Of a stretch of DNA of 64,000 bases, positions 1-64,000 are shown in pieces. The position numbers and the translations under genes are program-made. Source of the DNA: Escherichia coli (GTDB lineage Bacteria; Pseudomonadota; Gammaproteobacteria; Enterobacterales; Enterobacteriaceae); assembly GCA_902500125.1 (NCBI GenBank), contig GCA_902500125.1_4132.1; one strand, 5' to 3'. The notes under the pieces are model-generated. The model searched no databases. It was not told the DNA's origin and saw only the letters and a list, made by a program, of their open reading frames with translations. The number at the start of each line of letters is the position of its first letter. Within the stretch, counting starts at the first letter, position 1.

Positions 1-168
1 GGTTATAAGAAAGAAGTACAGAAGATTGATGTATTTGTTCGTGCATTAAGTCCAACACATGCACTATTTAAATTGTTTGATGAAGTAACTAAGTACAACA
101 CACCAAAAACACAACGCTATATTGAAACAGTACATAGTGTAATACTCACTGAATATGATGGAGAATGA
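1..168 (+). CDS. hypothetical protein, C-terminal fragment (gene begins left of window)
   Basis: Frame 1 open from base 1 to TGA 166-168; same strand and packing as following genes. Confidence 0.5.
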   Translation, partial: GYKKEVQKIDVFVRALSPTHALFKLFDEVTKYNTPKTQRYIETVHSVILTEYDGE

Positions 169-171
169 CAA

Positions 172-390
172 ATGAATTTATATCTAGTTGAAGGGTCAGT
201 ACAAGTATCCAAGCAAGACGGAGAAGGGTATCGTTTTTCACATGTAGAATATTTTAAGTACGTAGTAAAGGCCGATGGTCAGTACGACGCAGAAATTCAG
301 GTTGAAGAATCATTCCGTAAGAAGAATGATATTGGTAAATTTGAATACCAAGACTTACAATTCACTGTATGGCCTAGCATTAATGACTAA
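172..390 (+). CDS. hypothetical protein (72 aa)
   Basis: ORF track; GGAG at 160-163 upstream of ATG. Confidence 0.6.
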   Translation: MNLYLVEGSVQVSKQDGEGYRFSHVEYFKYVVKADGQYDAEIQVEESFRKKNDIGKFEYQDLQFTVWPSIND

Positions 391-595
391 GATGTGGTGG
401 TGTCATGGTGTCTACAATGTCTATGAATATGGTAGATTCAAAATGAGCAGCACCTATGCCAGACGTGTTAATGCGAAAAACCAAGTTGATGCTGCTTGTG
501 AGATTGTAGAGTGGTATGCAGAGTTCAATGCAATTGATTTTATGTACGAAATAGTTACAATAAATGTTGTACAAATTGACACGTCTTTGATATAA
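383..595 (+). CDS. hypothetical protein (70 aa)
   Basis: ORF 275..595 trimmed to ATG 383 (MTKMWW...); 8-nt overlap with previous stop; upstream part lies inside 172..390. Confidence 0.45.
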   Translation: MTKMWWCHGVYNVYEYGRFKMSSTYARRVNAKNQVDAACEIVEWYAEFNAIDFMYEIVTINVVQIDTSLI

Positions 596-629
596 TAACT
601 GTATCAAAACAACCGCAACTGAGGATACT

Positions 630-1292
630 ATGTTAGTTAATCTTAATTTCATCACTTCTCCTGATTGGGCATTGCGTGGTGTTTCTTTGAACTTTAAAGA
701 AACTAATTTCGACTACATTGGTGATTGTACTTTAGTTAATGCTACATTTGATCCTCATCATCCTTTTTGGGCTGAAATTCATGATCCTAATGTAAACAAT
801 AGTACATCTGTTATGACTATTGTACAGACGAAACATACAGGTATCCTCGCAGGTTACAGACCAGGACATGCGATTGAACACTTCACTGATTATGATGTAG
901 TAGATGAGTATCCAATGATCCATGAAGATGGAAGTTTATACACGTCAGAAGACTTCCGTGCTATCTTTAATAGTACTGATGACATTCTACCAAGTGGTCG
1001 TCCACGCCCTGAGTCTTATCTTATGCACTCGTCTTATGGTGTAGCAGATACGCTTGAACAGATTTTGACGAAGTACAAGAACCTTATTGAAGGTCCTGAA
1101 GAAATTGTCATGTGCTATCATCCAGTACTGAAGTCTGACCAACCAGAGAGTGGTGGGTGGCGTTGGCATAAGAATGGTGAGTACATCGGTACTAAGCGTA
1201 GTAAAGAACGCTTTGAGTACTTGTATGATGAGCCAGATGTTGAGGTTGTTTTATGTTATAATTTTCTTAAGGTGAAAAAGAAATGTATCTAG
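630..1292 (+). CDS. hypothetical protein (220 aa)
   Basis: ORF track; GAGGA 621-625 before ATG. Confidence 0.7.
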   Translation: MLVNLNFITSPDWALRGVSLNFKETNFDYIGDCTLVNATFDPHHPFWAEIHDPNVNNSTSVMTIVQTKHTGILAGYRPGHAIEHFTDYDVVDEYPMIHEDGSLYTSEDFRAIFNSTDDILPSGRPRPESYLMHSSYGVADTLEQILTKYKNLIEGPEEIVMCYHPVLKSDQPESGGWRWHKNGEYIGTKRSKERFEYLYDEPDVEVVLCYNFLKVKKKCI

Positions 1293-1525
1293 TATTGAGT
1301 TTTGTAGTTGCATTATTGTTTATGTTCTACCCTACACTAGTAGCAGTAGCCACTAAACGAAAGCTGGTGGATATCACTACTGTATTCTTGCTAAACGTGG
1401 CACTCGTTCTAGTGTCTATTATCATTCCCGTGAGCTTTACGGTTATTGATATTATTTCGGTATTACTCTTCGTGTTAAGTTATCTTATGCTTATTGAAGA
1501 AACAAATGTTGACAAACGTTCGTAG
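1283..1525 (+). CDS. small membrane protein (80 aa)
   Basis: ORF track; almost entirely hydrophobic (2-3 TM); AAGGTG upstream. Confidence 0.6.
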   Translation: MYLVLSFVVALLFMFYPTLVAVATKRKLVDITTVFLLNVALVLVSIIIPVSFTVIDIISVLLFVLSYLMLIEETNVDKRS

Positions 1526-1536
1526 TACTGTATAAT
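1509..1536 (+). promoter_or_regulatory. sigma70-like promoter
   Basis: TTGACA 1509-1514, 16-nt spacer containing AGTACTG, TATAAT 1531-1536; feeds 1583. Confidence 0.55.
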
Positions 1537-1582
1537 GGTTCCTGTAGTCTGAAACTTAACACTTAAACTTGAGGTAAAAAAT

Positions 1583-1909
1583 ATGCTATCAGTACTAATT
1601 TCAATTCCGTCTTTAATTCTGATTTGGCTTCTGGTTTACGAATGCTTTATTACTGATGATAATGATAAAAAAGAGTTCTCTGAGTTGTTTATGCTTGATT
1701 CACCGATTGTGCGTATTTTCTATACAGTCGTTGTGGTTTCAGTAATTGTATGGGTTTTGAGTTTTATCTTCCCACTCGGTGCAGTAGTTAAAACTTTGGA
1801 TTTAGTTGAGAACTTTGTTGCAATTATGTGGCTAATCAAAGCACTATTTGCAGGAAATGTTAAAATTTGGATTGATATTATCAAATTCAAGTTCACGAAT
1901 AAGATGTAA
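1583..1909 (+). CDS. membrane protein (108 aa)
   Basis: ORF track; GAGGT upstream; hydrophobic segments. Confidence 0.65.
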   Translation: MLSVLISIPSLILIWLLVYECFITDDNDKKEFSELFMLDSPIVRIFYTVVVVSVIVWVLSFIFPLGAVVKTLDLVENFVAIMWLIKALFAGNVKIWIDIIKFKFTNKM

Positions 1910-1933
1910 CAGTGAAAATATCTCTATAGTATT

Positions 1934-1970
1934 AAATACTTCTGTACATATATATAGTACAGAAGTATTT
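1934..1970 (+). terminator. 14-bp perfect hairpin, probable terminator
   Basis: AAATACTTCTGTAC / loop atatatata / GTACAGAAGTATTT directly after stop of 1583..1909; weak T tract. Confidence 0.5.
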
Positions 1971-1987
1971 CTCGTTAGAGGTTTGTT

Positions 1988-2347
1988 ATGAAGAGTTATA
2001 TAAAATTAATAGCACTTGTGTGTGCATTATTTTCATGTTTTAGTTATGGTGCAGCAGCAGAAACATATTGTCGTAGTACTAAGGGAACGTGGCATGTATT
2101 GACTAACGACCCTAGAAATGGTAAAAATATAGTTGTTGATGGTGTGATTTATCGTTTTAAAGTAGCAAGTATTATCGGTAATAAAAAAATCTCGACTTAT
2201 AGAGATGATTCTGGTACATTAGCAAACGTAATATTAATTGTAGACCCAAGAACTGGTAATGGTGATATCTATATAGTAATTTACTTGGACTCATCGGTAC
2301 GCCGTGACCTAGATATAGATAAATTGAACTTACACTGTGAAATATAG
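1988..2347 (+). CDS. small secreted protein, signal-peptide/Cys-pair family
   Basis: N-terminal signal peptide MKSYIKLIALVCALFSCFSYGAAA; Cys near mature N-terminus (ETYC) and C-terminus (LHCEI). Confidence 0.7.
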   Translation: MKSYIKLIALVCALFSCFSYGAAAETYCRSTKGTWHVLTNDPRNGKNIVVDGVIYRFKVASIIGNKKISTYRDDSGTLANVILIVDPRTGNGDIYIVIYLDSSVRRDLDIDKLNLHCEI

Positions 2348-2358
2348 GACTTAAAAAA

Positions 2359-2736
2359 ATGGTAAACACTATTTTACTTTTGTTGTTGAATATTCCAATT
2401 ATTCTGTCTTTTTTAATTTCTATTTTTATGGCAGGATATTGTTTAGTTGCAGTAATTCATTTCATTTTAACAAACAAATATGTCCTAATTTCTAAGCTTG
2501 ATTCTATTTTTGCTTGCGATTCGATTGCTTATAACTTGTGGTTAATTTGTTCTTGCATTATGGGAGTAACTTTCCTTCTGTATGTATTTGATGTCCTTGA
2601 CCAAAAGTTCGTATATATCAGTACTGGATTGGCTCTTTATCCTGCTACGTGGTACTTGATTTACGTTGGTGATATATGGTATAGTACTTATAAAGAATAT
2701 CAGTACAAGAAATCACTTAACGTTGGAGGAAAATAA
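2359..2736 (+). CDS. membrane protein (125 aa)
   Basis: ORF track; 3-4 hydrophobic segments. Confidence 0.65.
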   Translation: MVNTILLLLLNIPIILSFLISIFMAGYCLVAVIHFILTNKYVLISKLDSIFACDSIAYNLWLICSCIMGVTFLLYVFDVLDQKFVYISTGLALYPATWYLIYVGDIWYSTYKEYQYKKSLNVGGK

Positions 2737-2738
2737 TC

Positions 2739-3089
2739 ATGAAAATTATTTTATTTTTTGTATGTATGTTAATGTGTGGATTGTCATATGCTGAACCATT
2801 GGAAGGTTTAGTTTGTACAGATGGTAATATTAAACATATCTATCAAGGTGATAGTGACGATCGAGATATTGTATATATTGATGGACAATCATATACGTTT
2901 GTTAAAGAGCATACAGTAGGCGACATTAGCTTCACTGAGTTTTCTAACGACACAGACCCTAACTTCTTAGCGTTTATTGAAGTAGATGTATATGAAGATA
3001 GTAATGGTACACAATATGCTAAATTAGTTATGATGCGTCGTGGTGCTAAAGAAACTAGTTTTGGTGGCTTGTGTAAATATAAGGATTGA
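2739..3089 (+). CDS. small secreted protein, signal-peptide/Cys-pair family
   Basis: Signal peptide MKIILFFVCMLMCGLSYA; Cys pair LVCTDG ... GLCKYKD; paralog of 1988, 6964. Confidence 0.7.
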   Translation: MKIILFFVCMLMCGLSYAEPLEGLVCTDGNIKHIYQGDSDDRDIVYIDGQSYTFVKEHTVGDISFTEFSNDTDPNFLAFIEVDVYEDSNGTQYAKLVMMRRGAKETSFGGLCKYKD

Positions 3090-3093
3090 TATT

Positions 3094-3285
3094 ATGTTGA
3101 TTTATCAAAGTGATAATATTCGTGTTATGCAGCATCCCTACTTACAAATCTTTGATGTGCAGCAGTATATGGAAGGTGATGACCCAAGAACCTATGGTCG
3201 TAAGTATGATTACTTCACTGTAAAGCAGTGTAATAATATTAACGAAGTACGACAATTAGTTCAAGAACTTCAAAACAAAGGTTGA
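3094..3285 (+). CDS. hypothetical protein (63 aa)
   Basis: ORF 3040..3285 trimmed to ATG 3094 just after previous stop (3089); AAGGA upstream. Confidence 0.55.
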   Translation: MLIYQSDNIRVMQHPYLQIFDVQQYMEGDDPRTYGRKYDYFTVKQCNNINEVRQLVQELQNKG

Positions 3286-3311
3286 CTTCGGTCAGCCTTT
3301 TTTGTTATAAT
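3280..3311 (+). terminator. TTCG-loop terminator hairpin whose stem carries a -35 (terminator/promoter cassette)
   Basis: GGTTGAC-ttcg-GTCAGCC + T6; TTGACT 3282-3287 and TATAAT 3306-3311; stop TGA 3283-3285 lies inside the stem. Confidence 0.6.
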
Positions 3312-3339
3312 TCTCTTAATAAATTAGAGGATTTTAATT

Positions 3340-3780
3340 ATGTATGTATATCGTTTTGAACTTAAATTTAGTTACATTGAACCTAACTTAGATCCTGCAC
3401 GAACTGTAGGTCCGTTTGCACGGTATTCAACCAGATACAGTACTAAAAATGGATTTGACCGTTTGCTTATGACTACACCTTCTCAATTCCAACCTGAACC
3501 AACTGAGGATGGGATCTATTCAATCAAAAGTGGATGGGTATTTGGCTGTCAAAGTTTGAAAGATTTGTTCAGATTCTTCACTATGGACTTAGGTAAATTG
3601 CATCGTGCTGGGTTTGCTATATCTGTATATGAAGTTCCAGACCACCATGTAGACATTGGTCGTAATCAGGTTCAGTACTATTGCGGTAGTGCTAAATTAG
3701 TTCGTATCATGTCAGTTAAGGAAGCAAAGGATGAGTTCCGACAAAGTAAAAGAGAAACACATGAGGTAATATATGGATAA
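3340..3780 (+). CDS. hypothetical protein (146 aa)
   Basis: ORF track; GAGGA upstream. Confidence 0.65.
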   Translation: MYVYRFELKFSYIEPNLDPARTVGPFARYSTRYSTKNGFDRLLMTTPSQFQPEPTEDGIYSIKSGWVFGCQSLKDLFRFFTMDLGKLHRAGFAISVYEVPDHHVDIGRNQVQYYCGSAKLVRIMSVKEAKDEFRQSKRETHEVIYG

Positions 3781-4117
3781 AACTCAAATAGAATTAAAGA
3801 AATTTGTTTCATTCTATCTTCCTGATGACCCACGTAATTCACAAAAAGATATTGAATATTATAATATCCTATCTAAACAGTTAATGAGAAAGTTTCAACA
3901 GTGTTTAACTATATTCAATACAGATGGAAGACGTAGATACCGAATCGTTTCAATGAATGATGAAAACGCAAATTTCTTTGATTACGATGTAGTTTTTAGA
4001 GCATATAATGATGATCGTATAAAATTAAATTATGATCAAATTATACTTGACCTGAATGTTATATGTGTTATAATCACTCACGTAGCCGAACTTAATGGTT
4101 TTAAAGAATGGTATTGA
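3773..4117 (+). CDS. hypothetical protein (114 aa)
   Basis: ORF track; 8-nt overlap with previous gene. Confidence 0.6.
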   Translation: MDKTQIELKKFVSFYLPDDPRNSQKDIEYYNILSKQLMRKFQQCLTIFNTDGRRRYRIVSMNDENANFFDYDVVFRAYNDDRIKLNYDQIILDLNVICVIITHVAELNGFKEWY

Positions 4118-4131
4118 ATAGAGGATAACAT

Positions 4132-4398
4132 ATGAAGCTTAAATTACAATATAATGGATTTACTTTACGTAATGATACTGAATTTATTAATCGTTCTCCT
4201 GGTGCTGAACTGTTTTTACGAGAGATGAACATTCCTTTCATCATTACTACAGTGGGCGACCGTGAAGTTCTACAATATGCAGAGCATCCGATTATTGATG
4301 TTCCTTGGTACTCTGAGCATATGTACATGGATATGGCACGTCGCTACAACTGTAAGTTCGTAGTTGAAGGTGATAAAATTACAGTCGAATTTAAATAA
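4132..4398 (+). CDS. hypothetical protein (88 aa)
   Basis: ORF track; GAGGA upstream. Confidence 0.6.
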   Translation: MKLKLQYNGFTLRNDTEFINRSPGAELFLREMNIPFIITTVGDREVLQYAEHPIIDVPWYSEHMYMDMARRYNCKFVVEGDKITVEFK

Positions 4399-4409
4399 GG
4401 TAAATTAAA

Positions 4410-4703
4410 ATGATCAGTACTTCAGTTAATGAAAGCATCGTCGCTGACGTAGAAATGGTTAAAGAATGTGCAGATGAAACTCTTCGTGATATGTACATTA
4501 ATGATTTAATTACTGAATACGGTAGTCGTGGTGTACACGAATTTATTCGTTTAAGTGGAGAGTTGATGAAAAATCGAATTCGTATGAAGCTTAACGTACA
4601 TCCAAAAGCATGGGCATTTACATTAAAATACGCAGAAGATATTGTGAATTTGCGTCGAACTGAAGTATATGAACGTTTACACAATGGTATGTTAGATAAA
4701 TGA
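4410..4703 (+). CDS. hypothetical protein (97 aa)
   Basis: ORF track; close packing. Confidence 0.6.
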   Translation: MISTSVNESIVADVEMVKECADETLRDMYINDLITEYGSRGVHEFIRLSGELMKNRIRMKLNVHPKAWAFTLKYAEDIVNLRRTEVYERLHNGMLDK

Positions 4704-4712
4704 TTGTAAAAT

Positions 4713-4739
4713 AGGAATTCTTAAATGAATTCCTTTTTG
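4713..4739 (+). terminator. rho-independent terminator
   Basis: AGGAATTC-ttaaat-GAATTCCT followed by TTTT. Confidence 0.65.
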
Positions 4740-4755
4740 TTTATAAGGTATAGTA

Positions 4756-4977
4756 ATGAAATATATAGTACTTGTACTGATATTATTCAGTACTGTTGTA
4801 AGTGCTAAACAAAAAGAATATATTAAATGTATAAATTATGAAGAGAAATATGTTGAAACATATAAAAAAAGTATAATTAAAAACGTTTCGATTACTAACA
4901 GAGCAACAATCATTGTACTTAAAAATGGGTTAATTATGCTATATAAACCACACGTTAAATGTGAAATTATTAATTGA
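4756..4977 (+). CDS. small secreted protein, signal-peptide/Cys-pair family
   Basis: Signal peptide MKYIVLVLILFSTVVSA; Cys pair IKCINY ... VKCEIIN. Confidence 0.6.
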   Translation: MKYIVLVLILFSTVVSAKQKEYIKCINYEEKYVETYKKSIIKNVSITNRATIIVLKNGLIMLYKPHVKCEIIN

Positions 4978-4984
4978 GGAAATT

Positions 4985-5557
4985 ATGAATCGTAAAGGTC
5001 GTTTTAAAGTATCAAAAAAGAACAAAAGTTCTAGGTTTAAACCTATTGTTTTAACAGTTAAATCTAACAAAGATTTAACTGCACTTAGTAAAAAGATAAT
5101 TTCATCTAAGATTGAAGTATCATACGTAAATTCATTAAAATATATGAATGTCAAACCACTGGACCAACTCATTTCACTTATATTTGAACGTAATGATTTT
5201 GAGATATCAGTAGATGATTATAGAGCCTATAATGCTGGTTTCATTAATGTTACTTGTAATAAAAAACTAACTGAGTTGGAAAATTTGTCATGTATAATAA
5301 ATCTAGATAAAGGTGTTGTGAAGTACCATTTTGTACATTTCACTAATATCAATAATGGAATGGGTGTACAATCCAGACCTATAGTGCCTACGTGTGATGT
5401 TACTAAATTAGCAAAGCTCAATGATGAAGAATATTTTCAAGAAAGCATTGTAACTGAGCATTTAGATGATATAATAGCTACTTACAAAGAATGCATATGG
5501 GTGTTGAATGCTATAAAACCTAAATTGTGTTTAATGAATATTGTTCGTGATTTATGA
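4985..5557 (+). CDS. family C protein, long form with basic N-terminus (190 aa)
   Basis: ORF 4961 trimmed to ATG 4985 (GAGGA upstream); motif NDEEYFQESIVTEH shared with 59065-63737 genes. Confidence 0.65.
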   Translation: MNRKGRFKVSKKNKSSRFKPIVLTVKSNKDLTALSKKIISSKIEVSYVNSLKYMNVKPLDQLISLIFERNDFEISVDDYRAYNAGFINVTCNKKLTELENLSCIINLDKGVVKYHFVHFTNINNGMGVQSRPIVPTCDVTKLAKLNDEEYFQESIVTEHLDDIIATYKECIWVLNAIKPKLCLMNIVRDL

Positions 5558-5570
5558 ATGGGGAATCGTA

Positions 5571-6014
5571 ATGAGTTGGGTAAATGTTAATAGTATTGAA
5601 CTTAACGAACAAGATATTTTTGCATTTGTAAATTTAACTAATAACACAGTACTAAAAGGGCGTTTGTTCAGTGCGAGTGATGGATATAAATGGATCTCTT
5701 TGATGGATGATAGTGGTGTGATTTATAATGTAATGCAATTACCCCAATGGGTATATAGTAACACTGCCGACGATGTTCTTGCCGCAGTTATGCGTGAGTT
5801 TGAAAAACTCCCAGGTGGTGATATCAAAAACAAAGTTTTTAATGCAGAACGGAAAAATTATACAGCACAGCAGTTGGAATCCCTTGCCATTGCTGCTTAT
5901 CAAGCTGCTATTAAGAAGCCAGAGTGCGTTATTCTTAAGTATGTACCAGACTTAAAACTTACGTTGGAAGACATGGATGCATTCATTTTTACATCTGAAC
6001 TTGATCAGTACTAA
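5571..6014 (+). CDS. hypothetical protein (147 aa)
   Basis: ORF 5541 trimmed to ATG 5571 after previous stop; GGGGA upstream. Confidence 0.6.
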   Translation: MSWVNVNSIELNEQDIFAFVNLTNNTVLKGRLFSASDGYKWISLMDDSGVIYNVMQLPQWVYSNTADDVLAAVMREFEKLPGGDIKNKVFNAERKNYTAQQLESLAIAAYQAAIKKPECVILKYVPDLKLTLEDMDAFIFTSELDQY

Positions 6015-6021
6015 TTTAACT

Positions 6022-6051
6022 TTGGGACAACCATTCTTATTATGATATAAT
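6022..6051 (+). promoter_or_regulatory. sigma70-like promoter (weak -35)
   Basis: TTGGGA 6022-6027, 18-nt spacer, TATAAT 6046-6051 followed by GTTTTATGTC, the downstream box seen in the 34-52 kb promoters. Confidence 0.45.
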
Positions 6052-6129
6052 GTTTTATGTCATTCGATATAAATGACAACGGAACTATAAATATTATAGT
6101 AAAATTTATCTCTTATAGGAGTTATAAAA

Positions 6130-6513
6130 ATGGTTGGTAAATGGAATAAGAAAGATCCATCACATGATGTTGATATTTCTGGTCTAGACAATGCACATAA
6201 GCACAAGTATCTAGATTCACTAGGTCTTCTAAAACCAGACCAAAGTCTTGCACATGATCGTCCATCCCGTGAAAAAGCATTTAGCCTAGAATCACTAGGC
6301 CATGAGCTTAATCGTGTGTTTGAGGATCACCCAATCTATGTACGTGATATTATCGAGAAACTTAAAGTAACTCCTAAAGAGCACTTTAAAGCAACTGTAC
6401 ACTCTGCATTCCGTGCATTACATGAATCTCTAAAGAAAACTCACAATCTTCGTAAAATTCATGATGAAATCGTGAATGCAATCGAAAGTGAAAAACATAA
6501 GTTCAAGAAGTAA
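6130..6513 (+). CDS. hypothetical protein (127 aa)
   Basis: ORF track; AGGAG upstream; module YLDSLGLL...EKLKVTPKEHFKA resembles part of 7859..9118. Confidence 0.65.
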   Translation: MVGKWNKKDPSHDVDISGLDNAHKHKYLDSLGLLKPDQSLAHDRPSREKAFSLESLGHELNRVFEDHPIYVRDIIEKLKVTPKEHFKATVHSAFRALHESLKKTHNLRKIHDEIVNAIESEKHKFKK

Positions 6514-6520
6514 TAAAAAT

Positions 6521-6552
6521 GGTTGACTAAGGTCAGCCCTTTGTTGTATCAT
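6521..6552 (+). terminator. terminator/promoter cassette (variant)
   Basis: GGTTGAC-taag-GTCAGCC then CTTTG; TTGACT 6523-6528, TATCAT 6547-6552. Confidence 0.5.
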
Positions 6553-6581
6553 AACTTCTCAATATAACTGAGGTATCATAT

Positions 6582-6695
6582 ATGCAAGGTTTGAAATTTG
6601 TAGTTGCTGCCCTAATCGCTGCTGTTGTAGTGGGTACAGTATGTTATTCAATTGACACCTATATCAATACACCTAGTGTTGAACAAACCAAATAA
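6582..6695 (+). CDS. small membrane peptide (37 aa)
   Basis: Not in ORF track (<60 aa); ATG 6582 after GAGGT; MQGLKFVVAALIAAVVVGTVCY hydrophobic; fills the gap. Confidence 0.4.
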   Translation: MQGLKFVVAALIAAVVVGTVCYSIDTYINTPSVEQTK

Positions 6696-6703
6696 GGGAT
6701 ATC

Positions 6704-6967
6704 ATGGCTGAAACATTATCACTATATGCGTTAGTACTGTTATTTGTCGGATTTCTTCCCGCACTCATTACAGCCATTCGTGTTGTTAAACATGAAGCTG
6801 CATTGATTGTATGTAGTATTGGGTCGAACATTCTATTGTATTTCTTTTTGACAAATACTATTGTACTGTTTGCTTTCTTTATCATGATTCTGTGGGTACT
6901 TGTAATTCTCGGATTCTTCATTTGGTCATTGGTTGATCCTAAGAAAAAATCAGGAGAAGTGAAATGA
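6704..6967 (+). CDS. membrane protein (87 aa)
   Basis: ORF track; 2-3 TM segments. Confidence 0.6.
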   Translation: MAETLSLYALVLLFVGFLPALITAIRVVKHEAALIVCSIGSNILLYFFLTNTIVLFAFFIMILWVLVILGFFIWSLVDPKKKSGEVK

Positions 6968-7260
6968 AATTAATTATAGCAATGATAATGTGTTTGGCTT
7001 TCCCTGTACTGGCTACTCCTAATCTGGACTGCACACTGTTGCGTTCAGATGGTGACACACTTGAAATCAACACATATGAACTCTTTGGTCCAAGTGTAGT
7101 GGAGAATGAAACCACCTACAATTTCAAAGCTATTGACTTTGAAGGTAATGTTCCAGTACTAACTACAATGACTATTGACAAAACTACTTTACTCGGACGA
7201 ATCACCACACAACGCGGAGAAAGTAAAACATTCACAGCGAAAGCTGACTGTAACTACTAA
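6964..7260 (+). CDS. small secreted protein, signal-peptide/Cys-pair family
   Basis: ATGA overlap with previous gene; signal peptide MKLIIAMIMCLAFPVLA; Cys pair LDCTLL ... KADCNY. Confidence 0.65.
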   Translation: MKLIIAMIMCLAFPVLATPNLDCTLLRSDGDTLEINTYELFGPSVVENETTYNFKAIDFEGNVPVLTTMTIDKTTLLGRITTQRGESKTFTAKADCNY

Positions 7261-7282
7261 TGGTATAGTACAGTGAAAATAG

Positions 7283-7312
7283 GGTTGACTTCGGTCAACC
7301 TTTATATATAAT
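7283..7312 (+). terminator. terminator/promoter cassette
   Basis: GGTTGAC-ttcg-GTCAACC + TTT; TTGACT 7285-7290; TATAAT 7307-7312 overlaps ATG 7311. Confidence 0.5.
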
Positions 7313-7883
7313 GGAAGAAATAAACATGGAACGTTGGAAATTAATTCCTGATTATGACTATTCAATTTCTGATCATGGAAGAGTAAGAAACGAACAAACT
7401 GGATATATAAGTTGTGGATTTAAAAATAAAGATGGGTATGTGAAGGTCGATTTGTATCGCAATTCTGTGAAAAATAGAAAGGCGATTCATCGACTAGTAG
7501 CTGAAGCATTTTTACCACCACCCACACAGAAACAGTTACAGTGGGCGAGTAGAACAAAGAAAAAAGTTGTTCACATAAACCATAAAGATTGTAATAGAAG
7601 TAACAATCACTATTTGAATTTGGAATGGAACACAGCATCTGAAAACGTACTATATTCTTATTCACATGGTAACGCAACAACTAATCGTGGTGCTGCTGTG
7701 TTGACATGGGAAATTGTAAGAGAAATAAGAAAAGATTATAATGATAATTATAATGATGTGATAGAATATGCACGAGAAAATTGTAATAAATACCGTGTAT
7801 GTAAAAAAAACAATACGTCGTATTTTATACAATCAAACATGGATAGAGGATTAAAAATATGCCACAAGATAATGGGGATATGA
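7311..7883 (+). CDS. HNH homing endonuclease (NUMOD4 + HNH_3 type)
   Basis: ERWKLIPDYDYSISDHGRVRN (NUMOD4-like) and HINHKDCNRSNNHYLNLEWNTASEN (HNH); start could be ATG 7326. Confidence 0.85.
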   Translation: MEEINMERWKLIPDYDYSISDHGRVRNEQTGYISCGFKNKDGYVKVDLYRNSVKNRKAIHRLVAEAFLPPPTQKQLQWASRTKKKVVHINHKDCNRSNNHYLNLEWNTASENVLYSYSHGNATTNRGAAVLTWEIVREIRKDYNDNYNDVIEYARENCNKYRVCKKNNTSYFIQSNMDRGLKICHKIMGI

Positions 7884-9118
7884 AACATCGTAATGGTGGA
7901 CTAGTACAACACTCGGATAAATGGGCCGACCGAAATCGTCGCAAAAATAGTTATCAAGCAGGACAAGGTTCACGTGGTTCCAGAAACCAAGGAACGGGAC
8001 TTGCTGGTAAGGCAAACGCAGAAGCAGGTGAAGTTAAGAGTACTGAGAACATGACTGAGCTAGAAAAGCTACGTTATGTTAATTCATTGGGACTTCTTAA
8101 TGCTACACAAAAACAACGTCTAGCTGATATGGAACGTGAAGAAAAAGAAAAGTCTGCTCCTGCGAAAGAAGAACCAAAACAAGAAGCACCAAAGGCGGTT
8201 AACCCTGTCAAAGAACTGTCTGATAAGTTAGGTAAGATTTTTGCTAATAAACCACAACTTATCCAAGGTATTGTGAAAGAATTGCAATCTGTACCTAAAG
8301 AAGAATTAAAAGTCAAAGCACAAGCTGTACTTGATGCAATGAGTGGAAATACCAGTACTGAACCAACTGAAGTATTCAGTACTATAATGCGTGCACTTGA
8401 AGGTACGCAACAAGGTGATGTGCCTGCACAAGAGGAAGTAAGTCTTGAAAGCGTACTTAAAACATTTGATAGTATTGGTAAAGAAGACCGTGCTAATGCT
8501 CAACAAGTTAAGAATGTACTAGCTAAGTTAGAAAACCGTCTGGAAGGTAAAGACGATAAGATTAAATTAGTATCTGATGCAGTTAACGATGCACTTAAAT
8601 CTTATGTACAAGGTGAAAAGAGTCGTTTTGTAACTGCAATGGATGCTGCATTCAATACTATGAAAAAGTATGAAGCTGATCATGGTGAGAAGGTTACACG
8701 AGATGGTTATCTGATGCGTGATGATGAAGAAGGTGCAGTAGAACAGAATGATGTTCATTCAGACGAAGAAATTGATGACATGGAAGCTGAACTGTCACAA
8801 GACCGCCAAATGACTGAAAAATCCCATAACGAACTACAGAAATTAATGCAATGGGTTGCAGATGTTGGTGAAAAAGCTGGTGCTGATAAGAAGAGTATAA
8901 ACCGAAATCTTAGTTGGATTAAAGATAAAGTTGGTAACAACGCTCGTAAACTACAAAAAGCGTGGACTGATGTAGTGAATGGTGCTGTTGACATTGATGT
9001 TGAATCCGGTGAGGCATATGATTATGCATTGACTACACTTGATGACTCTTTCCGTGATTACGAAAATGGAAATGTAACTCCTTGGGAAAAGGATATCATG
9101 AGCAAATACGGTAAATGA
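7859..9118 (+). CDS. hypothetical protein (419 aa), basic Gly-rich N-terminus and acidic helical body
   Basis: ORF track; AGAGGA 8 nt upstream; overlaps end of HNH gene by 25 nt (alternative ATG 7880). Confidence 0.7.
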   Translation: MPQDNGDMKHRNGGLVQHSDKWADRNRRKNSYQAGQGSRGSRNQGTGLAGKANAEAGEVKSTENMTELEKLRYVNSLGLLNATQKQRLADMEREEKEKSAPAKEEPKQEAPKAVNPVKELSDKLGKIFANKPQLIQGIVKELQSVPKEELKVKAQAVLDAMSGNTSTEPTEVFSTIMRALEGTQQGDVPAQEEVSLESVLKTFDSIGKEDRANAQQVKNVLAKLENRLEGKDDKIKLVSDAVNDALKSYVQGEKSRFVTAMDAAFNTMKKYEADHGEKVTRDGYLMRDDEEGAVEQNDVHSDEEIDDMEAELSQDRQMTEKSHNELQKLMQWVADVGEKAGADKKSINRNLSWIKDKVGNNARKLQKAWTDVVNGAVDIDVESGEAYDYALTTLDDSFRDYENGNVTPWEKDIMSKYGK

Positions 9119-9128
9119 TAAAACAAAA

Positions 9129-9160
9129 GGTTGACTTCGGTCAGCCTTTTTTGTTATGAT
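9129..9160 (+). terminator. terminator/promoter cassette
   Basis: GGTTGAC-ttcg-GTCAGCC + T6; TTGACT 9131-9136, TATGAT 9155-9160. Confidence 0.6.
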
Positions 9161-9188
9161 GTTGGTATTAACTACAGAGGATAAAGTA

Positions 9189-9830
9189 ATGACTAAGCAA
9201 GACATATTCAAAACTTTAATTGACATTTTGCGTCCATCAAAAACTCGTTGTGCGATGGAGTTTGATATTCCTTATGCTGAACGCGTAATCTTTCCACAAG
9301 TTAAAGCTGCTGGACTTACTTTGCTTGGAATGGGGATGTACTCTGTAGTAGTTGAACATAAAAACTATCCTGGACGTGCATTTAAAGTAACCACTTCACG
9401 CTGGGATGGTTTTCGTGCTTATGCAAAGTACTGCATTGAAAACGCAGGAACCAAGTTTCTTCCAGTGATCTACAGTGCCAACGAACAAGGAAACTTTGGA
9501 TGGTATGAGATGGACAAGTACTATCCTATAATTAAACAAAAAAATAATTATGATGACTTTGTTAGTACTAAAATTGGAGATTTATATTCTTATGCACATG
9601 CTGGTCAGTACGCTACTTCAGTGAATGATATGCGTGGAAATTCTGAAGAGATTGCTATTGCAACGGTCGCTGCTAACATCATGAAAGAGTTTCACGGGCG
9701 TTTTGTACCAGACATTCATTCAAGTAATGTGATGATGGATAAAGATGGCAATGTATTCATTACTGATCCTCTTTCGTGTGATGTACGTAGAGAAATACCA
9801 GTTACTGAAGAAGATCCAGTTTTTTATTGA
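9189..9830 (+). CDS. protein kinase-like fold protein (213 aa)
   Basis: ORF 9156 trimmed to ATG 9189 (GAGGA); G-loop-like LLGMGMYSVV, RAFKV lysine, catalytic-loop-like DIHSSNVMM, then ITDP. Confidence 0.55.
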   Translation: MTKQDIFKTLIDILRPSKTRCAMEFDIPYAERVIFPQVKAAGLTLLGMGMYSVVVEHKNYPGRAFKVTTSRWDGFRAYAKYCIENAGTKFLPVIYSANEQGNFGWYEMDKYYPIIKQKNNYDDFVSTKIGDLYSYAHAGQYATSVNDMRGNSEEIAIATVAANIMKEFHGRFVPDIHSSNVMMDKDGNVFITDPLSCDVRREIPVTEEDPVFY

Positions 9831-9891
9831 CAGAACTGATGTTCTGGTGTATTCTTAATAAACCATAAAAATTGCGGTAAAGGATAAAATC

Positions 9892-10173
9892 ATGCGTTCA
9901 TTTGAAAACTTAATAGGTAAGCATCTTTTATCTGAAATTGATGCAGACGTTAAAGAATTATCCAAATCAAAAAGTTACATTCATTTGGATGAACTGTTTA
10001 TTAAGTACGGTGAGATTGGTTTTAAGTCATTATTTGTTTTTACTATGAAAGTACATAGTTTAAAGTACTTCGATTTGAGTTCTAAAGATGGTGAACCGAA
10101 TCTATATTACATGTATTACCTTAAGAACAAAGATGAAGCTAATACATTACTCTCTGAATATATATTGGGGTAA
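9892..10173 (+). CDS. hypothetical protein (93 aa)
   Basis: ORF track; AAGGA upstream. Confidence 0.6.
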   Translation: MRSFENLIGKHLLSEIDADVKELSKSKSYIHLDELFIKYGEIGFKSLFVFTMKVHSLKYFDLSSKDGEPNLYYMYYLKNKDEANTLLSEYILG

Positions 10174-10175
10174 AA

Positions 10176-10514
10176 ATGGAACAATATTTTGAATTAATAA
10201 ACAAAGTATCATTTTATGTAGTATCTTTGGTTTGGGTGTATTATATGTTTTGCTATATTATTGCATTCTTCCGATATACTACTTTATATGAACGTATCTA
10301 CTATGATGCCCCAATTTCATTCTTGATGTTTTGTGCATGTACGTGGGGAATATTAGAAGTACTGATATGTGGGTATAGTACTGATGAATTAAATCTGGTA
10401 TCGGTGTTGACTGGGTTTTCATTTGTTGTTATGATAGCTGCCGTTCCAGTATGGTTGTTCTTTGGACTAGTTCATCGCATTGATATATGGCGTTCTAATA
10501 TCCCTGAAAAGTAA
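10176..10514 (+). CDS. multi-TM family protein (112 aa)
   Basis: 3-4 hydrophobic segments; C-terminal tail RSNIPEK shared by the family. Confidence 0.65.
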   Translation: MEQYFELINKVSFYVVSLVWVYYMFCYIIAFFRYTTLYERIYYDAPISFLMFCACTWGILEVLICGYSTDELNLVSVLTGFSFVVMIAAVPVWLFFGLVHRIDIWRSNIPEK

Positions 10515-10523
10515 GGATTGGAA

Positions 10524-10865
10524 ATGATTTATTACACTAACATGTTTGCCTATGCTGTTGCTTGCATTTACATTGTTTACTTCTTATTCGGTGGAGTACT
10601 GTGCTTCTTTAAGTACAAAACGTTGTTCAACCGAATGTACCCAAATCATCCAATTGTAGTTGTACTTTTGATTCTTTCAGTTTCTCAAATAATCGTTGAA
10701 ACTACAATGGGTATCAGTAGTGTACATTATAGTTTTGGCACTATAGTAATTATTACTATGCTTATTGCATACATTTTAGTACTTGGATATGGTATCTTTG
10801 GTAATATTGGTATGAAAATGTATCATCGAATTAAAACATTACGTGATAATCTACCGGAGCGTTGA
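10524..10865 (+). CDS. multi-TM family protein (113 aa)
   Basis: ORF-track TTG 10518 trimmed to ATG 10524 (AAGGA 6 nt upstream); tail RDNLPER. Confidence 0.65.
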   Translation: MIYYTNMFAYAVACIYIVYFLFGGVLCFFKYKTLFNRMYPNHPIVVVLLILSVSQIIVETTMGISSVHYSFGTIVIITMLIAYILVLGYGIFGNIGMKMYHRIKTLRDNLPER

Positions 10866-10866
10866 T

Positions 10867-11211
10867 ATGTATAATTTGAACCTAATCTCATATATTATAA
10901 CAACACTGTTTACATTCTATGCCTTTGTTGGTATAATCCTACTGTACTTTAAATTTTATAAAGTGTTTAACCGTTTCTATCCTTCAATGGAGAATGAGTT
11001 TTTCTTTGTGTTGTACGTAGGTTACACATTAATGGCTACATGTTTCACTGTAGCCGATGGTGTCATCGGCATTAAAACTGATTCCCCAAATGGTAGTACG
11101 CTGGTTGCATTTATTCTTACTGGATTCCTTGCAACTTATATTGCCTTCATTACAACATGGTCAGTGGTTGAATTTCTCTTGCGACTACGAAAGAATATGC
11201 CGAATCGATAG
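10867..11211 (+). CDS. multi-TM family protein (114 aa)
   Basis: ORF 10843 trimmed to ATG 10867 right after previous stop; tail RKNMPNR. Confidence 0.65.
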   Translation: MYNLNLISYIITTLFTFYAFVGIILLYFKFYKVFNRFYPSMENEFFFVLYVGYTLMATCFTVADGVIGIKTDSPNGSTLVAFILTGFLATYIAFITTWSVVEFLLRLRKNMPNR

Positions 11212-11220
11212 GAGACATAT

Positions 11221-11475
11221 ATGTTTGCGTTGCGTAATAAAAACACTAAAGAATTATTATGTATTGATACCGTATGGGATTGTGCGGGATCAACTACAGT
11301 TCTTGAAGAAGGAACTGGATATTGCGTGTTTGTTGTTCATGATAGGAATGAACTCGAATTATTACTTGCTGAGTTCAATGCTGGTGGTAATCCTAACAGT
11401 ACTGAATACCCTGAGATTATCAATCCAGCACCACCAGGCTCTTATGAAATTCTACAACTGTGGGAGTTGAAGTAA
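11221..11475 (+). CDS. hypothetical protein (84 aa)
   Basis: ORF track; AGGAG upstream. Confidence 0.6.
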   Translation: MFALRNKNTKELLCIDTVWDCAGSTTVLEEGTGYCVFVVHDRNELELLLAEFNAGGNPNSTEYPEIINPAPPGSYEILQLWELK

Positions 11476-11855
11476 TGCGTCAAATGCACAAAGTAACCGA
11501 GCTAAACAAGCGTCTGGTTAAACAATCAATGTTCGAGGATAAAGAGTCTTATTATAACTTTAAACGTGCTGTAGAGGCTGCTATCCACATTCAGAAGCTT
11601 AAAGAACGTGGTTGTATTATTCTGGAAAATGGGTCGGAAGTTGTAACGGATGACTTTAGTGTAGCGTTTGATGTTTCACCTGACGGGACGCTATCAATGC
11701 CCCGCTTAGGAACTGGAAACATGACTGTTTGGGTTGGCTTCACTATGGGGAATGTACCTGGTACTGTGTACGTAGATGATGCGGAATTGAAAGACAGTTT
11801 CAAAAACTTATCTTATCTTGAACCACAATACGCACATGAAATGAATTTATTTTGA
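11475..11855 (+). CDS. hypothetical protein (126 aa)
   Basis: ORF 11460 trimmed to ATG 11475 (TAATG overlap with previous stop). Confidence 0.6.
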   Translation: MRQMHKVTELNKRLVKQSMFEDKESYYNFKRAVEAAIHIQKLKERGCIILENGSEVVTDDFSVAFDVSPDGTLSMPRLGTGNMTVWVGFTMGNVPGTVYVDDAELKDSFKNLSYLEPQYAHEMNLF

Positions 11856-11856
11856 G

Positions 11857-11913
11857 TTGACAAACACATTCAGTACTGTATAATGCTTATCAAGGGGATG
11901 AACTTCTCATCCC
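11857..11913 (+). promoter_or_regulatory. promoter + 5' stem-loop cassette (PeSL-like)
   Basis: TTGACA 11857, TATAAT 11879, hairpin GGGATGA-acttc-TCATCCC 11895-11913, SD GAGGA, ATG 11932. Confidence 0.6.
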
Positions 11914-11931
11914 TACAATCGAGGAACTACC

Positions 11932-12486
11932 ATGATTACTTTTAAGAAAACTGCTAACCACATCCATGAAATCTACATTAACGGTCACAAAGCTGGCCTT
12001 CTTCGTTTACTCGCCCATCATCCTGATGTTACCGTATCTGATAATGAACCTAAAGATTGGCGTGTATTTTTCTTTGGAAAGTACAGTGATTTTCAAGTAT
12101 CAAACCTGAAGAACATTCGTTCAGTATGCACGTTAACTGAAATTAAAGAAAAGTTAGAAAAAGCATTGAAAACTAATCCAGATGGTGTTCTTCCACCTGA
12201 TAACTTTGTAGAGAAAGGTTATGCATTAGCTCATTTCAAAGATGGTACTATTCAATCTATCAGTACTGAATATGAATATCAATGGACTGAGTACTTCACT
12301 TATGGATCGCGTAATACATTGATGGCTTCACGTAGTAAATTGGAAGAAGTACTGACTCGTATGAATGAACGCGAACGTCAATTTTATGACAAACCAGAAA
12401 TGTGGAGTTCAACTTACATTGACCGTATTGACTATGTTATTATGACTCCAATCTTTGACACTGCTTACTATGATTCTTTGAAATAA
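11932..12486 (+). CDS. hypothetical protein (184 aa)
   Basis: ORF track; own promoter/hairpin/SD. Confidence 0.7.
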   Translation: MITFKKTANHIHEIYINGHKAGLLRLLAHHPDVTVSDNEPKDWRVFFFGKYSDFQVSNLKNIRSVCTLTEIKEKLEKALKTNPDGVLPPDNFVEKGYALAHFKDGTIQSISTEYEYQWTEYFTYGSRNTLMASRSKLEEVLTRMNERERQFYDKPEMWSSTYIDRIDYVIMTPIFDTAYYDSLK

Positions 12487-12497
12487 GGATAACTTAT

Positions 12498-12674
12498 ATG
12501 AAACTACGTACTCGTAATCGACTGATGGATGCACTGTACCATGAACAGCTTTCACTGAATGAAGTGAAGCGACAGTTAATGTACACATATCTGTTACCCG
12601 ATCGCATTGCAAAACAACGTGCTAAAGAATTGCTGAAAGAAGCAATCGAGTACTGGGAATCTGATTCGTACTAA
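12498..12674 (+). CDS. hypothetical protein (58 aa)
   Basis: Not in ORF track; ATG 12498 after AAGGA; MKLRTRNRLMDALYHEQ...; fills gap. Confidence 0.45.
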   Translation: MKLRTRNRLMDALYHEQLSLNEVKRQLMYTYLLPDRIAKQRAKELLKEAIEYWESDSY

Positions 12675-12702
12675 TTGTCACGTTAATTAAGTGAGGCGAT
12701 AA

Positions 12703-12954
12703 ATGAAAATTTTATTAGTTCTAATACTACTAATTGTTTTACCATTTACGTTAGTATCCCCTGAACTTGCATGGAATGTGTTTGTGTACTTAGTATGTAC
12801 TATTGTAGTAAATGGTATCTTGTTCTTAGTTCTATTCATAAATGGAATAGGACACGGTGGAGGATGGACCAGTACTGCTGATATTGTACATAAAACCACT
12901 ATGTCTTTATTTGTAATGTGGAATTTATTCTGGACTTGGTTTGTGTTCTTCTAA
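12703..12954 (+). CDS. membrane protein (83 aa)
   Basis: ORF track; GAGG upstream; hydrophobic. Confidence 0.6.
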   Translation: MKILLVLILLIVLPFTLVSPELAWNVFVYLVCTIVVNGILFLVLFINGIGHGGGWTSTADIVHKTTMSLFVMWNLFWTWFVFF

Positions 12955-12962
12955 TTAAAAAT

Positions 12963-13334
12963 ATGAATATAGATTTGAAAGGTGCAACCCGAACTGTCAT
13001 ACTCATTGGGGAATATGCTATCAAGATTCCAACCTTTAAAAGTTGGAAGCTATTCTTAACAGGGATGATAGCTAACCTCAATGAACGTTCGTGGATGCAG
13101 TACTCCAATCGTAGTGATAGTAGTATCTGTCCTACGTTGTGGTCATCATGTACTGGACTAGTAACTGTACAGAAACGTTGTAAGCCAGTGCAACATAGGG
13201 GTTTATTTTGGGTGGAGTTGTGTGCTTTAGCATTGAATTCAGAGTTAAGTACTGACTTCTTCTATTCAGATGCGAAGCCAGAAAACTTTGGGTATCTGTG
13301 TGGTAAGTTGGTTAAACTTGATTATGGAGATTAA
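12963..13334 (+). CDS. minimal protein kinase-like protein (123 aa)
   Basis: ORF 12918 trimmed to ATG 12963; GEYAIKIP (VAIK-like), DAKPENF (DxKPxN catalytic loop), KLDYGD (DFG-like); very short for a kinase. Confidence 0.5.
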   Translation: MNIDLKGATRTVILIGEYAIKIPTFKSWKLFLTGMIANLNERSWMQYSNRSDSSICPTLWSSCTGLVTVQKRCKPVQHRGLFWVELCALALNSELSTDFFYSDAKPENFGYLCGKLVKLDYGD

Positions 13335-13335
13335 T

Positions 13336-13605
13336 ATGTACGCATTGTATAATAAAGAAAAGAAACGATTTGCTAAGGTTGAAATTTCGATTGATACATT
13401 TGACATGTTGGAGTACTGTATTGTAACGGACTTATATGCTAACTTGTATTACGTTCTTGATGACGTATCAGTACTGCAACGATTGCTTGAGAATTCCAAA
13501 AGTCAATGCCAGGACATCCATGATGGTTCATCTTATGAAACACCTGAGTGTCCCCACGGGCAACTCGATGGGTATGAGATTGTTAAGTTGGGAATTGTTG
13601 AGTAA
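13336..13605 (+). CDS. hypothetical protein (89 aa)
   Basis: ORF 13270 trimmed to ATG 13336 (GGAG upstream), 1 nt after previous stop. Confidence 0.55.
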   Translation: MYALYNKEKKRFAKVEISIDTFDMLEYCIVTDLYANLYYVLDDVSVLQRLLENSKSQCQDIHDGSSYETPECPHGQLDGYEIVKLGIVE

Positions 13606-13611
13606 AAGGTA

Positions 13612-13640
13612 TTGACACCGTACTCATTTAACTGTATTAT
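13612..13640 (+). promoter_or_regulatory. sigma70-like promoter
   Basis: TTGACA 13612-13617, 17-nt spacer, TATTAT 13635-13640. Confidence 0.55.
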
Positions 13641-13670
13641 GTATGTACACCAACTAATGAGGAATCGGAA

Positions 13671-14030
13671 ATGGCATCTTTATCTGAAATCACTGAACTG
13701 AATCCACTGGTAATTAGTACTGTTCAACGCACCAAGACGTTTTACTTCCGTCCTGCTGATGGATGGAAACGTGGAATGAATGGTGACTATCGAGTACTGG
13801 AAGATTCGCTCATCGAGCGTATCAACTCTGAACTACAGAAGTATGAAGGTGTTAAAGTTGTCCGTTCAACTTCTCGTTATTTTGAGTACTACATTGAGTC
13901 TTCAACTGTAAATGAAAACTCATCATTCTCGGTGGATAACACTGATATTCTTCGCAATGCAGTTGGTTTGCTATGCAACATTGCAGAAGAAATGGGATTA
14001 ACTATCACCACAATGAGTGAGTTAGAATAG
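13671..14030 (+). CDS. hypothetical protein (119 aa)
   Basis: ORF track; GAGGA upstream. Confidence 0.65.
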   Translation: MASLSEITELNPLVISTVQRTKTFYFRPADGWKRGMNGDYRVLEDSLIERINSELQKYEGVKVVRSTSRYFEYYIESSTVNENSSFSVDNTDILRNAVGLLCNIAEEMGLTITTMSELE

Positions 14031-14040
14031 AATAAAAAAA

Positions 14041-14072
14041 GGGTTGACTTAGGTCGGCCCTTTTGCTATTAT
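14041..14072 (+). terminator. terminator/promoter cassette
   Basis: GGGTTGAC-ttag-GTCGGCCC + TTTT; TTGACT 14044-14049, 17 nt, TATTAT 14067-14072. Confidence 0.6.
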
Positions 14073-14100
14073 ATCTATATCGAAACGAAGGAGACAAACC

Positions 14101-14874
14101 ATGACCCGTCAAGAGAAAGCAATCCAAATCGAAAAAAACTTCAATAGCATGATGGCTGCACTGGAATGCCTTCTTGATACACAAGCTAACTCTATCAACT
14201 CTCTGATCGTATCAGGTAAAGGTGGTGTTGGTAAAACTTATAACGTTGACCAACGGTTGCAGAAAGCTGATGATAACTTTGAAATCGACTACAAGAAAAT
14301 CAGTGGTAAAGTAACTACTTTGGGTCTGTACGAAGCACTGTATCGTTCACGTCATGCCGCATCAGTACTGTTACTTGATGACGTTGATATCTTCTCTGAC
14401 GAGACTAATATTGATTTGCTTAAAGCTGTGTTGGATACGTCAGAGAAGCGTGTAGTTTCTTACGCGACTTCTGCTAAGTACCTGGAACAGCAGGGTATCC
14501 CTAAGCAGTTTGAATTCCGTGGTAAAGTAATCTTTCTGACTAACAAAAACCTGTCACAGATTGCTAAAGGTAAAAGCAGCTTAGCACCACACATCGATGC
14601 ACTGATCACTCGTAGTATCTTTGTTGACCTGCAACTGTTCACCAACGAAGAAGTGATGATTCACATTGAGAACATCATGAACAAAACTAACATCCTTGAA
14701 AACAATGGTGTTAACAAAAATGGTTGTAAAGCAATCCTGAATTGGATGCTGAACAACGAAGAACGTTTGCGTAGTCCATCACTGCGTATGCCAGTACTGA
14801 TCGCTGGTTTGTATAATAAATTCCCATACGATTGGGAATCAATGGCAGAGAATATGTTCCTTGAGAAAATTTAA
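14101..14874 (+). CDS. P-loop NTPase, AAA-type ATPase (257 aa)
   Basis: Walker A SGKGGVGKT; Walker B VLLLDDVD; AGGAG upstream. Confidence 0.8.
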   Translation: MTRQEKAIQIEKNFNSMMAALECLLDTQANSINSLIVSGKGGVGKTYNVDQRLQKADDNFEIDYKKISGKVTTLGLYEALYRSRHAASVLLLDDVDIFSDETNIDLLKAVLDTSEKRVVSYATSAKYLEQQGIPKQFEFRGKVIFLTNKNLSQIAKGKSSLAPHIDALITRSIFVDLQLFTNEEVMIHIENIMNKTNILENNGVNKNGCKAILNWMLNNEERLRSPSLRMPVLIAGLYNKFPYDWESMAENMFLEKI

Positions 14875-14882
14875 TTACATGT

Positions 14883-14911
14883 ATTGACAGTACTACACTA
14901 TGGTAGTACTA
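14883..14911 (+). promoter_or_regulatory. sigma70-like promoter
   Basis: TTGACA 14883-14888, 17 nt, TACTAT 14906-14911. Confidence 0.5.
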
Positions 14912-14941
14912 TAACTTAATATTCACCACCGGAGATACGAT

Positions 14942-15280
14942 ATGCTTGAGTTTTTTAATTCAGATACAATGATTAGTATTACTTTGATTTATCTGTTTGG
15001 TTTTTTCTTTTATCATGCACTGGTTGTAGTACTGTGGTATTTTAAAAAGAAAATTGTTTTTAAACTGTATCCAGTAAGGAATTCATCACTAGTTCTTTAC
15101 ACACTAGTTCAAGGTTTGTTTGCAATTGTTGGTCTTATGGCACACTTAATTTATTGTGCCAATCCTCACTTGAACTCAATCTCACAATATATTGTATTCT
15201 TTGGGTTGTTCATTTGGTTAGTTGTATACTTAATCCATCTCATTATTCATGGTAGAGATAAAATTCGCGGAGACTTCTAA
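14942..15280 (+). CDS. multi-TM family protein (112 aa)
   Basis: Hydrophobic segments; tail RDKIRGDF; first of 7 tandem coupled paralogs. Confidence 0.65.
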   Translation: MLEFFNSDTMISITLIYLFGFFFYHALVVVLWYFKKKIVFKLYPVRNSSLVLYTLVQGLFAIVGLMAHLIYCANPHLNSISQYIVFFGLFIWLVVYLIHLIIHGRDKIRGDF

Positions 15281-15627
15281 TGTTTGAAGCTTATCTTGAG
15301 TTTTTAAGGAGTAGTTCAGTTGCACATTCACTTGCAGGGATTATTCTAACAACTTATGTATCATTTTGGGTAGTTATGTTTCTAGGATGGTATTTTAAAC
15401 GACAATTCTATAAACGTAATGGTGAAGATTTTATGAATTCTGCCATTAATCAATCGTTGTTTGCATCAACATTGATTGCATGTATTGTAGCAACACTCAC
15501 AGGAAAGGTACTACCAGCTTTTTCCGCAGTTTACGGCACACTTGGGATGATATGTTTAACTTTTATATTGACCATTAAAATTTGTTGTGTTATGATTGAA
15601 CTTCGAAATAAGATACCGGAGGAATGA
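15280..15627 (+). CDS. multi-TM family protein (115 aa)
   Basis: TAATG overlap; tail RNKIPEE. Confidence 0.65.
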   Translation: MFEAYLEFLRSSSVAHSLAGIILTTYVSFWVVMFLGWYFKRQFYKRNGEDFMNSAINQSLFASTLIACIVATLTGKVLPAFSAVYGTLGMICLTFILTIKICCVMIELRNKIPEE

Positions 15628-15962
15628 TGGAGTACTTTATTGATTTACTGCCGTGGTATATGAAAGTTAGTACCATGTACTATATTATTAGTGCTGGATT
15701 CTACTTTCTGATGTGGTTCTTTAAACGACCAATTTCAGTATTCATCGCTGATAACATGCTGCAATTAAAATTACACGCATGGTTTGGTATGGCGATGATT
15801 ATGCCTATTATTCACTACTCAATGATTAGTAGAGGTTTCCGTTCTAATGGTGAACCAATTGTATTAGTATTCTATTGGGGTTCAACTATTGCATATGTAA
15901 GTTTGTTGTTGTTCCCAGTCGTTCATAAGTTACGTGCTAAAGTTCCTGATGCGAGGTACTAA
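15624..15962 (+). CDS. multi-TM family protein (112 aa)
   Basis: ATGA overlap; tail RAKVPDARY. Confidence 0.65.
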   Translation: MMEYFIDLLPWYMKVSTMYYIISAGFYFLMWFFKRPISVFIADNMLQLKLHAWFGMAMIMPIIHYSMISRGFRSNGEPIVLVFYWGSTIAYVSLLLFPVVHKLRAKVPDARY

Positions 15963-16276
15963 TGGATATAGTAACATTGATTTACACGTTGTATTCATTC
16001 TATTTCATTATGTGTTGGGTTGGATTTTTATTTGTACTCAAGATGTTTGATTATGTTGAAAAACAGATAAAAGAATTTTGTATTCCTTTTATCGGTTCAA
16101 CCATTATTAGTGTTTCTTGTGTGTATTTTTTGGTTTTTGATCCACCAGATAACACTGCAATGATTGACTTGATGTTACTACCAACAACTGTTACTTTTTT
16201 ATGTAGTCTGATGCCGCCGATTAGCCGTGGACTAACAGAATTTAGACGCAATCAAAAGCGTAAACGAGGGATGTAA
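15962..16276 (+). CDS. multi-TM family protein (104 aa)
   Basis: TAATG overlap; basic tail RRNQKRKRGM. Confidence 0.65.
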   Translation: MDIVTLIYTLYSFYFIMCWVGFLFVLKMFDYVEKQIKEFCIPFIGSTIISVSCVYFLVFDPPDNTAMIDLMLLPTTVTFLCSLMPPISRGLTEFRRNQKRKRGM

Positions 16277-16644
16277 TGGAAATTGCTCTTATTATCTTAA
16301 CTGCTATGCTGTTTATTAGTACTGTGGTTATAATTGGTAAATTCTTTTGTGTATCATTTTTAGAAACGGTATACGATGAAATTGCTGATGATTATGAATT
16401 ACAAGCCGGATTTTTCATTACGTATTGGCTTAGTTTATTTTGTCTAGTCATTGCTTGGATTTTACATATCTTTAAATGGGGTATGGTAGACGGTGATCCT
16501 ATTATGGCAATTATTGTTCTAGTGTTTGGTATCCTTGGTGGTGCAGTGCATAATCTAATGGTTATCTGGCAAACTGTTCAATATGTTTTGGTTCCCTATT
16601 TCGAAAAGATGCACAGTACAATTAAAAAACGTAAACGAGGTTAG
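16276..16644 (+). CDS. multi-TM family protein (122 aa)
   Basis: TAATG overlap; basic tail IKKRKRG. Confidence 0.65.
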   Translation: MEIALIILTAMLFISTVVIIGKFFCVSFLETVYDEIADDYELQAGFFITYWLSLFCLVIAWILHIFKWGMVDGDPIMAIIVLVFGILGGAVHNLMVIWQTVQYVLVPYFEKMHSTIKKRKRG

Positions 16645-16645
16645 T

Positions 16646-17008
16646 ATGAACGGGATAGAATTATCTTTCGTTGGTCAATTACTAGTAATGGCGTATACAT
16701 TTATCTTCTCACTGAATGCATTCGTGTGCATTGGGAAGTACTTCCATAAGCGACCATTATCAAATATATATGATGTAATCCAAAAGAGATATAGTCCAGC
16801 ATATACTGTGTTGGGTACAGTATTCAATTTTGGTTTTATTGTATTAATAATTGGACTGTTCACATCCTCTTTGAATACAATAACCTTCGGTCTTATGATA
16901 TGTTCATTGGTATTAGCCGTAATTATATGTTGTTTAGTACTGCACCTTGTGGTACTATTGTATATAAAGATCTCTGAAATCCACCAACGTTTGGGTATGA
17001 GGAAATAA
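16646..17008 (+). CDS. multi-TM family protein (120 aa)
   Basis: ORF 16583 trimmed to ATG 16646, 1 nt after previous stop; tail HQRLGMRK. Confidence 0.65.
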   Translation: MNGIELSFVGQLLVMAYTFIFSLNAFVCIGKYFHKRPLSNIYDVIQKRYSPAYTVLGTVFNFGFIVLIIGLFTSSLNTITFGLMICSLVLAVIICCLVLHLVVLLYIKISEIHQRLGMRK

Positions 17009-17009
17009 T

Positions 17010-17381
17010 ATGAGTTACCGTGAGATATTTTCCATTATTTCAATTATTATGTTCAGTACTGGAACACTGGTATGGTTATTATACTTCTTCTGTATTAATC
17101 CAGTGTATAATATGTTATGTAATATTAAATCAAGTGCCGGATATATCACTTTTATGGTCTTTATGGGATATTATTGTCTAAGCATTTTAGGTGTTGTTTT
17201 GGTTGTTATATTTGATGTGGGACCAAATAGTGATGGTATGGAAATACATGAATTAATAACCATGTTTGGATGTATGATACCAACAGCACTACTGTTTGTA
17301 GCTACTGGTAGTGGATTGATAAAATTATATAATTATTTAAAATCCATTCATAATTCCATTCATAATAAGCGTATGTCATAA
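17010..17381 (+). CDS. multi-TM family protein (123 aa)
   Basis: 1 nt after previous stop; tail HNSIHNKRMS. Confidence 0.65.
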   Translation: MSYREIFSIISIIMFSTGTLVWLLYFFCINPVYNMLCNIKSSAGYITFMVFMGYYCLSILGVVLVVIFDVGPNSDGMEIHELITMFGCMIPTALLFVATGSGLIKLYNYLKSIHNSIHNKRMS

Positions 17382-17388
17382 TAAAAAA

Positions 17389-17410
17389 TCCAGTACTATT
17401 AAGTACTGGA
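17389..17410 (+). terminator. hairpin built from AGTACT half-sites (weak terminator)
   Basis: TCCAGTACT-atta-AGTACTGGA; A-run before, no T-run after. Confidence 0.35.
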
Positions 17411-17423
17411 TGTATAAGGAGTT

Positions 17424-18086
17424 ATGATGAAATCAAAATTAGGTTTGTTTTATAAAAACTATTTTGTTAAACAACGTAAATTTATAAAAAAATATTTCTC
17501 TGGCGAGAAGTCTAGTCCTATAATCTTTAAAAGACCAAGTTATAATACTTACTTAGCTGGTGCTAAACAGTCTAAGAAATTTATTACTCTTTTACATAAA
17601 AACAAAATTAAAGCTTCTTATGTTGAAACGAGAAGAAACTCATCAATAACTCCTGGTGATTTTATTGAGTACGGATGTTTCAATATTAAGTACAATGATA
17701 ATACATACTTTATGGATATTGATTGTAATACATCCAATCTTTTTAACATTGTAGTAAATCCATTAAAACAATATAATGTTTATGGTGATTCTATTATCAA
17801 ATTAATCAAAAACAAAGATAGCTTTGATTTTGAAATAAATGTTTTAGATGATAATTTTGACGAAGTACCAGTAAACCCTGAAATCTGTGATATTTTAAAC
17901 AGTTTAAAAGGTAGTACCTACACTATATCATCTGATTTAATGTTTCAGTACTCATTAATCCATAAAGATATTGAAAAGTATATTGAATGCTCCAAAATTT
18001 TGAATTATCTTTACGATGAATTTAAAAAGAGTTCTAAAATAACCGCATACACTTTGTACAATATTCCTAAAATGGTGAATCTTTGA
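17424..18086 (+). CDS. family C protein, long form with basic N-terminus (220 aa)
   Basis: AAGGAG upstream; motif SDLMFQYSLIHKD; 3' end overlaps convergent minus-strand ORF by 20 nt. Confidence 0.65.
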   Translation: MMKSKLGLFYKNYFVKQRKFIKKYFSGEKSSPIIFKRPSYNTYLAGAKQSKKFITLLHKNKIKASYVETRRNSSITPGDFIEYGCFNIKYNDNTYFMDIDCNTSNLFNIVVNPLKQYNVYGDSIIKLIKNKDSFDFEINVLDDNFDEVPVNPEICDILNSLKGSTYTISSDLMFQYSLIHKDIEKYIECSKILNYLYDEFKKSSKITAYTLYNIPKMVNL

Positions 18087-18490
18087 CAAATACAGTACTG
18101 GCAACTCCACCGTCTGTAACATATTGTCCAGTACTGTAAATTTGTATACCATCGGTTAAGTAAGTTCTGTATAAAGTTGCTGTAACATATACGTTATTCA
18201 TATTCATCTCTATTGGTAGTACACATTTGGTATAGGCTGAGACATCTGTTTGTGTACCTATACCTAATTGACCTGCGTTATCGCCTGTGTTATAACCAGT
18301 TGCGTAAACACCTAATGAAGTTATAATATGATTAGAAAAATATGAATAACCCAAACTCTTGAGATTCTCTACTGTACAACGTACCATCTGACATAAGGGC
18401 AAAAACTGTTGTATCAGATGAAGCTATTTTTGTTACAGAAGGTTGTATGTTCTGTTTTGATGATGTGATAATTCTTCGAAAGGGTAGCAT
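18067..18490 (-). pseudogene. decayed/frameshifted mini-member of the MLPF-propeller family
   Basis: ATG 18490 after GGAGG gives MLPFRRIITSS...DGTLYS, then stops. ORF 18402..18067 in another frame matches the C-terminus of 26650..27816 (GQLGIGTQTDVS...TDG..YSTG). Total about 140 aa versus 370-410. Confidence 0.55.
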
Positions 18491-18555
18491 TGTATCCTCC
18501 AAATGTAAATCGTTATTATATTTAGGACAAAAAAATGCCAGTACAAAATACTGGC
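18491..18555 (-). promoter_or_regulatory. terminator + late-type promoter/SD cassette (variant)
   Basis: Minus strand: GCCAGTAttttGTACTGGC + T7, then AAATATAATAA...GGAGG before ATG 18490. Confidence 0.5.
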
Positions 18556-18561
18556 TTTATT

Positions 18562-19767
18562 TTATATACCACGACTGGGTATTTTATATAATTGAAATTT
18601 AGTGTAATAATCAGAAACTGTTGTACCTGTCGCTTGTGGGATATAGCCACTCAAATACACATCCCCTTGATTATCCATATACACATTTGTACATTCACTT
18701 GGACAGAATAACTCGATGCTGCCAACTTTAGGTGCATCAACTGGAACTACAAATGTAGTACTTGATGTTGTATTACCGCGACCGAGCCTACCATATGTGT
18801 TTATACCACACATATAAAGTGAATTGTTAGTTTTAACCGTAAGACCACCATATGTTAATGAATTTGATTTCATTATCATATCATCTGATATTGGTAGAGT
18901 GGAGATTGTAGATAATACTGTCCCTGATGAAGCGGCTGAACCATTACCCAAGTTACCTTCCGATTGAATCCCACTTGCACGAACTGTATATGTATTATTC
19001 GTGTTGTGTTTAGATACAACCCATGATGCACTCCCACCAAGTTCATAATGTATAACAGTATTGTTGGCTAATGCACCCATTTGTGTCCATACTCTAATGT
19101 TAGTTTCACCATTACTTATACCAAGTGAACCCCATGTGTTTTGACCAGTTACCCAAAGTGTTTTATCAATTTTCTGCACAATCACTGCACTTGAACCTGT
19201 TTTTACACTATCCACATTCGTATTAATTGAAGTAAATGTTGATAATCTTGTGGTTGTGTTATTACCAAAATATCCCTGTGTATTTGCCCCCATTCCATAT
19301 AGCGTACCATTTTGAAGTAAAACAAAAATACCCTCCCCTACAATTTGAATGTCCTTAATTTGCGACAATTGTGTTGCATTGAATACTGATGTAAAATATG
19401 AAGTACAATCAGTATAAGTACTGACAGTACTTAATCCTGCACCAATAGCTCTACCTACGCCACTGTAATAAAATTTATTATCTTCGGTTTGGATTAAATT
19501 AAAAGAACCTTGGGCTGTTCTAAAACGTTTTACATTTTGGTATATTAAAGTCCACTCTTTTACTTTCGCATTAGGTACACCATTTCCGAATCCATAGTTT
19601 TGTGAACTAGTTCCACCTATACCCATTAAGTCTCCATTTTTATATAATAGTAAGAGTGCTGTTGCTGGAATAACTGACGCACTATAACCATTGTAAATAA
19701 AGATTTCTTTCACTTCAGGAACTTTCATTTTATTTGCGTATTTTATCATCCTTGGAAAAGGTAACAT
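18562..19767 (-). CDS. MLPF-tagged RCC1-like beta-propeller repeat protein (401 aa)
   Basis: Starts MLPFPRMIKYAN; repeats such as GANTQGYFGNNTTT, GQNTWGSLGISNGE, GINTYGRLGRGNTT. Confidence 0.75.
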   Translation of the reverse strand: MLPFPRMIKYANKMKVPEVKEIFIYNGYSASVIPATALLLLYKNGDLMGIGGTSSQNYGFGNGVPNAKVKEWTLIYQNVKRFRTAQGSFNLIQTEDNKFYYSGVGRAIGAGLSTVSTYTDCTSYFTSVFNATQLSQIKDIQIVGEGIFVLLQNGTLYGMGANTQGYFGNNTTTRLSTFTSINTNVDSVKTGSSAVIVQKIDKTLWVTGQNTWGSLGISNGETNIRVWTQMGALANNTVIHYELGGSASWVVSKHNTNNTYTVRASGIQSEGNLGNGSAASSGTVLSTISTLPISDDMIMKSNSLTYGGLTVKTNNSLYMCGINTYGRLGRGNTTSSTTFVVPVDAPKVGSIELFCPSECTNVYMDNQGDVYLSGYIPQATGTTVSDYYTKFQLYKIPSRGI

Positions 19768-19831
19768 AAAATCCTCCTTTATTCATTATACTATATTTAA
19801 TCAAAAAGAAAAGCCAGTGTTAAGTACTGGC
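19768..19831 (-). promoter_or_regulatory. terminator + late-type promoter/SD cassette
   Basis: Minus strand: hairpin 19831-19813 + T-run, TTAAATATAGTATAATGAATAAAGGAGG, ATG 19767. Confidence 0.6.
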
Positions 19832-19838
19832 ATAAAAT

Positions 19839-21008
19839 CTAAGCAGAAGGCATATTCTTCATCTTAATAAATGAAAATTGTGTACCAGTATTTGTGGTTT
19901 GATCAGTAAAATATGAATTACTCCCAGCCCAGTACAATTCATTATTGACTATACAATATATAACAGAACTCGAACTCTGTGAATACACACGACTTATATT
20001 TGATTGTTCTACTCCAGTACTGAACTGAACTACCCCCAACTGTGAACTTGGTATTACATTAGTTGGTCTACCTAAACCGTTAACACCCGCTCCACCACCA
20101 CATGTATATACTCCAGTACTATCAGTTGATATATTAACATAACCATTTCCGGCATTTTCAAATAGTATTTCACTGGGAACAACACCAAATCCTGTAAGAT
20201 CTATTTTCCTGAATGTAGTGTAAACAGTAGAACCACCAACACCTCTTCCACCATAATCATTAGAACCAGCCATATAGATACTATATCCAGAACTTCCTAA
20301 ACATAATAACTGTACGTTGTCATATAAAATTTGCATAGATATAACGTTATCAGGAATACTCAATACCGTAAAAGTAGTTAAAGAAGAACTTCCAATATTA
20401 CTACCAACCGATGTTCCACATCTGTAGTACTTACCGCCTTTTATATAATGGAACGATGAACCGCCTAACTTATGTGCTCCTATTTCACTTACCCCAGTAT
20501 CTATAAGAATGGGAGATACAACTTTGTTATTAACACCTAACTCAGATCTACTGTTCATACCGAACCCATATAAACGACCATCTAACATCAATATTAGTGT
20601 ACTACCTGACGTACCTGCTGACGTAAATTCTATATTCTTTATTTGCGACACGTCAATACCTACAAATAATGAAGTTACTTCAGTCCAGTTAACATATGAA
20701 CCACTAGCCCCAAAATATCCACCCATGTATAGTCCGGCACAATATAACTTATTATCAACCGTCTTTATTAATGTACCGGATACACACGCCCAAAAATCAT
20801 CAACTTCATAGGGTACATGTACCCAACCACCTAATACATCACTATCATTCCCTGTTCCTAATTTGTAGTTCGATCCAGAACCACGCATATACATATTCCC
20901 TGTACTATAAAGTAATCCGACATGTAATTGACTACCATCCAATTTCTTTATTTCGGGAAGAGTTGGTTTAATATTTCCGTACTTTAACATTCTTCCAAAA
21001 GGTAACAT
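19839..21008 (-). CDS. MLPF-tagged RCC1-like beta-propeller repeat protein (389 aa)
   Basis: ORF 21074 trimmed to ATG 21008 (MLPFGRMLKYGNI) after AAAGGAGG; GMNSRSELGVNNKV, GAGVNGLGRPTN. Confidence 0.75.
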   Translation of the reverse strand: MLPFGRMLKYGNIKPTLPEIKKLDGSQLHVGLLYSTGNMYMRGSGSNYKLGTGNDSDVLGGWVHVPYEVDDFWACVSGTLIKTVDNKLYCAGLYMGGYFGASGSYVNWTEVTSLFVGIDVSQIKNIEFTSAGTSGSTLILMLDGRLYGFGMNSRSELGVNNKVVSPILIDTGVSEIGAHKLGGSSFHYIKGGKYYRCGTSVGSNIGSSSLTTFTVLSIPDNVISMQILYDNVQLLCLGSSGYSIYMAGSNDYGGRGVGGSTVYTTFRKIDLTGFGVVPSEILFENAGNGYVNISTDSTGVYTCGGGAGVNGLGRPTNVIPSSQLGVVQFSTGVEQSNISRVYSQSSSSVIYCIVNNELYWAGSNSYFTDQTTNTGTQFSFIKMKNMPSA

Positions 21009-21072
21009 AATTCCTCCTTTATTCATTATACTATATTTAATACAAATAAGAAAGCCAGTACAAAGTACTGGC
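21009..21072 (-). promoter_or_regulatory. terminator + late-type promoter/SD cassette
   Basis: Hairpin GCCAGTACtttGTACTGGC (21072-21054) + T-run, TTAAATATAGTATAATGAATAAAGGAGG. Confidence 0.6.
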
Positions 21073-21086
21073 ATAGTTTTATAGTA

Positions 21087-22196
21087 TTATTTCGGCATTG
21101 TAATTGCAGACCATGAGTTCGTGGTAATAGGACCTGGCACATACAAAAAAGAACCACAAGCATAAATTTGATTATTACCATCAAATACTATACTAAAATG
21201 TGCACATGTGTATAATGCTGATTTTTCTGGGTTGTAATTATCTAAAGTTAGTGTATTGGTGAATCTACTCAAACCACCACCAGAACCATTTCTACCAAAT
21301 TCACCAGTACTGTATATCTTTCCTTCGGTTGTTGCGTACATATTAACATATGAAGTCGCACTTGATTTTGATATTTTATGTATCTTACTATCAATAGTAG
21401 TGGAGTTAAATGCAAATGGATATACTTGTGTGTTCGTTGTAATACCGTTACCAAGTTGACCAATATACTGCCAACCTGCGTTGTATATATTGCTGGCTGA
21501 ATAAGCAAGAGTACCAGTACTGTTACCACCAAATAGTTTAACACTTGTTAACCTGCTTACTAGTGTAGTATACTGTCCGGGACTTACGCCAAGTGAACCA
21601 TATCCACTGCTCCCGCAACCGAGAAGTTCATTATTTGATGTTAATATTAATGTGTTATTCTGTGTACCCAATATATCAAGGACTGTATTAGCTCCGGTAT
21701 TAACAACTGAAACAAAAGTACTCTGAACCGTGGAATACCCACCACCGAGTGAATAGTTACCATTCATGCCTCTACCATAAACAATCGAACCACTAGCATC
21801 AACGTAGTGCATTGTATCTGCACCAATTGATATCATTTTAATATTAGATATATGTGGAAATGAAGAAGTAACATTCAAACCACCCAACGGAATCATAGTA
21901 TTTCCTGTGCCTAATTGTGTGGTAACTCCATGCATTATGAATTCTTCACCCTTGAGATAAAGAATATTGTACGCACCAGCCCATGCATCAGTAACACCTT
22001 CTGAAATTAATATCCAAGTATTTCTTGTTGCTGTATTTTCAACGTTTAACTGCAAATACGTATTAACCCCACAACCATAAAGTGAGCCATCGCCATAGAG
22101 GACGTACAAATTATCAAGACCGCACAGAACTTTCTTTATCTTTGGAGCTTCAGGTGCAATATTTCCGTACTTAACCATTCTAGCAAAAGGTAACAT
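21087..22196 (-). CDS. MLPF-tagged RCC1-like beta-propeller repeat protein (369 aa)
   Basis: MLPFARMVKYGNI; GWQYIGQLGNGITTNTQ, GSSGYGSLGVSPG, GMNGNYSLGGGYS; SD overlaps stop of upstream gene. Confidence 0.75.
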   Translation of the reverse strand: MLPFARMVKYGNIAPEAPKIKKVLCGLDNLYVLYGDGSLYGCGVNTYLQLNVENTATRNTWILISEGVTDAWAGAYNILYLKGEEFIMHGVTTQLGTGNTMIPLGGLNVTSSFPHISNIKMISIGADTMHYVDASGSIVYGRGMNGNYSLGGGYSTVQSTFVSVVNTGANTVLDILGTQNNTLILTSNNELLGCGSSGYGSLGVSPGQYTTLVSRLTSVKLFGGNSTGTLAYSASNIYNAGWQYIGQLGNGITTNTQVYPFAFNSTTIDSKIHKISKSSATSYVNMYATTEGKIYSTGEFGRNGSGGGLSRFTNTLTLDNYNPEKSALYTCAHFSIVFDGNNQIYACGSFLYVPGPITTNSWSAITMPK

Positions 22197-22206
22197 AAAT
22201 TCCTCC

Positions 22207-23386
22207 TTAAATTTGTGGCAATTGGTATTCAGTTAAAGTCCATGTACCAACAACTGTCCCTACTGGAGACATACCAGTGTAGTATAATTTCCCACTCACA
22301 TATGCAAATAATGCATTGTCATTCGCAGCAACCAACGATGTTGACGGATCATAAACTACAGAATTTGGAAATTGTGCTTGGACGAAAATTGAAGCATTAT
22401 TAGATGAATTGTTACCAAGCTGTCCATAATTATTATACCCTGTTCCAAAAATACGACTTCCATTTCTATATAATAATCCCCTAGGGTTTTGTGAATATGT
22501 TTGTATAAATTCAAAATCGGAAACATTAGTTAATTGTAAATAAGTACTTTGTGGCGTTAAAGATATCTTATTAGTATTAGATAGAACACCATTTCCTAAT
22601 TGTCCGTGAATTTTGTGACCCTACACCATATAGCGGATAAGTATTATCTACATTAAGAACTATACCCAACATATTGTTATATGAAATTATATCAACTGGG
22701 TACTGGCCTGTAGGAAAACTATACTTTGTCCAACTCGTCAAAGTATCAGTAGCAGAACCAGTTAACAATGTACCAGTACTAGTTTTACCACATCTCCATG
22801 CTGAATTATCATTTTTAATTATCCAAGTTGGACTATTGAAAAATGAACTAACCTTTTTAACATTAATATTAACCTGTGTAAATGATGTAAGTGTAGATGA
22901 ACTACTACCCAACTCATAGGTTGAATTATCACCTATTGCGTAAAGAACACTATCATTTGTTAGTAAAAACATATTACGAACATTTGGATATATCTCCTTG
23001 ATATTATCCACATTAAAACCTAAAAAATAAGACGTACAATCAACAAATGTAGTACTTTGAACTGCCCTAGATGTACCAGTCCAAAAGTTCCAACCTGCAT
23101 AATAAAATTTATTATCATTGGTCTGAACTAAGCTATATGAAGCATTCCTTGTGCACCAAAAATTTTTCACATTTTGCATTAAGCGAACCCATTTGGTCTG
23201 TGTCGTTGTATTTCCAAGACCGAATATACCAGCATTGTTACCGCCAATACCCCACAAATCACCGTTCTTATACAGAATCATCAATGTGTTGTTGGTAAAA
23301 GCCGATGGTGCTTGCATTTTAATTACATTAGATTCATATACAGGTGCTATATTCCCGTACTTTAACATTCTCCCAAAAGGTAACAT
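22207..23386 (-). pseudogene. MLPF-tagged propeller paralog interrupted by a frameshift near 22620-22632
   Basis: ORF 23386..22577 (MLPFGRMLKYGNI, 269 aa) hits TAA. Shifted frame continues ..GHKIHGQLGNGVLSNTN..NYGQLGNNSS.. to TAA 22207-22209. Summed length about 392 aa equals the paralogs. Confidence 0.6.
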
Positions 23387-23394
23387 ATTCCCTC

Positions 23395-24570
23395 CTATTC
23401 CGGTAAAATCATTTTCTTCATTTTAACTTGTTGTGTACCTGGACTCTGTTCCTGAAACATAGACCCGTTACCACACCAGTACACCTCATTAGTACCCACT
23501 AACGCGTATAACACACCAGAACCACCTTGTACTGAAAATGCATTAACATCTGGTGCAACATCCATATCCTCATATTGTACCTGGTGGTAATAAGATCTTT
23601 CTGATGCAGTAGTAACAGGCCAACCAAGAGGAACACCACTACCACATGTATAAAGTTTACCATTCTGTGTCATTGCCATTATAAAATAATTCAAACTGTG
23701 ATTGTTCATCGACCCAGCATCTGGTATAATACCACTAATTGCAGGAGTGGTACTAAATGGACTCATGATAATAGTAGTGTCGCCATACCCTATTCCTAAA
23801 CAATAATCAGTGTTTTTTCCAGCAGTATATACATTAATCTTATTTCTATTGGATGTAAGTACTGAAGTGGTTTCAGGAGTACATGAAATACCAATAACTG
23901 TTCCAGATATATCAGTACTTACTGTAAATGTGGATAGTTTAGATGAACTTGAACCTAGGTTATAACTTGCATTATTACCACATCTGTAATATTGTCCATT
24001 TTTTACAAAATGGAAAGCACCACCCGACTGTGTTCCTGCGATTAAAGTAACACCCGTGTTAATCAAAATAGGTGTTGATTTTATTCCAGTAACACCCAAT
24101 TCACCCCCAGCATTACGGCCTATCCCATATAAGTTACCATCACTTAACAGAATTAACAAAGAACCATTGGATGCGGTAGTTTCGGTAGAAGCTATATCTT
24201 GAACTGTAGTAAGGCTTGGAATTGTAGACAATATAGATGTAATATTAGTCCATCCGGGAACAGGTGATGCAGATACACCGACATAGTTCATTTGCCCTGC
24301 TAAGTAAAATTCTCCGTCAGTCGTAAGTATAATTGTCCCTGCGAATAAACACCAAACATTAGAAACTTTATATGGACACTGTACCCACCCATTTTGTACA
24401 TACTCCGTACTATTATTTCCTAGCCTATAATGTGCACCACTTCCACGTAGATATAAGTTACCACTATCAAATAACATACCCATATGTGATGACGATGTAC
24501 TAATCTTTAATACACCAGAAGGTGCAGGTTTAATATTTCCATACTTAACCATTCTTGCAAAAGGTAACAT
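23395..24570 (-). CDS. MLPF-tagged RCC1-like beta-propeller repeat protein (391 aa)
   Basis: ORF 24588 trimmed to ATG 24570 (MLPFARMVKYGNI); GRNAGGELGVTGIKS; stop TAG overlaps SD of next gene. Confidence 0.75.
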   Translation of the reverse strand: MLPFARMVKYGNIKPAPSGVLKISTSSSHMGMLFDSGNLYLRGSGAHYRLGNNSTEYVQNGWVQCPYKVSNVWCLFAGTIILTTDGEFYLAGQMNYVGVSASPVPGWTNITSILSTIPSLTTVQDIASTETTASNGSLLILLSDGNLYGIGRNAGGELGVTGIKSTPILINTGVTLIAGTQSGGAFHFVKNGQYYRCGNNASYNLGSSSSKLSTFTVSTDISGTVIGISCTPETTSVLTSNRNKINVYTAGKNTDYCLGIGYGDTTIIMSPFSTTPAISGIIPDAGSMNNHSLNYFIMAMTQNGKLYTCGSGVPLGWPVTTASERSYYHQVQYEDMDVAPDVNAFSVQGGSGVLYALVGTNEVYWCGNGSMFQEQSPGTQQVKMKKMILPE

Positions 24571-24634
24571 ATTTCCTCCTTTATTCATTATACTATATTT
24601 AATACAAAAAGAAAAGCCAGTACTCTGTACTGGC
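24571..24634 (-). promoter_or_regulatory. terminator + late-type promoter/SD cassette
   Basis: Hairpin 24634-24616 + T-run, TTAAATATAGTATAATGAATAAAGGAGG. Confidence 0.6.
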
Positions 24635-24641
24635 CTATATT

Positions 24642-25379
24642 TTAGACTGAATTGTTAGGATAATATCTCCCACGTCCCCATATTATTCGCACAGCACCAC
24701 CACCAGCAGCCGTATAAGAAAAATTATCCCATATACTACCACCACCACCATACATCTTACCAGCACCACCACTACCAGCACCACCATTATATGAACCATC
24801 GTATCTACCGCCAATACCATTAGCACCTTGAACAATGATACCAGTACCACCACCCGTACCAATGAACGAGGTATTATAGAATGCACCACCACCACCGCCG
24901 CCGCCAGCACCATTTTCACCAGTGATTGCATCTCCGTTACCACCTTTACCAGTGTAGCCACCAGCACCACCACCAATGACTGCACCACCACTTACACCAG
25001 CGTTGCCCCCATTACCACCACCATCATTAATAGCGTTAGCAGCTTTCCCACCTAGTCCACCAACCCTATATTCACCAGTGAAGCTAACACATAGTTTTTC
25101 AGTTCCACGATATAAACCGTTTTCAACTGCTGTAGTAGTGTTGGGATGTGTAAGAGAAACACTTAAGTACTCACCACTAGTAACCGGAATATTATTACGC
25201 CACGATAAGCCGCCGCCAGCACCACGTTGACCACCCGGCGAAATAACACATACTGATATTTCGGTAACGCTAGCAGGAACTGTAAATTGTGTTGTTCCTA
25301 TTGTCGTGATTAATTGTTCACCATGTGGCTTATATTCAATTTCATTCCCGTACTTAATCATTCTTCCAAAAGGTAACAT
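24642..25379 (-). CDS. MLPF-tagged glycine-rich protein (245 aa), tail-fibre-like Gly-rich domain
   Basis: MLPFGRMIKYGNE, then QFTVPASVTEISVCVISPGGQ and long GGxGG runs (GAGGGGGGGAFYNTSFIGTGGGTG); no propeller repeats. Confidence 0.7.
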   Translation of the reverse strand: MLPFGRMIKYGNEIEYKPHGEQLITTIGTTQFTVPASVTEISVCVISPGGQRGAGGGLSWRNNIPVTSGEYLSVSLTHPNTTTAVENGLYRGTEKLCVSFTGEYRVGGLGGKAANAINDGGGNGGNAGVSGGAVIGGGAGGYTGKGGNGDAITGENGAGGGGGGGAFYNTSFIGTGGGTGIIVQGANGIGGRYDGSYNGGAGSGGAGKMYGGGGSIWDNFSYTAAGGGAVRIIWGRGRYYPNNSV

Positions 25380-25445
25380 AATTCCCTCCTTTATTCATTA
25401 TAATATATTTAATACAAAAAAGAAAAGCCAGTACAAAGTACTGGC
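25380..25445 (-). promoter_or_regulatory. terminator + late-type promoter/SD cassette
   Basis: Hairpin 25445-25427 + T-run, TTAAATATATTATAATGAATAAAGGAGGG. Confidence 0.6.
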
Positions 25446-25452
25446 ATAGTAT

Positions 25453-26580
25453 TCAAAAAGGTAAATCAATTTGCTTAGTAATAATAGTATCTAACGGTAT
25501 TGAACACAATGAGAAATTCTTTCCACCCGTATTTTTAGGATTATATCCATTCATCCATACATTATTACCTTCGTAAAATGTATTCCAGTATAAAGACCCA
25601 CTATATCGTGTATTCGAATTGAACGATGTAAAATTGAATTCTTGAAATGCTGTAAAATATGGAAGGGAACTTGAACTACTTCCCGTAAATGGGGTATGCC
25701 CAGTTGCTATTAGTTTGTTTGTATCTGCATTAATTAAAAATACAACACTAGTCGAATAGTCCAACGAATCAGGATGATATATATTACTCATATCACCTAT
25801 AGTAAAACCAACATCAAAAACTTTACTATGTGCACCACTACCAGCAAAAGTAGTTCCAGTTGCATATATTTTATTATCAGATGTTATCATTACAAAACCA
25901 ACACCAGAAACAAAACTGCATTTTATATCATAAGATATATCATCAAACAACGGAACAAATGTGGTTGCATCACCCGATGTTGCTTTAACTTGAAAGCTGT
26001 TATTTGAACCTGAACCATATACAGTTCCATCGTTTTTAATCTTAAACAATGTATCGCCAAGGTAACCGCCAAATATATTATCCACATTAGTGTCAAGTAC
26101 AGTCCACGCTGAAACATAATTTTTATGTCCTAAACCTAATGAACCACTTCGATTCCATCCTCTTCCATAAAGTGTTCCGTCTTTCATTAATATAAATGCT
26201 GTATAACCACATAACATTTTTTTAATTTGGGTAACATCTATACCAGTGAAATACACAGCCCAGTCAGTATATCCTTGTTGGAAAGTATTAGAATTCGTGA
26301 ATGCATATGTTGAACCTGAACCATATATTTTATCACCTTTAATAACAACGGAAAACGATCCTAACCATAAGTCATCAACTTCAGTTGTGATTTGTTGAAC
26401 TGCTCCTAACGATACAAACTGTGTACTTAAACCCGCATTATAGTTTGAATCTTCACCGTGTGCATATACAGTGCCATCTTGCATTAGAAACATTTCAAGA
26501 GTGTAACTAACAACACTTTTCTTTATATTATTAACTTCGATTATATTCCCATAATCAAACATTCTAACAAAAGGTAACAT
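25453..26580 (-). CDS. MLPF-tagged RCC1-like beta-propeller repeat protein (375 aa)
   Basis: MLPFVRMFDYGNI; GWNRSGSLGLGHKNYVS, GSGSNNSFQV. Confidence 0.7.
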   Translation of the reverse strand: MLPFVRMFDYGNIIEVNNIKKSVVSYTLEMFLMQDGTVYAHGEDSNYNAGLSTQFVSLGAVQQITTEVDDLWLGSFSVVIKGDKIYGSGSTYAFTNSNTFQQGYTDWAVYFTGIDVTQIKKMLCGYTAFILMKDGTLYGRGWNRSGSLGLGHKNYVSAWTVLDTNVDNIFGGYLGDTLFKIKNDGTVYGSGSNNSFQVKATSGDATTFVPLFDDISYDIKCSFVSGVGFVMITSDNKIYATGTTFAGSGAHSKVFDVGFTIGDMSNIYHPDSLDYSTSVVFLINADTNKLIATGHTPFTGSSSSSLPYFTAFQEFNFTSFNSNTRYSGSLYWNTFYEGNNVWMNGYNPKNTGGKNFSLCSIPLDTIITKQIDLPF

Positions 26581-26642
26581 ATTTCCCTCCTTTATTCAAT
26601 ATACTATATTTAATCAAAAAAAGCCAGTACTCAAGTACTGGC
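26581..26642 (-). promoter_or_regulatory. terminator + late-type promoter/SD cassette
   Basis: Hairpin 26642-26623 + T7, TTAAATATAGTATATTGAATAAAGGAGGG. Confidence 0.6.
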
Positions 26643-26649
26643 ATATCAA

Positions 26650-27816
26650 TTACGAAAAACGTGGATCATCAAGAACAAACACGGTACTACTTGGACCACC
26701 TTGTGTGGTGACAGCACTAGTACTGTAAAGAAAGTTACCATCTGTCATATAAGTTCTACGATTCGTACAAATAACTCTTACTTTATTCATATCGATATCA
26801 GGATTAGGTAATGGACATGAAGTATACACTGATACATCAGTACTTGTTCCTATTCCCAGCGTACCTTCATTTGTGGTTGAACCGCTATTCAACCCACTAG
26901 CATATATACCACTGCTTGTAATAACAAAAGTGGCGTAGAATGGAGAACCTTCACCTATATTTAATTTAGTTCCAGGTGGTTGTCTTGCCGCAGCAACCGC
27001 ACCATATGCTTTCCCACCAGATGTGGCAAGATTACCAAGAGCACCATACTGTTGTTGTCCACCATTATACACTGTGTTAGTGCCATCACTGTTAGTGTGG
27101 ATACCAATAGAATTATAGTTACTGTTGCTATATACTAAAGCGGCATTAGAAGTAACTGTATTTCGTGTATATACTTTATATTGTTGGGTAAAATTACCAC
27201 TAGTGGACGTACCCTGTACAGTTCCAGTGTAGTATATATATCCGTCTGTACCAATGAATGAGTGCATAACACTACCTGCAAAAATTTTTTCTGGAGTAAC
27301 ACCTGACGGTATTGTTGATTGTACAAATCTACCCACTACATTTGTTGTTGTATTATTTCCCAATTGACCGGAGTCACCATAACCACTTGACCATATGGTA
27401 TTGTTCTCAAGAAGAACACTAATTGATAATCTTGATAAAGCTATTTCTTTAACATCACTTTCTAATGTATCAAAAAATGAAGTACAATTTGTCCAAGTGT
27501 TCACTACGCTAGAACTAACACCAATTTGTTTATTATCACCAGAACTATAATAATTCCCATCATATGTTTGTATAAGTATAACAGAACCACCAACCCATAC
27601 TTTATCAACTGAACCAAACGTTCTTGTCCATGTGGTAACTATATCCCCGCTATTATTACCCAATCCAAAGCAACCACTACTATCTACGCCTCGTACATAT
27701 AAATCTCCTGAAGTCATCAGAACTGCACAGAATGATTGTGCACCTTTAACATCTTTAATTGGCTCTGGTTCAGGTGCAACATTTCCATAATCAAACATTC
27801 TTACAAAAGGTAACAT
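26650..27816 (-). CDS. MLPF-tagged RCC1-like beta-propeller repeat protein (388 aa)
   Basis: MLPFVRMFDYGNV; GYGDSGQLGNNTTTNV, NEGTLGIGTSTDVS, QQYGALGNLATSG. Confidence 0.75.
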   Translation of the reverse strand: MLPFVRMFDYGNVAPEPEPIKDVKGAQSFCAVLMTSGDLYVRGVDSSGCFGLGNNSGDIVTTWTRTFGSVDKVWVGGSVILIQTYDGNYYSSGDNKQIGVSSSVVNTWTNCTSFFDTLESDVKEIALSRLSISVLLENNTIWSSGYGDSGQLGNNTTTNVVGRFVQSTIPSGVTPEKIFAGSVMHSFIGTDGYIYYTGTVQGTSTSGNFTQQYKVYTRNTVTSNAALVYSNSNYNSIGIHTNSDGTNTVYNGGQQQYGALGNLATSGGKAYGAVAAARQPPGTKLNIGEGSPFYATFVITSSGIYASGLNSGSTTNEGTLGIGTSTDVSVYTSCPLPNPDIDMNKVRVICTNRRTYMTDGNFLYSTSAVTTQGGPSSTVFVLDDPRFS

Positions 27817-27850
27817 AAATCCCTCCTTTATTCATTATATCATATTTACC
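27817..27850 (-). promoter_or_regulatory. late-type promoter/SD (first cassette of the minus-strand block)
   Basis: Minus strand AAATATGATATAATGAATAAAGGAGGG before ATG 27816. Confidence 0.5.
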
Positions 27851-27865
27851 CCATAAACAAAACCC

Positions 27866-27894
27866 TTGACATCCTTTCAGTACTGATGTACTAT
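27866..27894 (+). promoter_or_regulatory. sigma70-like promoter for the family A array
   Basis: TTGACA 27866-27871, 17 nt (contains CAGTACTG), TACTAT 27889-27894; divergent from the minus-strand block. Confidence 0.55.
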
Positions 27895-27919
27895 AGAATG
27901 AATATAAGGAGAACTGCAC

Positions 27920-28147
27920 ATGACAAATACTTTTAAGTACTACCTCAATACTCTAAATGAACTAGAGTACGCGAAGTTTCTCGCGGATTGTTCGTGGCTA
28001 ATTGAGCTAAAAAAATATAACAGTACTGGATGTAACCTTATGCTGAACAATGCACTTGATACCCTTGTAGTGAGCATTTTACACAACAACATCTGCGGGG
28101 ATAGAAACAAACAATTATCAAAAATCTTAGTACTGCTATCTATATGA
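27920..28147 (+). CDS. family A small protein (75 aa, divergent first member)
   Basis: AAGGAG upstream; MTNTFKYYLNTL... Confidence 0.6.
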   Translation: MTNTFKYYLNTLNELEYAKFLADCSWLIELKKYNSTGCNLMLNNALDTLVVSILHNNICGDRNKQLSKILVLLSI

Positions 28148-28347
28148 ATATCGAACAGTACTACATCGATGCACTACCAACAAAAGGTCTACGTGAAAGC
28201 CTACTGCATACACAAACTAATTTCAAACACCTCAAACGTAGCCCTAAACTCCTGAACTCGTACAGGAATAATAACATAAGAAATGCTTTACAAGGGGTAG
28301 AATGTATGCAATACTATTACATCCTTACCCTATTAATCGAGTACTAA
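28144..28347 (+). CDS. family A small protein (67 aa)
   Basis: ATGA overlap; MNIEQYYIDALP...LTLLIEY. Confidence 0.65.
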   Translation: MNIEQYYIDALPTKGLRESLLHTQTNFKHLKRSPKLLNSYRNNNIRNALQGVECMQYYYILTLLIEY

Positions 28348-28348
28348 T

Positions 28349-28558
28349 ATGAATACTGAACATAAAGAATTCTACACCAAATACCTTAGCAACGAAGAAC
28401 AATTGTTTCTAAGGAGTGTATCACCTGTAAGTACCAATACTCAATTCGGTAGAGATTGCTTTAATAATTGTATACGTAGTACTCTAGAAGCAATCGAATG
28501 CAATAACAAAAATATTATGTACTCAGGTTTAATAGGACTAATATATTTCTATGAATAA
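28349..28558 (+). CDS. family A small protein (69 aa)
   Basis: TAAtATG junction; MNTEHKEFYTKYLS...IGLIYFYE; close paralog of 31333. Confidence 0.65.
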   Translation: MNTEHKEFYTKYLSNEEQLFLRSVSPVSTNTQFGRDCFNNCIRSTLEAIECNNKNIMYSGLIGLIYFYE

Positions 28559-28745
28559 TCATAAAGATTTCTATTGTAGTAAACTACCCAAACAAGAACA
28601 GCTATCATTCTCTTTAGCACCACCTATGAGAAAGGATAATCTGTATTATAATTACGATTTCAGGATGGTGACACGTTATGCAATAGAACATCAATTTCCT
28701 GAAACTAAGTACTTATCTATCATGAACATCATCTTTAAGTTCTAA
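28551..28745 (+). CDS. family A small protein (64 aa)
   Basis: 8-nt overlap; MNNHKDFYCSKLP...; close paralog of 31535. Confidence 0.65.
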   Translation: MNNHKDFYCSKLPKQEQLSFSLAPPMRKDNLYYNYDFRMVTRYAIEHQFPETKYLSIMNIIFKF

Positions 28746-28756
28746 AAGAGTACTAT

Positions 28757-28969
28757 ATGAAAACTATGAACATTCATCAGTACTACTTGGATATTCTCCC
28801 TAAAGATGTACAGTTCATCCTTAAACAAGAATACAGTACTTTAAAAAACCTTAAAAGAACCGCACCGAATGTATTAATCCTGCACCAAGAAAATGTAGTT
28901 GATAATATTCTACAAGGTGTACCAGGAACCGAGTACTTTAACATAATAAGGCTAATTACATTACCATGA
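28757..28969 (+). CDS. family A small protein (70 aa)
   Basis: M(KTM)NIHQYYLDILP...; family alignment would favour ATG 28766. Confidence 0.6.
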   Translation: MKTMNIHQYYLDILPKDVQFILKQEYSTLKNLKRTAPNVLILHQENVVDNILQGVPGTEYFNIIRLITLP

Positions 28970-29151
28970 ATCATATATTATACTATTACCAAAATCTATC
29001 CGACAGGGACAAGTACACCCACAACTCCCATGTATGGTACTACAAACGCGGTAGTATAAGGGACAAACAACATTACTTCAGTACTGCTATAAAAGAAACA
29101 CTAACAACTAAGTACACGTACAGAGCAGTACTGAAACTTATTGATATGTAA
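28966..29151 (+). CDS. family A small protein (61 aa)
   Basis: ATGA overlap; MNHILYYYQNLS...AVLKLIDM. Confidence 0.6.
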   Translation: MNHILYYYQNLSDRDKYTHNSHVWYYKRGSIRDKQHYFSTAIKETLTTKYTYRAVLKLIDM

Positions 29152-29161
29152 AGAGAATACT

Positions 29162-29347
29162 ATGAATACATTTGAGTACTATACAAATAAACTATCTATG
29201 CCAGAAAGATCTCATCTCTATGTGTGGAGAAATGCGTATAAAAGCGGCAATAAACTTATACAAAGAAATTCCCTTACAGTGTGTACAAATTTAATTAAAG
29301 CAGAGTACCGCACATATATTGAAGTACTGAAACTAATCTCTATCTAA
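29162..29347 (+). CDS. family A small protein (61 aa)
   Basis: ORF-track TTG 29141 trimmed to ATG 29162 (AAGAGA upstream); MNTFEYYTNKLS...EVLKLISI. Confidence 0.6.
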   Translation: MNTFEYYTNKLSMPERSHLYVWRNAYKSGNKLIQRNSLTVCTNLIKAEYRTYIEVLKLISI

Positions 29348-29355
29348 GGTACTCT

Positions 29356-29535
29356 ATGCAAGAATTCTATATCTATAAACTTCAGCACAAAGATAGATAC
29401 AACTATAATAAATTCCAAAGGTACTACACAGTCGGGAACAAAAGAGATAAAAAACGATACTTTCTATCATGTACAGTAGAAGCACAAAACGAAAAGTACA
29501 CGTACAGAGAAGTACTGAAACTCATCTCTATGTAA
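29356..29535 (+). CDS. family A small protein (59 aa)
   Basis: Not in ORF track (<60 aa); MQEFYIYKLQ...EVLKLISM. Confidence 0.55.
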   Translation: MQEFYIYKLQHKDRYNYNKFQRYYTVGNKRDKKRYFLSCTVEAQNEKYTYREVLKLISM

Positions 29536-29543
29536 GGAATAAT

Positions 29544-29723
29544 ATGCAAGAATACTATATAGAACACATAAACATTAAAGACCGTTTCATGTACGACACC
29601 TTCGTGAAGTACTACAACCTGGCAACTAACAGTACTAAAAATATTAATCTCAATAGCTGCATTCATCACGCACTAACAAAAGATAATCCCTTCAGGGAAA
29701 TCCTCGCACTAGCATCTGTATAA
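29544..29723 (+). CDS. family A small protein (59 aa)
   Basis: ORF 29469 trimmed to ATG 29544 (AAGGA upstream); MQEYYIEHIN...EILALASV. Confidence 0.55.
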   Translation: MQEYYIEHINIKDRFMYDTFVKYYNLATNSTKNINLNSCIHHALTKDNPFREILALASV

Positions 29724-29733
29724 AGGAAACCAA

Positions 29734-30393
29734 ATGAAACTTAATGCACACAGCAAACAATACCTTAAGCACTTTAAGTACCTCAACAGTATTCAAGCAG
29801 AATCTATTACATCTGCATATACGTATCACCCTAATGTACTAAAGAAACGAAATAAAAAGAAAAAATCCAGAAATGTTCTCGTATCTAAGAACCTCAAATC
29901 GTACTTGAAGAAAAATAATATAGCTCTTGCTTTTATTAATATCTATCATACTGATTTAAAAGTATTGAGTACTAATACCAGCACAAAAGCACTAAAGAAT
30001 GCATCTATCTATATACACATGGATAATATCCCGTGCACTATAATTCTATCTTTCGGGAATGTATACTTCTTCGGGAATTGTAATAGCACCCATGATATCA
30101 GTACTGCACAATTCCAAATCGGCGATATGTACTGCATGGGTTCAGAAAAAATACACGATAACATGCACTTCTTCCAAAAGCAACGTACTAACGAAACTGA
30201 TACAGTACTGCAATTCCTCAAAGAACTACAAAACAAAGAATTAACACCAGAAGAAGAATTCATGTACAGTACTGTAATCGATAATCCAGAACTCTATAAA
30301 AACGCGTACAAACTAACAAAACATGTACAGGAACTTATCAGTACTGATAAGAAATTTCATAACCTCATTACGTATATTACAAACTATGTATAA
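29734..30393 (+). CDS. family C-related protein, long form with basic N-terminus (219 aa)
   Basis: AAGGA upstream; KKRNKKKKSRN N-region; TPEEEFMYSTVID resembles the EEYFQxSL motif; interrupts the family A array. Confidence 0.6.
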   Translation: MKLNAHSKQYLKHFKYLNSIQAESITSAYTYHPNVLKKRNKKKKSRNVLVSKNLKSYLKKNNIALAFINIYHTDLKVLSTNTSTKALKNASIYIHMDNIPCTIILSFGNVYFFGNCNSTHDISTAQFQIGDMYCMGSEKIHDNMHFFQKQRTNETDTVLQFLKELQNKELTPEEEFMYSTVIDNPELYKNAYKLTKHVQELISTDKKFHNLITYITNYV

Positions 30394-30571
30394 AGAATAC
30401 TACATAGAGAAACTCCCAATGTATCTCCAACACCTTCTACCAACAGAACCATTGGGTATAGAAAAAAACTACGAAAAAGACTACTTCATTCAGTGCACTA
30501 AATCCTCGATATATATTGAAGACTATAATCGAGTACTGTATCACATCCTTTTACTAATATATAGGTACTAA
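30386..30571 (+). CDS. family A small protein (61 aa)
   Basis: ORF 30323 trimmed to ATG 30386; MYKEYYIEKLP...ILLLIYRY. Confidence 0.6.
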   Translation: MYKEYYIEKLPMYLQHLLPTEPLGIEKNYEKDYFIQCTKSSIYIEDYNRVLYHILLLIYRY

Positions 30572-30572
30572 T

Positions 30573-30755
30573 ATGCACAAAGAATACTACACACAATTTC
30601 TCCCCAGCATTTTTGAACACTACGCCAGATACAAAGTCCCTATGGATAACGATTTGGCAGTACTGGGATTCAATAACTGCATAGAACGAAGTATAGAAAA
30701 TAGTAGTAGTTATGACCAGCTATATAACACTATCCTACTTATATTCAGGTACTAA
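30573..30755 (+). CDS. family A small protein (60 aa)
   Basis: TAAtATG junction; MHKEYYTQFLP...TILLIFRY. Confidence 0.65.
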   Translation: MHKEYYTQFLPSIFEHYARYKVPMDNDLAVLGFNNCIERSIENSSSYDQLYNTILLIFRY

Positions 30756-30756
30756 T

Positions 30757-30945
30757 ATGCATAAAGAATACTACACAAAATATTTCCCAATGTACCTCAG
30801 TACTAATCTATTAGATAAACCTCGCGGTATCAATGCACAAAACGATAAAGTGTACTTTACTATGTGCACTAAAGCATGTATACTAGATTTTGACAGCTAT
30901 CATCGAGTACTGTATCATACCCTGTACCTAGCTTTCGTATTCTAA
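30757..30945 (+). CDS. family A small protein (62 aa)
   Basis: ORF 30712 trimmed to ATG 30757 (TAAtATG); MHKEYYTKYFP... Confidence 0.65.
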   Translation: MHKEYYTKYFPMYLSTNLLDKPRGINAQNDKVYFTMCTKACILDFDSYHRVLYHTLYLAFVF

Positions 30946-30954
30946 AAGAACAAT

Positions 30955-31140
30955 ATGCATAAAGAATTCTACTTAAGCCATCTCGATCTAAACTCCCAAA
31001 TGCTTATACCACTAATCCCAATAGATATCAAGGATAAGAAAAATACCGAACAATTCATTTACCATACACAGTGTGCGATCACCCCAAATTACATTCCATA
31101 TGAATTGTACTACATTATCGCCCTAATATATAGGTACTAA
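30955..31140 (+). CDS. family A small protein (61 aa)
   Basis: MHKEFYLSHLD...IIALIYRY. Confidence 0.65.
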   Translation: MHKEFYLSHLDLNSQMLIPLIPIDIKDKKNTEQFIYHTQCAITPNYIPYELYYIIALIYRY

Positions 31141-31141
31141 T

Positions 31142-31327
31142 ATGCATAGAGAATACTACACACAATTTGTTAAAGGGAACTACAAACATGCCGTACCCAG
31201 AACCCCTTTAAATTCTCATGACCCAAGTACTATATTCTTGTTTAATGACGCAATACGTACAGTACTCAATACTAAAGATGAACAAGTGCAGTACGTATTC
31301 TTACTATTACTTATATACAGACACTAA
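31142..31327 (+). CDS. family A small protein (61 aa)
   Basis: TAAtATG; MHREYYTQFVK...LLLLIYRH. Confidence 0.65.
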   Translation: MHREYYTQFVKGNYKHAVPRTPLNSHDPSTIFLFNDAIRTVLNTKDEQVQYVFLLLLIYRH

Positions 31328-31332
31328 CTAAT

Positions 31333-31542
31333 ATGAATAAAGAACATAAAGAATACTACTCCAAACACCTCAGCCCCTCAGAACAAATGTTTCTAAGGAC
31401 TACTCCACCTTTAAGTACTAATACATTTTTCGGCAGAGTATGCTACAATAATTGTATTCAAATGACTTTAAACGCAAACGAAGATGGTAACAGTACTAAC
31501 CTGTACTCAGGTATCATAGGTATACTATTCCTGTATGAATAA
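31333..31542 (+). CDS. family A small protein (69 aa)
   Basis: MNKEHKEYYSKHLS...IGILFLYE. Confidence 0.65.
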   Translation: MNKEHKEYYSKHLSPSEQMFLRTTPPLSTNTFFGRVCYNNCIQMTLNANEDGNSTNLYSGIIGILFLYE

Positions 31543-31723
31543 TTACAAAGACTTCTATTTGAATACACTACCTACTGTACTTTCTCTAAGTGCTCAATGT
31601 AAAATCCCGCTGGATAATGCTTACGCCAGATATAGCTATTCCATAACTGTTAATCGATGTATAGAGAATCATTGCAGTACTAACCAGTACTATAACATAA
31701 TCCTACTTATATTCAGGTACTAA
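31535..31723 (+). CDS. family A small protein (62 aa)
   Basis: 8-nt overlap; MNNYKDFYLNTLP...IILLIFRY. Confidence 0.65.
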   Translation: MNNYKDFYLNTLPTVLSLSAQCKIPLDNAYARYSYSITVNRCIENHCSTNQYYNIILLIFRY

Positions 31724-31724
31724 T

Positions 31725-31907
31725 ATGAATAAAGAACATAAAGAATTCTATATACGAAAACTAACATTCGTCCCCGTAAGAATATATAAAGAATGCGACC
31801 CAAGATTATACCTATGGCACTTCAATGAGTGCATAAAAGATTCTATATACCATAAGAACTATAAAGAACAATTGTGCTCAGTACTAACACTAGTACTATC
31901 ATATTAA
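31725..31907 (+). CDS. family A small protein (60 aa)
   Basis: TAAtATG; MNKEHKEFYIRKLT...VLTLVLSY. Confidence 0.65.
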   Translation: MNKEHKEFYIRKLTFVPVRIYKECDPRLYLWHFNECIKDSIYHKNYKEQLCSVLTLVLSY

Positions 31908-31922
31908 TTAATAGAGAATACT

Positions 31923-32114
31923 ATGTATAAAAACTTCTATATAAGTAAACTAAAAGAAAATGAACAAGTATGGATTAGATCTATAATTCCACTGGCATTT
32001 AATAGATATGCATTTAACAGATGTACCGAGATTGCTATAGACCCTTATAATATTAAAGAGAATGTACAGTATAATCAGTACTACTATATCTTAATGCTTA
32101 TATATAGAAAGTAA
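31923..32114 (+). CDS. family A small protein (63 aa)
   Basis: AGAGAA upstream; MYKNFYISKLK...ILMLIYRK; last member. Confidence 0.65.
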   Translation: MYKNFYISKLKENEQVWIRSIIPLAFNRYAFNRCTEIAIDPYNIKENVQYNQYYYILMLIYRK

Positions 32115-32130
32115 TTAAACACATAGAGAC

Positions 32131-32222
32131 AGGGGAAGCTCCTAGTGAACAACCTTTATGTACAGGCGAATTGTTAAAATTCAGCCTGGACAAATGCGAT
32201 CACTAGGATTCTCCCCAGGCTA
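32131..32222. repeat. interleaved inverted repeats (A-B-A'-B')
   Basis: A GGGGAAGCTCCTAGTGA 32132-32148 / A' TCACTAGGATTCTCCCC 32200-32216; B AGCCTGG 32183-32189 / B' CCAGGCT 32215-32221. Confidence 0.45.
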
Positions 32223-32290
32223 AACCCCGTAATCATAGGTAGTCATAAGTAATCATATATAAACATTTATATGAGCACCGTAGAATCACA

Positions 32291-32388
32291 GAATGATTAT
32301 ATATGATTCAGTACTGATTAGTATAGACAAGATTGCTCAAGAATGCACGGAAATGTGTGTGAATGATTATATATGATTCAGTACTGAT
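32291..32388. repeat. 28-bp direct repeat pair
   Basis: GAATGATTATATATGATTCAGTACTGAT at 32291-32318 and 32361-32388. Confidence 0.8.
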
Positions 32389-32674
32389 ATGCCACTAAGT
32401 AGGCAGAGGAAGTCTGCCGTACTTTGTAGTTTCCAAGCTCCTTTTCCATTTTGCAAATTACATCAAATGTAATCAAAAGTAATCACACAATGATTAGTAC
32501 TGAATTATTACTTTCACCTTAATTACAATTACCCTTTTACCCTTCGGGGTAAAATTCCATTACCCCTTGAGGCTCCAGCAAAAAGTTGGTTAGTACTCCA
32601 TCCTAAATCTCGATCCTAAAAATTTTGGAGTACCTATGAAATAAAAGTTGGATCTTCGAAAGTTGAAATTTACG

Positions 32675-32704
32675 TTGGGACGTTTATGATTTGTGGGATA
32701 TAAT
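32675..32704 (+). promoter_or_regulatory. possible promoter (weak -35)
   Basis: TTGGGA 32675, 18 nt, TATAAT 32699; same layout as 6022-6051. Confidence 0.35.
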
Positions 32705-32762
32705 GATGTTTGTAGTCGGGTAGTTCTCAAGAATATCAGTACTGAATAATGAAAGAAAGCTA

Positions 32763-32790
32763 TTGACATTATGATTCAGTACTGTATAAT
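32763..32790 (+). promoter_or_regulatory. sigma70-like promoter with no downstream ORF
   Basis: TTGACA 32763-32768, 16 nt (CAGTACTG), TATAAT 32785-32790, GTTCTACATAGAGAG start region; no SD or ORF follows. Confidence 0.55.
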
Positions 32791-32976
32791 GTTCTACATA
32801 GAGAGATGAGTTGCCGCAAACAATTCATTCACTCTACCTCCTGTCGTGAGACAGTACTGAAAGGATAGTTCCTCCTATGGGTGGTACATCTTTTTATAAC
32901 CTCTTTTTTCGTAATATAAACAGTACTGATATTAACAGAATGGTGTCAGTACTGATTTTAATCTAAAGCATTATGC

Positions 32977-32995
32977 CACCAGCTTGTGCTGGTGG
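32977..32995. other. hairpin made of Chi and its complement
   Basis: CCACCAGC-ttgt-GCTGGTGG; + strand Chi at 32988-32995. Confidence 0.8.
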
Positions 32996-33192
32996 ATTCC
33001 CTCTAACAGTATTCAGTACTACATGATGGTCTTCATCCTCCTAGGGTAACATAGTGAGGGCTATGATGGCAGTACTGAATACTCCCTTTCAAAAGATAGA
33101 TCTATGGTATAGTACTGACGGATTTTGGGTGTAGTTACCCTGGGTGGATTTTGGACGTAGATATGTCTAGCCCTCCAGAAGTCTGGAAGTAA

Positions 33193-33328
33193 AGATGGCT
33201 ATCCATCTAGACGGCTAAACGGCTAGATTTCTGGATGGCTGGATGGCTAGATTTCTGGATGGCTGGATGGCTAGACGTTTGGACGGCTAAACGGCTAGAT
33301 GGTTACACGTCTGGAAGTATAGACGGCT
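33193..33328. repeat. iteron-like array of the octamer RRAYGGCT (10-11 copies), with 24-bp tandem unit x2
   Basis: AGATGGCT 33193, AGACGGCT 33209, AAACGGCT 33217, GGATGGCT 33233/33241/33257/33265, GGACGGCT 33281, AAACGGCT 33289, AGACGGCT 33321; flanked by GTCTGGAAGTA 33181 and 33309. Confidence 0.8.
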
Positions 33329-33489
33329 AAATCAAAATTTTATTTTGTTTTTTCCAATAGTTCCCCTACCGCGTGGGGATAGTTTCCCCGCAGTATCTGG
33401 AGTTAGATTTTTCTGAATCTGGAATCATTATCTTATAAACTGGGGGCAATGTCAACGGCCTGGACGGATATTTTTAAAAATTTTTTCAG

Positions 33490-33580
33490 TACTGAATTTT
33501 GGGCGTAACTATGCACCCGGTGGGCTTGAGTCTTTCTCGACTTGATGGAACTATTATACAGTACTGAAAAAATAAAGCAA
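33490..33580 (-). promoter_or_regulatory. U element: promoter + conserved transcribed core
   Basis: Minus strand TTGCTT (33580-33575), 16 nt, TATAAT (33558-33553), then ...ATCAAGTCGAGAAAGACTCAAGCCCACCGGGTGC (core 33525-33513). Confidence 0.45.
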
Positions 33581-33639
33581 TACCCTGGAAGCAAAAAAAT
33601 TTTAATTAATTTGCTTGCTATCCTGGGCCGGACTATGGT

Positions 33640-33702
33640 ACTATATTTCAGTACTGAGAAAGTGCGTTTGCCTGCTAGGGTGCGGGAGTGTATCCTTTTT
33701 TT
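33640..33702 (+). promoter_or_regulatory. U element, degenerate copy (core + T7)
   Basis: CTAGGGTGCGGGAGTGTATCC 33675-33695 followed by T7; no good promoter; converges on next element. Confidence 0.3.
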
Positions 33703-33711
33703 ATATCTTGA

Positions 33712-33796
33712 ATTTTGGGCGTAATTCCGCACCCCCTGGGGTTTCCGCTTTCTCGCGTCTATGTAGTAATTATACGCTTTTTCAGGATCAAGTCAA
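33712..33796 (-). promoter_or_regulatory. U element: promoter + conserved transcribed core
   Basis: Minus strand TTGACT (33796-33791), 16 nt, TATAAT (33774-33769), TACTACATAGACGCGAGAAAGCGGAAACCCCAGGGGGTGC. Confidence 0.45.
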
Positions 33797-33949
33797 TACC
33801 TAAAAACAAAATAATTGAAAATAATTTAACGCGTTTAAACGGCCCGTAAAGCCCTGGAATGATTAGAATGGTGCAAATGTATAGCTTAGGTGTATTAATG
33901 CGTTAGAATGCGTCTGAGGCCGTTTTACGGGGTATAGGGATGATTTAGT

Positions 33950-34115
33950 GGATTGATTCAGTACTGAATAATAGTACTCCTATATAGAAAGATAGTTCCC
34001 CTGGATTGATTCAGTACTGAATAATAGTACTCCTATATAGAAAGATAGTTCCCCTGGATGGTTGCAGTACTGAATGATAGTACTGAATAATAGTTCCCCT
34101 ATATAGAAAGAAAAC
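33950..34115. repeat. 53-bp tandem repeat, 2 exact copies + 1 diverged
   Basis: GGATTGATTCAGTACTGAATAATAGTACTCCTATATAGAAAGATAGTTCCCCT at 33950-34002 and 34003-34055; variant 34056-34115. Confidence 0.85.
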
Positions 34116-34142
34116 TATTTTAAAAGTATTTGTAGAAAGTAC

Positions 34143-34202
34143 TTGCAAACTAAGTTTAACGGCGTATAATGTTTTACATCGAGAGCGGGAACACTTCCCG
34201 CT
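34143..34202 (+). promoter_or_regulatory. PeSL-like cassette (early-type promoter + stem-loop)
   Basis: -35 TTGCAA 34143; -10 TATAAT 34165 + GTTTTACATC; hairpin 34184-34202; ATG 34226. Confidence 0.7.
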
Positions 34203-34225
34203 ACATATTACGAGAGATTAAAACG

Positions 34226-34588
34226 ATGGCGACTCAAATCACTAAAATTATTGCTAACCTGGTTAACTTTCGCGACGAGATGAAAGATCTTCCGGCAGAA
34301 ACGGTAAAAATTCACATTTCAGCTTATCGGGAACTTATTGCAATGTTACCGCTTAAGCGTGAACAATACGCCGCGACCGTGATGCTTGATGCGATGATCC
34401 ATAAGATGATCGCCAGTGATTTAACGATGGTTTATCAGTATATGGGCGAAAATTTCGCGGTGTATAGTAAACCAGTACCAGGAATGGAAAGTACAGAAGT
34501 ATTACACGGTTTAAATTTAAAACAAGATGCATGGGATAATATGCCTCGTTTCCTGGTATGGGCTGACAGTGGCAAGATTTACGAATAA
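34226..34588 (+). CDS. hypothetical protein (120 aa)
   Basis: ORF 34169 trimmed: its first 19 codons read through the -10 and hairpin; ATG 34226 follows GAGAGA. Confidence 0.65.
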   Translation: MATQITKIIANLVNFRDEMKDLPAETVKIHISAYRELIAMLPLKREQYAATVMLDAMIHKMIASDLTMVYQYMGENFAVYSKPVPGMESTEVLHGLNLKQDAWDNMPRFLVWADSGKIYE

Positions 34589-34602
34589 GTTTTAGAAAGT
34601 AC

Positions 34603-34661
34603 TTGCAAACTAAGTTTAAAAGCGTATAATGTTTTACATCAGGTGGGGAATAGTTCCCCAC
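34603..34661 (+). promoter_or_regulatory. PeSL-like cassette
   Basis: TTGCAA 34603; TATAAT 34625; hairpin GTGGGGAA-tag-TTCCCCAC 34643-34661; ATG 34682. Confidence 0.7.
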
Positions 34662-34681
34662 TATATAAGAGGATTAAAAAA

Positions 34682-34921
34682 ATGGCTAAATCAAAAATGT
34701 TCTTAGGTCACAAAAACAAAACTCATTGGAATGTAAGCCTTTGGATTAATAACGATGAGTCATTGTACCGGTTGGCCCAGGACTTTATTAACGATAGCAC
34801 TAATCGCAATGATGCGGCCCGTCATATGATGTTATTTTTAGAACAGACTGGACAAGATAAAACACCGGACGGATTCAAATATAGCACTACTGCGATCCGT
34901 GCGGCTATGGTTGGAATGTAA
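34682..34921 (+). CDS. hypothetical protein (79 aa), paralog of 36724..36963
   Basis: Trimmed from 34643; shared GHKNKTHWNVSLWINN..ESLYRLAQ...TPDGFKYSTTAIRAAMVGM. Confidence 0.7.
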   Translation: MAKSKMFLGHKNKTHWNVSLWINNDESLYRLAQDFINDSTNRNDAARHMMLFLEQTGQDKTPDGFKYSTTAIRAAMVGM

Positions 34922-35009
34922 TAGAATAGAATTTATTTAAAGTACTATTGCACGGGGATAGTACTTTATAATAGTGTTTTATTCATACACCAACGATAAG
35001 GGCAACAGC

Positions 35010-35276
35010 ATGAATATTAAGTATTTTGCGACGCGTGAACAAGCTCGGATCGCCGCTCGCCAGGACGGGGCAACGTTTAAAGATATGGGCGTACAATCGG
35101 AACGTGGTAAACGTTGGGCCATTGTAAAGCGTAGTACAGCCAGATCATTACAGTACTGGTTAGCGGCGTTAAAAAGTCCCGATAGTGTATCGCGTCGAGT
35201 GGTAGAAATAAAGCTCGACCGAAAGGGCAACCGCGTGACCGTGTACCGTACTAAAAAGATTGCAGTACTTGAATAA
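35010..35276 (+). CDS. hypothetical protein (88 aa), paralog of 46942..47337
   Basis: Trimmed from 34974; KYFATREQARIAARQDGATFKDMG...DRKGNRVTVY shared with 46942. Confidence 0.65.
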   Translation: MNIKYFATREQARIAARQDGATFKDMGVQSERGKRWAIVKRSTARSLQYWLAALKSPDSVSRRVVEIKLDRKGNRVTVYRTKKIAVLE

Positions 35277-35283
35277 AAAGTAC

Positions 35284-35342
35284 TTGCACCGTACTGATAA
35301 AAGCGTATAATGTTTTACATCGAGAGCGGGAACTCTTCCCGC
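35284..35342 (+). promoter_or_regulatory. PeSL-like cassette
   Basis: TTGCAC 35284; TATAAT 35306; hairpin 35326-35342; SD GGAG. Confidence 0.7.
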
Positions 35343-35363
35343 CTATAACCTGGAGTAATGAAA

Positions 35364-35594
35364 ATGACTAATATGTATATGACTGAAGTTAAAACCGTAA
35401 AAGATACTACCACGAATAAAACTACTTACTTACAGCGGATCTGTGGTGTATGGCAACGTATCAGCAAATCAAAGTACTTTAAATTAACATCATATGCAAA
35501 CCGTTCGGATTCATTCAGTACTGAAATAAAAGGTAATAAAGTACACCAATACGGCACTTATTATTATTACAGCCTGGACGCGATTGCAGTATAA
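35364..35594 (+). CDS. hypothetical protein (76 aa)
   Basis: ATG 35364 is 8 nt after GGAG (ATG 35358 is too close to the SD). Confidence 0.6.
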   Translation: MTNMYMTEVKTVKDTTTNKTTYLQRICGVWQRISKSKYFKLTSYANRSDSFSTEIKGNKVHQYGTYYYYSLDAIAV

Positions 35595-35624
35595 GCAGTT
35601 TACAAATCTTTACAATTGCCGGTA

Positions 35625-35704
35625 TTGACTTATTTTGTCAGTACTGGCATAATGTATTCATTGGCAGATAAGCCGTAGCCCATAGGGTGCGGGAGTGTAT
35701 CTAT
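35625..35704 (+). promoter_or_regulatory. U element: promoter + conserved transcribed core
   Basis: TTGACT 35625, 17 nt, CATAAT 35648; core GCCCATAGGGTGC 35678-35690; TGTATCTAT 35696-35704. Confidence 0.5.
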
Positions 35705-35734
35705 AGAAAAATTAGTTTAGTATAGTTACAATTG

Positions 35735-35797
35735 TGCACCCGGTGGGTTAGCTGTTGTCATGGGGTATATTATGCCAGTACTTGATAATGCTGTCAA
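35735..35797 (-). promoter_or_regulatory. U element, convergent partner of 35625-35704
   Basis: Minus strand TTGACA (35797-35792), 17 nt, CATAAT (35774-35769), core AACCCACCGGGTGC (35759-35746). Confidence 0.5.
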
Positions 35798-35843
35798 TAC
35801 TTTTTTTTAATATTCAGTACTGAAAACTATTTTTAAAAAGTAC

Positions 35844-35871
35844 TTGTAAACTATGTTTAAAGGCGTATAAT
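35844..35871 (+). promoter_or_regulatory. early-type promoter (upstream of tandem pair)
   Basis: AGTACTTGTAA: TTGTAA 35844; TATAAT 35866 + GTTTTACATC. Confidence 0.6.
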
Positions 35872-35876
35872 GTTTT

Positions 35877-35953
35877 ACATCAGGACGGGGAACGAAATAA
35901 GTAACTTCCCGTTAAGTAGCCCAGGAGTAAGGCACACGAAAAACTCCCCTGAT
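35877..35953 (+). ncRNA. conserved structured leader RNA (copy 1 of 3)
   Basis: Closing helix ATCAGG/CCTGAT; inner hairpin ACGGGGAA..TTCCCGT; motifs TAAGTAG, AGTAAG, ACGAAAAACT; near-identical at 46016-46090. Confidence 0.4.
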
Positions 35954-35961
35954 AAAATAGT

Positions 35962-35989
35962 TTGACAATAGAAAGTAAAAGCGTATAAT
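35962..35989 (+). promoter_or_regulatory. sigma70-like promoter (downstream of tandem pair)
   Basis: TTGACA 35962, 16 nt, TATAAT 35984; ATG 36022. Confidence 0.6.
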
Positions 35990-36021
35990 ACTTACATCAA
36001 CTACTGAATGAGGGTTACAAA

Positions 36022-36633
36022 ATGAAAACTATCACTACTACTACTTTTGTTATGGCTTTTTCTGAACTGAACGCAGAACAAAAAACGGCGGCTATCGAAC
36101 TGGTTCGGGATCGTGAGCGTTCATGTGAGGATAATTTCTTTGCTGAGGGCGTTATCGAGTACTATAAAGAAACAGTACTACCAGAATACGGCATAGATGA
36201 AGCTGAATTGCAATACAGTGGTTTTTGGTCGCAAGGTGACGGTGCATCAATCAGTACTAACCACGTTGACGCTGAGAAGTTTTTACGCAAGGTTAAGGCG
36301 TTAACGAAATATCGTTCAATCCGTCACCTGTTGAACGAGGATGATTTAGAAATGAGTGTAGAACGTTTCCAATCACGCTACGCACACGAAAACACGGTAG
36401 GCGGTTGCGTTGATACTCGCTACACTGATTTAACTGTAAAACAGGCGGCATTGGCTGAGGATCTGGAAAACTTACTGACTGATGCGATCCGTGAATTATC
36501 TCGTAAGTTGTACCGTGATTTAGAGAATGCATATGAGGATCAATTCACTACTGAAAACATTACTGCACTGATTGAGGGTAACGAATATCAATTCAATGTT
36601 ATTGATGGCGTAGTGGAATCAATCGAATATTAA
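36022..36633 (+). CDS. hypothetical protein (203 aa)
   Basis: ORF track; GAGGG upstream; acidic; motif GFWSQGDGAS; function not recognised. Confidence 0.7.
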   Translation: MKTITTTTFVMAFSELNAEQKTAAIELVRDRERSCEDNFFAEGVIEYYKETVLPEYGIDEAELQYSGFWSQGDGASISTNHVDAEKFLRKVKALTKYRSIRHLLNEDDLEMSVERFQSRYAHENTVGGCVDTRYTDLTVKQAALAEDLENLLTDAIRELSRKLYRDLENAYEDQFTTENITALIEGNEYQFNVIDGVVESIEY

Positions 36634-36644
36634 TTTAAAAAGTA

Positions 36645-36705
36645 CTTGTAAACTAAGTTTAAAAGCGTATAATACTTTACATCAAGGCGGGGAGTGGTTC
36701 CCCGC
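36645..36705 (+). promoter_or_regulatory. PeSL-like cassette
   Basis: TTGTAA 36645; TATAAT 36668; hairpin GCGGGGA-gtggt-TCCCCGC 36687-36705. Confidence 0.7.
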
Positions 36706-36723
36706 TCAAACGAGGATTTAAAA

Positions 36724-36963
36724 ATGGCTAGTACTAAAACTTACAACGGACACAAAAACAAAACTCATTGGAATGTAAGCCTTTGGATTAATAACGGTGA
36801 GTCATTGTATCGGCTTGCTCAAAGTTGCATCGCACAAAGTAGAACTAAAGATATTGCTGCGGAATGTATGTACCGCAGATTAAAAGCCAACGGTACTACT
36901 ACAACGCCGGACGGCTTTAAGTATAGCACTACTGCGATCCGTGCTGCAATGGTTGGAATGTAA
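36724..36963 (+). CDS. hypothetical protein (79 aa), paralog of 34682..34921
   Basis: Trimmed from 36694 to ATG 36724 after GAGGA. Confidence 0.7.
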   Translation: MASTKTYNGHKNKTHWNVSLWINNGESLYRLAQSCIAQSRTKDIAAECMYRRLKANGTTTTPDGFKYSTTAIRAAMVGM

Positions 36964-37020
36964 TATTCAGTACTGAGATAATGGCGGGTAATAGTTCCCG
37001 CCTTTACTGAGGGTTATCTA

Positions 37021-37281
37021 ATGAGTAAAGTAATTAGCTATACAGCACTAAGCAAGTCATTATCTATTAGCCAGTGCACCGATGGTTATTGGCTTTATGA
37101 TGAAACGCGTGGAATGAATTTAGCTATGCGTGCAAAAACTGCTGAGGCGGCGTATCTTGAGGCACTGGAATACTACCAGGAACGTTTAACGGAAGTAGAA
37201 GAAGATTATAAAAGCCTCAAAGCGAAAGTAGATCATTTCGTCGGTCAATTCATCGAGGAAGACGACGATAAACAATACTGA
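37021..37281 (+). CDS. hypothetical protein (86 aa)
   Basis: ORF track; GAGGG upstream; preceded by hairpin GGCGGG-taatagtt-CCCGCC. Confidence 0.6.
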   Translation: MSKVISYTALSKSLSISQCTDGYWLYDETRGMNLAMRAKTAEAAYLEALEYYQERLTEVEEDYKSLKAKVDHFVGQFIEEDDDKQY

Positions 37282-37291
37282 AAAAAAGTAC

Positions 37292-37350
37292 TTGCAATTA
37301 GTTTTCAGTACTGTATAATGGTTTACATCAAAGGGAGAAATGGTTCTCCC
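37292..37350 (+). promoter_or_regulatory. PeSL-like cassette
   Basis: TTGCAA 37292; TATAAT 37314; hairpin GGGAGAA-atgg-TTCTCCC 37333-37350. Confidence 0.7.
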
Positions 37351-37369
37351 TGGTAATGAGGAAAATAAA

Positions 37370-37591
37370 ATGGCTAATATCACTACTCTTTCCCAACTGG
37401 AAGCACTGGTGAAATCTATGCGGGAACATGCCGACAAAATCGGCGTACAAGATCCAGCCGTTTGCTTCTGCGACGAATTGAATGATGATACCCTGGTAAT
37501 AGCAGAAGTCCAGGACGTTTCTAACTATTCATCGCGTTACACTGGCGGCGTAGCAAATAAAGGCGACTTCTGTTTATACCTTACAAAATAA
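37370..37591 (+). CDS. hypothetical protein (73 aa)
   Basis: Trimmed from 37340 to ATG 37370 after GAGGAA. Confidence 0.65.
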   Translation: MANITTLSQLEALVKSMREHADKIGVQDPAVCFCDELNDDTLVIAEVQDVSNYSSRYTGGVANKGDFCLYLTK

Positions 37592-37595
37592 CAAC

Positions 37596-37626
37596 GCGGG
37601 GAGATAATAACTCCCCGTTACTTTTT
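37596..37626 (+). terminator. rho-independent terminator
   Basis: CGGGGAG-ataataa-CTCCCCG then TTACTTTTT. Confidence 0.6.
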
Positions 37627-37639
37627 CAGTACTGAATCA

Positions 37640-37726
37640 TTTAATAGACGGATCTCGGCACCCGGTGGGTTAGTGACTGTTTCGTCTTGATGTAGTAATT
37701 ATGCCAGTACTGGATGCACTTGTCAA
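37640..37726 (-). promoter_or_regulatory. U element: promoter + conserved transcribed core
   Basis: Minus strand TTGACA (37726-37721), 17 nt, CATAAT (37703-37698), TACTACATCAAGACGAAACAGTCACTAACCCACCGGGTGC (core 37671-37658). Confidence 0.5.
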
Positions 37727-37759
37727 CAACTATTTTTCAAATACTTTTTATTAAAATAC

Positions 37760-37814
37760 TTGCAATTAGTTTTTAAACGCGTATAATGTTTTGCATAGGG
37801 GGAGCGGTTCCCCC
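37760..37814 (+). promoter_or_regulatory. PeSL-like cassette
   Basis: TTGCAA 37760; TATAAT 37782; hairpin GGGGGA-gcggt-TCCCCC 37798-37814. Confidence 0.7.
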
Positions 37815-37835
37815 TGGTAACTAAGGAATAATAAA

Positions 37836-38072
37836 ATGCTTGAACAAATCAAATCAACGACTTCGAATGTAACGGGAACGGTAGCACACTTTACTAGTGA
37901 TGAATCGCGGGGCGTACCCTATTGTGCTGTACATGTAAACACTGATGGCAACTACTGGTTTACTGTTTACGGATCATATTCCTTTGGACGACCAGGGCAT
38001 CAAAAAATTCTGGATAAAGTACAGCCAACGGGTAAAAATATCACTGCTGAAATGTTTTATAAAAAATCATAA
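37836..38072 (+). CDS. hypothetical protein (78 aa)
   Basis: ORF track; TAAGGAA SD. Confidence 0.65.
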   Translation: MLEQIKSTTSNVTGTVAHFTSDESRGVPYCAVHVNTDGNYWFTVYGSYSFGRPGHQKILDKVQPTGKNITAEMFYKKS

Positions 38073-38077
38073 AGTAC

Positions 38078-38136
38078 TTGATAATAGTTTTTAGTACTGT
38101 ATAATATTTTACATCGCAAGGGGGAGCGGTTCCCCC
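38078..38136 (+). promoter_or_regulatory. PeSL-like cassette
   Basis: TTGATA 38078; TATAAT 38100; hairpin 38120-38136 identical to the one at 37798. Confidence 0.65.
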
Positions 38137-38156
38137 TGGTAACTAAGGATAATCAA

Positions 38157-38456
38157 ATGAAAATTGCAATCATCGCCCTGGCTTTATCTGTTTCCTCTTT
38201 CGCTGTTAATGCGTCATTAGATGTAAGTAGTGAAAAATTCATTCAGTGCACTGTTGCAATGACCGATGAAAGTACTGGCGAGATTGTATTAAAGGATCTG
38301 GAGATTCAGCCGGAAGCATTTAAAAACGGCCCGTTCCATGAAGAAGACGAAAACGGTAGCACGACAATTTATTATGATGCCAGTACTAAACGCGGTTCGG
38401 TCACTGTAATGGATACTGAGAAAGTAACGCATACCGGCGTTATTAATTGCCGTTGA
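38157..38456 (+). CDS. small secreted protein, signal-peptide/Cys-pair family
   Basis: Signal peptide MKIAIIALALSVSSFAVNA; Cys pair IQCTVA ... VINCR. Confidence 0.7.
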   Translation: MKIAIIALALSVSSFAVNASLDVSSEKFIQCTVAMTDESTGEIVLKDLEIQPEAFKNGPFHEEDENGSTTIYYDASTKRGSVTVMDTEKVTHTGVINCR

Positions 38457-38477
38457 TAGATACTACGGGGTAACATC

Positions 38478-38708
38478 ATGACTAAGCGAATTGTTTTACT
38501 TAACGAAAGCAGTACTACACAACTACTTAACGCCGTGCATTATGATATTGAAACGAGCGTTAATCTTATCAGTACTGTAGTACTGTTGGACACTGGAAAG
38601 GTCGCCAATGATAAAGCGATTGCAGGTATATTAACGGATCTTGAGCCTGGTAGCAGTGCACCAATAACGTTAAATGGTAAAGTGTTTAATATTTTACTCA
38701 CTGATTAA
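38478..38708 (+). CDS. hypothetical protein (76 aa)
   Basis: ORF track; GGGG upstream. Confidence 0.6.
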   Translation: MTKRIVLLNESSTTQLLNAVHYDIETSVNLISTVVLLDTGKVANDKAIAGILTDLEPGSSAPITLNGKVFNILLTD

Positions 38709-38714
38709 GTACAT

Positions 38715-38737
38715 AGCCCACCTGGTGGGCTTTTTTG
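38715..38737 (+). terminator. rho-independent terminator
   Basis: AGCCCACCTGGTGGGCT + T6. Confidence 0.75.
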
Positions 38738-38790
38738 TTTTTGTAGTATCGTAGTACTGAGATACTTTGAAAATAGTTTTAAGAAAGTAG

Positions 38791-38818
38791 TTGACATTAC
38801 CGCAGAAAAGCGTAGAAT
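38791..38818 (+). promoter_or_regulatory. sigma70-like promoter
   Basis: TTGACA 38791, 16 nt, TAGAAT 38813. Confidence 0.55.
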
Positions 38819-38823
38819 GTATT

Positions 38824-38898
38824 ACATCAAGACGGGGAGCACTAAGTAGACCGCCAGTAAGTCGAACGAAAAACTGGACACGTCGAGAAAACTTTGAT
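38824..38898 (+). ncRNA. structured leader RNA (diverged copy 3)
   Basis: ACATCAAGACGGGGAG...; closing helix ATCAAG/CTTTGAT; shares TAAGTAG, AGTAAG, ACGAAAAACT with 35877 and 46016. Confidence 0.3.
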
Positions 38899-38941
38899 AC
38901 ACTAATAAACGTAAACTAAACTTTAATTGAGGATTTATAAA

Positions 38942-39424
38942 ATGGCTAATGTAAAATCATTCATCAAAGCACTGGTAGCAAATGAAACTAACGTCGCGGC
39001 TGAGATCCTGGCTGAACTGGATAACGATACCATGAAAGCGGTACGCAATAATTTTAACATCGCGTACAGTACTGCGAAAGAACTACAAGCAAATAAAGCG
39101 GCAGAGATTGAAGCAGCGAAGGCGGCCCGTGAAGCAGAACTACAAGCAACAATTGAAAGTATCCAGGCGGCAGTAGTTGGGCTGGATCTGGAAGTAGTTA
39201 CCGAGATGGCACAAAAAGCCCTGGCGGTTAAGTACGGGGAAGATAAGCCGGAATCTAAGCCTAAAAAATGGATTCAAGAACGTGTAGCGGTAGTACTTGA
39301 TAACGGGGAAGAATATCTGATTCCGGTGCGTGGTAACTGCATTGCGGTAGTACTGGATGCTATCAAAGAAAGCGGATTGACTCGCGAGGAATGGATCGAA
39401 GCTCATCGCAAAGTTGAAGCATAA
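38942..39424 (+). CDS. hypothetical protein (160 aa), Ala/Glu-rich helical centre
   Basis: Trimmed from 38927 to ATG 38942 after GAGGA. Confidence 0.65.
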   Translation: MANVKSFIKALVANETNVAAEILAELDNDTMKAVRNNFNIAYSTAKELQANKAAEIEAAKAAREAELQATIESIQAAVVGLDLEVVTEMAQKALAVKYGEDKPESKPKKWIQERVAVVLDNGEEYLIPVRGNCIAVVLDAIKESGLTREEWIEAHRKVEA

Positions 39425-39445
39425 CAATTAAAGTACTGAATCATT

Positions 39446-39472
39446 AGCCCACTTATACAGTGGGCTTTTTTG
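39446..39472 (+). terminator. rho-independent terminator
   Basis: AGCCCACT-tatac-AGTGGGCT + T6. Confidence 0.75.
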
Positions 39473-39552
39473 TGTTTATCGTTTACCAGGCCACCAGCAC
39501 CGCCTAGAAACGATTCTAACGTATTAAACTGTTTATCTGATGCATTGCCCTA

Positions 39553-39560
39553 GCTGGTGG
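39553..39560 (+). other. intergenic Chi octamer
   Basis: GCTGGTGG; its complement CCACCAGC lies at 39491-39498. Confidence 0.8.
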
Positions 39561-39625
39561 CGTTAAAGTCGTTAGAATGCGATTGAGTGCGTTTAAAGTA
39601 TTTTGCAAAAAGTAATAAAAAGTAC

Positions 39626-39687
39626 TTGCACGATTAAGAGATTAGCGTATAATGTTTTACATCGAGAGGGGGAAACGGTTCTCCTTC
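39626..39687 (+). promoter_or_regulatory. PeSL-like cassette
   Basis: TTGCAC 39626; TATAAT 39648; imperfect hairpin 39666-39687. Confidence 0.65.
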
Positions 39688-39708
39688 CAAATCAAAGGAA
39701 TCAAAACA

Positions 39709-39936
39709 ATGGCTATCGTAATCGCTTATGTAACTGGTACTACTGGCACTTCTTCTACTGTTGCTGTAATTACCAACAAGAAAGGTGCGGAATTACATTC
39801 TGCAATGGATACCTGGGCGGTAAATGAGTTCGGTCAGTGGGCAAGTGTAGCATATGTTGAAACCTATCAAGTGCCAACCATTAGCTTAACGGATCTCGGT
39901 GTAGATCGTATCCTTTGCCTGGATGAATTAAATTAA
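39709..39936 (+). CDS. hypothetical protein (75 aa)
   Basis: Trimmed from 39652 to ATG 39709 after AAGGAA. Confidence 0.65.
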   Translation: MAIVIAYVTGTTGTSSTVAVITNKKGAELHSAMDTWAVNEFGQWASVAYVETYQVPTISLTDLGVDRILCLDELN

Positions 39937-39944
39937 AAAAGTAC

Positions 39945-40005
39945 TTGCAAAGTAAGTTGGATAAAGTATAATACATTACATCAAGGGGAGAAAATGGTTC
40001 TCCCC
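39945..40005 (+). promoter_or_regulatory. PeSL-like cassette
   Basis: TTGCAA 39945; TATAAT 39967; hairpin GGGGAGAA..TTCTCCCC 39985-40005. Confidence 0.7.
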
Positions 40006-40023
40006 ACTAAGAGGAAACTAAAA

Positions 40024-40167
40024 ATGAAAACTTGTCAATGTGGTAAAAAATCTATTACTGGTTTGAAACGGGGCGTTGCTCTTTGTCAGTATCACTATAA
40101 CGCTCAGGTATGGGGTAAAGAGTGGGCCGACCAGGTGGAAGCAGTAAAGAAAGCAAAAAGTAAGTAA
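40024..40167 (+). CDS. small Cys-containing protein (47 aa)
   Basis: Not in ORF track; own cassette + AGAGGAAA SD; MKTCQCGKK...ALCQYHYNAQ (CxC...CxxH). Confidence 0.55.
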   Translation: MKTCQCGKKSITGLKRGVALCQYHYNAQVWGKEWADQVEAVKKAKSK

Positions 40168-40186
40168 AATTATTATCACAGTACTA

Positions 40187-40215
40187 TTGACATAGATTGA
40201 TAGTACTGGCATAAT
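40187..40215 (+). promoter_or_regulatory. class-2 promoter (AGTACT-flanked)
   Basis: AGTACTATTGACA: TTGACA 40187, 17 nt, CATAAT 40210; about 85-bp unit repeated at 40445-40542. Confidence 0.65.
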
Positions 40216-40248
40216 AGATTTTATCAAGACAACTAAGAGGAAACAATA

Positions 40249-40461
40249 ATGGCTATCATCACAAAAATCAAAGTAAACAAATCACTGGTTAAGCTGGAAG
40301 AAGTGAAAGAAGGTTATAAAGTATCGTGGTGCGGCATGTATCGGATTTTTACAGATGTTGACGATGCAATCAATTACTACACTGACACGGTAAAAAACTT
40401 TGTTCGTGCTGATGTGGTTATGGCAGTGGCAACACACAAAGCATCGAAAGAAAGTAAGTAA
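40249..40461 (+). CDS. hypothetical protein (70 aa)
   Basis: ORF track; AGAGGAAA SD. Confidence 0.65.
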   Translation: MAIITKIKVNKSLVKLEEVKEGYKVSWCGMYRIFTDVDDAINYYTDTVKNFVRADVVMAVATHKASKESK

Positions 40462-40480
40462 AAATATTATCACAGTACTA

Positions 40481-40509
40481 TTGACATAGTTTGATAGTAC
40501 TGGCATAAT
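40481..40509 (+). promoter_or_regulatory. class-2 promoter (repeat of 40187)
   Basis: TTGACA 40481, CATAAT 40504. Confidence 0.65.
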
Positions 40510-40542
40510 AGATTTTATCAAGACAACTAAGAGGAAATTAAA

Positions 40543-40887
40543 ATGGCTAATATCAACACTATCGCAAAACAAAATATCAACCTGTCTTCTGTTGAAGTTG
40601 TACATATTGCCGCTCGGCGTTGGTTCCAGGCTTCATATGGTAACACTTATTTCTCTTTAAGTGTAGACGTAGAAATTGATGGTAATTTTATTGAAGTAGT
40701 AAACGTGCCGTTCCAATATGGATACGGGGATCACTTTGACACTGTAGCAATGGAAGAATTTAGCAAGGTTATTAATATGGAAGATAAAGAGTTTTTACGC
40801 GGTTCTTATCTTTCCCGTTTTTGCCGTGACAATAATATCACTGTTTACAGTTCGGTAACTGATGTTAAACGCAAAAAAGATCTTTAA
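40543..40887 (+). CDS. hypothetical protein (114 aa), paralog of 46523..46846
   Basis: Shared NTY..S, F.YGYG and C-terminal DVKRKKD(L/M). Confidence 0.7.
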   Translation: MANINTIAKQNINLSSVEVVHIAARRWFQASYGNTYFSLSVDVEIDGNFIEVVNVPFQYGYGDHFDTVAMEEFSKVINMEDKEFLRGSYLSRFCRDNNITVYSSVTDVKRKKDL

Positions 40888-40967
40888 TTAGCTTTACTTT
40901 ATGCAGATACTTTGATATAGTGTCTGCATAGGGGAAAGAAATTAAATTAACTTAAGAGGATCGTATA

Positions 40968-41237
40968 ATGAAAAATATCAGTACTTTAATCGATGCAGGT
41001 ACACATGTTCGGCGGTCTATGGTTGCAACCAGTACTACAAAACAAGTAGCGAGCGGTTATCTTGTATTTGTGCACGATGGTAAACTCCTGGAACGTTCAA
41101 TCAATTTTGATGTTAAAAACAATTGCCGTTTTATTATCTTTCGCCGTGAACAATATAAGATCGACATTCCAGCGAAGCCCATTAGCGGTGCGTACAATGT
41201 GCAATCATTGTTTGAGCGTCAACCATACACCTATTAA
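40968..41237 (+). CDS. hypothetical protein (89 aa)
   Basis: ORF track; AAGAGGA SD. Confidence 0.6.
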   Translation: MKNISTLIDAGTHVRRSMVATSTTKQVASGYLVFVHDGKLLERSINFDVKNNCRFIIFRREQYKIDIPAKPISGAYNVQSLFERQPYTY

Positions 41238-41288
41238 TCAAAACATCGTTAGCGGTCGATTCAGGCCGCTTATATTGGGGATTATACC

Positions 41289-41561
41289 ATGAACGTTAAT
41301 CAAGTACTGAATGAGATCGAAAGCATCATTAAACCGATGAAGCGTACTGATGCTATGTTAACACCGGAAGAATGCCGCCTTTATGAGCGTTACAGCGTCG
41401 AACAAGTCCAGGCAATGGCTATGGCTACCCCAGCCGTTAAACCGCCTGAGAATGCGTTACAGGACGTTACAGGGGATTATATCATCAATCCAGTACTAGG
41501 GAAGATGGCTGCAATCACCGAAGATCAACAAGACTACTTAAGCCAGTACTTAAAAGGTTAA
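41289..41561 (+). CDS. hypothetical protein (90 aa)
   Basis: ORF track; GGGGA upstream. Confidence 0.6.
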   Translation: MNVNQVLNEIESIIKPMKRTDAMLTPEECRLYERYSVEQVQAMAMATPAVKPPENALQDVTGDYIINPVLGKMAAITEDQQDYLSQYLKG

Positions 41562-41566
41562 TTAAT

Positions 41567-41776
41567 ATGCTTACTGTACAGGATAAGATCGACATCTTAA
41601 AGGTTAATATGTATGTGATTGATGCCGTACCTGGTAAAGTATTTGCATACGATGACACTACTGTAAGCGATTTCTACTATAGCCAGGCCGTGGGGGATCT
41701 TTCTGTACAGTCGGTTATTGAAAACGTAGTTAATGCAGCGTATGAGCATTTACTTTCAAATAGTACTTGCAATTAG
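41567..41776 (+). CDS. hypothetical protein (69 aa)
   Basis: ORF track; last codons ..NSTCN* are encoded by the next cassette's AATAGTACTTGCAATTAG. Confidence 0.6.
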   Translation: MLTVQDKIDILKVNMYVIDAVPGKVFAYDDTTVSDFYYSQAVGDLSVQSVIENVVNAAYEHLLSNSTCN

Positions 41777-41826
41777 TTTTTAAACGCGTATAATGTTTTA
41801 CATGAAGGGGAGAAATGATTCTCCCC
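41767..41826 (+). promoter_or_regulatory. PeSL-like cassette
   Basis: TTGCAA 41767; TATAAT 41789; hairpin GGGGAGAA-atga-TTCTCCCC 41807-41826. Confidence 0.7.
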
Positions 41827-41845
41827 ACTAATTAAGGAATATGAA

Positions 41846-41992
41846 ATGAAAGCATCAAAAAAGAGTAATACTAAGAAAGCACGTTCACCTTTCGCTGGGG
41901 TATTCCCTTTACGTTTCGTTGATGAAGTAGTTTCCTACCCGCCGGGCCTTACTCCTGAGATGGTAGAAAGTTTGCGTAAATCTAAAAAATAG
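41846..41992 (+). CDS. small basic protein (48 aa)
   Basis: Not in ORF track; own cassette + AAGGAA SD; MKASKKSNTKKARSPFAG...; stop TAG lies in next cassette. Confidence 0.5.
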   Translation: MKASKKSNTKKARSPFAGVFPLRFVDEVVSYPPGLTPEMVESLRKSKK

Positions 41993-41995
41993 TAC

Positions 41996-42055
41996 TTGCA
42001 ATTAGTTTTTAGTACTGTATAATAGTTTACATGAAGGGGAGAAATGATTCTCCCC
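41996..42055 (+). promoter_or_regulatory. PeSL-like cassette
   Basis: TTGCAA 41996; TATAAT 42018; hairpin 42036-42055. Confidence 0.7.
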
Positions 42056-42073
42056 AATAACAGGAGAAACAAA

Positions 42074-42226
42074 ATGAAACAATACAACGCTCGGTTTGAT
42101 GTTACTATCGGTAACGGCAAAGGTCAATTCTCTTTCAGTACTCGCAAAAGTTATACAGAAAACTTCCTGCGTAATTGTGCACTGACCGCCGCTCAAATTA
42201 AACATTATTTTCAGGCTAAAAAATGA
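42074..42226 (+). CDS. small protein (50 aa)
   Basis: Trimmed from 42044 to ATG 42074 after AGGAGAAA. Confidence 0.55.
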   Translation: MKQYNARFDVTIGNGKGQFSFSTRKSYTENFLRNCALTAAQIKHYFQAKK

Positions 42227-42312
42227 AATCATTAGCTTATTACAGTTCAGCGGTGATCGGTGCATTGATCGCGGCATTGTTAGTAACCTATCTATTCTTT
42301 ATGGTGATTTAA
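42223..42312 (+). CDS. hydrophobic micro-protein (29 aa)
   Basis: ATGA-coupled to previous gene; MKSLAYYSSAVIGALIAALLVTYLFFMVI (one TM). Confidence 0.4.
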   Translation: MKSLAYYSSAVIGALIAALLVTYLFFMVI

Positions 42313-42453
42313 ATGAATCCTAACGGTTTAATTTACAGTACTCCTAAAACGAAAGCAGATAAAGCGAAAGCACGTAAAGCGAAAGTAAAGGAGTACATTA
42401 AGCAAGGCATGACGCGAAAGGCCGCACTACTCAGAGTAAAGGCTGAAAAATAA
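42313..42453 (+). CDS. small basic protein (46 aa)
   Basis: ATG directly after previous TAA; Lys-rich KADKAKARKAKVKEY. Confidence 0.4.
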   Translation: MNPNGLIYSTPKTKADKAKARKAKVKEYIKQGMTRKAALLRVKAEK

Positions 42454-42460
42454 TTGAAAA

Positions 42461-42548
42461 AAGGGTTGACTCCGGTCAGTCCCTTTGCTATTATATATAC
42501 ATACCAGCGATACACTGGCGGCCCATAGGGTGCACAAATGTATCTATT
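42461..42548 (+). promoter_or_regulatory. composite cassette: terminator hairpin carrying -35, plus U element core
   Basis: GGGTTGAC-tccg-GTCAGTCCC; TTGACT 42466, 17 nt, TATTAT 42489; core GCCCATAGGGTGC 42521-42533; TGTATCTATT 42539-42548. Confidence 0.55.
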
Positions 42549-42588
42549 ATATAAGTATTGAGTACTGAAAACTATTTTTAAAAAGTAC

Positions 42589-42648
42589 TTGCAAACTATC
42601 TCAATAAGCGTATAATGTTTTACATCGAAAGGGGAAACGGTTTCCCCT
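42589..42648 (+). promoter_or_regulatory. PeSL-like cassette
   Basis: TTGCAA 42589; TATAAT 42611; hairpin AGGGGAAA-cgg-TTTCCCCT 42630-42648. Confidence 0.7.
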
Positions 42649-42667
42649 GGTAATAAGGAAACAAATC

Positions 42668-43009
42668 ATGACTATCTCAATTGCTCAATCTAACTTTGAA
42701 AATGAAATCATCGCCCAGGCACTGCGTTTAAATGATGGTCGGGCCGAAATTAATTACGGTTTCAATTCAGGCGGTTGTGAAAAATATCAGTACTTTGTAA
42801 CGGCTGATGGCGGTGTCCTGGGTATCAATACAGTTATTGTAAACATCCAAAAAATTAATTTCAATGATCCAGACGATAGCCAGTTTTACATCACGGGCGT
42901 AGACGTGAACTATGAGGATGACTCACTAACTGATGACTACACTGGTGAAACGTTAGAAAGTGCATACTGTGAAGATGATTATCAGTCCGGTCCAGAAGAT
43001 TTCGAATAA
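42668..43009 (+). CDS. hypothetical acidic protein (113 aa)
   Basis: ORF track; TAAGGAAA SD. Confidence 0.65.
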   Translation: MTISIAQSNFENEIIAQALRLNDGRAEINYGFNSGGCEKYQYFVTADGGVLGINTVIVNIQKINFNDPDDSQFYITGVDVNYEDDSLTDDYTGETLESAYCEDDYQSGPEDFE

Positions 43010-43023
43010 TATAAAAAAATAGT

Positions 43024-43083
43024 TTGACAATAGATTATAGTACTGTATAATAGTTTACATCAAGGGGAGAAAAACTTCTCCCC
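43024..43083 (+). promoter_or_regulatory. PeSL-like cassette
   Basis: TTGACA 43024; TATAAT 43046; hairpin 43064-43083. Confidence 0.7.
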
Positions 43084-43105
43084 ACTAACAGAGAGAGAAA
43101 ACAAA

Positions 43106-43318
43106 ATGGCTAATATCTGCACTGTACTGAAAAATGCAAAACAAGTTTTATTTTCTGATCACGATCATTTAAACAAGGATATTACTGGCGTTCGGAATAT
43201 CAAAGATGTAAAAAGTGTTATGGGTATCTATTGCAATATGAAACGTGTTGGAACGTTCGGCGACAAAGTACTATACCAGGCAGGGGATTACAATTTTACA
43301 CTGACTATCATTAACTAA
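43106..43318 (+). CDS. hypothetical protein (70 aa)
   Basis: ORF track; GAGAGAGAAA SD region. Confidence 0.65.
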   Translation: MANICTVLKNAKQVLFSDHDHLNKDITGVRNIKDVKSVMGIYCNMKRVGTFGDKVLYQAGDYNFTLTIIN

Positions 43319-43337
43319 AAATATATTACCAGTACTA

Positions 43338-43365
43338 TTGACATAGTTTGATAGTACTGTATAAT
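43338..43365 (+). promoter_or_regulatory. class-2 promoter
   Basis: AGTACTATTGACA: TTGACA 43338, 16 nt, TATAAT 43360. Confidence 0.65.
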
Positions 43366-43409
43366 AAGTTTTATAAACAGTAGTTAACTTAACCTAAGAG
43401 AGAAATAAA

Positions 43410-43553
43410 ATGATCGCACTGGATTCATTCATCGACGCAGTACTGGCAAAAACTGGCGAGGATCTGACCGCAGAACAATACGCGATGATCGAGCAATGTC
43501 AGCAAGACGGTAAATCGGTGAAAGATACTGTTAAGATTATCCGCAAGATGTAA
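43410..43553 (+). CDS. small protein (47 aa)
   Basis: Not in ORF track; AAGAGAGAAA SD; MIALDSFIDAVLAKTGEDL... Confidence 0.5.
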   Translation: MIALDSFIDAVLAKTGEDLTAEQYAMIEQCQQDGKSVKDTVKIIRKM

Positions 43554-43560
43554 TATTATA

Positions 43561-43587
43561 GCCCACTGGTCAACGCTGGTGGGCTTT
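43561..43587 (+). terminator. terminator hairpin containing Chi
   Basis: GCCCAC...GTGGGC + TTT; 3' arm includes GCTGGTGG 43575-43582. Confidence 0.5.
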
Positions 43588-43658
43588 AATCCTTTACCCT
43601 ATACAATGCCAGTACTAAACCGTTTATCTCGTTAGAATGCGTTACAGGACGTTTGACA

Positions 43659-43856
43659 ATGATTAGCATGAAATCAGTACAAAAACAAATAGAAACATTA
43701 TCAAAAATTAAACGTAAACAGTACTCGTTAGAATATACAATCAATGGTAACTATCATCTAATGAAAGAGAATAATTTTATTGTCATTGATGAATCATTGC
43801 AAATCATTAGTATAGTACTGAAAGCATTAATCAATGACAGAAAAAAATTAAAATAA
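43659..43856 (+). CDS. hypothetical protein (65 aa)
   Basis: ORF-track TTG 43653 trimmed to ATG 43659; AT-richer than neighbours; weak SD. Confidence 0.45.
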   Translation: MISMKSVQKQIETLSKIKRKQYSLEYTINGNYHLMKENNFIVIDESLQIISIVLKALINDRKKLK

Positions 43857-43860
43857 TCTA

Positions 43861-43944
43861 TTGACAATATCATCCAGTACTGGCATAATACTTACATCAA
43901 GACGAGAACGTCACTAACCCATAGGGTGCACAAATGTAACTATA
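43861..43944 (+). promoter_or_regulatory. U element: promoter + conserved transcribed core
   Basis: TTGACA 43861, 17 nt, CATAAT 43884; ACTTACATCAAGACGAGAACGTCACTAACCCATAGGGTGC (core to 43930). Confidence 0.5.
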
Positions 43945-43951
43945 TAATATC

Positions 43952-44022
43952 GATCAATAAATGATCAAAAAAGTACTGGATCAATTTAACATAAGGAGTA
44001 TAATTCTGATCAATTCTTGATC
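43952..44022. repeat. cluster of five GATCAA(A/T) motifs
   Basis: GATC at 43952, 43963, 43979, 44008, 44019, each followed by AA; non-coding. Confidence 0.8.
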
Positions 44023-44084
44023 AAAGGCAATATACGCAGTTGAATTTATATAGACATTACAAAGGCGTTACTATCCGTGGTAAT

Positions 44085-44092
44085 GCTGGTGG
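44085..44092 (+). other. intergenic Chi octamer
   Basis: GCTGGTGG. Confidence 0.8.
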
Positions 44093-44185
44093 ATATGTAG
44101 TATCATATGGTTTGAATAAGATTAGCACTAGTAGTATTATTGTAGCATTACAGTACTATAGTATTTTTATAATGAGGTTAAAATA

Positions 44186-44443
44186 ATGGCAGTAGGATAC
44201 GCGAAAGACGGGGCCGAACAAGACGAGATTCACGCAGTGATTCAGGCCGCCGTTAACCACGCTAGAAAGCAAATTAACGCACAAAGAGAATCACTGGTAC
44301 ATTGCCTCGACTGCGGCGATAAAATCCCTGAGAATCGACGCCAGGCCGTTATAGGGTGCATGTATTGTATTACTTGCCAGGAGGATCATGATAGTACTTT
44401 TAAAAGAGATCCGCGTAATTGTTGGCATAGATCTATGAGATAA
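44186..44443 (+). CDS. TraR/DksA-family C4 zinc-finger protein (85 aa)
   Basis: CLDCGDKIPENRRQAVIGCMYCITCQ = CxxC-x17-CxxC with the IP..RR signature; GAGG SD. Confidence 0.8.
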   Translation: MAVGYAKDGAEQDEIHAVIQAAVNHARKQINAQRESLVHCLDCGDKIPENRRQAVIGCMYCITCQEDHDSTFKRDPRNCWHRSMR

Positions 44444-44450
44444 AAAGTAA

Positions 44451-44478
44451 TTGACAGTACTGAAAGATAGTGTATAAT
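44451..44478 (+). promoter_or_regulatory. sigma70-like promoter
   Basis: TTGACA 44451, 16 nt, TATAAT 44473 + GTTTTATATC. Confidence 0.65.
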
Positions 44479-44507
44479 GTTTTATATCTTAACTGAGGAT
44501 AGTAATC

Positions 44508-44864
44508 ATGGGAATACAACATATCACGCGTACTACTGACAATGGAGAGATCACTGGTTATCAGGTACAGGGCAAAGTAGCACAATTGCAGTACTGGTTT
44601 GTTAAACGTGGAATCATTGCACCGGATCTTGATTATGACCGTGTAGCGTTTATTGATTCTCTTTATGTTGATCCTGATAGTCGGGGCAATGGTGAAGGTA
44701 ACGAATTAATGAATGCCTTTATCGATGCCGCCGATGATTCAGATTGTATCATCTTAGAATGCGATACGGGAGAAGATAACGCCTTTAATCTTAAAGAATG
44801 GTACGAAGGTTTCGGATTCGAGGTATTGATAGATAGTGAATATCCTATCATGATTTTATCATAG
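44508..44864 (+). CDS. GNAT-family N-acetyltransferase (118 aa)
   Basis: LYVDPDSRGNGEGNELMNAF (motif A-like R-x-x-G-x-G) and WYEGFGFE tail; short for a GNAT. Confidence 0.55.
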   Translation: MGIQHITRTTDNGEITGYQVQGKVAQLQYWFVKRGIIAPDLDYDRVAFIDSLYVDPDSRGNGEGNELMNAFIDAADDSDCIILECDTGEDNAFNLKEWYEGFGFEVLIDSEYPIMILS

Positions 44865-44867
44865 TAC

Positions 44868-44924
44868 TTGCATTTAGTTTTCAGTACTGTTATAGTACTT
44901 GCATCAAGGGGAAACATCTTCCCC
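44868..44924 (+). promoter_or_regulatory. PeSL-like cassette, degenerate -10
   Basis: TTGCAT 44868; TTATAG 44890; hairpin GGGGAA-acatc-TTCCCC 44908-44924. Confidence 0.45.
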
Positions 44925-44942
44925 TACTAAGAGGAAATAAAA

Positions 44943-45131
44943 ATGGAAAACTTATCAAGTATTTTAGTACAAGATGATTTCGGTAATCCTGGAAGTGCTA
45001 TCATTGTTCGGGGCAATAAAGCAACGTTTGTTATTGCTGGTGGACCCGTACAGCGTAGCATTAAAAATAATGCTGTTACCATTAATAATGTACGCTATCG
45101 CTTAGATAAAGAATTAATTCATAAACTGTAA
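44943..45131 (+). CDS. hypothetical protein (62 aa)
   Basis: ORF track; AGAGGAAA SD. Confidence 0.6.
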   Translation: MENLSSILVQDDFGNPGSAIIVRGNKATFVIAGGPVQRSIKNNAVTINNVRYRLDKELIHKL

Positions 45132-45139
45132 AAAAGTAC

Positions 45140-45199
45140 TGGATAATAGATTATAGTACTGTATAATAGTTTACATGAAGGGGAGAAATGATTCTCCCC
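45140..45199 (+). promoter_or_regulatory. PeSL-like cassette (degenerate -35)
   Basis: TGGATA 45140; TATAAT 45162; hairpin 45180-45199. Confidence 0.55.
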
Positions 45200-45216
45200 A
45201 CTAAGAGGAAAGAAAA

Positions 45217-45429
45217 ATGCAAGGTCAACTAATCGTTCGTAAATGGTCTGATACTAACGAAAAACCGTGGGATGTACAATACATCGCCCCCAATGGTGAA
45301 TCCAGATATCAACCAGGTGTAACGCATAGTACTGAGCAATTCGCCGCCGCTCATCGCGAACGTCTGTTACAATCAATGCAGCAAGGTTTCGGTGAAAAAT
45401 TCATTCAGGATCATTGGCTGAAAGATTAA
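45217..45429 (+). CDS. hypothetical protein (70 aa)
   Basis: ORF track; AGAGGAAA SD. Confidence 0.65.
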   Translation: MQGQLIVRKWSDTNEKPWDVQYIAPNGESRYQPGVTHSTEQFAAAHRERLLQSMQQGFGEKFIQDHWLKD

Positions 45430-45436
45430 AAAGTAC

Positions 45437-45494
45437 TTGCACTGTACTGAATAAAGTGTATAATGTTTTATATCGGAAGGGGAATAGTTCCCCT
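45437..45494 (+). promoter_or_regulatory. PeSL-like cassette
   Basis: TTGCAC 45437; TATAAT 45459; hairpin AGGGGAA-tag-TTCCCCT 45478-45494. Confidence 0.7.
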
Positions 45495-45515
45495 CCTAAC
45501 AAAGAGGAAAGTATA

Positions 45516-45689
45516 ATGGTCCAGGTAGAATTAACAGTACTGAAAGATCTGTTTTATCGGATTGGTACTACTGGCGAATATCCGAAGGGTGATAATGCAA
45601 AACTTTACGTATCACTCGACTTATGGCAACGCGAACAATTAGCAACGGCCTGGCGTAAAGGCAAAGCAGATAGCGAGGTGAAAGCATGA
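45516..45689 (+). CDS. small protein (57 aa)
   Basis: Trimmed from 45414 to ATG 45516 after AGAGGAAA. Confidence 0.55.
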   Translation: MVQVELTVLKDLFYRIGTTGEYPKGDNAKLYVSLDLWQREQLATAWRKGKADSEVKA

Positions 45690-45835
45690 AAGAATTCTTA
45701 TTTGAAGTAGTGTTTCAAGGTGTCGGTAGTAACCAACTGATTCGCTCAAGTGGTTATAATGTTAACCAGGCATGGAATAACATTAAACAAATGTACCCGA
45801 ACGCTATCACCTATCGCAACCCGAAAGAAGTTTAA
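45686..45835 (+). CDS. small protein (49 aa)
   Basis: Not in ORF track; ATGA-coupled; MKEFLFEVVFQGVGSNQ... Confidence 0.45.
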   Translation: MKEFLFEVVFQGVGSNQLIRSSGYNVNQAWNNIKQMYPNAITYRNPKEV

Positions 45836-45848
45836 AAATAATTGAAAA

Positions 45849-45930
45849 AGGGATTGACTCCGGTCAGTCCCTTTGCTATTATATACGCATAGAAACAAAT
45901 TAGCCCACCGGGTGCATAAATGTATCTATT
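45849..45930 (+). promoter_or_regulatory. composite cassette: terminator hairpin carrying -35, plus U element core
   Basis: AGGGATTGAC-tccg-GTCAGTCCCT; TTGACT 45854, TATTAT 45877; core GCCCACCGGGTGC 45903-45915; TGTATCTATT 45921-45930; Chi 45935-45942 follows. Confidence 0.55.
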
Positions 45931-45982
45931 GTTTGCTGGTGGCTAGTACTATCAAGTACTGAAAACTATTTTTAAAAAGTAC

Positions 45983-46010
45983 TTGCATTGTAATTAGAAT
46001 CAAGTATAAT
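45983..46010 (+). promoter_or_regulatory. early-type promoter (upstream of tandem pair)
   Basis: TTGCAT 45983; TATAAT 46005. Confidence 0.6.
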
Positions 46011-46015
46011 GTTTT

Positions 46016-46090
46016 ACATCAGGACGGGGAACGAAACAAGTAACCCCGTTAAGTAGTCCAGGAGTAAGACATACGAAAAACTCCCCTGAT
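46016..46090 (+). ncRNA. conserved structured leader RNA (copy 2 of 3)
   Basis: Near-identical to 35877-35953; inner stem ACGGGG/CCCCGT. Confidence 0.4.
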
Positions 46091-46098
46091 AAAATAGT

Positions 46099-46126
46099 TT
46101 GACAATAGAAAGTAAACGAGTATAAT
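46099..46126 (+). promoter_or_regulatory. sigma70-like promoter (downstream of tandem pair)
   Basis: TTGACA 46099, 16 nt, TATAAT 46121. Confidence 0.6.
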
Positions 46127-46159
46127 ACTTACATCAACCACTGATAAGGAAACATTAAA

Positions 46160-46435
46160 ATGCGGATTCTACTGACAGCTAACGAAATCGAACAAGTACT
46201 GACTACTAACCTGGAACAATGGAAACGTGATGCAGATATCCAGGCGGTTCAATGGCTTAACGATAAGTTAACGCCGGATGACTTAAGCAAGATTGTAGAT
46301 CCTCAATTCTACGAAGATATTCACGACACGGCTTTAAGCGTCGAGGATGTACTTGATAAGCATTACATTAATACCGATTTACAGGTTTACGGGCGTAAAA
46401 ACTTTATCACTATTCACGACATTTACAATACTTAA
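46160..46435 (+). CDS. hypothetical protein (91 aa)
   Basis: ORF track; AAGGAAA SD. Confidence 0.65.
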   Translation: MRILLTANEIEQVLTTNLEQWKRDADIQAVQWLNDKLTPDDLSKIVDPQFYEDIHDTALSVEDVLDKHYINTDLQVYGRKNFITIHDIYNT

Positions 46436-46438
46436 GTA

Positions 46439-46500
46439 TTGACAAAGTATCTTAGTACTGTATAATAGTTTACATCAAGGCGGGGAAATGGTTCCCCTCC
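46439..46500 (+). promoter_or_regulatory. PeSL-like cassette
   Basis: TTGACA 46439; TATAAT 46461; hairpin 46479-46500. Confidence 0.7.
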
Positions 46501-46522
46501 TAACAAAGAGAGAGAAATAAAA

Positions 46523-46846
46523 ATGGCTATGATCCTTACCCAGAAAGTGGAATTGAAAATTGTAACCTCCTTTGACATTAAAGTTAATCGCTGGACTGAT
46601 CGGAACGGCAATACTTACCACTCTTGCTACGTGTCTGCGTTAATTGGCGACCGCTGGGAAGACCTGGGACACGAAACCTTTACATACGGTTACGGTACGC
46701 AAGGCGAATACACTGGTTTGGAGATCATTAAAGAAACCGTTATAGGTTTCAACCCGAAAGAAAAAGTTATGCACCGCATCGAAAAAGAGATTAACAAAGA
46801 AATAACAGTTCGCTACTACGATGTAAAACGTAAGAAAGACATGTAA
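46523..46846 (+). CDS. hypothetical protein (107 aa), paralog of 40543..40887
   Basis: ORF track; shared motifs (see 40543). Confidence 0.7.
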   Translation: MAMILTQKVELKIVTSFDIKVNRWTDRNGNTYHSCYVSALIGDRWEDLGHETFTYGYGTQGEYTGLEIIKETVIGFNPKEKVMHRIEKEINKEITVRYYDVKRKKDM

Positions 46847-46868
46847 TAGAATCCATTTAAAGTACTAT

Positions 46869-46897
46869 TTGACATTGCCCAGATAGTACTTTATAAT
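46869..46897 (+). promoter_or_regulatory. sigma70-like promoter
   Basis: TTGACA 46869, 17 nt, TATAAT 46892; a decayed copy lies upstream of 35010. Confidence 0.6.
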
Positions 46898-46941
46898 AGA
46901 CTCTAACTTGTAGTACTAACTCAACTAATAGGATGTATACC

Positions 46942-47337
46942 ATGATTACTAAATTCTACGCTACCCGTGAAGCTGCCCGTATTGTTGCACGCGAGGAAGG
47001 AGCAGCATTTAAAGACATGGGAACGACAGCACCGAAAGGTCAACGCTGGGCCGTACAGTTCAAAGAAATCTCTGATATTGTGAATTCACCTGAGCCAGTA
47101 CTAACAGCAGCAGAACTAAAACGAGCGGATATGCTGGCGGCAATACTTGACGCACAAGATGAGTTTATCGCTGATTCTGATATCAAAGTACAGGTAAACC
47201 ACACCGCATGGACTCACGCGGATCACCTGGCAAACCTTAAGCGTCCAAGTGAACTGATTCGCAACCAGAAAGAGATCCGACATGATCGTAAGGGTAATCG
47301 TGTAACAGTATACAGTAAACGCCGCCAGGTTATCTAA
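46942..47337 (+). CDS. hypothetical protein (131 aa), paralog of 35010..35276
   Basis: ATG 46942 is 9 nt after AGGA (ATG 46933 overlaps the SD). Confidence 0.65.
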   Translation: MITKFYATREAARIVAREEGAAFKDMGTTAPKGQRWAVQFKEISDIVNSPEPVLTAAELKRADMLAAILDAQDEFIADSDIKVQVNHTAWTHADHLANLKRPSELIRNQKEIRHDRKGNRVTVYSKRRQVI

Positions 47338-47359
47338 TAACTTGCAGTACTAACAACAC

Positions 47360-47384
47360 GGCGGGATCAGTTCCCGCCTTTTTT
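47360..47384 (+). terminator. rho-independent terminator
   Basis: GGCGGGA-tcagt-TCCCGCC + T6. Confidence 0.75.
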
Positions 47385-47398
47385 ATAGGACAAACAAA

Positions 47399-47653
47399 AT
47401 GATTAAGGTTCAACTATATAAAGATAACATCTTACGGGTACACTATAAAGCACCGAAGAGAATCATCACAAAGGCCGTACAGCTTGCTAATGAGTTTATT
47501 AATGGTAACCTATTACCAAGGAAGTTAAGCAACGGGAAACTGCGTGTAATCGACGTGGACACTAACAACAGGATAGTAATCGAGAACACAGGAAAAATAA
47601 ACCTTTATGAGCATCAACAATACAATAAGAAAATAAAACTAATATCACGTTGA
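47399..47653 (+). CDS. hypothetical protein (84 aa)
   Basis: ORF track; AGGA upstream. Confidence 0.6.
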   Translation: MIKVQLYKDNILRVHYKAPKRIITKAVQLANEFINGNLLPRKLSNGKLRVIDVDTNNRIVIENTGKINLYEHQQYNKKIKLISR

Positions 47654-47678
47654 CAGTACTCAAATGTTTTAGTATTAT
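47650..47678 (+). promoter_or_regulatory. sigma70-like promoter (about 60-bp unit repeated at 47924)
   Basis: TTGACA 47650, 17 nt, TATTAT 47673. Confidence 0.6.
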
Positions 47679-47706
47679 GTACACATACCAACACGGGAGA
47701 AACAAA

Positions 47707-47925
47707 ATGAAATTATCTAAAATCGAAAAGAAAACTATTGATGAAGCAGTTAAGCACGGTTATACCTTTCGTAATGATTCACATTTTACCAATTTTCAAC
47801 AGGGGTATCGTACTATTAAAAAACTAATTGACAAAGGTTTATTAGTTGAAGTCAATAATGGGAACGGTATCGAGTATCAGCCAACCCAAGACGCATTATC
47901 TTTAAAGAAATATAATATTATCTAA
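47707..47925 (+). CDS. hypothetical protein (72 aa)
   Basis: ORF-track TTG 47650 trimmed to ATG 47707 after GGGAGAAA. Confidence 0.6.
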   Translation: MKLSKIEKKTIDEAVKHGYTFRNDSHFTNFQQGYRTIKKLIDKGLLVEVNNGNGIEYQPTQDALSLKKYNII

Positions 47926-47954
47926 TTGACAGTACTCAAATGTTTTAGTACTAT
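47926..47954 (+). promoter_or_regulatory. sigma70-like promoter (repeat of 47650)
   Basis: TTGACA 47926, 17 nt, TACTAT 47949. Confidence 0.55.
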
Positions 47955-47983
47955 ATGTACATACCAACACGGGGAAAAACAAA

Positions 47984-48226
47984 ATGATTACTTTAGAAAA
48001 ACGTATCAAAGAAACTACATCGCTGGTGGAATTGTTAACAGTACTCAAATGTAAAACAACACCATTCAGCACGCCGGACTTTATTAATATGGTTGATGTT
48101 AATGGTCGCTATCGTATCACGGTCGAACAAGGAGCGGCGAAAGTATTCAGTACTAAAAACACGAAGGAAGTGATCCACGCCGTTAATGTTAAAAAAGTAG
48201 TTGCCATTGATAGTAAAGTACTGTAA
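47984..48226 (+). CDS. hypothetical protein (80 aa)
   Basis: ORF track; GGGGAAAA upstream; contains Chi at 48022. Confidence 0.6.
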   Translation: MITLEKRIKETTSLVELLTVLKCKTTPFSTPDFINMVDVNGRYRITVEQGAAKVFSTKNTKEVIHAVNVKKVVAIDSKVL

Positions 48227-48257
48227 TATAGTTTCATTAACTCAAGGAGAACATGCA

Positions 48258-48842
48258 ATGCGTAATTATACTAAATTCATCCGTACACTGTCAGAAATGG
48301 AAACCAACAAAGAGATCCTTTCAGCTTGTCGGTTAGCTGGCCTGGAGATCATCGGTGCTGGTTCTTCCCGTATAGTTTTCGCTTTAAATGATCGGTTAGT
48401 GATTAAGGTCGCGAATTGTGATGCGGGTGTAGAACAAAATGAAACTGAATGTAAGGTATGGAATTTTTTAGACTATGACCGCCCTCAGTTGAAACAGTAC
48501 TTTGCAAAGGTGCATATGCATTTATGCGATCCTGATAATATGTTTATCGTTATGGATCGGTTGAGTACTGCAAGCAAAGGTAGTGTGAAGCACGTAAACG
48601 CGTGCAATGAATTAAAGTACAATATTAAACGTAATGCAATCGAACGCCAGCACCGCTTTGCTGATGCACTACAACACGTCGATGATACATTATCAACACT
48701 AACGATAAGAGATATCAGAAAACAGAATATCGGCCAGGATCGTAATGGCCTTATTAAAGTACTTGATTACGGTTTAACCTGCAATATCTGGAATCAGTAC
48801 TATAAAAAGCGTGATGTGGCAGCAAGTAAGGTAACACGATAA
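48258..48842 (+). CDS. protein kinase-like fold protein (194 aa)
   Basis: Trimmed to ATG 48258 after AAGGAG; G-loop IIGAGSSRIVF, LVIKVA lysine, IRDIRKQNIG catalytic-loop-like, VLDYGL (DFG-like). Confidence 0.55.
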   Translation: MRNYTKFIRTLSEMETNKEILSACRLAGLEIIGAGSSRIVFALNDRLVIKVANCDAGVEQNETECKVWNFLDYDRPQLKQYFAKVHMHLCDPDNMFIVMDRLSTASKGSVKHVNACNELKYNIKRNAIERQHRFADALQHVDDTLSTLTIRDIRKQNIGQDRNGLIKVLDYGLTCNIWNQYYKKRDVAASKVTR

Positions 48843-48855
48843 AAAAGATTAAAAA

Positions 48856-48942
48856 AGGGATTGACTCCGGTCAGTCCCTTTGCTATTATATATCCATTGA
48901 GAGATAACTCACTGACCCATAGGGTGCGGAAGTGTATCTATT
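48856..48942 (+). promoter_or_regulatory. composite cassette: terminator hairpin carrying -35, plus U element core
   Basis: TTGACT 48861, TATTAT 48884; core CCCATAGGGTGC 48916-48927; TGTATCTATT 48933-48942. Confidence 0.55.
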
Positions 48943-48983
48943 ATATAAGTATTCAGTACTGAAAACTATTTTTTAAAAAGTAC

Positions 48984-49044
48984 TTGCATTGTACTTAGAA
49001 TCAAGTATAATGTTTTATATCGAGAGGGGGAAATGGTTCTCCCT
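48984..49044 (+). promoter_or_regulatory. PeSL-like cassette
   Basis: TTGCAT 48984; TATAAT 49006; hairpin 49025-49044. Confidence 0.7.
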
Positions 49045-49065
49045 GGTATATTAAGGAATAAAATC

Positions 49066-49287
49066 ATGACTACAATGACTTGCATTTACGCTTCCAATCG
49101 TCTGAATGATGCGGCCTTTAATGTTGATTCAGAATATCAATGTTATCGGGATGAAAATAAAAAAGTTTTTGTAGTTGATAATAATGGTTTCCATATTGAA
49201 TTACAATCCGGCTTCACTGGTGTTGATGGTAAATCAGTATGGGGCGTACAGGATGATAAAGGTACATATCATTTTAAACGTAATTAA
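49066..49287 (+). CDS. hypothetical protein (73 aa)
   Basis: Trimmed from 49033 to ATG 49066 after AAGGAA. Confidence 0.65.
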   Translation: MTTMTCIYASNRLNDAAFNVDSEYQCYRDENKKVFVVDNNGFHIELQSGFTGVDGKSVWGVQDDKGTYHFKRN

Positions 49288-49291
49288 GTAT

Positions 49292-49350
49292 TTGACAAAG
49301 TATCTTAGTACTGTATAATAGTTTACATCAAGGGGAGAATAGTTCTCCCC
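49292..49350 (+). promoter_or_regulatory. PeSL-like cassette
   Basis: TTGACA 49292; TATAAT 49314; hairpin GGGGAGAA-tag-TTCTCCCC 49332-49350. Confidence 0.7.
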
Positions 49351-49371
49351 GATACTAAAAGGAATAAAATC

Positions 49372-49776
49372 ATGACTACTACTAATCTTGCTCGGAATAT
49401 CGCCAACGATAAAAATCATGCTGCAATGGTCGCTGGTTACATTGAAGCTATGCAATTCAGTACTGTACATAATGATAACGGCGATTACCTGGAAGATTAT
49501 GAGTTATCTGATGAAGCACGTCAAGCGGCGGTGATTGCATGTTCTCGCTTCATTGAGAAACACGGTAATGATCTGGAAGTAGTTCGCGGTATGTTTATTG
49601 ATTACGGTTATGAGCAAGCTGGTCATGATCTGTTCCTTACCCGCGAAGGTCACGGAACTGGTTTTTGGGATCGTGGTTTAGGTCACTATGGCGATGTATT
49701 CACGAAGTACTGCGAAGAAATCAACGTTTGCGATCCCTATGTAGGCGATGATAACTTAATCTATATGGGCGAATAA
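49372..49776 (+). CDS. hypothetical protein (134 aa)
   Basis: ORF track; AAGGAA SD; motif GHDLFLTREGHGTGFWDRG; function not recognised. Confidence 0.7.
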   Translation: MTTTNLARNIANDKNHAAMVAGYIEAMQFSTVHNDNGDYLEDYELSDEARQAAVIACSRFIEKHGNDLEVVRGMFIDYGYEQAGHDLFLTREGHGTGFWDRGLGHYGDVFTKYCEEINVCDPYVGDDNLIYMGE

Positions 49777-49782
49777 AAGTAT

Positions 49783-49841
49783 TTGACAAAGTATATCAGT
49801 ACTGTATAATAGTTTACATCAAGGGGAGAATAGTTCTCCCC
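49783..49841 (+). promoter_or_regulatory. PeSL-like cassette
   Basis: TTGACA 49783; TATAAT 49805; hairpin 49823-49841 (same as 49332). Confidence 0.7.
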
Positions 49842-49863
49842 AATACTAAAAGGAAACAAAATT

Positions 49864-50136
49864 ATGTCCAGCTACTCCGCTACTATGATCATTAAAGATA
49901 TGAACGGTAATCCTACTTCTGCTGGTGGATCATTTGGAAATATTAACTTAGATGGGCGGTTATCCATGCAATCAGCCATCGATGCAGCGAAAGAAGTTTT
50001 TAAGAATGAATGTACTGTTAGTAAGCTGGATTATATGGGTTTCGCTATCGAGAAAACTACTCGTTTTGTGAACTACAAAAATCCACTGATGATTGATACT
50101 AACCTGAAAGCTAACGAAGTGGGGTACTTATTATGA
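49864..50136 (+). CDS. hypothetical protein (90 aa)
   Basis: ORF track; AAGGAAA SD; contains Chi at 49921. Confidence 0.65.
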   Translation: MSSYSATMIIKDMNGNPTSAGGSFGNINLDGRLSMQSAIDAAKEVFKNECTVSKLDYMGFAIEKTTRFVNYKNPLMIDTNLKANEVGYLL

Positions 50137-50324
50137 CAGTAGAAGAAGTAAAAAAAGTACTGGCAGTACTACGATATCATAATCATTGCAAGGTGAAGAA
50201 TGATCCTGATTATCTTGATTCATCCCTGGAGGAAGACACCTTGAACGCTATAAGCCATATGCAGACATTAGCAAAGCGTATGACTGAAAAGAACATGCCG
50301 GACTATATCGGAAATAAAATTTAA
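50133..50324 (+). CDS. hypothetical protein (63 aa)
   Basis: ATGA-coupled to previous gene. Confidence 0.6.
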   Translation: MTVEEVKKVLAVLRYHNHCKVKNDPDYLDSSLEEDTLNAISHMQTLAKRMTEKNMPDYIGNKI

Positions 50325-50331
50325 AAAGTAC

Positions 50332-50393
50332 TTGCATTGTAGTTAGATTAACGTATAATGTTTTATATCGAGAGGGGGAAATGGTTTCCCCTC
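50332..50393 (+). promoter_or_regulatory. PeSL-like cassette
   Basis: TTGCAT 50332; TATAAT 50354; hairpin 50372-50393. Confidence 0.7.
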
Positions 50394-50411
50394 AAGTCCA
50401 GGAGATACACA

Positions 50412-50675
50412 ATGAACACTATCGAAATCACTATCAATGCACACGTATACGACAACGTAGTACTGCAAACTACTATGACCGCTAATGATACCAGTACTTT
50501 GCGGAATACTGTTATTAGTGCCGTATGTGCTGCAATCGGTGATGTATCCCTGGAAAATGCAGAACATATCAACAACGGTTTCACTATGTGCAAGCGTGAT
50601 AACGCAAAACATATCATCGTGGAAGGTTACGGCGGTGTAGAATTTAATGTTTATATGAAAAAAGTACTTGCATAA
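50412..50675 (+). CDS. hypothetical protein (87 aa)
   Basis: Trimmed from 50358 to ATG 50412 after AGGAGA; C-terminus KKVLA* is encoded by the next cassette's AAAAAAGTACTTGCATAA. Confidence 0.65.
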   Translation: MNTIEITINAHVYDNVVLQTTMTANDTSTLRNTVISAVCAAIGDVSLENAEHINNGFTMCKRDNAKHIIVEGYGGVEFNVYMKKVLA

Positions 50676-50724
50676 TAACTAAAACAAAGTATAATGTTTT
50701 GCATAGGGGGAGATATCCTCCCCC
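50668..50724 (+). promoter_or_regulatory. PeSL-like cassette
   Basis: TTGCAT 50668; TATAAT 50690; hairpin GGGGGAG-atatc-CTCCCCC 50706-50724. Confidence 0.7.
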
Positions 50725-50742
50725 ACTAAAAGGAGTAATAAA

Positions 50743-50967
50743 ATGGCTAACTTTGATGAACTGATGCGGGAAGTAGCTAACCTGGCAGAAGAGAAGAAAT
50801 CATTCGATTCTATCTATAACACCGCTCACCGTGATTCAGTACTGGCATGTAACCAGGATCAAAAAGATGAACTAATCGCCACCTATCATGAAGCATGGAA
50901 GTACTACCGACAATGGGAGAAAGAAGAAAGTGAGTCTACCATTGACGGCCTCAATAATCTAATCTAA
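50743..50967 (+). CDS. hypothetical protein (74 aa)
   Basis: ORF track; AAGGAG SD. Confidence 0.65.
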   Translation: MANFDELMREVANLAEEKKSFDSIYNTAHRDSVLACNQDQKDELIATYHEAWKYYRQWEKEESESTIDGLNNLI

Positions 50968-50986
50968 AAGTTTTATTTCAGTACTA

Positions 50987-51015
50987 TTGACATAGCTTGA
51001 TAGTACTGATGTAAT
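50987..51015 (+). promoter_or_regulatory. class-2 promoter
   Basis: AGTACTATTGACA: TTGACA 50987, 17 nt, TGTAAT 51010. Confidence 0.55.
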
Positions 51016-51043
51016 AACTTTACTAACTACAAGGGGAAACATA

Positions 51044-51301
51044 ATGGATCAGTTCACACAATATCGGGTAAATCCTCAAGCTATGGCCTACGTAGAAGAC
51101 CATAAAACGTTACCAGTACTGCAACCAGTTAAAGGCCATATCTATCGTGCAATGTCGTGGTGTGCGGCCCAGGATGGCTATAAAACCGTAGCCGTTGGTA
51201 TGTACTGCGGTAATGGTGAATGGTTTGATCCAAATAATCCGGTATCCATTGACAGTACTGAAAAAATGAAATGGGCCGACTACATCGAAGATATTTCATA
51301 A
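51044..51301 (+). CDS. hypothetical protein (85 aa)
   Basis: ORF track; AGGGGAAA upstream. Confidence 0.65.
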   Translation: MDQFTQYRVNPQAMAYVEDHKTLPVLQPVKGHIYRAMSWCAAQDGYKTVAVGMYCGNGEWFDPNNPVSIDSTEKMKWADYIEDIS

Positions 51302-51308
51302 AAACTAT

Positions 51309-51369
51309 TTGACAGTACTAACCAGTAATGTATAATGTTTTACATAGAGCGGGGGAATAGTTCTCCCGC
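51309..51369 (+). promoter_or_regulatory. PeSL-like cassette
   Basis: TTGACA 51309; TATAAT 51331; hairpin 51349-51369. Confidence 0.7.
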
Positions 51370-51391
51370 CAATAGTTTGGAGTAAAACATT

Positions 51392-51592
51392 ATGTCTATC
51401 GCTATCGCCCTGGTTGAAGTACTGAAAGAAGCTAAAGCCAACCAGATCGACGTAAAGATCCAGGAACTACAAAACGGCTTAATCGGCTGTACTTGTACCG
51501 CTGGTGGAGCGGCAGACTATCGAGAACACGAATCACTCGAATCACTGGTTCGGTATCTTACCATGATCGTTGATGATTGGAGAATCATCTAA
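51392..51592 (+). CDS. hypothetical protein (66 aa)
   Basis: ORF track; GGAG SD; contains Chi at 51500. Confidence 0.65.
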   Translation: MSIAIALVEVLKEAKANQIDVKIQELQNGLIGCTCTAGGAADYREHESLESLVRYLTMIVDDWRII

Positions 51593-51608
51593 CAAAAAAG
51601 AATAAAAA

Positions 51609-51687
51609 AGGGATTGACTCCGGTCAGTCCCTTTGCTATTATATACGCATAGACAAAAACTAGCCCACAGGGTGCATAGGTGTATCC
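51609..51687 (+). promoter_or_regulatory. composite cassette: terminator hairpin carrying -35, plus U element core
   Basis: TTGACT 51614, TATTAT 51637; core GCCCACAGGGTGC 51663-51675; TGTATCC 51681; Chi 51722-51729 follows. Confidence 0.55.
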
Positions 51688-51754
51688 AAAATATATAGTT
51701 AATAACGGTGAGTAACTATCTGCTGGTGGAACTAAAACTATTAATAAAAAAGTA

Positions 51755-51816
51755 TTGACAAAGTATATCAGTACTGCAATAATGTATCTCGTAGGGCGGC
51801 AATGGTGCGACGGCCC
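51755..51816 (+). promoter_or_regulatory. promoter + weak stem-loop (degenerate PeSL)
   Basis: TTGACA 51755; -10 CAATAAT near 51777; GC-rich imperfect hairpin 51794-51816. Confidence 0.45.
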
Positions 51817-51836
51817 ACAAAGTTAGGAGATTCAAA

Positions 51837-52169
51837 ATGACTACTTCAATCGCTATCGTTAAAGCTTTCATCCGTACTAATGTTTCCTCTGTATTCATCG
51901 ACGGCCTCGACCGTAACGTAGAATACTCAATCATTATCGCACAAACGGCAAACGGTTCTCGGTACATCCTGAATGATAGTGAAGCAAATCACTACTACTT
52001 CACTAAAGCCACTGGCTTTAAACGCATCGATGCTGATGTAGTATACGCTAAGATGAATAAGCTGGTAGACAAGATTAACGCGAAAGGTACTATCGATTTA
52101 CAGTACTGGACCGAAACCGATCCAGAATATGGATCTCACCGCTACCTGAATCCAGGTATTAAAATGTAA
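51837..52169 (+). CDS. hypothetical protein (110 aa)
   Basis: ORF track; AGGAGA SD. Confidence 0.65.
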   Translation: MTTSIAIVKAFIRTNVSSVFIDGLDRNVEYSIIIAQTANGSRYILNDSEANHYYFTKATGFKRIDADVVYAKMNKLVDKINAKGTIDLQYWTETDPEYGSHRYLNPGIKM

Positions 52170-52176
52170 AAAGTAC

Positions 52177-52238
52177 TTGCATAGTACTTAGAATCAAGTA
52201 TAATGTTTTACATAGAGAGGGGGAAATGGTTCTCCCTC
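52177..52238 (+). promoter_or_regulatory. PeSL-like cassette
   Basis: TTGCAT 52177; TATAAT 52199; hairpin 52217-52238. Confidence 0.7.
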
Positions 52239-52258
52239 CTAAATTAAGGAGTTTTATC

Positions 52259-52660
52259 ATGACCTTCTCAATCAATTCCTTCGCTGACGTTTTAGTACTG
52301 GCCCGGACTTTTGGTAAAGCTGGCCTTGAACACGCTGTAAGTAATGGTCATATGCACCCTGAATATTGCCGCATCATTGGAAGCTGTAAACGTTGGGCCG
52401 TGTCCCGTAACATTGAGATTGAAAACTTCAATGACGGTAACAACGAATATACAGTTGATGCAGTATTCGAATCCGTTGATCTCGGCGGTATCTATAACAC
52501 TAACCTGAATGATGTGCGTATCGTTCGCACGGGGTTCGGTGCTTATGATGTATCTATCCGTGAAGCTATGGACAAGGGATACATTAGCAAGGACCAGTTA
52601 GCTTACATCATGCAGCAAACTAAGGAACGTAACGAAGCACGTACTATCTTAGGGCTGTAA
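52259..52660 (+). CDS. hypothetical protein (133 aa)
   Basis: Trimmed from 52226 to ATG 52259 after AAGGAG. Confidence 0.65.
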   Translation: MTFSINSFADVLVLARTFGKAGLEHAVSNGHMHPEYCRIIGSCKRWAVSRNIEIENFNDGNNEYTVDAVFESVDLGGIYNTNLNDVRIVRTGFGAYDVSIREAMDKGYISKDQLAYIMQQTKERNEARTILGL

Positions 52661-52684
52661 GCAATACACATCACCAAACATCAT

Positions 52685-52704
52685 AGGCCGCTCTCTAGCG
52701 GCCT
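52685..52704 (+). terminator. GC hairpin, possible terminator
   Basis: AGGCCGCT-ctct-AGCGGCCT; no T tract. Confidence 0.4.
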
Positions 52705-52728
52705 TAACTATATCAGGAGGGCATACAT

Positions 52729-52938
52729 ATGTTCTATACAGTATACAGCGTTCTAGGCACTATTGCAGGCGTACATGATAACGTCGATAGTGCTATGCGT
52801 ACAGTACTGCAACAGGTTCCACTAAAGCCTAAGACCATTAAGCAGATGACAGCACGACTAACCAGGGCGACGGCTGGCGTGGAAGTATGGCAGGACTATG
52901 GGGATACACAGATAATCGTAAGCGTAACGAAGGATTAA
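52729..52938 (+). CDS. hypothetical protein (69 aa)
   Basis: ORF track; AGGAGG SD; last gene of the GC-richer block. Confidence 0.65.
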   Translation: MFYTVYSVLGTIAGVHDNVDSAMRTVLQQVPLKPKTIKQMTARLTRATAGVEVWQDYGDTQIIVSVTKD

Positions 52939-52967
52939 TGCGTAAAAGGATTTAGTACTGAATCATA

Positions 52968-53030
52968 AAAAAGTCAAGGCATTTTTAAAAATCAGCGTTA
53001 AAAAAATGCATAGGTAATCCCTTGACTTTT
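52968..53030. repeat. 11-bp inverted repeat pair
   Basis: AAAAGTCAAGG ... CCTTGACTTTT separated by about 40 nt in a non-coding gap. Confidence 0.6.
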
Positions 53031-53129
53031 ATGAATAAAAAGGGATTGGACTATGGCAAAATGCGTAGGGGGCTTAACTGCGGGTAACCTTAGCGACTTC
53101 GATAAAGGGGTATTACTAATAAAATGTTA

Positions 53130-53157
53130 TTGACTTTTTATACGAATCGTATATTAT
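53130..53157 (+). promoter_or_regulatory. sigma70-like promoter for the family B array
   Basis: TTGACT 53130-53135, 16 nt, TATTAT 53152-53157. Confidence 0.5.
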
Positions 53158-53187
53158 AGGATTGATATTATTTTTAATGGAGTCCCT

Positions 53188-53385
53188 ATGCGTATTTTAA
53201 CTCAAGCAGAACATCACGAAAGACTTATCAATAACATGGCATATATCCTACATATGTCACATATCCGTGGTATTGCATATAAGCGTGAATTGGTTATGGC
53301 ACTATTCATTGGAACTAACTTTCAGGAAAGGTATGTCAAGGATTGGATTTCATATTTAATTGAAGATATAACGGGTAAACTATGA
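53188..53385 (+). CDS. family B small protein (65 aa)
   Basis: GGAG SD; motif FIGTNFQERYVKDWISYLIEDI. Confidence 0.65.
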   Translation: MRILTQAEHHERLINNMAYILHMSHIRGIAYKRELVMALFIGTNFQERYVKDWISYLIEDITGKL

Positions 53386-53590
53386 AAATTATCACACAAT
53401 TTCAACTATATAATCTTATGATCGAATATAGAAAGAATATATATATATACCAGATGAGTTATCTAGGGATGAAAAAAAGTTTATTCTATCGGAGTGGTGG
53501 ATGATGGCTGGACTGGGAACCAACTTCCAAGAAAGTTTTGTTAATGATTGGATTTTACATTTAATAAAAGATATAAAGAGTAAACAATGA
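53382..53590 (+). pseudogene. family B member disrupted at an (AT)7 run
   Basis: ATG 53382 (ATGA-coupled) gives MKIITQFQLYNLMIEYRKNIYIY. The conserved C-half (..SEWWMMAGLGTNFQESFVNDWILHLIKDI) is in another frame. The switch lies in ATATATATATATAT 53436-53449. Confidence 0.55.
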
Positions 53591-53796
53591 AAACTATAAC
53601 ACGAACCCAATCATTAGGTCTTATCTTGAAATACATGGACTTAATGTTGGATATCAGCAAAGACCTTCCTAAAACTGAAATCCAAGTTGCAAGAGCAGAG
53701 ATCCGCATGTTGGCTGTACTGAACACAAACCATCAGGAAGATTATGTTGAAGAATGGATTCGATTTTTAATAGAAGATATAAAGAGTAAATTATGA
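53587..53796 (+). CDS. family B small protein (69 aa)
   Basis: ATGA overlap; VLNTNHQEDYVEEWIRFLIEDI. Confidence 0.65.
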   Translation: MKTITRTQSLGLILKYMDLMLDISKDLPKTEIQVARAEIRMLAVLNTNHQEDYVEEWIRFLIEDIKSKL

Positions 53797-54008
53797 TTAT
53801 TATAGAAAACTCATATCAATATACTGAACGCATCGCTGCCAGACAACTTGAAATCCTCATAATATACGAAGAGACTTCTGATTTAAACTTAGCCGAGGTA
53901 TTGGAAAATGATATACTATTGGGTGCATTCTTAGGAACAGACTATCAGAAGTATTATGAGGAAAAGTATTTGTCATCTCTTGAGAAATATATCAGGAGCA
54001 AATTATGA
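53793..54008 (+). CDS. family B small protein (71 aa)
   Basis: ATGA overlap; FLGTDYQKYYEEKYL. Confidence 0.65.
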   Translation: MIIIENSYQYTERIAARQLEILIIYEETSDLNLAEVLENDILLGAFLGTDYQKYYEEKYLSSLEKYIRSKL

Positions 54009-54217
54009 TTTTTTTAACACCAGAAGAATATAAGAAACGTTTCAATTCCGCACAGGGTGAAATCTTACTTATATACCTTTCAAATGCAGACCTTAACTTA
54101 TCAAGGGTATTAGAAAAAGATTTACTTATGGGTGCATTCCTTGATACAGACTTTCAGGTGTATTATGTAGGGGAATACTTAATTGCACTTCAGAATTATA
54201 TCAGGAGTAAACTATGA
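54005..54217 (+). CDS. family B small protein (70 aa)
   Basis: ATGA overlap; FLDTDFQVYYVGEYL. Confidence 0.65.
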   Translation: MIFLTPEEYKKRFNSAQGEILLIYLSNADLNLSRVLEKDLLMGAFLDTDFQVYYVGEYLIALQNYIRSKL

Positions 54218-54441
54218 AACATTTAAGTAATTCCGAGAAGAATAAAATTATCATTGCTGCAATAAACAAATATTTTACACTTCCTCACAAAGAAGGTTTA
54301 TGTATAAGAGAACACAGGATAAACACCACCGATATACGCATGATGGCTGTACTGGGGACGAACTTCCAGGAAGAGTATGTTATTGCACACATAGTTGCAC
54401 TCAAGAATTACATTATGGACAAATGTAATGAACATCATTAA
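54214..54441 (+). CDS. family B small protein (75 aa)
   Basis: ATGA overlap; VLGTNFQEEYVIAHI. Confidence 0.65.
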   Translation: MKHLSNSEKNKIIIAAINKYFTLPHKEGLCIREHRINTTDIRMMAVLGTNFQEEYVIAHIVALKNYIMDKCNEHH

Positions 54442-54652
54442 TAACTTTGAATACGAGGCCCGTGCTAAGAGTGCCAGAAAAAAAGAGAACACCATTTACT
54501 TCACTATGATGTACTTACAATGGACTGAAATTGAAGAAAAGGTTGCTGAAGTATGGATGTTGGAATTCATGGGGACGCAGTATCAGAATAGGTTTGCGGG
54601 TGAGTATATCAATGTTCTTATGAAACAAATAGAAAGAAAGGAAAAGAACTAA
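54428..54652 (+). CDS. family B small protein (74 aa)
   Basis: ORF 54395 trimmed to ATG 54428; FMGTQYQNRFAGEYI. Confidence 0.6.
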   Translation: MNIINNFEYEARAKSARKKENTIYFTMMYLQWTEIEEKVAEVWMLEFMGTQYQNRFAGEYINVLMKQIERKEKN

Positions 54653-54810
54653 TGGTTTTCATTAACATATCTGACCAACTCGATACTAAACTAGAAGTCG
54701 AGCAGAGTGAGGGATGGATGTTGTACTTTCTTGGAACTTCTCATCAGAATTTTTATATCCATGAACACATAGTTGCACTCACAAATCTAATAAGGGATAA
54801 ATGTAAATGA
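54652..54810 (+). CDS. family B small protein, short (52 aa)
   Basis: Not in ORF track; TAATG junction; FLGTSHQNFYIHEHI. Confidence 0.55.
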   Translation: MVFINISDQLDTKLEVEQSEGWMLYFLGTSHQNFYIHEHIVALTNLIRDKCK

Positions 54811-55064
54811 AACACTTGACGAACGATGAATATTCACTTAGAATTCGAAAGCTCACCCCAGAAGCAAGAGTAATCTACGATGACGATGCACTTTCATGGA
54901 ACGAGATGAAAGTTAAAGTTCATGAGCTATGGTTGCTGTACTTTGTGGGAACCCAATATCAAGAGAAATATTGTACCGATTATCTTGAACAACTAATGGA
55001 TCTTATACAGATAAAACTAAATGAACGAATTGTGGAAAAATATGAAAACTTTATCAAGCACTGA
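54807..55064 (+). CDS. family B small protein (85 aa)
   Basis: ATGA overlap; FVGTQYQEKYCTDYL. Confidence 0.65.
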   Translation: MKHLTNDEYSLRIRKLTPEARVIYDDDALSWNEMKVKVHELWLLYFVGTQYQEKYCTDYLEQLMDLIQIKLNERIVEKYENFIKH

Positions 55065-55293
55065 GTATCAAACTGCCCTCTTCTCCCTTCTAAACACCCT
55101 CCGCACGAACAATAAACTTTATAATTCCCGTGAAGCTGATATCGTCAACGCTGATGTATATCTTAATAAATTCATAGGGACTAACTATCAAGAACTGTTC
55201 ACTCTACGATATATCGCTGCATTGAGAAACGAAATATCAGATAAAACCCGTCAAGCCAGAAGAGAATGGAATAAACAATGCGACAAAGACTAA
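55042..55293 (+). CDS. family B small protein (83 aa)
   Basis: ORF 55021 trimmed to ATG 55042 (either is possible); FIGTNYQELFTLRYI. Confidence 0.55.
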   Translation: MKTLSSTEYQTALFSLLNTLRTNNKLYNSREADIVNADVYLNKFIGTNYQELFTLRYIAALRNEISDKTRQARREWNKQCDKD

Positions 55294-55514
55294 ATCACAA
55301 AATGTATTGTAAACTATTGCAGACACTGGCACAGAAACACTATGACACTGTATCTGAAATATTACCCTATGATATCATGCGTTTAATTCATAGTGAGGCA
55401 GAGATGCTTGTACTGATGACAGGCACTGATAAAAAAGCAATTGCCAAATCAATAGATATGTTCATCGAAGCACAATGTCAACACATTAGAACCGAGATAT
55501 GGAGACGAGAATGA
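55278..55514 (+). CDS. family B-related small protein, divergent (78 aa)
   Basis: Position and size fit the array; motif degraded (LMTGTDKKAIAKSI). Confidence 0.55.
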   Translation: MRQRLNHKMYCKLLQTLAQKHYDTVSEILPYDIMRLIHSEAEMLVLMTGTDKKAIAKSIDMFIEAQCQHIRTEIWRRE

Positions 55515-55726
55515 TAACACTAAATGAGTTTCAGTATCATTGGAGGTTACAAACTATCAAATCAAAAGTGTATAGTATTGTGTTAAACAAATCTATTGCA
55601 CAAGAGGACAAATGTGTTATAATAGCTGAAATGAAGTTGGGTGCTTTCGTAGGGACAAACTATCAAAACATCTACACTGACGTATTGTTAAGTGCCTTAC
55701 GTAACAAGGTGGTATCCAAAATATGA
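55511..55726 (+). CDS. family B small protein (71 aa)
   Basis: ATG 55511 is 6 nt after GGAG and ATGA-coupled (ORF track 55499); FVGTNYQNIYTDVLL. Confidence 0.6.
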   Translation: MITLNEFQYHWRLQTIKSKVYSIVLNKSIAQEDKCVIIAEMKLGAFVGTNYQNIYTDVLLSALRNKVVSKI

Positions 55727-55941
55727 GAAATTTACAAGGCTTTGAATACATCAGACTCCTGAAAACATGCACCAGCAGAAGGAAAATCTTATCAAGCGAT
55801 AAGAGCATCCAAGCTAACCTTAAGCACGCACTAGTAACTGAACTCTATGTAGGTGCACTCTTAGGCACAAACTATCAACAAATGTATGTGGATCTATGGA
55901 TTGACGCTCTACAGAAAGAGGTTAAAAGTAAATGCAAATGA
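55723..55941 (+). CDS. family B small protein (72 aa)
   Basis: ATGA overlap; LLGTNYQQMYVDLWI. Confidence 0.65.
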   Translation: MRNLQGFEYIRLLKTCTSRRKILSSDKSIQANLKHALVTELYVGALLGTNYQQMYVDLWIDALQKEVKSKCK

Positions 55942-56150
55942 TTAATTTAAGTAAAGATGAATATTATGAACGTCTTGCAAAAACTTATCCAGCACGTAAG
56001 GCCGTTTATGATAGTCACATTATTGAACGCTCAAAGAAGTTGATTGTAGTAAATGAGATTAAGATGCTTTCAGTCTTAGGAACAAACTATCAAGAGAATG
56101 CTGTACTGTTGTTAATTGATGCCCTCCAGAGAGAGATACAAAGTAAATGA
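55932..56150 (+). CDS. family B small protein (72 aa)
   Basis: ATGCAAATGA junction (alternative ATG 55938); VLGTNYQENAVLLLI. Confidence 0.6.
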   Translation: MQMINLSKDEYYERLAKTYPARKAVYDSHIIERSKKLIVVNEIKMLSVLGTNYQENAVLLLIDALQREIQSK

Positions 56151-56395
56151 TTCATTTATCTTACCATGATTATCAAAAACGTTTAAATGCATCAAGGGAT
56201 ATAAGGATTCAAATCTTCAATAACAAAAAATTGAAACCTGACACCAGAAGAATCAAAATGATAGAAGCAGAGTTATGCAACTTCCTGGGGACGAACTATC
56301 AGGCAGGTAAGGTAAAAAACTATCTTAGAGAACTAATGATTTGTATCGAAAATAAATGTGAGGTTGATGAACATGCAAATGATCAATTTAAGTAA
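56147..56395 (+). CDS. family B small protein (82 aa)
   Basis: ATGA overlap; FLGTNYQAGKVKNYL. Confidence 0.65.
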   Translation: MIHLSYHDYQKRLNASRDIRIQIFNNKKLKPDTRRIKMIEAELCNFLGTNYQAGKVKNYLRELMICIENKCEVDEHANDQFK

Positions 56396-56636
56396 AGATG
56401 AATATACCGAGCGTATGACAAAAATTACGCACAAACGTAATACAATCTATCACAACCCAGAAATTCAACACAGTAAGAAAATGATTATGATGCGTGAGTT
56501 AAAGATGGGTGTATTCTTGGGAACAAACTATCAAGAGCCAGAAGTAAATCGATTAATTGCTGAGTTACTATTGGAAATCAAAGGTAAGCTGTACTTTCAT
56601 CAAATGACCCAGCCACTGAGGTGTACTGATCGATGA
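56373..56636 (+). CDS. family B small protein (87 aa)
   Basis: ORF 56358 trimmed to ATG 56373 (MQMINLSKDEY, as in 55932); FLGTNYQEPEVNRLI. Confidence 0.6.
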   Translation: MQMINLSKDEYTERMTKITHKRNTIYHNPEIQHSKKMIMMRELKMGVFLGTNYQEPEVNRLIAELLLEIKGKLYFHQMTQPLRCTDR

Positions 56637-56884
56637 ATGCGATGAATATTGTGAATAACATCAGATTAGCAGAAAGATTTGATAGAATTGGGGAAGCACT
56701 GAGAAGATACGATAAAGAATATGGTCATTTGAGCTTTTCTATAGAAAAGAGATATGAACTTGAAGCAGAGTTTAAAATGCAGAGTCTCTTAGGCACACAG
56801 TATCAAAACCAATATATTCAAACTTGGATTGATTGTTTAATCCAGACAATTTACGTAAGAAACATTAAATGCAAAATGAAATGA
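56633..56884 (+). CDS. family B small protein (83 aa)
   Basis: ATGA overlap; LLGTQYQNQYIQTWI. Confidence 0.65.
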   Translation: MNAMNIVNNIRLAERFDRIGEALRRYDKEYGHLSFSIEKRYELEAEFKMQSLLGTQYQNQYIQTWIDCLIQTIYVRNIKCKMK

Positions 56885-57129
56885 TATACTTAACCTATAA
56901 TGAATACGTCGAGAGATTAGTTCGTGCCAAGAGATATACCAATAAACGTCCAATTGACCTAAACCAAACCCCAGCAGAAAGGAGTGCAGAAGTATTATTC
57001 CAATCACTACCATATCTTCTGGGAACTGATAGACAAGAGGAATATGTTGCACGTATGATTAGATATCTTAAAATCACTATTAAGGAAAAAGTAAATGCAA
57101 ATGCAAATGAAATACTTAACAGACGATGA
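56869..57129 (+). CDS. family B small protein (86 aa)
   Basis: LLGTDRQEEYVARMI; alternative ATG 56881. Confidence 0.6.
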   Translation: MQNEMIYLTYNEYVERLVRAKRYTNKRPIDLNQTPAERSAEVLFQSLPYLLGTDRQEEYVARMIRYLKITIKEKVNANANEILNRR

Positions 57130-57352
57130 GTTAAAAGAACGACTAATTAAATCCAGAAAACTTACAAATCAACTTCCAAACGACACAAACAAGTCACATG
57201 CCGAAAGGAGTGCAGAAGTTTTATACATTCAACTCATGTACTTTCTTGGTACTGACAGACAAGAGTATTACATTGAAAGTATGCTTCGATATCTTAAATT
57301 CTCTATAAAGGAAAAGATACATGCTCAAGAATTTAAAAATCCTAACAGTTAA
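57095..57352 (+). CDS. family B small protein (85 aa)
   Basis: FLGTDRQEYYIESML; close paralog of 56869. Confidence 0.6.
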   Translation: MQMQMKYLTDDELKERLIKSRKLTNQLPNDTNKSHAERSAEVLYIQLMYFLGTDRQEYYIESMLRYLKFSIKEKIHAQEFKNPNS

Positions 57353-57563
57353 TGAATATCATAAGATTGTAATGAAAACTAATAGTGAAATTTCTAAAAA
57401 ATCAAACCCAAAGTACATACTGGAACACACATTCGAAGAACGTCAATTAGCTCTAGTTGAAGCAAAACTTCTTGCACTCCTAGGGACTAACTATCAAGAA
57501 GAATACATCAGAAAACTAATATACCTTTTAACTAAACATATAAGAAAAAGAAAAAATGCATGA
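57321..57563 (+). CDS. family B small protein (80 aa)
   Basis: AAGGA SD; LLGTNYQEEYIRKLI. Confidence 0.65.
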   Translation: MLKNLKILTVNEYHKIVMKTNSEISKKSNPKYILEHTFEERQLALVEAKLLALLGTNYQEEYIRKLIYLLTKHIRKRKNA

Positions 57564-57790
57564 AACACTTGACAGATGATGAACATGGGCTTATAGTAAT
57601 GGATGTAATCAACATCGAATACAAAAAGTTGATACGCTACCGTTGTTATGAAGATAAGCAACTCGTTCTAGCAGAACAGAAGTTGTTTCGACTCTTAAAC
57701 ACAAACTTCCAAGCACAATACGAAGAATCGTATATGTACCTTTTGGCGAGGAAAGCAAAAAGAGATTATGAAAATTTTAAGCAAAGGTGA
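57560..57790 (+). CDS. family B small protein (76 aa)
   Basis: ATGA overlap; LLNTNFQAQYEESYM. Confidence 0.65.
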   Translation: MKHLTDDEHGLIVMDVINIEYKKLIRYRCYEDKQLVLAEQKLFRLLNTNFQAQYEESYMYLLARKAKRDYENFKQR

Positions 57791-57983
57791 TTCAGTAATA
57801 TTACTTATAGAGAGTTCAAGTAAATTCTTAAACATAACACTGTCTGATATAGATGAAGATGACAAAGAAGTACTGAGAGCAGATTTAAGAGTACTGTTAC
57901 ATATCGGAACAAACCTACAAGAAGAATATGTAGAGTGCTACATCAATGAACTTAAAGAATTAGTACTGAGAAAATGCAAATGA
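57768..57983 (+). CDS. family B small protein (71 aa)
   Basis: HIGTNLQEEYVECYI. Confidence 0.6.
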   Translation: MKILSKGDSVILLIESSSKFLNITLSDIDEDDKEVLRADLRVLLHIGTNLQEEYVECYINELKELVLRKCK

Positions 57984-58201
57984 AAATCATTACCGATGCA
58001 GAATACCTAACAATCATAAATGGACTGTTTTTGAAGCTCTTCGTCATTAACACATCAGATATACCAGATATGGATAAAATTATTAAGAGAAATGAAGTCT
58101 ATGTTCTAGCTACCCTTGGAACGAACTATCAAGAACACGACATTAAAGATTATATTAATACACTTAAACGAGCGATTGAACTAAAATGCCAAAACCACTA
58201 G
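57974..58201 (+). CDS. family B small protein (75 aa)
   Basis: ATGCAAATGA junction; TLGTNYQEHDIKDYI. Confidence 0.6.
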   Translation: MQMKIITDAEYLTIINGLFLKLFVINTSDIPDMDKIIKRNEVYVLATLGTNYQEHDIKDYINTLKRAIELKCQNH

Positions 58202-58401
58202 GAACAGCAGAATACATTGAACTAATGGGATTACACTTCTCATCCTTTCAGAAACTTATGCGAGAATCAAAGAATGATTTAGAATATACCATCAGAGGTT
58301 CCGATTTAAGAATGCTTCTCACCCTAGACACAGATTCCCAAGAGCGATTTGTCAATGAGCATATTAGAGCACTTTTAATGGAAATTCAAAGTAAACTATG
58401 A
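58186..58401 (+). CDS. family B small protein (71 aa)
   Basis: TLDTDSQERFVNEHI. Confidence 0.6.
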   Translation: MPKPLGTAEYIELMGLHFSSFQKLMRESKNDLEYTIRGSDLRMLLTLDTDSQERFVNEHIRALLMEIQSKL

Positions 58402-58613
58402 AGGTAATATCAAATCAAGAGTACTTGGCACTATTCAGGAAGAATAATCACAAATATATGGCACTTGATTCAAGAACTGATATAAGTGAACTTGAAAAAA
58501 ATCTTTTGCGTTCAGATATGATAGTACTGACACTCTTAGGAACACAGCATCAAGAGAGAACTGTTAATTCACACATAGGGATTCTAATGCAGATAGTACA
58601 GGAAAAGATATGA
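58398..58613 (+). CDS. family B small protein (71 aa)
   Basis: ATGA overlap; LLGTQHQERTVNSHI. Confidence 0.65.
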   Translation: MKVISNQEYLALFRKNNHKYMALDSRTDISELEKNLLRSDMIVLTLLGTQHQERTVNSHIGILMQIVQEKI

Positions 58614-58831
58614 GAATCATAACACAACAAGATATTCTTAAGTTCACAAGGGTTCATGCATCTGAATTTGATGCTATATTATCAAAAAGTTACAACAACC
58701 CTTATACAGAAGATGTACACTACAATGAATTATGGGTGTATATACTTTTAGGTACAGATCATCAAGAGCAAGCAGTACAGAAGTATTTGTTAGCTTTACG
58801 TGATGCTACTGCTAATGGAGTACGTGTTTAA
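58610..58831 (+). CDS. family B small protein (73 aa)
   Basis: ATGA overlap; LLGTDHQEQAVQKYL. Confidence 0.65.
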   Translation: MRIITQQDILKFTRVHASEFDAILSKSYNNPYTEDVHYNELWVYILLGTDHQEQAVQKYLLALRDATANGVRV

Positions 58832-58832
58832 T

Positions 58833-59075
58833 ATGAAAGTACTGACAGAACTAGAAATGTATCATAGATTTAATAAGTACTATCATTTACTTAAGCCTAT
58901 ACAGAGGATTAAATGTCCATTTGAAGAGAAACAGGTATTAATTTATGAGCATAAGTTATTTGTATCATTAGGTACAGATCAACAAGAGTACTATTTGACG
59001 TTGTACTTGATTACATTAATAGATTTAATTTACTATAAAACCAAACAAGCTAATAAAGAGAAATATGAAAACTAA
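58833..59075 (+). CDS. family B small protein (80 aa)
   Basis: ORF 58800 trimmed to ATG 58833, 1 nt after previous stop; SLGTDQQEYYLTLYL. Confidence 0.6.
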   Translation: MKVLTELEMYHRFNKYYHLLKPIQRIKCPFEEKQVLIYEHKLFVSLGTDQQEYYLTLYLITLIDLIYYKTKQANKEKYEN

Positions 59076-59409
59076 TATACAACTCAAGGTATATAAATCA
59101 TTTGAACATACATATATCAAAAGTAGTCTATGTAGAGATGTAATGGATTACAAGGGTAAGCCATTCACAATTACTTATGATTCTTATGTTGATGATTTAT
59201 ATATATCATTTGTTAATTACGAAAATAAAATATACAAGCACGTTGATATTAAAGATTTAAGTACTTTATCACCAGAGGAATACTTCCAGGAATCATTAGT
59301 ATGGGATTTAGAGTTCCCTATGCCATTAGTACATAAGATGATAGTACTAATGAAAGAATCTAAACAGGAGCCTAATAGTGCTTATGAAGAACACATTATT
59401 GAGTATTAA
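59065..59409 (+). CDS. family C protein, short form (114 aa)
   Basis: Motif LSPEEYFQESLVWDLEFPMPLVHKM. Confidence 0.65.
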   Translation: MKTNIQLKVYKSFEHTYIKSSLCRDVMDYKGKPFTITYDSYVDDLYISFVNYENKIYKHVDIKDLSTLSPEEYFQESLVWDLEFPMPLVHKMIVLMKESKQEPNSAYEEHIIEY

Positions 59410-59779
59410 GAGTACTGATAATATTAAGAGTTATACAAGCTCAAGTACTGTGACAATCGAAGTGAATTCTATTAATGCTGGTAATGCAGTAGATAAGTTC
59501 TTTATTGCTCAAGGGTACAGGAAAGATATTCATCAATATTGTTCAGTATATGGGGAGTACAATAGTACTGAAGATATAATTTATTGGTCAACACATCAAG
59601 ATTATCTAACTAAAATTGGAGTCCCAGATGTTAGTACTTTATCTGAAGAAGAATACTTTCAGTACAGCTTAATATGTGATGTACCTATACCTTTAGGGTT
59701 AATCAAGGGTATACAGGAAGAGGTTCATAAGCTTAAATCCATGAGTAAAGGTACTTTCATTAGAACAGTGCAATACTAG
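59378..59779 (+). CDS. family C protein (133 aa)
   Basis: GTG 59378 is 9 nt after AGGAG (alternative ATG 59384); LSEEEYFQYSLICDVPIPLGLIKG. Confidence 0.6.
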   Translation: MLMKNTLLSIKSTDNIKSYTSSSTVTIEVNSINAGNAVDKFFIAQGYRKDIHQYCSVYGEYNSTEDIIYWSTHQDYLTKIGVPDVSTLSEEEYFQYSLICDVPIPLGLIKGIQEEVHKLKSMSKGTFIRTVQY

Positions 59780-59780
59780 C

Positions 59781-59809
59781 TTGACAGTACTTTTCATTAC
59801 TGATATAGT
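59781..59809 (+). promoter_or_regulatory. sigma70-like promoter
   Basis: TTGACA 59781, 17 nt, TATAGT 59804. Confidence 0.5.
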
Positions 59810-59838
59810 ACACTAACGTTAATCATAGGGTAAAAATT

Positions 59839-60084
59839 ATGTTAAATTTTTTAAATTTCCTTATCGTTTTGTGTATTGTTCTTGGGATTGCACCATTTGT
59901 ATTGTATTTCATGGATTCAGATGAAATGCAGAAGATGAATTGTACAAGGACAGGACAGAGTAGAGAAGAGACGATTCTTATGCCTGTTACGGTTATTGTT
60001 AACAACATGCCCATTACAAACATGGTCCCTACCCTAACGACAACGTACCAGTACTCTTGTGCTGACGGAGAGAGGTGGAGATGA
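59839..60084 (+). CDS. membrane protein (81 aa)
   Basis: ORF track; N-terminal TM MLNFLNFLIVLCIVLGIAPFVLYF. Confidence 0.6.
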   Translation: MLNFLNFLIVLCIVLGIAPFVLYFMDSDEMQKMNCTRTGQSREETILMPVTVIVNNMPITNMVPTLTTTYQYSCADGERWR

Positions 60085-60401
60085 AATTTAATATAGCAAA
60101 AACATCGAGTATATGTATTTTTGGTTATGCAGAAGAGTTAGGTGATATTGACATTCTTTTGTACAAAAAGGATGGTGTTATGCATTTCAAGTACCAGGAT
60201 GAAGAGGCAGACAATTATCTTTTACCTAATTTAGTACAAATGCAGGAAGAGGAATTATTCCAGTACAGCTTAGTATACGACATTGATATTTGCACGATGC
60301 CAGTACTAATTAGTATTCAAAAAGTGATGCTCGATATGTATGATAAGCTAATACAAGGTACATCAGGGAGAATCATTGAAATCGATATACAAGACAATTA
60401 A
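60075..60401 (+). CDS. family C protein, short form (108 aa)
   Basis: GGTGGAG SD; QEEELFQYSLVYDIDICTMPVLISIQK. Confidence 0.65.
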   Translation: MEMKFNIAKTSSICIFGYAEELGDIDILLYKKDGVMHFKYQDEEADNYLLPNLVQMQEEELFQYSLVYDIDICTMPVLISIQKVMLDMYDKLIQGTSGRIIEIDIQDN

Positions 60402-60594
60402 TCAAGAATGGAAGACCCAAAAGTACAGGGAATTCAACAGGAATTTTACAAAAGATGCATTGAATTTAAAAACAACAGAGTTTGATATGTTTATTTTTCT
60501 TGGAACACGTTCACAAGAACAATTTGTTCATTATTATATAAATTCGTTGCGAACGGAGATAGTATGCAAAACACAGGGTATTATAAAAAGGTAA
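60376..60594 (+). CDS. family B-like small protein (72 aa)
   Basis: TTG start 5 nt after GGGAG (no in-frame ATG until codon 46); FLGTRSQEQFVHYYINSL. Confidence 0.5.
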   Translation: MKSIYKTINQEWKTQKYREFNRNFTKDALNLKTTEFDMFIFLGTRSQEQFVHYYINSLRTEIVCKTQGIIKR

Positions 60595-60830
60595 ACCAAT
60601 ATTTGTACGCTACAAAGTACAGGGATTTTTGTTTAAAGGGTGGTGATGAAGATTTTTCTTTGCGATTATCAGAATTTAATCTGTTATTTTATCTTGGTAC
60701 AAAAGAACAAGAAGAAATGGCACAGAAATTTATCAAGCACCTTTTACAAAAAATTAATATGCAAATTTTGATGCTTAAGTTACAGAATGAGATAAATGAA
60801 TATGAATCCAGAAATAGTACAGGATCTTAA
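60564..60830 (+). CDS. family B-like small protein (88 aa)
   Basis: GGAGAT SD; YLGTKEQEEMAQKFIKHL. Confidence 0.6.
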   Translation: MQNTGYYKKVNQYLYATKYRDFCLKGGDEDFSLRLSEFNLLFYLGTKEQEEMAQKFIKHLLQKINMQILMLKLQNEINEYESRNSTGS

Positions 60831-61188
60831 ACAAGTAATATTCCTTTTGAATACCAGAAGTGAATTGTATACAGAGTTAAAAGAGATTAATGCATTTTAT
60901 CAGAATTTTGTAATCCAAGAGTTCAGTGATTTAATTACAGATGCATTATTTGAATTCTCGGAGAAATACAAAGGAACAGAGTTCAGTGTTAAGAATGTTA
61001 TTCGTCCAAGTACAAGGAAAATTATATTATCACATTTTACATTTGACAATAAAGATTTATTCAGTCATAATCCAAGTACAGCTTTATATTTTATTCCTGA
61101 TTCAGACAAAAATCATCCTATTCATTACGGATGGATTTTGTCATATATAGTACAAGGAAAGGAGTATCCTATTAAATGGAAAGATTAG
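60796..61188 (+). CDS. hypothetical protein (130 aa)
   Basis: ORF track. Confidence 0.6.
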   Translation: MNMNPEIVQDLKQVIFLLNTRSELYTELKEINAFYQNFVIQEFSDLITDALFEFSEKYKGTEFSVKNVIRPSTRKIILSHFTFDNKDLFSHNPSTALYFIPDSDKNHPIHYGWILSYIVQGKEYPIKWKD

Positions 61189-61337
61189 GGCGATTAGATT
61201 ATTACACAATTAATACAAATTATTTGTTGAGTAATATAAAATCCGATTACAAAATATGGATAAAGAACAGAGATAGCATGTGTTATGAATTTTATTTAGA
61301 TTATGCTATCAAACGATTTTTAAGAGAAGAACATTAA
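61176..61337 (+). CDS. small protein (53 aa)
   Basis: Not in ORF track; ATG 61176 after GGAG; ends TAATG into next gene; fills gap. Confidence 0.4.
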   Translation: MERLGRLDYYTINTNYLLSNIKSDYKIWIKNRDSMCYEFYLDYAIKRFLREEH

Positions 61338-61540
61338 TGCAAAAGATTAATACGATAACATTAAATGCATTACAGGATTCATTATTAGATAGTATTAAGA
61401 TGTATTACAATATACATTTGAAGGGTGGTATTGATAATTACGATTATTATTTGAGTTTAATTACATTTGAGCACCTTTCAGTACAGGACAGGATTATACA
61501 TCCTACAAATCCTAGGTATCCATCGATAGGTAAATTATGA
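61337..61540 (+). CDS. hypothetical protein (67 aa)
   Basis: ORF track; TAATG junction. Confidence 0.55.
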   Translation: MQKINTITLNALQDSLLDSIKMYYNIHLKGGIDNYDYYLSLITFEHLSVQDRIIHPTNPRYPSIGKL

Positions 61541-62085
61541 ATGAGATAGATTTATTAGCACACAAGATAAGTACAATAATGCTTATCCTCAATAACAACC
61601 ATCCTATATCGCAGATAGATGGAATCCTGAGTCAGAGGACAGGTGGTAGTTTATATTTGTCCATAAACGCAGATATCGCAAGGAAATACATTGATATTGA
61701 TGTTGAAATCGAATATGATACAACGGGGATTGTTGATGTAGGAGCATTAATCAGTTCAAATCCAGTATCAGCATCCCCATTGACCAAAGATGTTAGTACA
61801 GGATTCGAAGGATATTTGTGGTACAATACCAATGATGATTATTTTATATATCAGCATTCCAATACAAATTATGATGAAGACAAATTTCAGTTCATAGACC
61901 CTTATGATGAAGCTGAAGTATTTCAAAAATCATTAATCACAAAACCGCATGAGATGATGTATCTAATGTTATTCAGTACAATGCATTTGAATCCATTAAT
62001 TAAAGGTTTAAAATTTTATATTCAATTAAATTTAGTCCATGTAGTTTATGATTTATTAATGCAAGGATATAGTTATGAAGTATAA
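61537..62085 (+). CDS. family C protein, long form (182 aa)
   Basis: ATGA overlap; DEAEVFQKSLITKPHEMMYLMLFSTMHLNPL. Confidence 0.65.
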   Translation: MNEIDLLAHKISTIMLILNNNHPISQIDGILSQRTGGSLYLSINADIARKYIDIDVEIEYDTTGIVDVGALISSNPVSASPLTKDVSTGFEGYLWYNTNDDYFIYQHSNTNYDEDKFQFIDPYDEAEVFQKSLITKPHEMMYLMLFSTMHLNPLIKGLKFYIQLNLVHVVYDLLMQGYSYEV

Positions 62086-62386
62086 AATGATGTATACCCC
62101 AGATATGATTTATGTTGAATTAGAAGATGATGACGATGGGTGGAATTTGATTTATTCAAGAAGTTCAGGTTGGTACATGGCACATTTAAATGATTCGATA
62201 GTTACAGATTATTTTGTAGATTTCAATACATTATCCGATGAAGAATTGTTCCAACAGCAATTAGTGATTGACACGGGTGGTTATGATGTCTTATTATTAA
62301 AAAAGATACAAAAAGCTGTTATTGATTTTAAGCCCATGATATGGCAAAGGAAATATTATGACCTCGAAGTACCATACCAGCAATGA
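62075..62386 (+). CDS. family C protein, short form (103 aa)
   Basis: AAGGA SD; LSDEELFQQQLVIDTGGYDVLLLKKIQK. Confidence 0.65.
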   Translation: MKYKMMYTPDMIYVELEDDDDGWNLIYSRSSGWYMAHLNDSIVTDYFVDFNTLSDEELFQQQLVIDTGGYDVLLLKKIQKAVIDFKPMIWQRKYYDLEVPYQQ

Positions 62387-62924
62387 AATTCAGTACACCT
62401 ACGCTAATGCAATCCTTATGGGACAAAAGTTAGCTTGTATTGTTGCAGCCTTATATAATGCCCAGAAATATCACAAGCGTCATTTCCACAAATGTATTGG
62501 TATTATTCCATCGAAGTACAATACATATATTGCGTGCACGAGTCATTTTGATAAACGATTCAATACACCTGATACCCCAAATGCCAGTAGTGTTATTGGT
62601 CTTTTGGATTTCGCACCTGGTGCTGTTATTGGAAAGAATGATTTAGAGTACACATGGTATAATAAAAATGCCCCGTTAGTAATGGGAAAATATGATACAG
62701 AAACGAATAAAACAATAGAGTACAATACATATAAATCAGAGGAAGAATTTTTCCAAGGTTCATTGCTTGTACCAGTGCGTTTGTTGTTTTATAATGTCCT
62801 TATTAGTACAGTACACAATAGTCCATTACACAAGAATCACAAAATTAATTTCAATTTTTGTGCTTATGCGATTGATGGTGTGTATGAGTGTTTAATGGAG
62901 GTATTGAGTTATGAAGCTGAATAA
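62358..62924 (+). CDS. family C protein, long form (188 aa)
   Basis: AAGGA SD; SEEEFFQGSLLVPVRLLFYNVLISTVHNSPL. Confidence 0.65.
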   Translation: MTSKYHTSNEIQYTYANAILMGQKLACIVAALYNAQKYHKRHFHKCIGIIPSKYNTYIACTSHFDKRFNTPDTPNASSVIGLLDFAPGAVIGKNDLEYTWYNKNAPLVMGKYDTETNKTIEYNTYKSEEEFFQGSLLVPVRLLFYNVLISTVHNSPLHKNHKINFNFCAYAIDGVYECLMEVLSYEAE

Positions 62925-63252
62925 TACATTTGATATTAATAAGTTAAGAGAATGGTTTTATAGTATTGAAATTGAAGCCATCCCGTATCATAGATATGAA
63001 CAATATAATTTAACCAGTATTGATATCCGTGAGTTGTACGCGTATTATCAAAGTGCATTAGAGATGCATAAGTTATTTTTGAGTACAGATTTTGTTATAA
63101 ATTACAATTTTGAGGAATTTAATAATTATAATTTAGTACAGAAATATGTAGTAGCAAAGTACATGTACCTTCAAGGAATTACAAGTAATTTGGAATTCAA
63201 TACAGTCCTGGCTTTAGTTGAGGTAATTTTATGCAGTACATGTATGATTTAG
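62911..63252 (+). CDS. hypothetical protein (113 aa)
   Basis: GGAGG SD. Confidence 0.6.
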   Translation: MKLNNTFDINKLREWFYSIEIEAIPYHRYEQYNLTSIDIRELYAYYQSALEMHKLFLSTDFVINYNFEEFNNYNLVQKYVVAKYMYLQGITSNLEFNTVLALVEVILCSTCMI

Positions 63253-63737
63253 AGTTTAGTTTAGATGCTGCCTTTAAATTTGTTCACAAGATAGAAACAA
63301 TATACAGTACATTATGTGCAATACAATCAGTATCATCTGAGTTTGATGTTGGTGAAAAATATCAGGTATGGAATAATACATTTCTAAACAAAGAACGTTG
63401 CTCTACGGGGTTTAATATTTTAACATTTAATCCCAGCAATTGTTACCCAGAGAAGCATGAACGTTATCCGAATGACGACATGTGGTTTGATTACACAAAA
63501 GATGGTGATATGTCATCCCTTGTAGTTCCTGATGATTTTAATGCCGAAGATTTAACGAAAGAGTGGTGGTTTCAACAGAATTTAGTACACGATGATATTG
63601 ATTTATTTTTTTATGTAGTATTTAAAATGCTTTACCACAACAATATATTAAAAGATAGTGTGTTTTTTTCATGTCTATATATTGATGATTTGTACAATGA
63701 AATCCAAATCAACATGCCCAGAACGCCTGTATCGTAA
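63231..63737 (+). CDS. family C protein, long form (168 aa)
   Basis: GAGG SD; LTKEWWFQQNLVHDDIDLFFYVVFKMLYHNNIL. Confidence 0.65.
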   Translation: MQYMYDLEFSLDAAFKFVHKIETIYSTLCAIQSVSSEFDVGEKYQVWNNTFLNKERCSTGFNILTFNPSNCYPEKHERYPNDDMWFDYTKDGDMSSLVVPDDFNAEDLTKEWWFQQNLVHDDIDLFFYVVFKMLYHNNILKDSVFFSCLYIDDLYNEIQINMPRTPVS

Positions 63738-63762
63738 GATATGGGCTTTTTTCGTTTTGGTA

Positions 63763-63791
63763 TTGACAAAGAAGTGCAAAGCTGTTATCAT
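63763..63791 (+). promoter_or_regulatory. sigma70-like promoter
   Basis: TTGACA 63763, 17 nt, TATCAT 63786; preceded by GGGC + T6. Confidence 0.5.
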
Positions 63792-63819
63792 GTGTAATCA
63801 TTTTAAAGGAGAACATATA

Positions 63820-64000
63820 GTGAGTTTCATAATCCCAAGTACATACGAAGATGCATCAAGTGCAGTGTATAAGGTTCATTATATTTTTAATTTAATTATT
63901 AGTGCATCAAAAAATAAAATGTATGCACCTCTTGTGAAATATGATAAAAATGAGGAAATTTTTGTTAGCACAGAACAAACGATTTTTCCATATTTCAAAG
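63820..64000 (+). CDS. hypothetical protein, N-terminal fragment (runs off window)
   Basis: GTG 63820 is 7 nt after AAGGAG; frame open to the window end. Confidence 0.5.
   Translation, partial: MSFIIPSTYEDASSAVYKVHYIFNLIISASKNKMYAPLVKYDKNEEIFVSTEQTIFPYFK

Follow-up and report, generated by a model that had tools for sequence, protein, structure and literature searches.

What is the role of a short element, here called U, that recurs on both strands of a jumbo coliphage genome and each time joins a promoter to a conserved transcribed core? The stretch of DNA analysed, referred to as the window, is 64 kb long and is that of an Asteriusvirus (PBECO4/121Q-like) phage. A sequence-only reading had listed eleven U units and offered short RNAs, nut/boxB-like antitermination or processing sites, and recombination or protein-binding sites as their possible roles. 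The location of the units in a terminal repeat, a covarying hairpin, two competing hairpins and conservation across host genera were absent from that reading.

A family of promoter-coupled units

Exact copies of CCCANNGGGTGC occur ten times in the window (33513-, 33729-, 35679+, 35736-, 37658-, 42522+, 43918+, 45904+, 48916+ and 51664+), and a scan allowing one mismatch gave 11 matches against 0.76 expected, a count equalled in 0 of 100 shuffles. A covariance model built from the units of relatives was run over all 64 kb with filters off. It recovered the same ten full units (E 9e-14 to 2e-4) and, as a partial match, a decayed copy at 33676-33695+ (E 0.17); the best match beyond those eleven had an E of 2.9. 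The original count of eleven units on both strands was thereby upheld as ten full copies and one decayed. The sequence-only reading had not recognised the core and had called for an Rfam scan alongside the covariance model. Rfam 15 gave no gathering-score match across the whole window, and at E up to 5 the interval 33400-37800 gave chance-level matches with none on a unit. The U core matches nothing known, and no description of a U element was found in the literature searched.

Each unit is laid out as a sigma70-type promoter followed by an RNA of ~50 nt, and a promoter was present for 10/10 full units by a consensus scan and a separate script. The promoter consensus earlier ascribed to ten units fits nine of them, the unit at 33513- having TTGCTT rather than TTGAC(A/T) at -35. 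The -10 hexamer ends 5-7 nt upstream of a conserved CAU in 61/64 distinct units from all phages, and the distance from start to core ranges from 14 to 24 nt. In four of ten window units (42463, 45847, 48854 and 51607) a terminator-like hairpin encloses the -35, a feature absent from the TTGACA/CATAAT class. As the sequence-only reading had said, no U unit contains an SD-preceded ORF. ARAGORN predicted 0 tRNA or tmRNA genes in the window.

The terminal repeat

Base 1 of both fEgEco12 (PP777464.1) and vB_Ec-M-J (OQ718158.1) aligns at window position 32398. The direct terminal repeat (DTR) is annotated as 1-21525 in the vB_Ec-M-J record, and that of fEgEco12, which was checked by restriction digest, measures 20,993 bp (PMC13070987) and ends at window ~53,090. 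By alignment to these two relatives, the window holds one collapsed copy of a repeat of ~21 kb (32398..53090) in which all U units lie (33,495-51,693), with PHROG-matching genes between them. Chi sites are abundant in the repeat, including those at 45935-45942 (after unit 8) and 51722 (after unit 10), and near the repeat end is a region devoid of ORFs that contains an AT-rich stretch and an array resembling iterons (33190-33330). An AGTACT palindrome, which by its sequence looks like a protein site, is heavily over-represented and adjoins the U units.

Units 1 and 2 point to the ORF-free, iteron-like region, and convergent pairs of units in this Chi-rich repeat would yield complementary structured RNAs. 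These features would suit origin or primer transcripts, whose part would be to form R-loops or to switch on replication or recombination within the repeat; T4 oriF/oriG, ColE1 RNA I/II and the lambda ori are the comparisons. We consider this highly improbable, given that ten origins per 21 kb are implausible, that iterons or an unwinding element are missing near most units, and that an R-loop primer needs no folded, covarying RNA.

Structure of the U RNA

The U RNA reads, in order, a CAU start, the hairpin P1, CUAR-CCCAYAGGGUGC, six mostly purine bases (RRRRRU) and GYRYCY. The 'n5-TGTATC' motif of the sequence-only reading holds for 6/10 units, the others carrying TGTAAC, CCGTCT or TTACGCCC. 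P1 is a variable stem of 3-5 bp with a purine-rich loop of 6-8 nt (AGAUAA, GAGAAA, GCGAAA, AGAACAA) and is absent from about a quarter of units. All four of its pairs vary on both sides, with more than 15 stem sequences, and 91.8% of its cells are paired against 37-50% with the partner slid, a score reached by 0/500 shuffles. A 24-nt string reported as shared by three copies is this P1 hairpin; it occurs in only two (37658- and 43918+), whose loops differ, and 33513- is merely similar.

Two further hairpins can form in the core. P2a (RCCC-AYA-GGGU) is a 4-bp triloop hairpin, 98% paired, with loops of 3 or 4 nt; one compensatory change was counted (CCU..AGG), and a second sits in an alignment insert column. 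P3, which pairs GGGUGC with GYRYCY, is a G-U-rich 6-bp hairpin, 89% paired, with U57-R68 formed in 90/90 sequences and G58-Y67 in 89/90. Its variation is limited to U/C opposite G and A/G opposite U, and because most of its pairs are G-U this helix exists only on the transcribed strand. P2a and P3 both use GGGU and are mutually exclusive, with a median energy difference of 0.1 kcal/mol; each is weak, at -3 to -4 kcal/mol. RNAalifold, unprompted, selects P1 and P2a, and single-sequence folding of the units is unremarkable (z -1.2 to -1.7). With covarying helices that form on the transcribed strand and include G-U pairs, and with several units forming complete promoter-to-terminator genes, short RNAs are the best supported of the options first proposed.

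These structures also bear on whether CCCAYAGGGTGC is a double-stranded DNA site, such as an operator or roadblock just 3' of early promoters at which a phage or host DNA-binding protein would, for instance, shut them off. The block is invariant, always promoter-proximal and next to the AGTACT palindrome, and its CCC-N3-GGG is partly palindromic. Such a site is nevertheless improbable, since the start-to-core spacing is not fixed, the spacer of the palindrome varies between 3 and 4 nt, P1 covaries, and the G-U pairs of P3 are meaningless in duplex DNA.

Membership of the core in a known terminator class, which the sequence-only reading had named as an outcome that would refute it, was not borne out. 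Among the window units a GC-rich hairpin with a direct U-tract occurs only in the decayed copy (33677-33696), and most units have AUWR after P3, which itself contains three G-U pairs. Among relatives, P3 is also followed by a U-run, and is to that extent terminator-like, at GAP32 L068:8951, and a U-run follows the 3' arm at CBB L039:3173, where the terminator scan flagged nothing.

Individual units

Unit 1 (33501..33580, minus strand; 47.4 bits) has the promoter TTGCTT-16-TATAAT, a start at ~33546, P1 AGUC-GAGAAA-GACU, the core at 33524..33513 and the 3' arm ACGCCC, with AGTACT next at 33488-33493; its transcription heads for the left end of the terminal repeat. Unit 2 (33717..33796, minus; 30.2 bits) joins TTGACT-16-TATAAT and P1 CGC-GAGAAA-GCG to the core variant CCCAGGGGGUGC and is convergent with the decayed unit 11 (33676..33696, plus). 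The latter, given at 33640 by the sequence-only reading and correctly said to have no good promoter, also lacks P1 and CCC. It retains the P3 hairpin AGGGUGC-GGGAG-UGUAUCCU, then a T-run, and looks like a terminator, in line with the terminator-like site at 33677-33696 in the terminator scan.

Units 3 (35625..35702, plus; TTGACT-17-CATAAT, P1 UGGC-AGAUAA-GCCG, core CCCAUAGGGUGC; 51.2 bits) and 4 (35724..35797, minus; TTGACA-17-CATAAT, no P1, core CCCACCGGGUGC, 3' arm GUAACU; 26.9 bits) are convergent, and a predicted read-through RNA across both folds to a hairpin of -42.7 kcal/mol (z -4.9). Unit 5 (37586..37726, minus) has TTGACA-17-CATAAT, a U RNA of ~50 nt (37690..37640), an AGUACUG box (37633..37628) and a terminator hairpin (37617..37597) with a terminator scored on both strands. 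It is divergent from a gene promoter at 37760 and, judged from these signals, would be a complete ORF-less gene with a predicted RNA of ~105 nt.

The remaining units are all on the plus strand. Unit 6 (42463..42545) has its -35-enclosing hairpin at 42463-42482, TTGACT-17-TATTAT, P1 CCAG-CGAUACA-CUGG and the core; 3' of it are AGTACT at 42561 and 42584, a second promoter (42589-42616) and a gene (42668-43009). Unit 7 (43861..43941), with TTGACA-17-CATAAT, P1 GAC(G)-AGAA-(C)GUC, the core and 3' arm GUAACU, is upstream of a DksA/TraR-like gene (44186-44443). Unit 8 (45847..45927) has the hairpin AAAGGGAUUGAC..GUCAGUCCCUUU over its -35 (45847-45874), TTGACT-17-TATTAT, the core and a short leader with no clear P1. 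Hairpins of the same type lie over the -35 of unit 9 (48854..48939; hairpin 48854-48881; 66.1 bits), which has its promoter, P1 UGAG-AGAUAA-CUCA and the core, and of unit 10 (51607..51687; hairpin 51607-51634), which has its promoter, a short leader and the core CCCACAGGGUGC. AGTACT boxes, a second promoter and a gene (49033-49287) are 3' of unit 9, and the Chi site, a promoter at 51755 and a gene (51837-52169) are 3' of unit 10.

Gene context

Between a terminator and the promoter of the next gene, units may point either way. Six of the ten window units face downstream genes, and these six are co-oriented with gene cassettes whose closing hairpins overlap the next U promoter. A co-oriented, SD-preceded ORF within 450 nt is absent for 33/67 units, and transcription from gene-less units would run antisense into a gene's 3' end, or meet a terminator 45 nt on or a convergent partner. 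A terminator 40-46 nt past the unit was seen in about 10 units of several lineages (37658- in the window, RaK2 and uncultured contigs), another 20/64 form convergent pairs at fixed spacing, and about 17/64 are followed by the next promoter with no intervening terminator. The 6/10 that face genes and the ~17/64 that precede another promoter could equally be mRNA leaders. A role as processing sites, also raised initially, fits the units upstream of a second promoter and gene, and those only.

It is possible, but unlikely, that U is a cis-acting leader in which the nascent RNA or a non-template-strand hairpin modifies polymerase or decides its fate, whether as a put-like or ops-like processivity element, a promoter-proximal pause, or an attenuator in which a factor stabilising P2a blocks P3. 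The element is always at the very start of the transcript, its two exclusive hairpins share GGGU, there are the U-runs noted above in the decayed copy, GAP32 and CBB, six window units are co-oriented with gene cassettes, and some pairs of U subtype and gene are kept across genera. Against this, about half of the units have no gene to regulate, and it would be self-contradictory for a processivity element to halt at the first terminator. In the window no terminator separates a unit from its first gene, most P3 hairpins lack a U-tract, and different U subtypes precede members of one gene family.

HK022 put is a cis-acting antiterminator RNA present twice per genome, each time at the head of an operon. 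Like put, U would give a promoter-proximal, ORF-less nascent RNA of ~60 nt with small stem-loops in an early region dependent on host polymerase, but it has ~10 copies in each repeat, of which half are orphan or antisense, and no sequence relation was found. The nut/boxB-like reading stood in so far as P1 resembles lambdoid boxB: both are small hairpins placed shortly 3' of an early promoter, and the P1 loop is rich in purines and GNRA-like (GAGAAA, GCGAAA). It fell in that the conserved element is 3' of the hairpin rather than 5' and many units are not upstream of an operon. boxA (YGCTCTTTA, up to one mismatch) occurred 27 times in the window against 27.2 expected, never within or beside a unit, and no N-like gene was identified. 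We therefore rejected membership of the nut class for want of a boxA near any unit, and nut or put-type operon heads on the 33/67 units with no co-oriented ORF and on the others that end at a terminator or convergent partner.

A further comparison is with the PeSLs of T4-like phages, which are likewise repeated intergenic cassettes of a sigma70-type early promoter and a stem-loop, interspersed with small ORFan genes in early regions of high plasticity (PMC2839356, PMC4122927). The A3G3...C3T3 hairpin that houses the promoters of units 6 and 8-10 resembles the PeSL stem-loop reported for Vibrio phage nt-1. U could then be a terminator/promoter module conserved as homology for shuffling small early genes, with the core a by-product. 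The PeSL stem-loop, however, is an upstream terminator whose definition includes no conserved transcribed core (PMC2839356, PMC4122927), whereas U is a 50-nt covarying module conserved across genera. Moreover, when the window is compared with fEgEco12 and with vB_Ec-M-J, a small sample of two, all junctions of indels or replacements are at least 350 bp from any unit and lie at gene-proximal promoters or tandem repeats. Conservation driven by homology predicts neither the compensatory changes in P1 nor a cross-genus invariant 12-nt block, and we give this explanation little chance. The same junctions tell against recombination sites as first suggested, and the units may still be recombination or protein-binding sites.

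Distribution among phages

The fetched Rak2-like loci gave 101 matches, 90 of them distinct, in one cluster per genome. Carriers are the Rak2-like jumbo phages RaK2, GAP32, CBB, 121Q, a Yersinia phage and uncultured relatives; no U element was found in the bacterial genomes searched. The core block is essentially invariant across coliphages and Klebsiella, Cronobacter, Pectobacterium and Yersinia phages, and P1 subtypes recur in phages of different host genera. The 12-nt block thus stays invariant across genera whose genomes have little nucleotide identity otherwise, about 23-29% for the Yersinia and Klebsiella aerogenes relatives.

Discussion

We favour, at a probability of about 40%, the reading that U elements encode a set of related small RNAs, expressed early and autonomously, in which a protein would recognise the invariant block. 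Direct observation covers the repeat family itself and its link to promoters, as well as covariation, cross-genus conservation and the restriction of all copies to the terminal repeat; we infer that the RNAs accumulate, act in trans and bind a protein. RNA ends and abundance are predictions. Host sigma70 RNA polymerase would transcribe sibling U RNAs from strong early promoters in the terminal repeats of Rak2-like phages, at high copy early in infection. Each RNA would start at CAU, fold a variable P1 and then carry the near-invariant block, which could adopt either P2a or P3 and would be recognised by a conserved host or phage protein. No candidate RNA-binding protein emerged among the terminal-repeat genes.

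With the invariant block as a protein handle, the U RNAs would act as decoys or as parts of an RNP, and antisense regulation would be the less likely role. In known sibling sRNAs, for example Vibrio Qrr1-5, the shared invariant block serves as a seed, single-stranded, that pairs with mRNA. The two kinds of family are alike as paralogous short RNAs with their own promoter, sometimes their own terminator, and one invariant block beside variable hairpins; they differ in that the U block pairs with itself and the 64-kb window yielded no target for it. Complementary sites for an Hfq-type seed in the window were no more frequent than chance, as were extra sense or antisense copies (3 against 3.2 expected). 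The Hfq-type arrangement, in which an ORF-less unit has both a promoter and an intrinsic terminator to itself, was found at 37658- and in about 10 units of relatives, not in tandem or convergent units.

The related jumbo phage PA5oct, which also uses host polymerase, offers a parallel in its ncRNA001 and ncRNA002, ORF-less like U and likewise in a long terminal repeat. By RNA-seq, abundant ORF-less transcripts from that repeat make up 2-5% of phage reads, the two RNAs being 236 and 451 nt long (PMC7318152). Searched with the U model, the PA5oct terminal repeat gave no hit (best E 0.37).

A more specific and doubtful version of the small-RNA reading is that U is a bistable decoy RNA, a host-takeover device that titrates or redirects a factor conserved in Enterobacterales. 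About 20 gene copies would act at once (10 per repeat, with two repeats per genome), and candidate targets would be an RNA-binding protein, a ribonuclease, a transcription factor or an immune sensor. If this is true, the decoy U RNA would be to bacterial viruses what the abundant small viral RNAs are to animal viruses.

Results

U units in the window

The U units, each a promoter followed by an ORF-less module of about 50 nt predicted to be transcribed, had been described by a sequence-only reading as eleven elements between 33490 and 51687. Their positions were confirmed, as CCCANNGGGTGC occurs exactly ten times in the window, at the reported places, and with one mismatch allowed it gives 11 matches against 0.76 expected. 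The covariance scan that this reading had proposed was carried out on the whole window with filters off, using a model of 51 positions trained on ten units of equal length, nine of them taken from relatives and one from the window. Ten full units were recovered with E-values of 9e-14 to 2e-4 (named by core position and strand: 33513-, 33729-, 35679+, 35736-, 37658-, 42522+, 43918+, 45904+, 48916+ and 51664+), along with a partial match at 33676-33695 on the plus strand (E 0.17) that corresponds to the "degenerate" copy, here the decayed unit 33640+; the next match had an E-value of 2.9.

All ten full units have a sigma70-type promoter, as had been claimed, although one -35 element reads TTGCTT and departs from the proposed consensus. 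Among the 64 distinct units from all phages, 61 combine a promoter score of at least 9/12 with a -10 element ending 5-7 nt 5' of a conserved CAU, the A of which would be the predicted start of the U RNA. Two finer points of the sequence-only reading hold in part: TGTATC after a five-nucleotide spacer is found in six of the ten units and not in the remainder, and a 24-nt string said to be common to three copies is present in two of them and not in the third. Its view that the core resembles nothing recognized stands, in that no Rfam family matched the U units at either the gathering score or permissive E-values. Nor does the core belong to a known terminator class, a U-run being present in the decayed copy alone.

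Terminal repeat of the window

Asteriusvirus jumbo coliphages, among them JNE01, UE-S1, BF17, PBECO4 and phAPEC6, are 92-95% identical to window 33400-38000. Base 1 of fEgEco12, and also of vB_Ec-M-J, aligns at window 32398. A direct terminal repeat (DTR) is annotated at 1-21525 in the vB_Ec-M-J record, and that of fEgEco12 has been confirmed by restriction digests to span 20,993 bp (PMC13070987), its end aligning at about window 53,090. Because base 1 and the DTR end of the relatives map to these positions, the DTR of the window is, judged by alignment, 32,398 to ~53,090, with one copy collapsed in the assembly. Every U unit of the window falls within it. If T5 and comparable phages are a guide, the U-bearing region is probably the first to be expressed.

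Predicted RNA anatomy and fold

Roughly three in four units have a hairpin, P1, immediately 3' of the predicted start, with a stem of 3-5 bp and a purine-rich loop of 6-8 nt (AGAUAA, AGAACAA, GAGAAA, GCGAAA). Its stem occurs in more than 15 different sequences, complementary in all. The core follows in the order CUAR, the invariant block CCCAYAGGGUGC, six mostly purine bases of which the last is U, and GYRYCY (usually GUAUCU). Fold statistics were taken from a model-guided alignment of 101 matches (90 distinct). In P1, both sides change in four of four pairs and 91.8% of cells are paired, in an alignment that was fitted to the covariance model and is biased towards P1, the stems nonetheless being plain in the raw sequences. 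When the 3' partner was slid, 37-50% of cells were paired, and the P1 score was reached by none of 500 shuffles.

Two further hairpins compete for the GGGU of the invariant block. P2a (RCCC-AYA-GGGU) is 98% paired, with loops of 3 or 4 nt; one compensatory change (CCU..AGG) was counted, and a second sits in an insert column of the alignment. P3, which joins GGGUGC to GYRYCY, is 89% paired. Of 90 sequences, all keep U57-R68 and 89 keep G58-Y67, and the only variation is between U and C facing G or between A and G facing U; being rich in G-U pairs, P3 therefore exists on the transcribed strand only. P1 and P2a were picked independently by RNAalifold. Both P2a and P3 are weak (mean energies of -3.7 and -2.9 kcal/mol, respectively), their energies differ by a median of 0.1 with P3 the stabler in 44 of 90, and sequences folded one at a time do not stand out (z -1.2 to -1.7). 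The G-U pairs, the covariation and the variable spacing are all hard to reconcile with the core being a duplex-DNA operator, which we regard as improbable.

Other pairings and identities were considered and rejected. A helix closing the 5' and 3' ends, and a pairing of the P1 loop with the 3' arm (AGAUA with UAUCU), are each limited to some subtypes and lack covariation. A nut site was discarded for want of boxA, matches to which are at chance level, and no tRNA or tmRNA was detected. A mini-ORF beginning at the NUG of the P3 loop and arm would have its start codon in only 35 of 64 units. A likeness to a segment of RNase P RNA was dropped, as the best local score against M1 RNA was 22 (null mean 21.4) and 83 of 200 shuffles did as well; a likeness to a segment of 16S rRNA is a putative one. 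LexA boxes, suggested by TACTGT..ACAGTA hairpins of relatives, are absent from the window.

Genomic settings

Genes neighboring the units match PHROG families of unknown function, and one downstream gene family can sit behind different U subtypes. Of 64 units, 20 belong to convergent pairs with a fixed spacing; the window has 35679+/35736-, and 33729- facing the decayed 33640+. Read-through RNA over a convergent pair is predicted to form a long hairpin (-42.7 kcal/mol, z -4.9). In some relatives the convergent spacer carries AATGATAATCATT or AATGATTATCATT, which matches the core of the Fur-box consensus (~8080-8110 and ~2820-2845 in L001, an uncultured 359,777-bp Rak2-like phage, and ~340-360 in locus L021 of a relative); neither was seen in the convergent pair of the window. 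About ten units have a terminator 40-46 nt to their 3' side, and 37658-, with its own promoter and terminator, is predicted to be a complete gene for an ORF-less RNA of about 105 nt. Some 17 units lie ahead of a second promoter that in turn precedes a gene, as do 42522+, 45904+, 48916+ and 51664+ in the window.

The main rival explanation is that the unit is a cis-acting leader serving antitermination, pausing or attenuation. Tandem units and the competing hairpins P2a and P3 fit such a role, but orphan units do not: 33 of 67 units lack any SD-preceded ORF in their own orientation within 450 nt. We consider a leader unlikely, if still worth weighing.

Beyond the units themselves, sense or antisense copies of the core are no more frequent in the window than chance allows (3 matches at two mismatches against 3.2 expected). 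Pfam and PHROGs yielded no RNA-binding partner among 30 genes of the terminal repeat, the results being limited to a DksA/TraR-type zinc-finger protein (44186-44443, just 3' of unit 7, 43918+) that is a possible binder of the polymerase secondary channel, a GNAT acetyltransferase (44508-44864), a ParE-like toxin domain (47399-47653), a weak protein kinase match (48201-48842), DUF7249 and unknowns. In several deposited relatives "hypothetical protein" CDSs are drawn across U units, and a 99-aa GTG ORF covering two units of the window (33433-33732, minus strand) is almost certainly spurious.

Other sequence features of the repeat

The palindrome AGTACT occurs 278 times in window 1-64000 against 20.8 expected (0 of 100 shuffles), most densely at 28000-53000, with a sharp drop past ~53 kb, where the terminal repeat ends. 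It lies directly 5' of a -10-like hexamer (AGTACTG-TATAAT) in 76 copies, overlaps a -35 element (AGTACTTGCAA) in 24, and is found within 12 nt 3' of the unit in 23 of 45 non-convergent units; in relatives, paired boxes form terminator-like hairpins. Its probable role is that of a promoter element specific to the phage, or of a site bound by a global DNA-binding regulator. Chi (GCTGGTGG) is present 16 times in the window (0.63 expected), 12 of them in the terminal repeat, with a listed span of 32976-51729. Inverted pairs lie at 32976-/32988+, ~580 bp from the left end of the repeat, and at 39491-/39553+; eight plus-strand sites run from 43575 to 51722, and two sites are directly 3' of U units. 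This pattern suggests that the linear ends are protected from RecBCD or that recombination between repeats is promoted.

A second, gene-proximal promoter family (AAAAAGTACTTGCAA-16-TATAATgttttACATC; 34143-34170, 35844-35871, 37760-37787, 42589-42616 and others) is followed by a 5' hairpin of the GGGGAAAnnnTTTCCCC type, an SD and ATG. Perfect TTGACA-16/17-TATAAT promoters number 11 in 20 kb, and there is nearly one promoter per small gene.

At four U promoters the -35 element is enclosed by a hairpin, AAAGGGAUUGAC-UCCG-GUCAGUCCCUUU (42463-42482, 45847-45874, 48854-48881 and 51607-51634), a design also found in RaK2, GAP32 and CBB, which could stop transcription arriving from upstream just where the next promoter begins. 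The promoter-early stem-loops (PeSLs) of Vibrio phage nt-1, of the form A3-4G3-loop-C3T3-4, are closely alike. A PeSL-like recombination cassette would suit these four units, but when the window is compared with two close relatives no indel junction falls within 350 bp of a unit, and we think this explanation has little to recommend it.

At the start of the terminal repeat is a 2-kb stretch lacking credible genes (32115-34168), in which an iteron-like array of GGATGGCTAGA / GACGGCTAAAC (33190-33330) adjoins an AT-rich stretch, 53-bp tandem repeats (33949-34120) vary in copy number among relatives, and CAGTACTG boxes are many. It is a candidate origin, packaging or end-processing region. Primer or origin transcripts would fit the two leftmost units, beside the iteron-like array, but only those two, which makes this account of the U units very improbable.

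Distribution

IMG/VR was surveyed by exact-pattern scan and then by the covariance model. True units were confined to Rak2-like contigs; the model had no match outside them, and lone pattern matches in other viral contigs were attributed to chance. Carriers are RaK2, GAP32, CBB, 121Q, Yersinia phage fHe-Yen9-04 (354,378-bp contig) and several uncultured genomes and fragments of 355-366 kb, to which blastn added K64-1 and phages of Salmonella and Erwinia. In each complete genome the units occupy a single stretch of 15-25 kb, duplicated in CBB, the record of which includes both repeat copies. The motif is kept, at about ten copies per terminal repeat, in phages of Escherichia, Klebsiella, Cronobacter, Pectobacterium and Yersinia, and the reappearance of P1 subtypes in different genera suggests that the paralogues are old.

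One unit searched by blastn against 5,426 E. coli genomes gave no match. In 185,579 bacterial and archaeal genomes a 26-nt consensus had 0 matches, and a shorter pattern had nine, scattered over unrelated taxa and read as chance. The U model had no match in the DTR of the distant relative PA5oct, and homology to the terminal-repeat ncRNAs of that phage was rejected. Full-text searches for core 12-mers returned unrelated primer coincidences only, and U elements are undescribed in the literature searched, much subscription literature being beyond the reach of the search. Genome papers on CBB, RaK2, fEgEco12 and Sharanji either list nothing beyond RpoD-like promoters or leave regulation aside.

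Discussion

The U element is very probably a real, conserved, transcribed RNA motif. That it acts at the RNA level is indicated by start-site coupling, P1 covariation and the dependence of P3 on G-U pairs. The 12-nt block is unchanged in phages that infect five or more host genera, which argues for a conserved macromolecule that recognizes this sequence specifically, and the occurrence of units in either orientation, with many orphans having their own terminators, argues for autonomy rather than service to a downstream gene. Because the RNA-level signs and the invariant block coincide with orphan units and no extra copy of the core, we favor, tentatively and at a probability of roughly 0.4, a family of early sibling small RNAs. 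Their core would be a handle recognized by a protein, and the U RNA may toggle between P2a and P3.

Therapy development is under way for the Rak2-group jumbo phages, in which more than 80% of genes and all regulatory RNA are uncharacterized. The U element offers a well-defined, covariation-supported RNA motif that can be annotated in dozens of deposited genomes, at sites now blank or occupied by spurious "hypothetical proteins". Should it act in trans, a non-protein layer would be added to host takeover; should the units be cis elements, they would define the organization of early transcription in a 350-kb genome dependent on host polymerase. Either way, the model, coordinates and predicted ends provide a concrete handle for experimental work.

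Follow-up and report, generated by a model that had tools for sequence, protein, structure and literature searches.

The 64,000-nucleotide stretch of DNA analysed here (the window) is from an Asteriusvirus jumbo coliphage (PBECO4/121Q/G17-type) and contains a field of repeated promoter-hairpin cassettes. The most probable reading is that this is an immediate-early gene field within a direct terminal repeat (DTR), in which the cassettes act both as expression units with a stabilising leader hairpin and as recombination joints.

Location of the cassette field

The preliminary description had matched the cassettes to an architecture of T4-type phages, but the genome is not of this type. A search with a cassette-only query found zero sequence homology in T4-type phages, and the region instead appears to be the DTR of the Asteriusvirus genome. 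Judged by homology to relatives, the cassette field coincides with a ~20.7 kb putative DTR (window ~32,398-53,090; 32398..53090, + strand) that holds every cassette. Position 32398 of the window aligns with position 1 of vB_Ec-M-J, for which a DTR is annotated at 1-21525, and the end of this DTR and the first base of the G17 record are both located at ...GGGTAACCT, about window 53090. The DTR of Sharanji is 20,668 bp by PhageTerm. Typical accessory early genes (ORFans, GNAT, DksA/TraR) are present in the cassette region.

Organization of the cassettes

With up to three mismatches, TATAATGTTTTACATC was found 33 times in the window compared to 3.45 +/- 2.0 expected (0/100 shuffles reached 33), and 28 of the 33 were + strand cores within 32,785-52,199, each of them having a -35 located 16 nt upstream. 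Similarly, AGTACTTGCA occurred 49 times with up to one mismatch, compared to 5.5 expected. The order of the elements is an A-tract, AGTACT, TTGCA(A)/TTGACA, a 16 nt spacer and TATAAT, followed by GTTTTACATC, the hairpin, an A-rich SD and an ATG situated 53-62 nt from the start of the -10. The repeated string of promoter, hairpin, SD and ATG noticed earlier is thus real, with motif counts far above chance and the layout as claimed. The interpretation of the cassettes as early promoters of the sigma70 type, each combined with a G/C stem-loop, an SD and an ATG, was supported, with promoter activity, timing and transcription start predicted from the sequence. About 30 cassettes with one to three ORFs each was a fair estimate, since the region contains about 50 genes, of which 25 immediately follow a hairpin cassette and about 11 a promoter without hairpin. 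The uniform description held for most cassettes, but not for cores 44473 and 38813, which are without a good hairpin. AGTACT, which had been included in the cassette, is a separate genome-wide Asteriusvirus signature and not a cassette feature, as it is 10-fold enriched even in coding DNA. All four upstream stop codons quoted as falling at or inside the next cassette were correct: ORF 41567..41776 ends with ...AAT AGT ACT TGC AAT TAG, the ORF ending at 50675 with AAA AAA GTA CTT GCA TAA, and the stop of the ORFs ending at 41992 and 44864 is the TAG of ATAGTACTTGCA.

All cassettes are on the + strand. The first cassette-like promoter (32749..32860; TTGACA-16-TATAAT GTTCTACATA) has a different, longer hairpin and no obvious ORF downstream. 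It is followed by c34165 (34129..34225; hairpin AGCGGGAA-CAC-TTCCCGCT) in front of gene 34226-34588, c34625 (34589..34681; gene 34682-34921), which has a tandem duplicate in SD-15_S21, and c35306 (35270..35363; gene 35364-35594). Three cassettes are followed first by a conserved non-coding leader of ~80 nt and then by a second promoter: c35866 (35830..36021; second consensus promoter 35962-35989; gene 36022-36633), c46005 (45969..46159; second consensus promoter 46099-46126; gene 46160-46435) and c38813 (38777..38941; gene 38942-39424), the last with a -10 TAGAAT, a weak hairpin and a long leader related to the unit of the other two. Further cassettes are c36668 (36632..36723; gene 36724-36963), c37314 (37278..37369; gene 37370-37591), just upstream of which relatives have insertions, c37782 (37746..37835; gene 37836-38072), c38100 (38064..38156; genes 38157-38456 and 38478-38708), c39648 (39612..39708; gene 39709-39936), which is chimeric compared to other phages, the junction lying at the 3′ end of TATAAT, and c39967 (39931..40023; gene 40024-40167). 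The recombination partners c41789 (41753..41845; gene 41846-41992) and c42018 (41982..42073; gene 42074-42226) precede c42611 (42575..42667; gene 42668-43009) and c43046 (43010..43105; gene 43106-43318), and L005 contains another hairpin before the same gene as c43046. Core c44473 (44437..44507), without hairpin, lies before a GNAT acetyltransferase gene (44508-44864), and its partner c44894 is a degenerate cassette (44865..44942; -10 TATAGT; hairpin GGGGAA-ACATC-TTCCCC; gene 44943-45131). Next are c45162 (45126..45216; gene 45217-45429), c45459 (45423..45515; genes 45516-45689 and 45686-45835), c46461 (46425..46522; gene 46523-46846), c49006 (48970..49065; gene 49066-49287), c49314 (49278..49371; gene 49372-49776) and c49805 (49769..49863; genes 49864-50136 and 50133-50324), the last two being 91% identical. 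The field ends with c50354 (50318..50411; gene 50412-50675), c50690 (50654..50742; gene 50743-50967), c51331 (51295..51391; gene 51392-51592) and c52199 (52163..52258; gene 52259-52660).

About nine further promoters in the region form a hairpin-less class (CAGTACTATTGACA-N17-(TGG)CATAAT), represented by CAGTACTATTGACA-17-TGGCATAAT at 40187..40215 (+ strand) and by copies at 40481-40509, 43338-43365, 43861-43889, 46869-46897, 47650-47678, 47926-47954 and 51755-51783. Since these work without a hairpin, the hairpin does not appear to be essential for expression.

The leader hairpin

Of the 28 + strand cores, 23 lead into a hairpin of the standard type. All 23 standard (promoter-defined) cassettes contain a G-rich/C-rich hairpin of 6-9 bp, in 20 distinct sequences, with a mean MFE of -13.4 kcal/mol compared to -4.5 +/- 0.43 for shuffles. 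The 5′ arm is always the G-rich one, and the G.T pairs are valid only on the + strand. In a covariation analysis of 45 different hairpins belonging to three phage genera, pairing was 94.4% compared to 74.1% after shuffling, and 70 double-change cells were observed compared to 18 +/- 3.7 in shuffles (0/500 shuffles) and 2-11 in slid controls. A compensatory change from G-C to A-T was found at the c38100 hairpin in the orthologs of L004 and L007. The hairpin is selected at the RNA level.

The hairpin always begins 4-9 nt past the predicted transcription start, inside the cassette's own transcript, and its tail is A-rich; a T-run (five or more T in 8 nt) followed in none of the 23, and a terminator scan of the + strand called no cassette hairpin. 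Because of this position and the missing U-tract, it is regarded as a 5′-leader RNA element and not a promoter-embedded terminator.

The cassettes had been identified with the PeSL (promoter-early stem-loop) known from the T4-type phages RB49/phi1, PST/T4 and nt-1/KVP40 (Arbiol 2010, PMC2839356; Comeau 2014, PMC4122927). The promoter/stem-loop concept, the variable genes and the footprints agreed with this. As in PeSLs, a near-consensus sigma70 early promoter with AT-rich upstream sequence is combined with a G-run/C-run stem-loop and with an SD and ATG at the 3′ end; the elements are repeated before small ORFans, at places where close relatives differ by insertions, deletions and replacements, with crossovers in the stem-loop or in the interval from -10 to ATG. 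However, PeSL stem-loops precede the transcription start, being located at the promoter or upstream of it, and they were tested as terminators (PMC2839356); this defining feature is absent here because the cassette hairpins start after the predicted start and have an A-rich tail without a T-run. Besides, they lie uniformly in the 5′ leader of a jumbo genome, without terminator features, and the field is a direct terminal repeat, whereas PeSL sites are internal hyperplastic regions. The cassettes are PeSL-like.

It is therefore unlikely that these are true PeSLs, that is, terminator-promoter composites as in RB49/phi1 with stem-loops as attenuators or terminators that curb read-through pile-up from tandem promoters. 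One PeSL stem-loop, the stem of which is polyG/polyC, cut lacZ expression as strongly as rrnB T1 (PMC2839356), and the cassette stems are likewise G-run/C-run and intergenic. Another repeated stem-loop, AAAGGGATTGACTCCGGTCAGTCCCTTT, overlaps the -35 (TTGACT-17-TATTAT) at 45847..45874 (+ strand); its four copies, including 42463-42482, 48854-48881 and 51607-51634, resemble such composites and are the closest elements to a true PeSL. The cassette hairpins, however, would attenuate their own transcripts since they are downstream of their own predicted start, and dedicated T-run terminators exist apart from them, namely intrinsic-terminator-like hairpins at 37596..37618 (+ strand), 38715-38731, 39446-39466 and 47360-47378, at the equivalents of which ARNOLD terminators are annotated in G17.

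Gene variation and recombination footprints

Gene content between cassettes differs among relatives as proposed, with 13 of 50 genes varying in comparison with six relatives, and the suggested gene shuffling at cassettes was supported by nucleotide-level recombination footprints inside them. Among 18 unique structural events detected against three relatives, 15 had a boundary inside a promoter cassette and seven showed duplicated cassettes or promoters of 43-99 nt at the flanks. In these seven indels either duplicated cassettes were present on both sides or one chimeric cassette was left, with the crossover in identical cassette sequence. CRJP21 contains a single c41789/c42018 chimera; G17 and SD-15_S21 contain a single c44473/c44894 chimera and lack the GNAT gene; CRJP21 and SD-15 lack the gene behind c49314 and have one mosaic cassette instead; and relatives have two copies of c46461 around an extra 183 nt gene. 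Copies of the hairpin-less promoter also flank indels (43336-43378; 47654/47926). Leaders were exchanged before conserved genes: c45162 showed 71-76% identity to relatives in the promoter half and 94-100% in the leader half, and in four relatives the c50354 leader was swapped for the c51331 type up to the hairpin end. Four relatives had no c45459 cassette upstream of the ortholog.

Justusliebigvirus and Vequintavirinae contain modules of 80-93% identity, the junctions of which coincide with the -10/initial-transcribed core. The c46005 module was 93% identical over 514 nt in Justusliebigvirus muut, where junctions lie directly after TATAATAGTTTACATC, and phage A7_1 contains modules in shuffled order, including 40184-40522. 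Cassettes imported between genera keep the AGTACT signature of the donor type.

We consider it improbable that there is nothing special about the cassettes, so that strong early promoters are alike through use of the same RNA polymerase and indel boundaries fall there through selection for intact genes. For CBB, rV5, CB7 and PA5oct, clusters of sigma70-like promoters with UP elements have been described among small early ORFs. Breakpoints were not enriched in cassettes compared to intergenic DNA generally (47% vs 39%, P = 0.25; imperfect chain), and structural events per kb were only ~1.5-fold those of the flanking cassette-free array (0.52 vs 0.34, not significant), where repeats are supplied by paralogous genes (56316-56537). 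However, promoter function leaves a transcribed hairpin with compensatory changes across three genera unexplained, and the duplicated end cassettes or internal chimeras of the seven indels indicate a recombination footprint and not a merely tolerated position. 

Some events were microhomology or A-run deletions leaving tandem cassettes; because of these and the weak event and breakpoint excess, the cassettes may merely offer convenient repeats without being a dedicated shuffling device. An apparent 'hyperplasticity' in BLAST coverage was an artefact.

Translational gating, proposed earlier with a GGAG 5′ arm as SD mimic and a CUCC 3′ arm as anti-SD, is very unlikely and not general, whether the hairpin acts as a switch or as target of a RegB-like nuclease that shuts off early mRNAs (T4 RegB cleaves GGAG in early mRNAs). 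GGAG is present in 12/23 5′ arms and the c52199 tail CTCC is able to pair with the SD GGAG, but 11/23 hairpins lack GGAG and are of GGGGAA and GCGGGAA types, related cassettes in other genera have GGCGGGG or GGGCGGC, covariation keeps pairing and not the GGAG sequence, and the real SD is unpaired in predicted folds of essentially all cassettes.

Comparison with other systems

The ompA and papA leaders contain stabiliser stem-loops, and the T7 gene 10 leader GGGAGACCACAACGGUUUCCC is a similar case. Such 5′-terminal stem-loops were reportedly established as stabilisers by Emory, Bouvet and Belasco in 1992. In the cassettes as in these leaders, a short G/C hairpin lies close to the 5′ end and precedes an A/U-rich spacer with a strong SD behind it, and the cassettes also agree with the T7 leader in having the G-rich arm 5′ and the C-rich arm 3′. 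Primary references on these stem-loops are among those listed in PMC3997798. Unlike these leaders, the cassette element is present in about 25 copies per repeat, is conserved across phage genera and has a single-stranded 5′ tail of 3-8 nt, given the predicted start. A tail of this length reaches or exceeds what is generally given as the maximum for complete protection against 5′-end-dependent decay, which counts against the putative stabiliser role.

In phage T5, the pre-early/early region with very strong sigma70 promoters is located in the terminal repeat. The promoters of T5 and CBB are not known to have a leader hairpin or a role in recombination, and Asteriusvirus is not known to use two-step DNA transfer. 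The field resembles both phages in having many small host-takeover genes in a long direct terminal repeat and strong host-type promoters with conserved flanking sequence. In the Rak2-like phage CBB, RpoD-like promoters with UP element are present in the early region and the 22 kb repeat (PMC5259590). As in integrons, small, promoter-served genes form an array in which they are individually exchangeable, an analogy already drawn by Arbiol 2010 (PMC2839356); unlike in integrons, an integrase, attC and attI are missing, each gene has its own promoter, and recombination is of the general or short-homology type.

Proposed function of the cassettes

In the favoured explanation, each cassette would be an autonomous expression unit for host sigma70 RNA polymerase, with a UP-like A-tract, a -35, a 16 nt spacer, a perfect TATAAT, an AT-rich discriminator (GTTTTAC) and the A of ACATC as the predicted transcription start. 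The short G/C hairpin would form from the first ~30 nt transcribed and may give 5′-terminal protection and insulation, slowing 5′-end-dependent decay without acting as terminator, and may keep the A-rich SD region free regardless of upstream sequence. With some 30 directly oriented copies of a ~90 nt cassette available, homologous or short-homology recombination could remove, add or replace whole genes, leaving the expression signals unbroken. Most crossovers would be located in hairpin sequence common to the partners or in the invariant -10/initial-transcribed block, and the same joints would let promoter-plus-gene modules pass to and from other large virulent coliphages. Recombination may be more frequent because of the cassettes, which would then be more than markers of the positions at which viable products are possible. 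The repeated cassettes are seams for gain, loss and swap of genes, even between unrelated phages.

Genomic Context of the Cassette Field

The records closest to the window were shown to be those of the Asteriusvirus jumbo coliphages WPEC5, G17, fEgEco12, vB_Ec-M-J, CRJP21, A4, SP27, PBECO4, and 121Q (91–97% identity). The first base of the annotated direct terminal repeat (DTR) of vB_Ec-M-J (1–21,525) aligned to window position 32,398, and the end of this DTR and base 1 of the G17 record were both located at ...GGGTAACCT, at about window position 53,090; the DTR of phage Sharanji is 20.7 kb (PhageTerm). All cassettes were found within this interval, and from the homology to these relatives we infer that the cassette field of this isolate is a terminal-repeat early region with a T5-like organization. 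The adjoining region (53.1–64 kb) contained about 45 small genes of ~70 aa with 4-nt overlaps (ATGA), and no cassettes or intervening promoters.

A query made up of cassettes only, with coding sequence excluded, matched 650 places in 56 records. There were 10–30 matches per Asteriusvirus genome, and in the records of vB_Ec-M-J and Klebsiella phage fENko-Kae01 the matches lay within the DTR annotation. An exact 16-mer scan of viral contigs was uninformative, as it yielded mostly isolated hits of the kind expected by chance. Besides, weak matches were found in Yersinia and Erwinia jumbo phages, and a few Vequintavirinae and Phapecoctavirus records were matched. T4-type phages showed no match to this query and the genome is that of an Asteriusvirus, so the T4-type setting to which the preliminary description had likened the region does not apply.

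The DTR genes were mostly ORFans, together with a GNAT acetyltransferase and a DksA/TraR zinc-finger protein. The gene for the latter, of the DksA/TraR C4 zinc-finger type (44186–44443; PF01258, E = 3.7e-9), was located among the early genes. The cassette promoters all contained an AT-rich discriminator (GTTTTAC), and promoters with an AT-rich discriminator are generally insensitive to DksA/TraR-type inhibition; it may be speculated that the phage factor could lower the activity of rRNA-type host promoters and leave the phage promoters unaffected.

No convincing ORF was found in the ~1.7 kb with which the inferred DTR starts (32398–34140), and no gene is annotated there in relatives. This stretch was found to contain a 24-nt tandem repeat in four copies (33206–33300; CTGGATGGCTAGA-type), a 53-nt tandem repeat in 2.6 copies (33949–34084; containing TTCAGTACTGAATAATAGTACT), and a cassette-like promoter without a downstream ORF at 32785. 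Packaging or terminus signals, or non-coding RNAs, are possible roles; two highly expressed ncRNAs have been described in the DTR of phage PA5oct.

Organization of the Promoter Cassettes

The conserved string that had been described in front of the small-gene starts proved to be real. The core TATAATGTTTTACATC (at most three mismatches) was present 33 times in the window compared to 3.45 ± 2.0 expected, and 28 of these cores were on the + strand, spanning 32,785 to 52,199. In addition, AGTACTTGCA with at most one mismatch gave 49 matches in the window compared to 5.5 expected. A -35 box (TTGCAA or TTGACA), itself preceded by an A-tract, was located 16 nt 5′ of each core, and ten sites on the + strand were perfect 12/12 sigma70 matches. 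On the 3′ side of the -10 box followed GTTTTACATC, the hairpin, an A-rich SD, and then an ATG at 53–62 nt from the start of the -10 box. Two traits of the promoter-early stem-loop (PeSL) cassettes of T4-type phages were present: a near-consensus sigma70 early promoter with AT-rich upstream sequence, seen in the predicted cassette promoters, and an SD and start codon at the 3′ end, the 5′ end being taken up by the stop codon of the preceding gene. The four stop codons quoted previously as examples of the latter (41776, 41992, 44864, and 50675) were exact and fell within the AGTACTTGCA region.

The earlier count of about 30 cassettes, each driving one to three ORFs, was fair, but the region was found to be more varied than this. 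Two cores (44473 and 38813) had no good hairpin, and the cassettes at 35866, 46005, and 38813 were followed first by a conserved ~80 nt non-coding unit and then by a second, hairpin-less consensus promoter. About nine additional promoters of the region belonged to a hairpin-less class, CAGTACTATTGACA-N17-(TGG)CATAAT, and there were also separate, genuine T-run terminators at 37596, 38715, 39446, and 47360.

Conservation of the Leader Hairpin

Standard cassettes selected by promoter motif alone (n = 23) were folded, and all 23 formed a stem of 6–9 bp (20 distinct sequences) with a mean MFE of -13.4 kcal/mol (range -11 to -16) compared to -4.5 ± 0.43 in shuffles. The stem started 17–22 nt past the end of TATAAT in every hairpin cassette, which corresponds to +4 to +9 of the predicted transcript when the A of ACATC is taken as the start, and to 3–8 unpaired nt 5′ of the stem. 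The G-rich arm was the 5′ arm without exception, several G.T/G.U pairs hold only on the transcribed (+) strand, and folding of the reverse complement was weaker (-12.3 vs -13.4); together, these features point to an RNA-level element.

We aligned 45 distinct hairpins, anchored at the loop and drawn from the window, seven relatives, and two further phage genera. Of the cells in this alignment, 94.4% were paired compared to 74.1% in shuffled alignments; the former percentage is inflated by the selection of this set on folding energy, which leaves the compensatory pattern and the folding of the 23 cassettes unbiased. Cells changed on both sides numbered 70, compared to 18 ± 3.7 in shuffled alignments (0 of 500 attained 70) and 2–11 with the partners slid. 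Compensatory changes were found at all eight stem positions, and the orthologs of c38100 (cassettes are named by their core position) showed a clean compensatory change from G-C to A-T. This covariation argues that the hairpin is conserved as a structure, not as a sequence, at the RNA level. A whole-cassette MAFFT alignment placed the hairpin arms out of register and was discarded for covariation in favor of the loop-anchored tallies.

Two other roles of the stem were considered. The cassette hairpins were not called in the terminator scan, and no T-run was seen in their tails (e.g., ACTAAGAG and GGTAATGA), which argues against intrinsic termination by the cassette stems. Gating of translation by a 5′ arm that mimics the SD and a 3′ arm that mimics an anti-SD was rejected as a general mechanism, because GGAG was present in the 5′ arm of only 12 of the 23 cassettes and the SD was unpaired in the predicted folds. 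A search of Rfam gave no match at gathering thresholds and only weak, chance-level ones (Trp_leader, E = 0.05, at the 39446 terminator).

Many hairpin loops contained an ATG directly after a GGAG-like arm (GGGGAGAA-ATG-; 37340, 39994, 42044, 49033, and 52226), and gene callers, including those behind some GenBank records, extend ORFs into the hairpin where this ATG is in frame. These loop ATGs were set aside: about half of them were in frame with the gene start, in line with chance, and the SD-ATG spacing is too short. Two intergenic hairpins of cassette type, at 36964–37020 (GGCGGGTAATAGTTCCCGCC) and 47338–47398 (GGCGGGATCAGTTCCCGCC followed by TTTTTT), were not preceded by a recognizable promoter; they may be remnants of former cassettes, or the cassette stem may have been put to new use as a terminator. 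Outside the DTR, a generic promoter-plus-hairpin scan detected a promoter-like site at ~11850–11930 with a hairpin GGGGATGA-ACTTC-TCATCCCT (-12 kcal/mol), an SD, and an ATG.

The AGTACT Motif and Other Repeated Elements

The ScaI palindrome AGTACT was present 278 times in the window compared to ~22 expected (13-fold), the next palindromic 6-mer being 2.9-fold enriched. Its density was 6.9/kb in 32398–53090, 3.7/kb in 1–32397, and 1.6/kb in 53091–64000, and its enrichment was ~26-fold outside coding sequence and ~10-fold within it, where all three phases contributed (76/43/57). Common contexts were CAGTACTG (65 times) and TTCAGTACTGAA, the latter at many sites. In 26 of 28 cassettes the motif had a fixed placement, over the -35 box and/or right before the -10 box. 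AGTACT is a genome-wide DNA-level signal, perhaps a binding or modification site; a literature search on its over-representation in phages gave nothing.

The ~80 nt non-coding unit (AUCAGGACGGGGAAC...GUUAAGUAG.CCAGGAGUAAG.CA.ACGAAAAACUCCCCUGAU) was found in three copies in the window (35879–35962, 46018–46099, and 38826–38900), where it is predicted to be transcribed from a hairpin-type cassette and is followed by a second consensus promoter. A further copy was found in Justusliebigvirus muut (6338–6422), within a module showing 93% identity overall. The consensus fold (alifold) was weak (-7 kcal/mol, one compensatory pair) and Rfam gave no match to the unit, which may be a small RNA or a structured leader. 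In some records a 31 aa ORF is annotated at this unit, its start being inside the -10 box.

Another element, in four copies (42440–42600, 45836–46004, 48843–49005, and 51593–51790; also 43900–43935 and 33677–33696), consisted of an A-run, a terminator-like stem AAAGGGATTGACTCCGGTCAGTCCCTTT over a TTGACT -35 box, a TATTAT -10 box, and then a conserved motif, GCCCA..GGGTGCA....TGTATC. The stem-loops were located at 42463, 45847, 48854, and 51607, and the next cassette followed ~60–130 nt past the element. With its stem-loop on the -35 box this element resembles a true PeSL, and it may give rise to a short transcript.

Gene Shuffling among Asteriusvirus Relatives

Among 50 DTR genes, 37 were found in all six relatives and 13 were variable. 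Compared to three relatives, 10, 8, and 12 structural events were detected in the DTR (0.52 per kb) vs 3, 2, and 6 in the flanking array (0.34 per kb), so that the density was only ~1.5-fold that of the cassette-free flank, a difference that was not significant. However, 15 of 18 unique events had a boundary inside a promoter cassette, and seven of the 18 lay between two homologous cassettes or promoters of 43–99 nt. It is the form of the events that is specific, and the gene shuffling proposed earlier was upheld for the variable gene content and for crossovers inside cassettes.

Several of these events could be followed at the nucleotide level. The gene at 49372–49776 is located between two 91%-identical cassettes (49314 and 49805); in CRJP21 and SD-15_S21 this gene was missing and one mosaic cassette was left. 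CRJP21 also did not contain the gene at 41846–41992, and showed a single chimera of the left part of c41789 and the right part of c42018, joined across a shared 27 nt (ACATGAAGGGGAGAAATGATTCTCCCC). In G17 and SD-15_S21 the GNAT gene was absent and a c44473/c44894 chimera was joined at the -10 box. Conversely, c46461 was present in one copy in the window and in two copies around an extra 183 nt gene in relatives. Duplicated promoters were found around indels at 43336–43378 and 47654/47926, and SD-15_S21 showed a tandem duplication of a cassette. Parts of cassettes were exchanged as well: gene 50412 had, in four relatives, a leader of the c51331 type through the end of the hairpin, continued by the SD region of c50354; c45162 had a foreign promoter half with an unchanged leader; and the junction in c39648 coincided exactly with the 3′ edge of TATAAT. 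In three relatives (L002–L004), gene 36724 seemed to have a swapped leader, but the match was to a paralog (gene 34682) and was not counted.

The cassette-free events included one deletion at an AGAAA microhomology and one junction in an A-run. In the flank at 56316–56537, relatives differed by an insertion of 269 nt, bounded by a 222 nt repeat from paralogous genes. The difference represents unequal exchange between tandem paralogous genes, with the paralog repeat playing the same role in the flank as the cassettes in the DTR.

The breakpoints were enriched in cassettes relative to random positions (P = 1.6e-6) but not relative to intergenic positions (P = 0.25), so this test does not discriminate between the hypotheses; these statistics are indicative only, as chaining dropped true alignments overlapping by >30 nt at shared cassettes and made false gaps (e.g., 43378..46433 in fEgEco12). 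BLAST coverage had also seemed to indicate hyperplasticity, with no record >60% over 34–52.3 kb (none of 226 at ≥80%) compared to 20 of 37 at ≥80% for 52.3–64 kb. This measure was set aside as largely an artefact, since coverage, summed over at most 40 pieces, is deflated by cross-matching cassettes and by records that hold two DTR copies; vB_Ec-M-J showed 51% coverage, yet aligned almost end to end.

Exchange of Modules between Phage Genera

DTR genes were shared with records of Justusliebigvirus (muut and alia), Vequintavirinae (A7_1), and Phapecoctavirus at 74–93% DNA identity. Phage muut contained 514 nt with 93% identity to window 46004–46511; the homology started at the -10 box of c46005, was near-perfect through the promoter half of c46461, and ended at TATAATAGTTTACATC, beyond which the hairpin, SD, and gene were instead relatives of c34625 and gene 34682 of the window. 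In A7_1, one module extended from the -35 box of promoter 40187 to just beyond the initial-transcribed block of promoter 40481, and about ten modules were present in an order unlike that of the window. The other genera also had arrays of their own, in which each unit consisted of a promoter, ACATC/ACATA, a diverged G/C hairpin, an SD, and an ATG, which indicates that the architecture is widespread among large virulent coliphages.

AGTACT was enriched 16–22-fold in the DTR of each of the seven Asteriusvirus relatives compared vs 0–1.3-fold in the Justusliebigvirus and Vequintavirinae loci. In the latter it occurred essentially only within cassettes of Asteriusvirus type, which identifies those modules as imports.

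Early modules were also shared, at 82–86% identity, with five records labeled as Campylobacter phages (MG065689, MG065645, MG065656, MG065647, and MG065662; 137–146 kb). The genome size of these "Campylobacter jejuni" phages is typical of Vequintavirinae/Justusliebigvirus, and the host labels may be wrong.

Discussion

The cassettes resemble PeSL in having a consensus promoter with AT-rich upstream sequence, a stem-loop of a G-run and a C-run, and an SD with ATG, as well as in the association with ORFan indels between close relatives, with crossovers from the -10 box to the ATG. The PeSL stem-loop precedes the transcription start and lies within or next to the promoter, in five subclasses: upstream of the -35 box, over it, between the boxes, over the -10 box, or just past it (PMC2839356). 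It is described as a terminator or attenuator of transcription arriving from upstream, and recombination of neighboring PeSL as a source of encapsidated mini-circles. In contrast, the stem-loop of the cassettes is located past the predicted start, only the four-copy element having a stem over the -35 box, and the cassettes reside in an Asteriusvirus and not in a T4-type genome (Tevenvirinae/Straboviridae). The PeSL architecture named in the preliminary description was therefore retained for promoter, G/C stem-loop, SD/ATG, and indel association, but not for the position of the stem-loop or the type of genome. For Rak2-like, rV5-like, and Certrevirus phages, published genome descriptions report promoters of sigma70 type with UP elements between small early ORFs, in part within the DTR, and do not mention a leader hairpin or a role in recombination. 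We classify the element as a PeSL-like variant: a promoter cassette with a 5′-leader hairpin in a jumbo-phage terminal repeat, shared across genera.

Each cassette would supply a strong host-type early promoter, its own leader, and a ribosome-binding site, so that each small gene of the DTR could be expressed independently upon DNA entry. The hairpin, an RNA element placed first in each message, would by analogy protect the 5′ end and insulate the translation-initiation region. A comparable 5′ leader hairpin is found in the T7 gene 10 leader. According to references given in PMC3997798, the ompA and papA leaders carry 5′-terminal stabilizer stem-loops. The protection step is weakened by the predicted 5′ tail of 3–8 nt and by the hairpin-less promoters in the same region. 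As direct repeats of ~90 nt with an invariant 16 nt core, the cassettes would allow recombination to delete, insert, replace, or import gene-sized segments with a viable outcome; they may raise the exchange rate or only set where viable products arise.

As a tentative proposal, which we regard as rather doubtful in its entirety, the cassettes could be the joints of an integrase-free gene-exchange system shared by large virulent phages of enterobacteria (Asteriusvirus, Justusliebigvirus, Vequintavirinae, and Phapecoctavirus), in which accessory early genes move as promoter-leader-ORF modules, recombination occurs at the invariant -10/initial-transcribed core, and the conserved 5′ hairpin serves as a phage-specific mark that shields early mRNAs against 5′-end-dependent decay or host shutoff.

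The finding extends the PeSL idea, which has been little followed so far, from T4-type phages to jumbo phages and terminal repeats. In practical terms, cassettes of this kind deflate BLAST coverage and confuse synteny chaining. With the unit of exchange known to run from the -35/-10 boxes of one cassette to the initial-transcribed block of the following one, early genes are more easily delimited, compared, and engineered. The leader hairpin, whose covariation extends over three genera, offers a compact candidate part for expression and a case in which protection of phage mRNA can be tested. It is mainly in the early genes of such arrays that host-takeover and anti-defence functions reside, and the cassettes give a nucleotide-level view of how accessory early genes are swapped at repeated expression signals, even between genera with unrelated core genomes.
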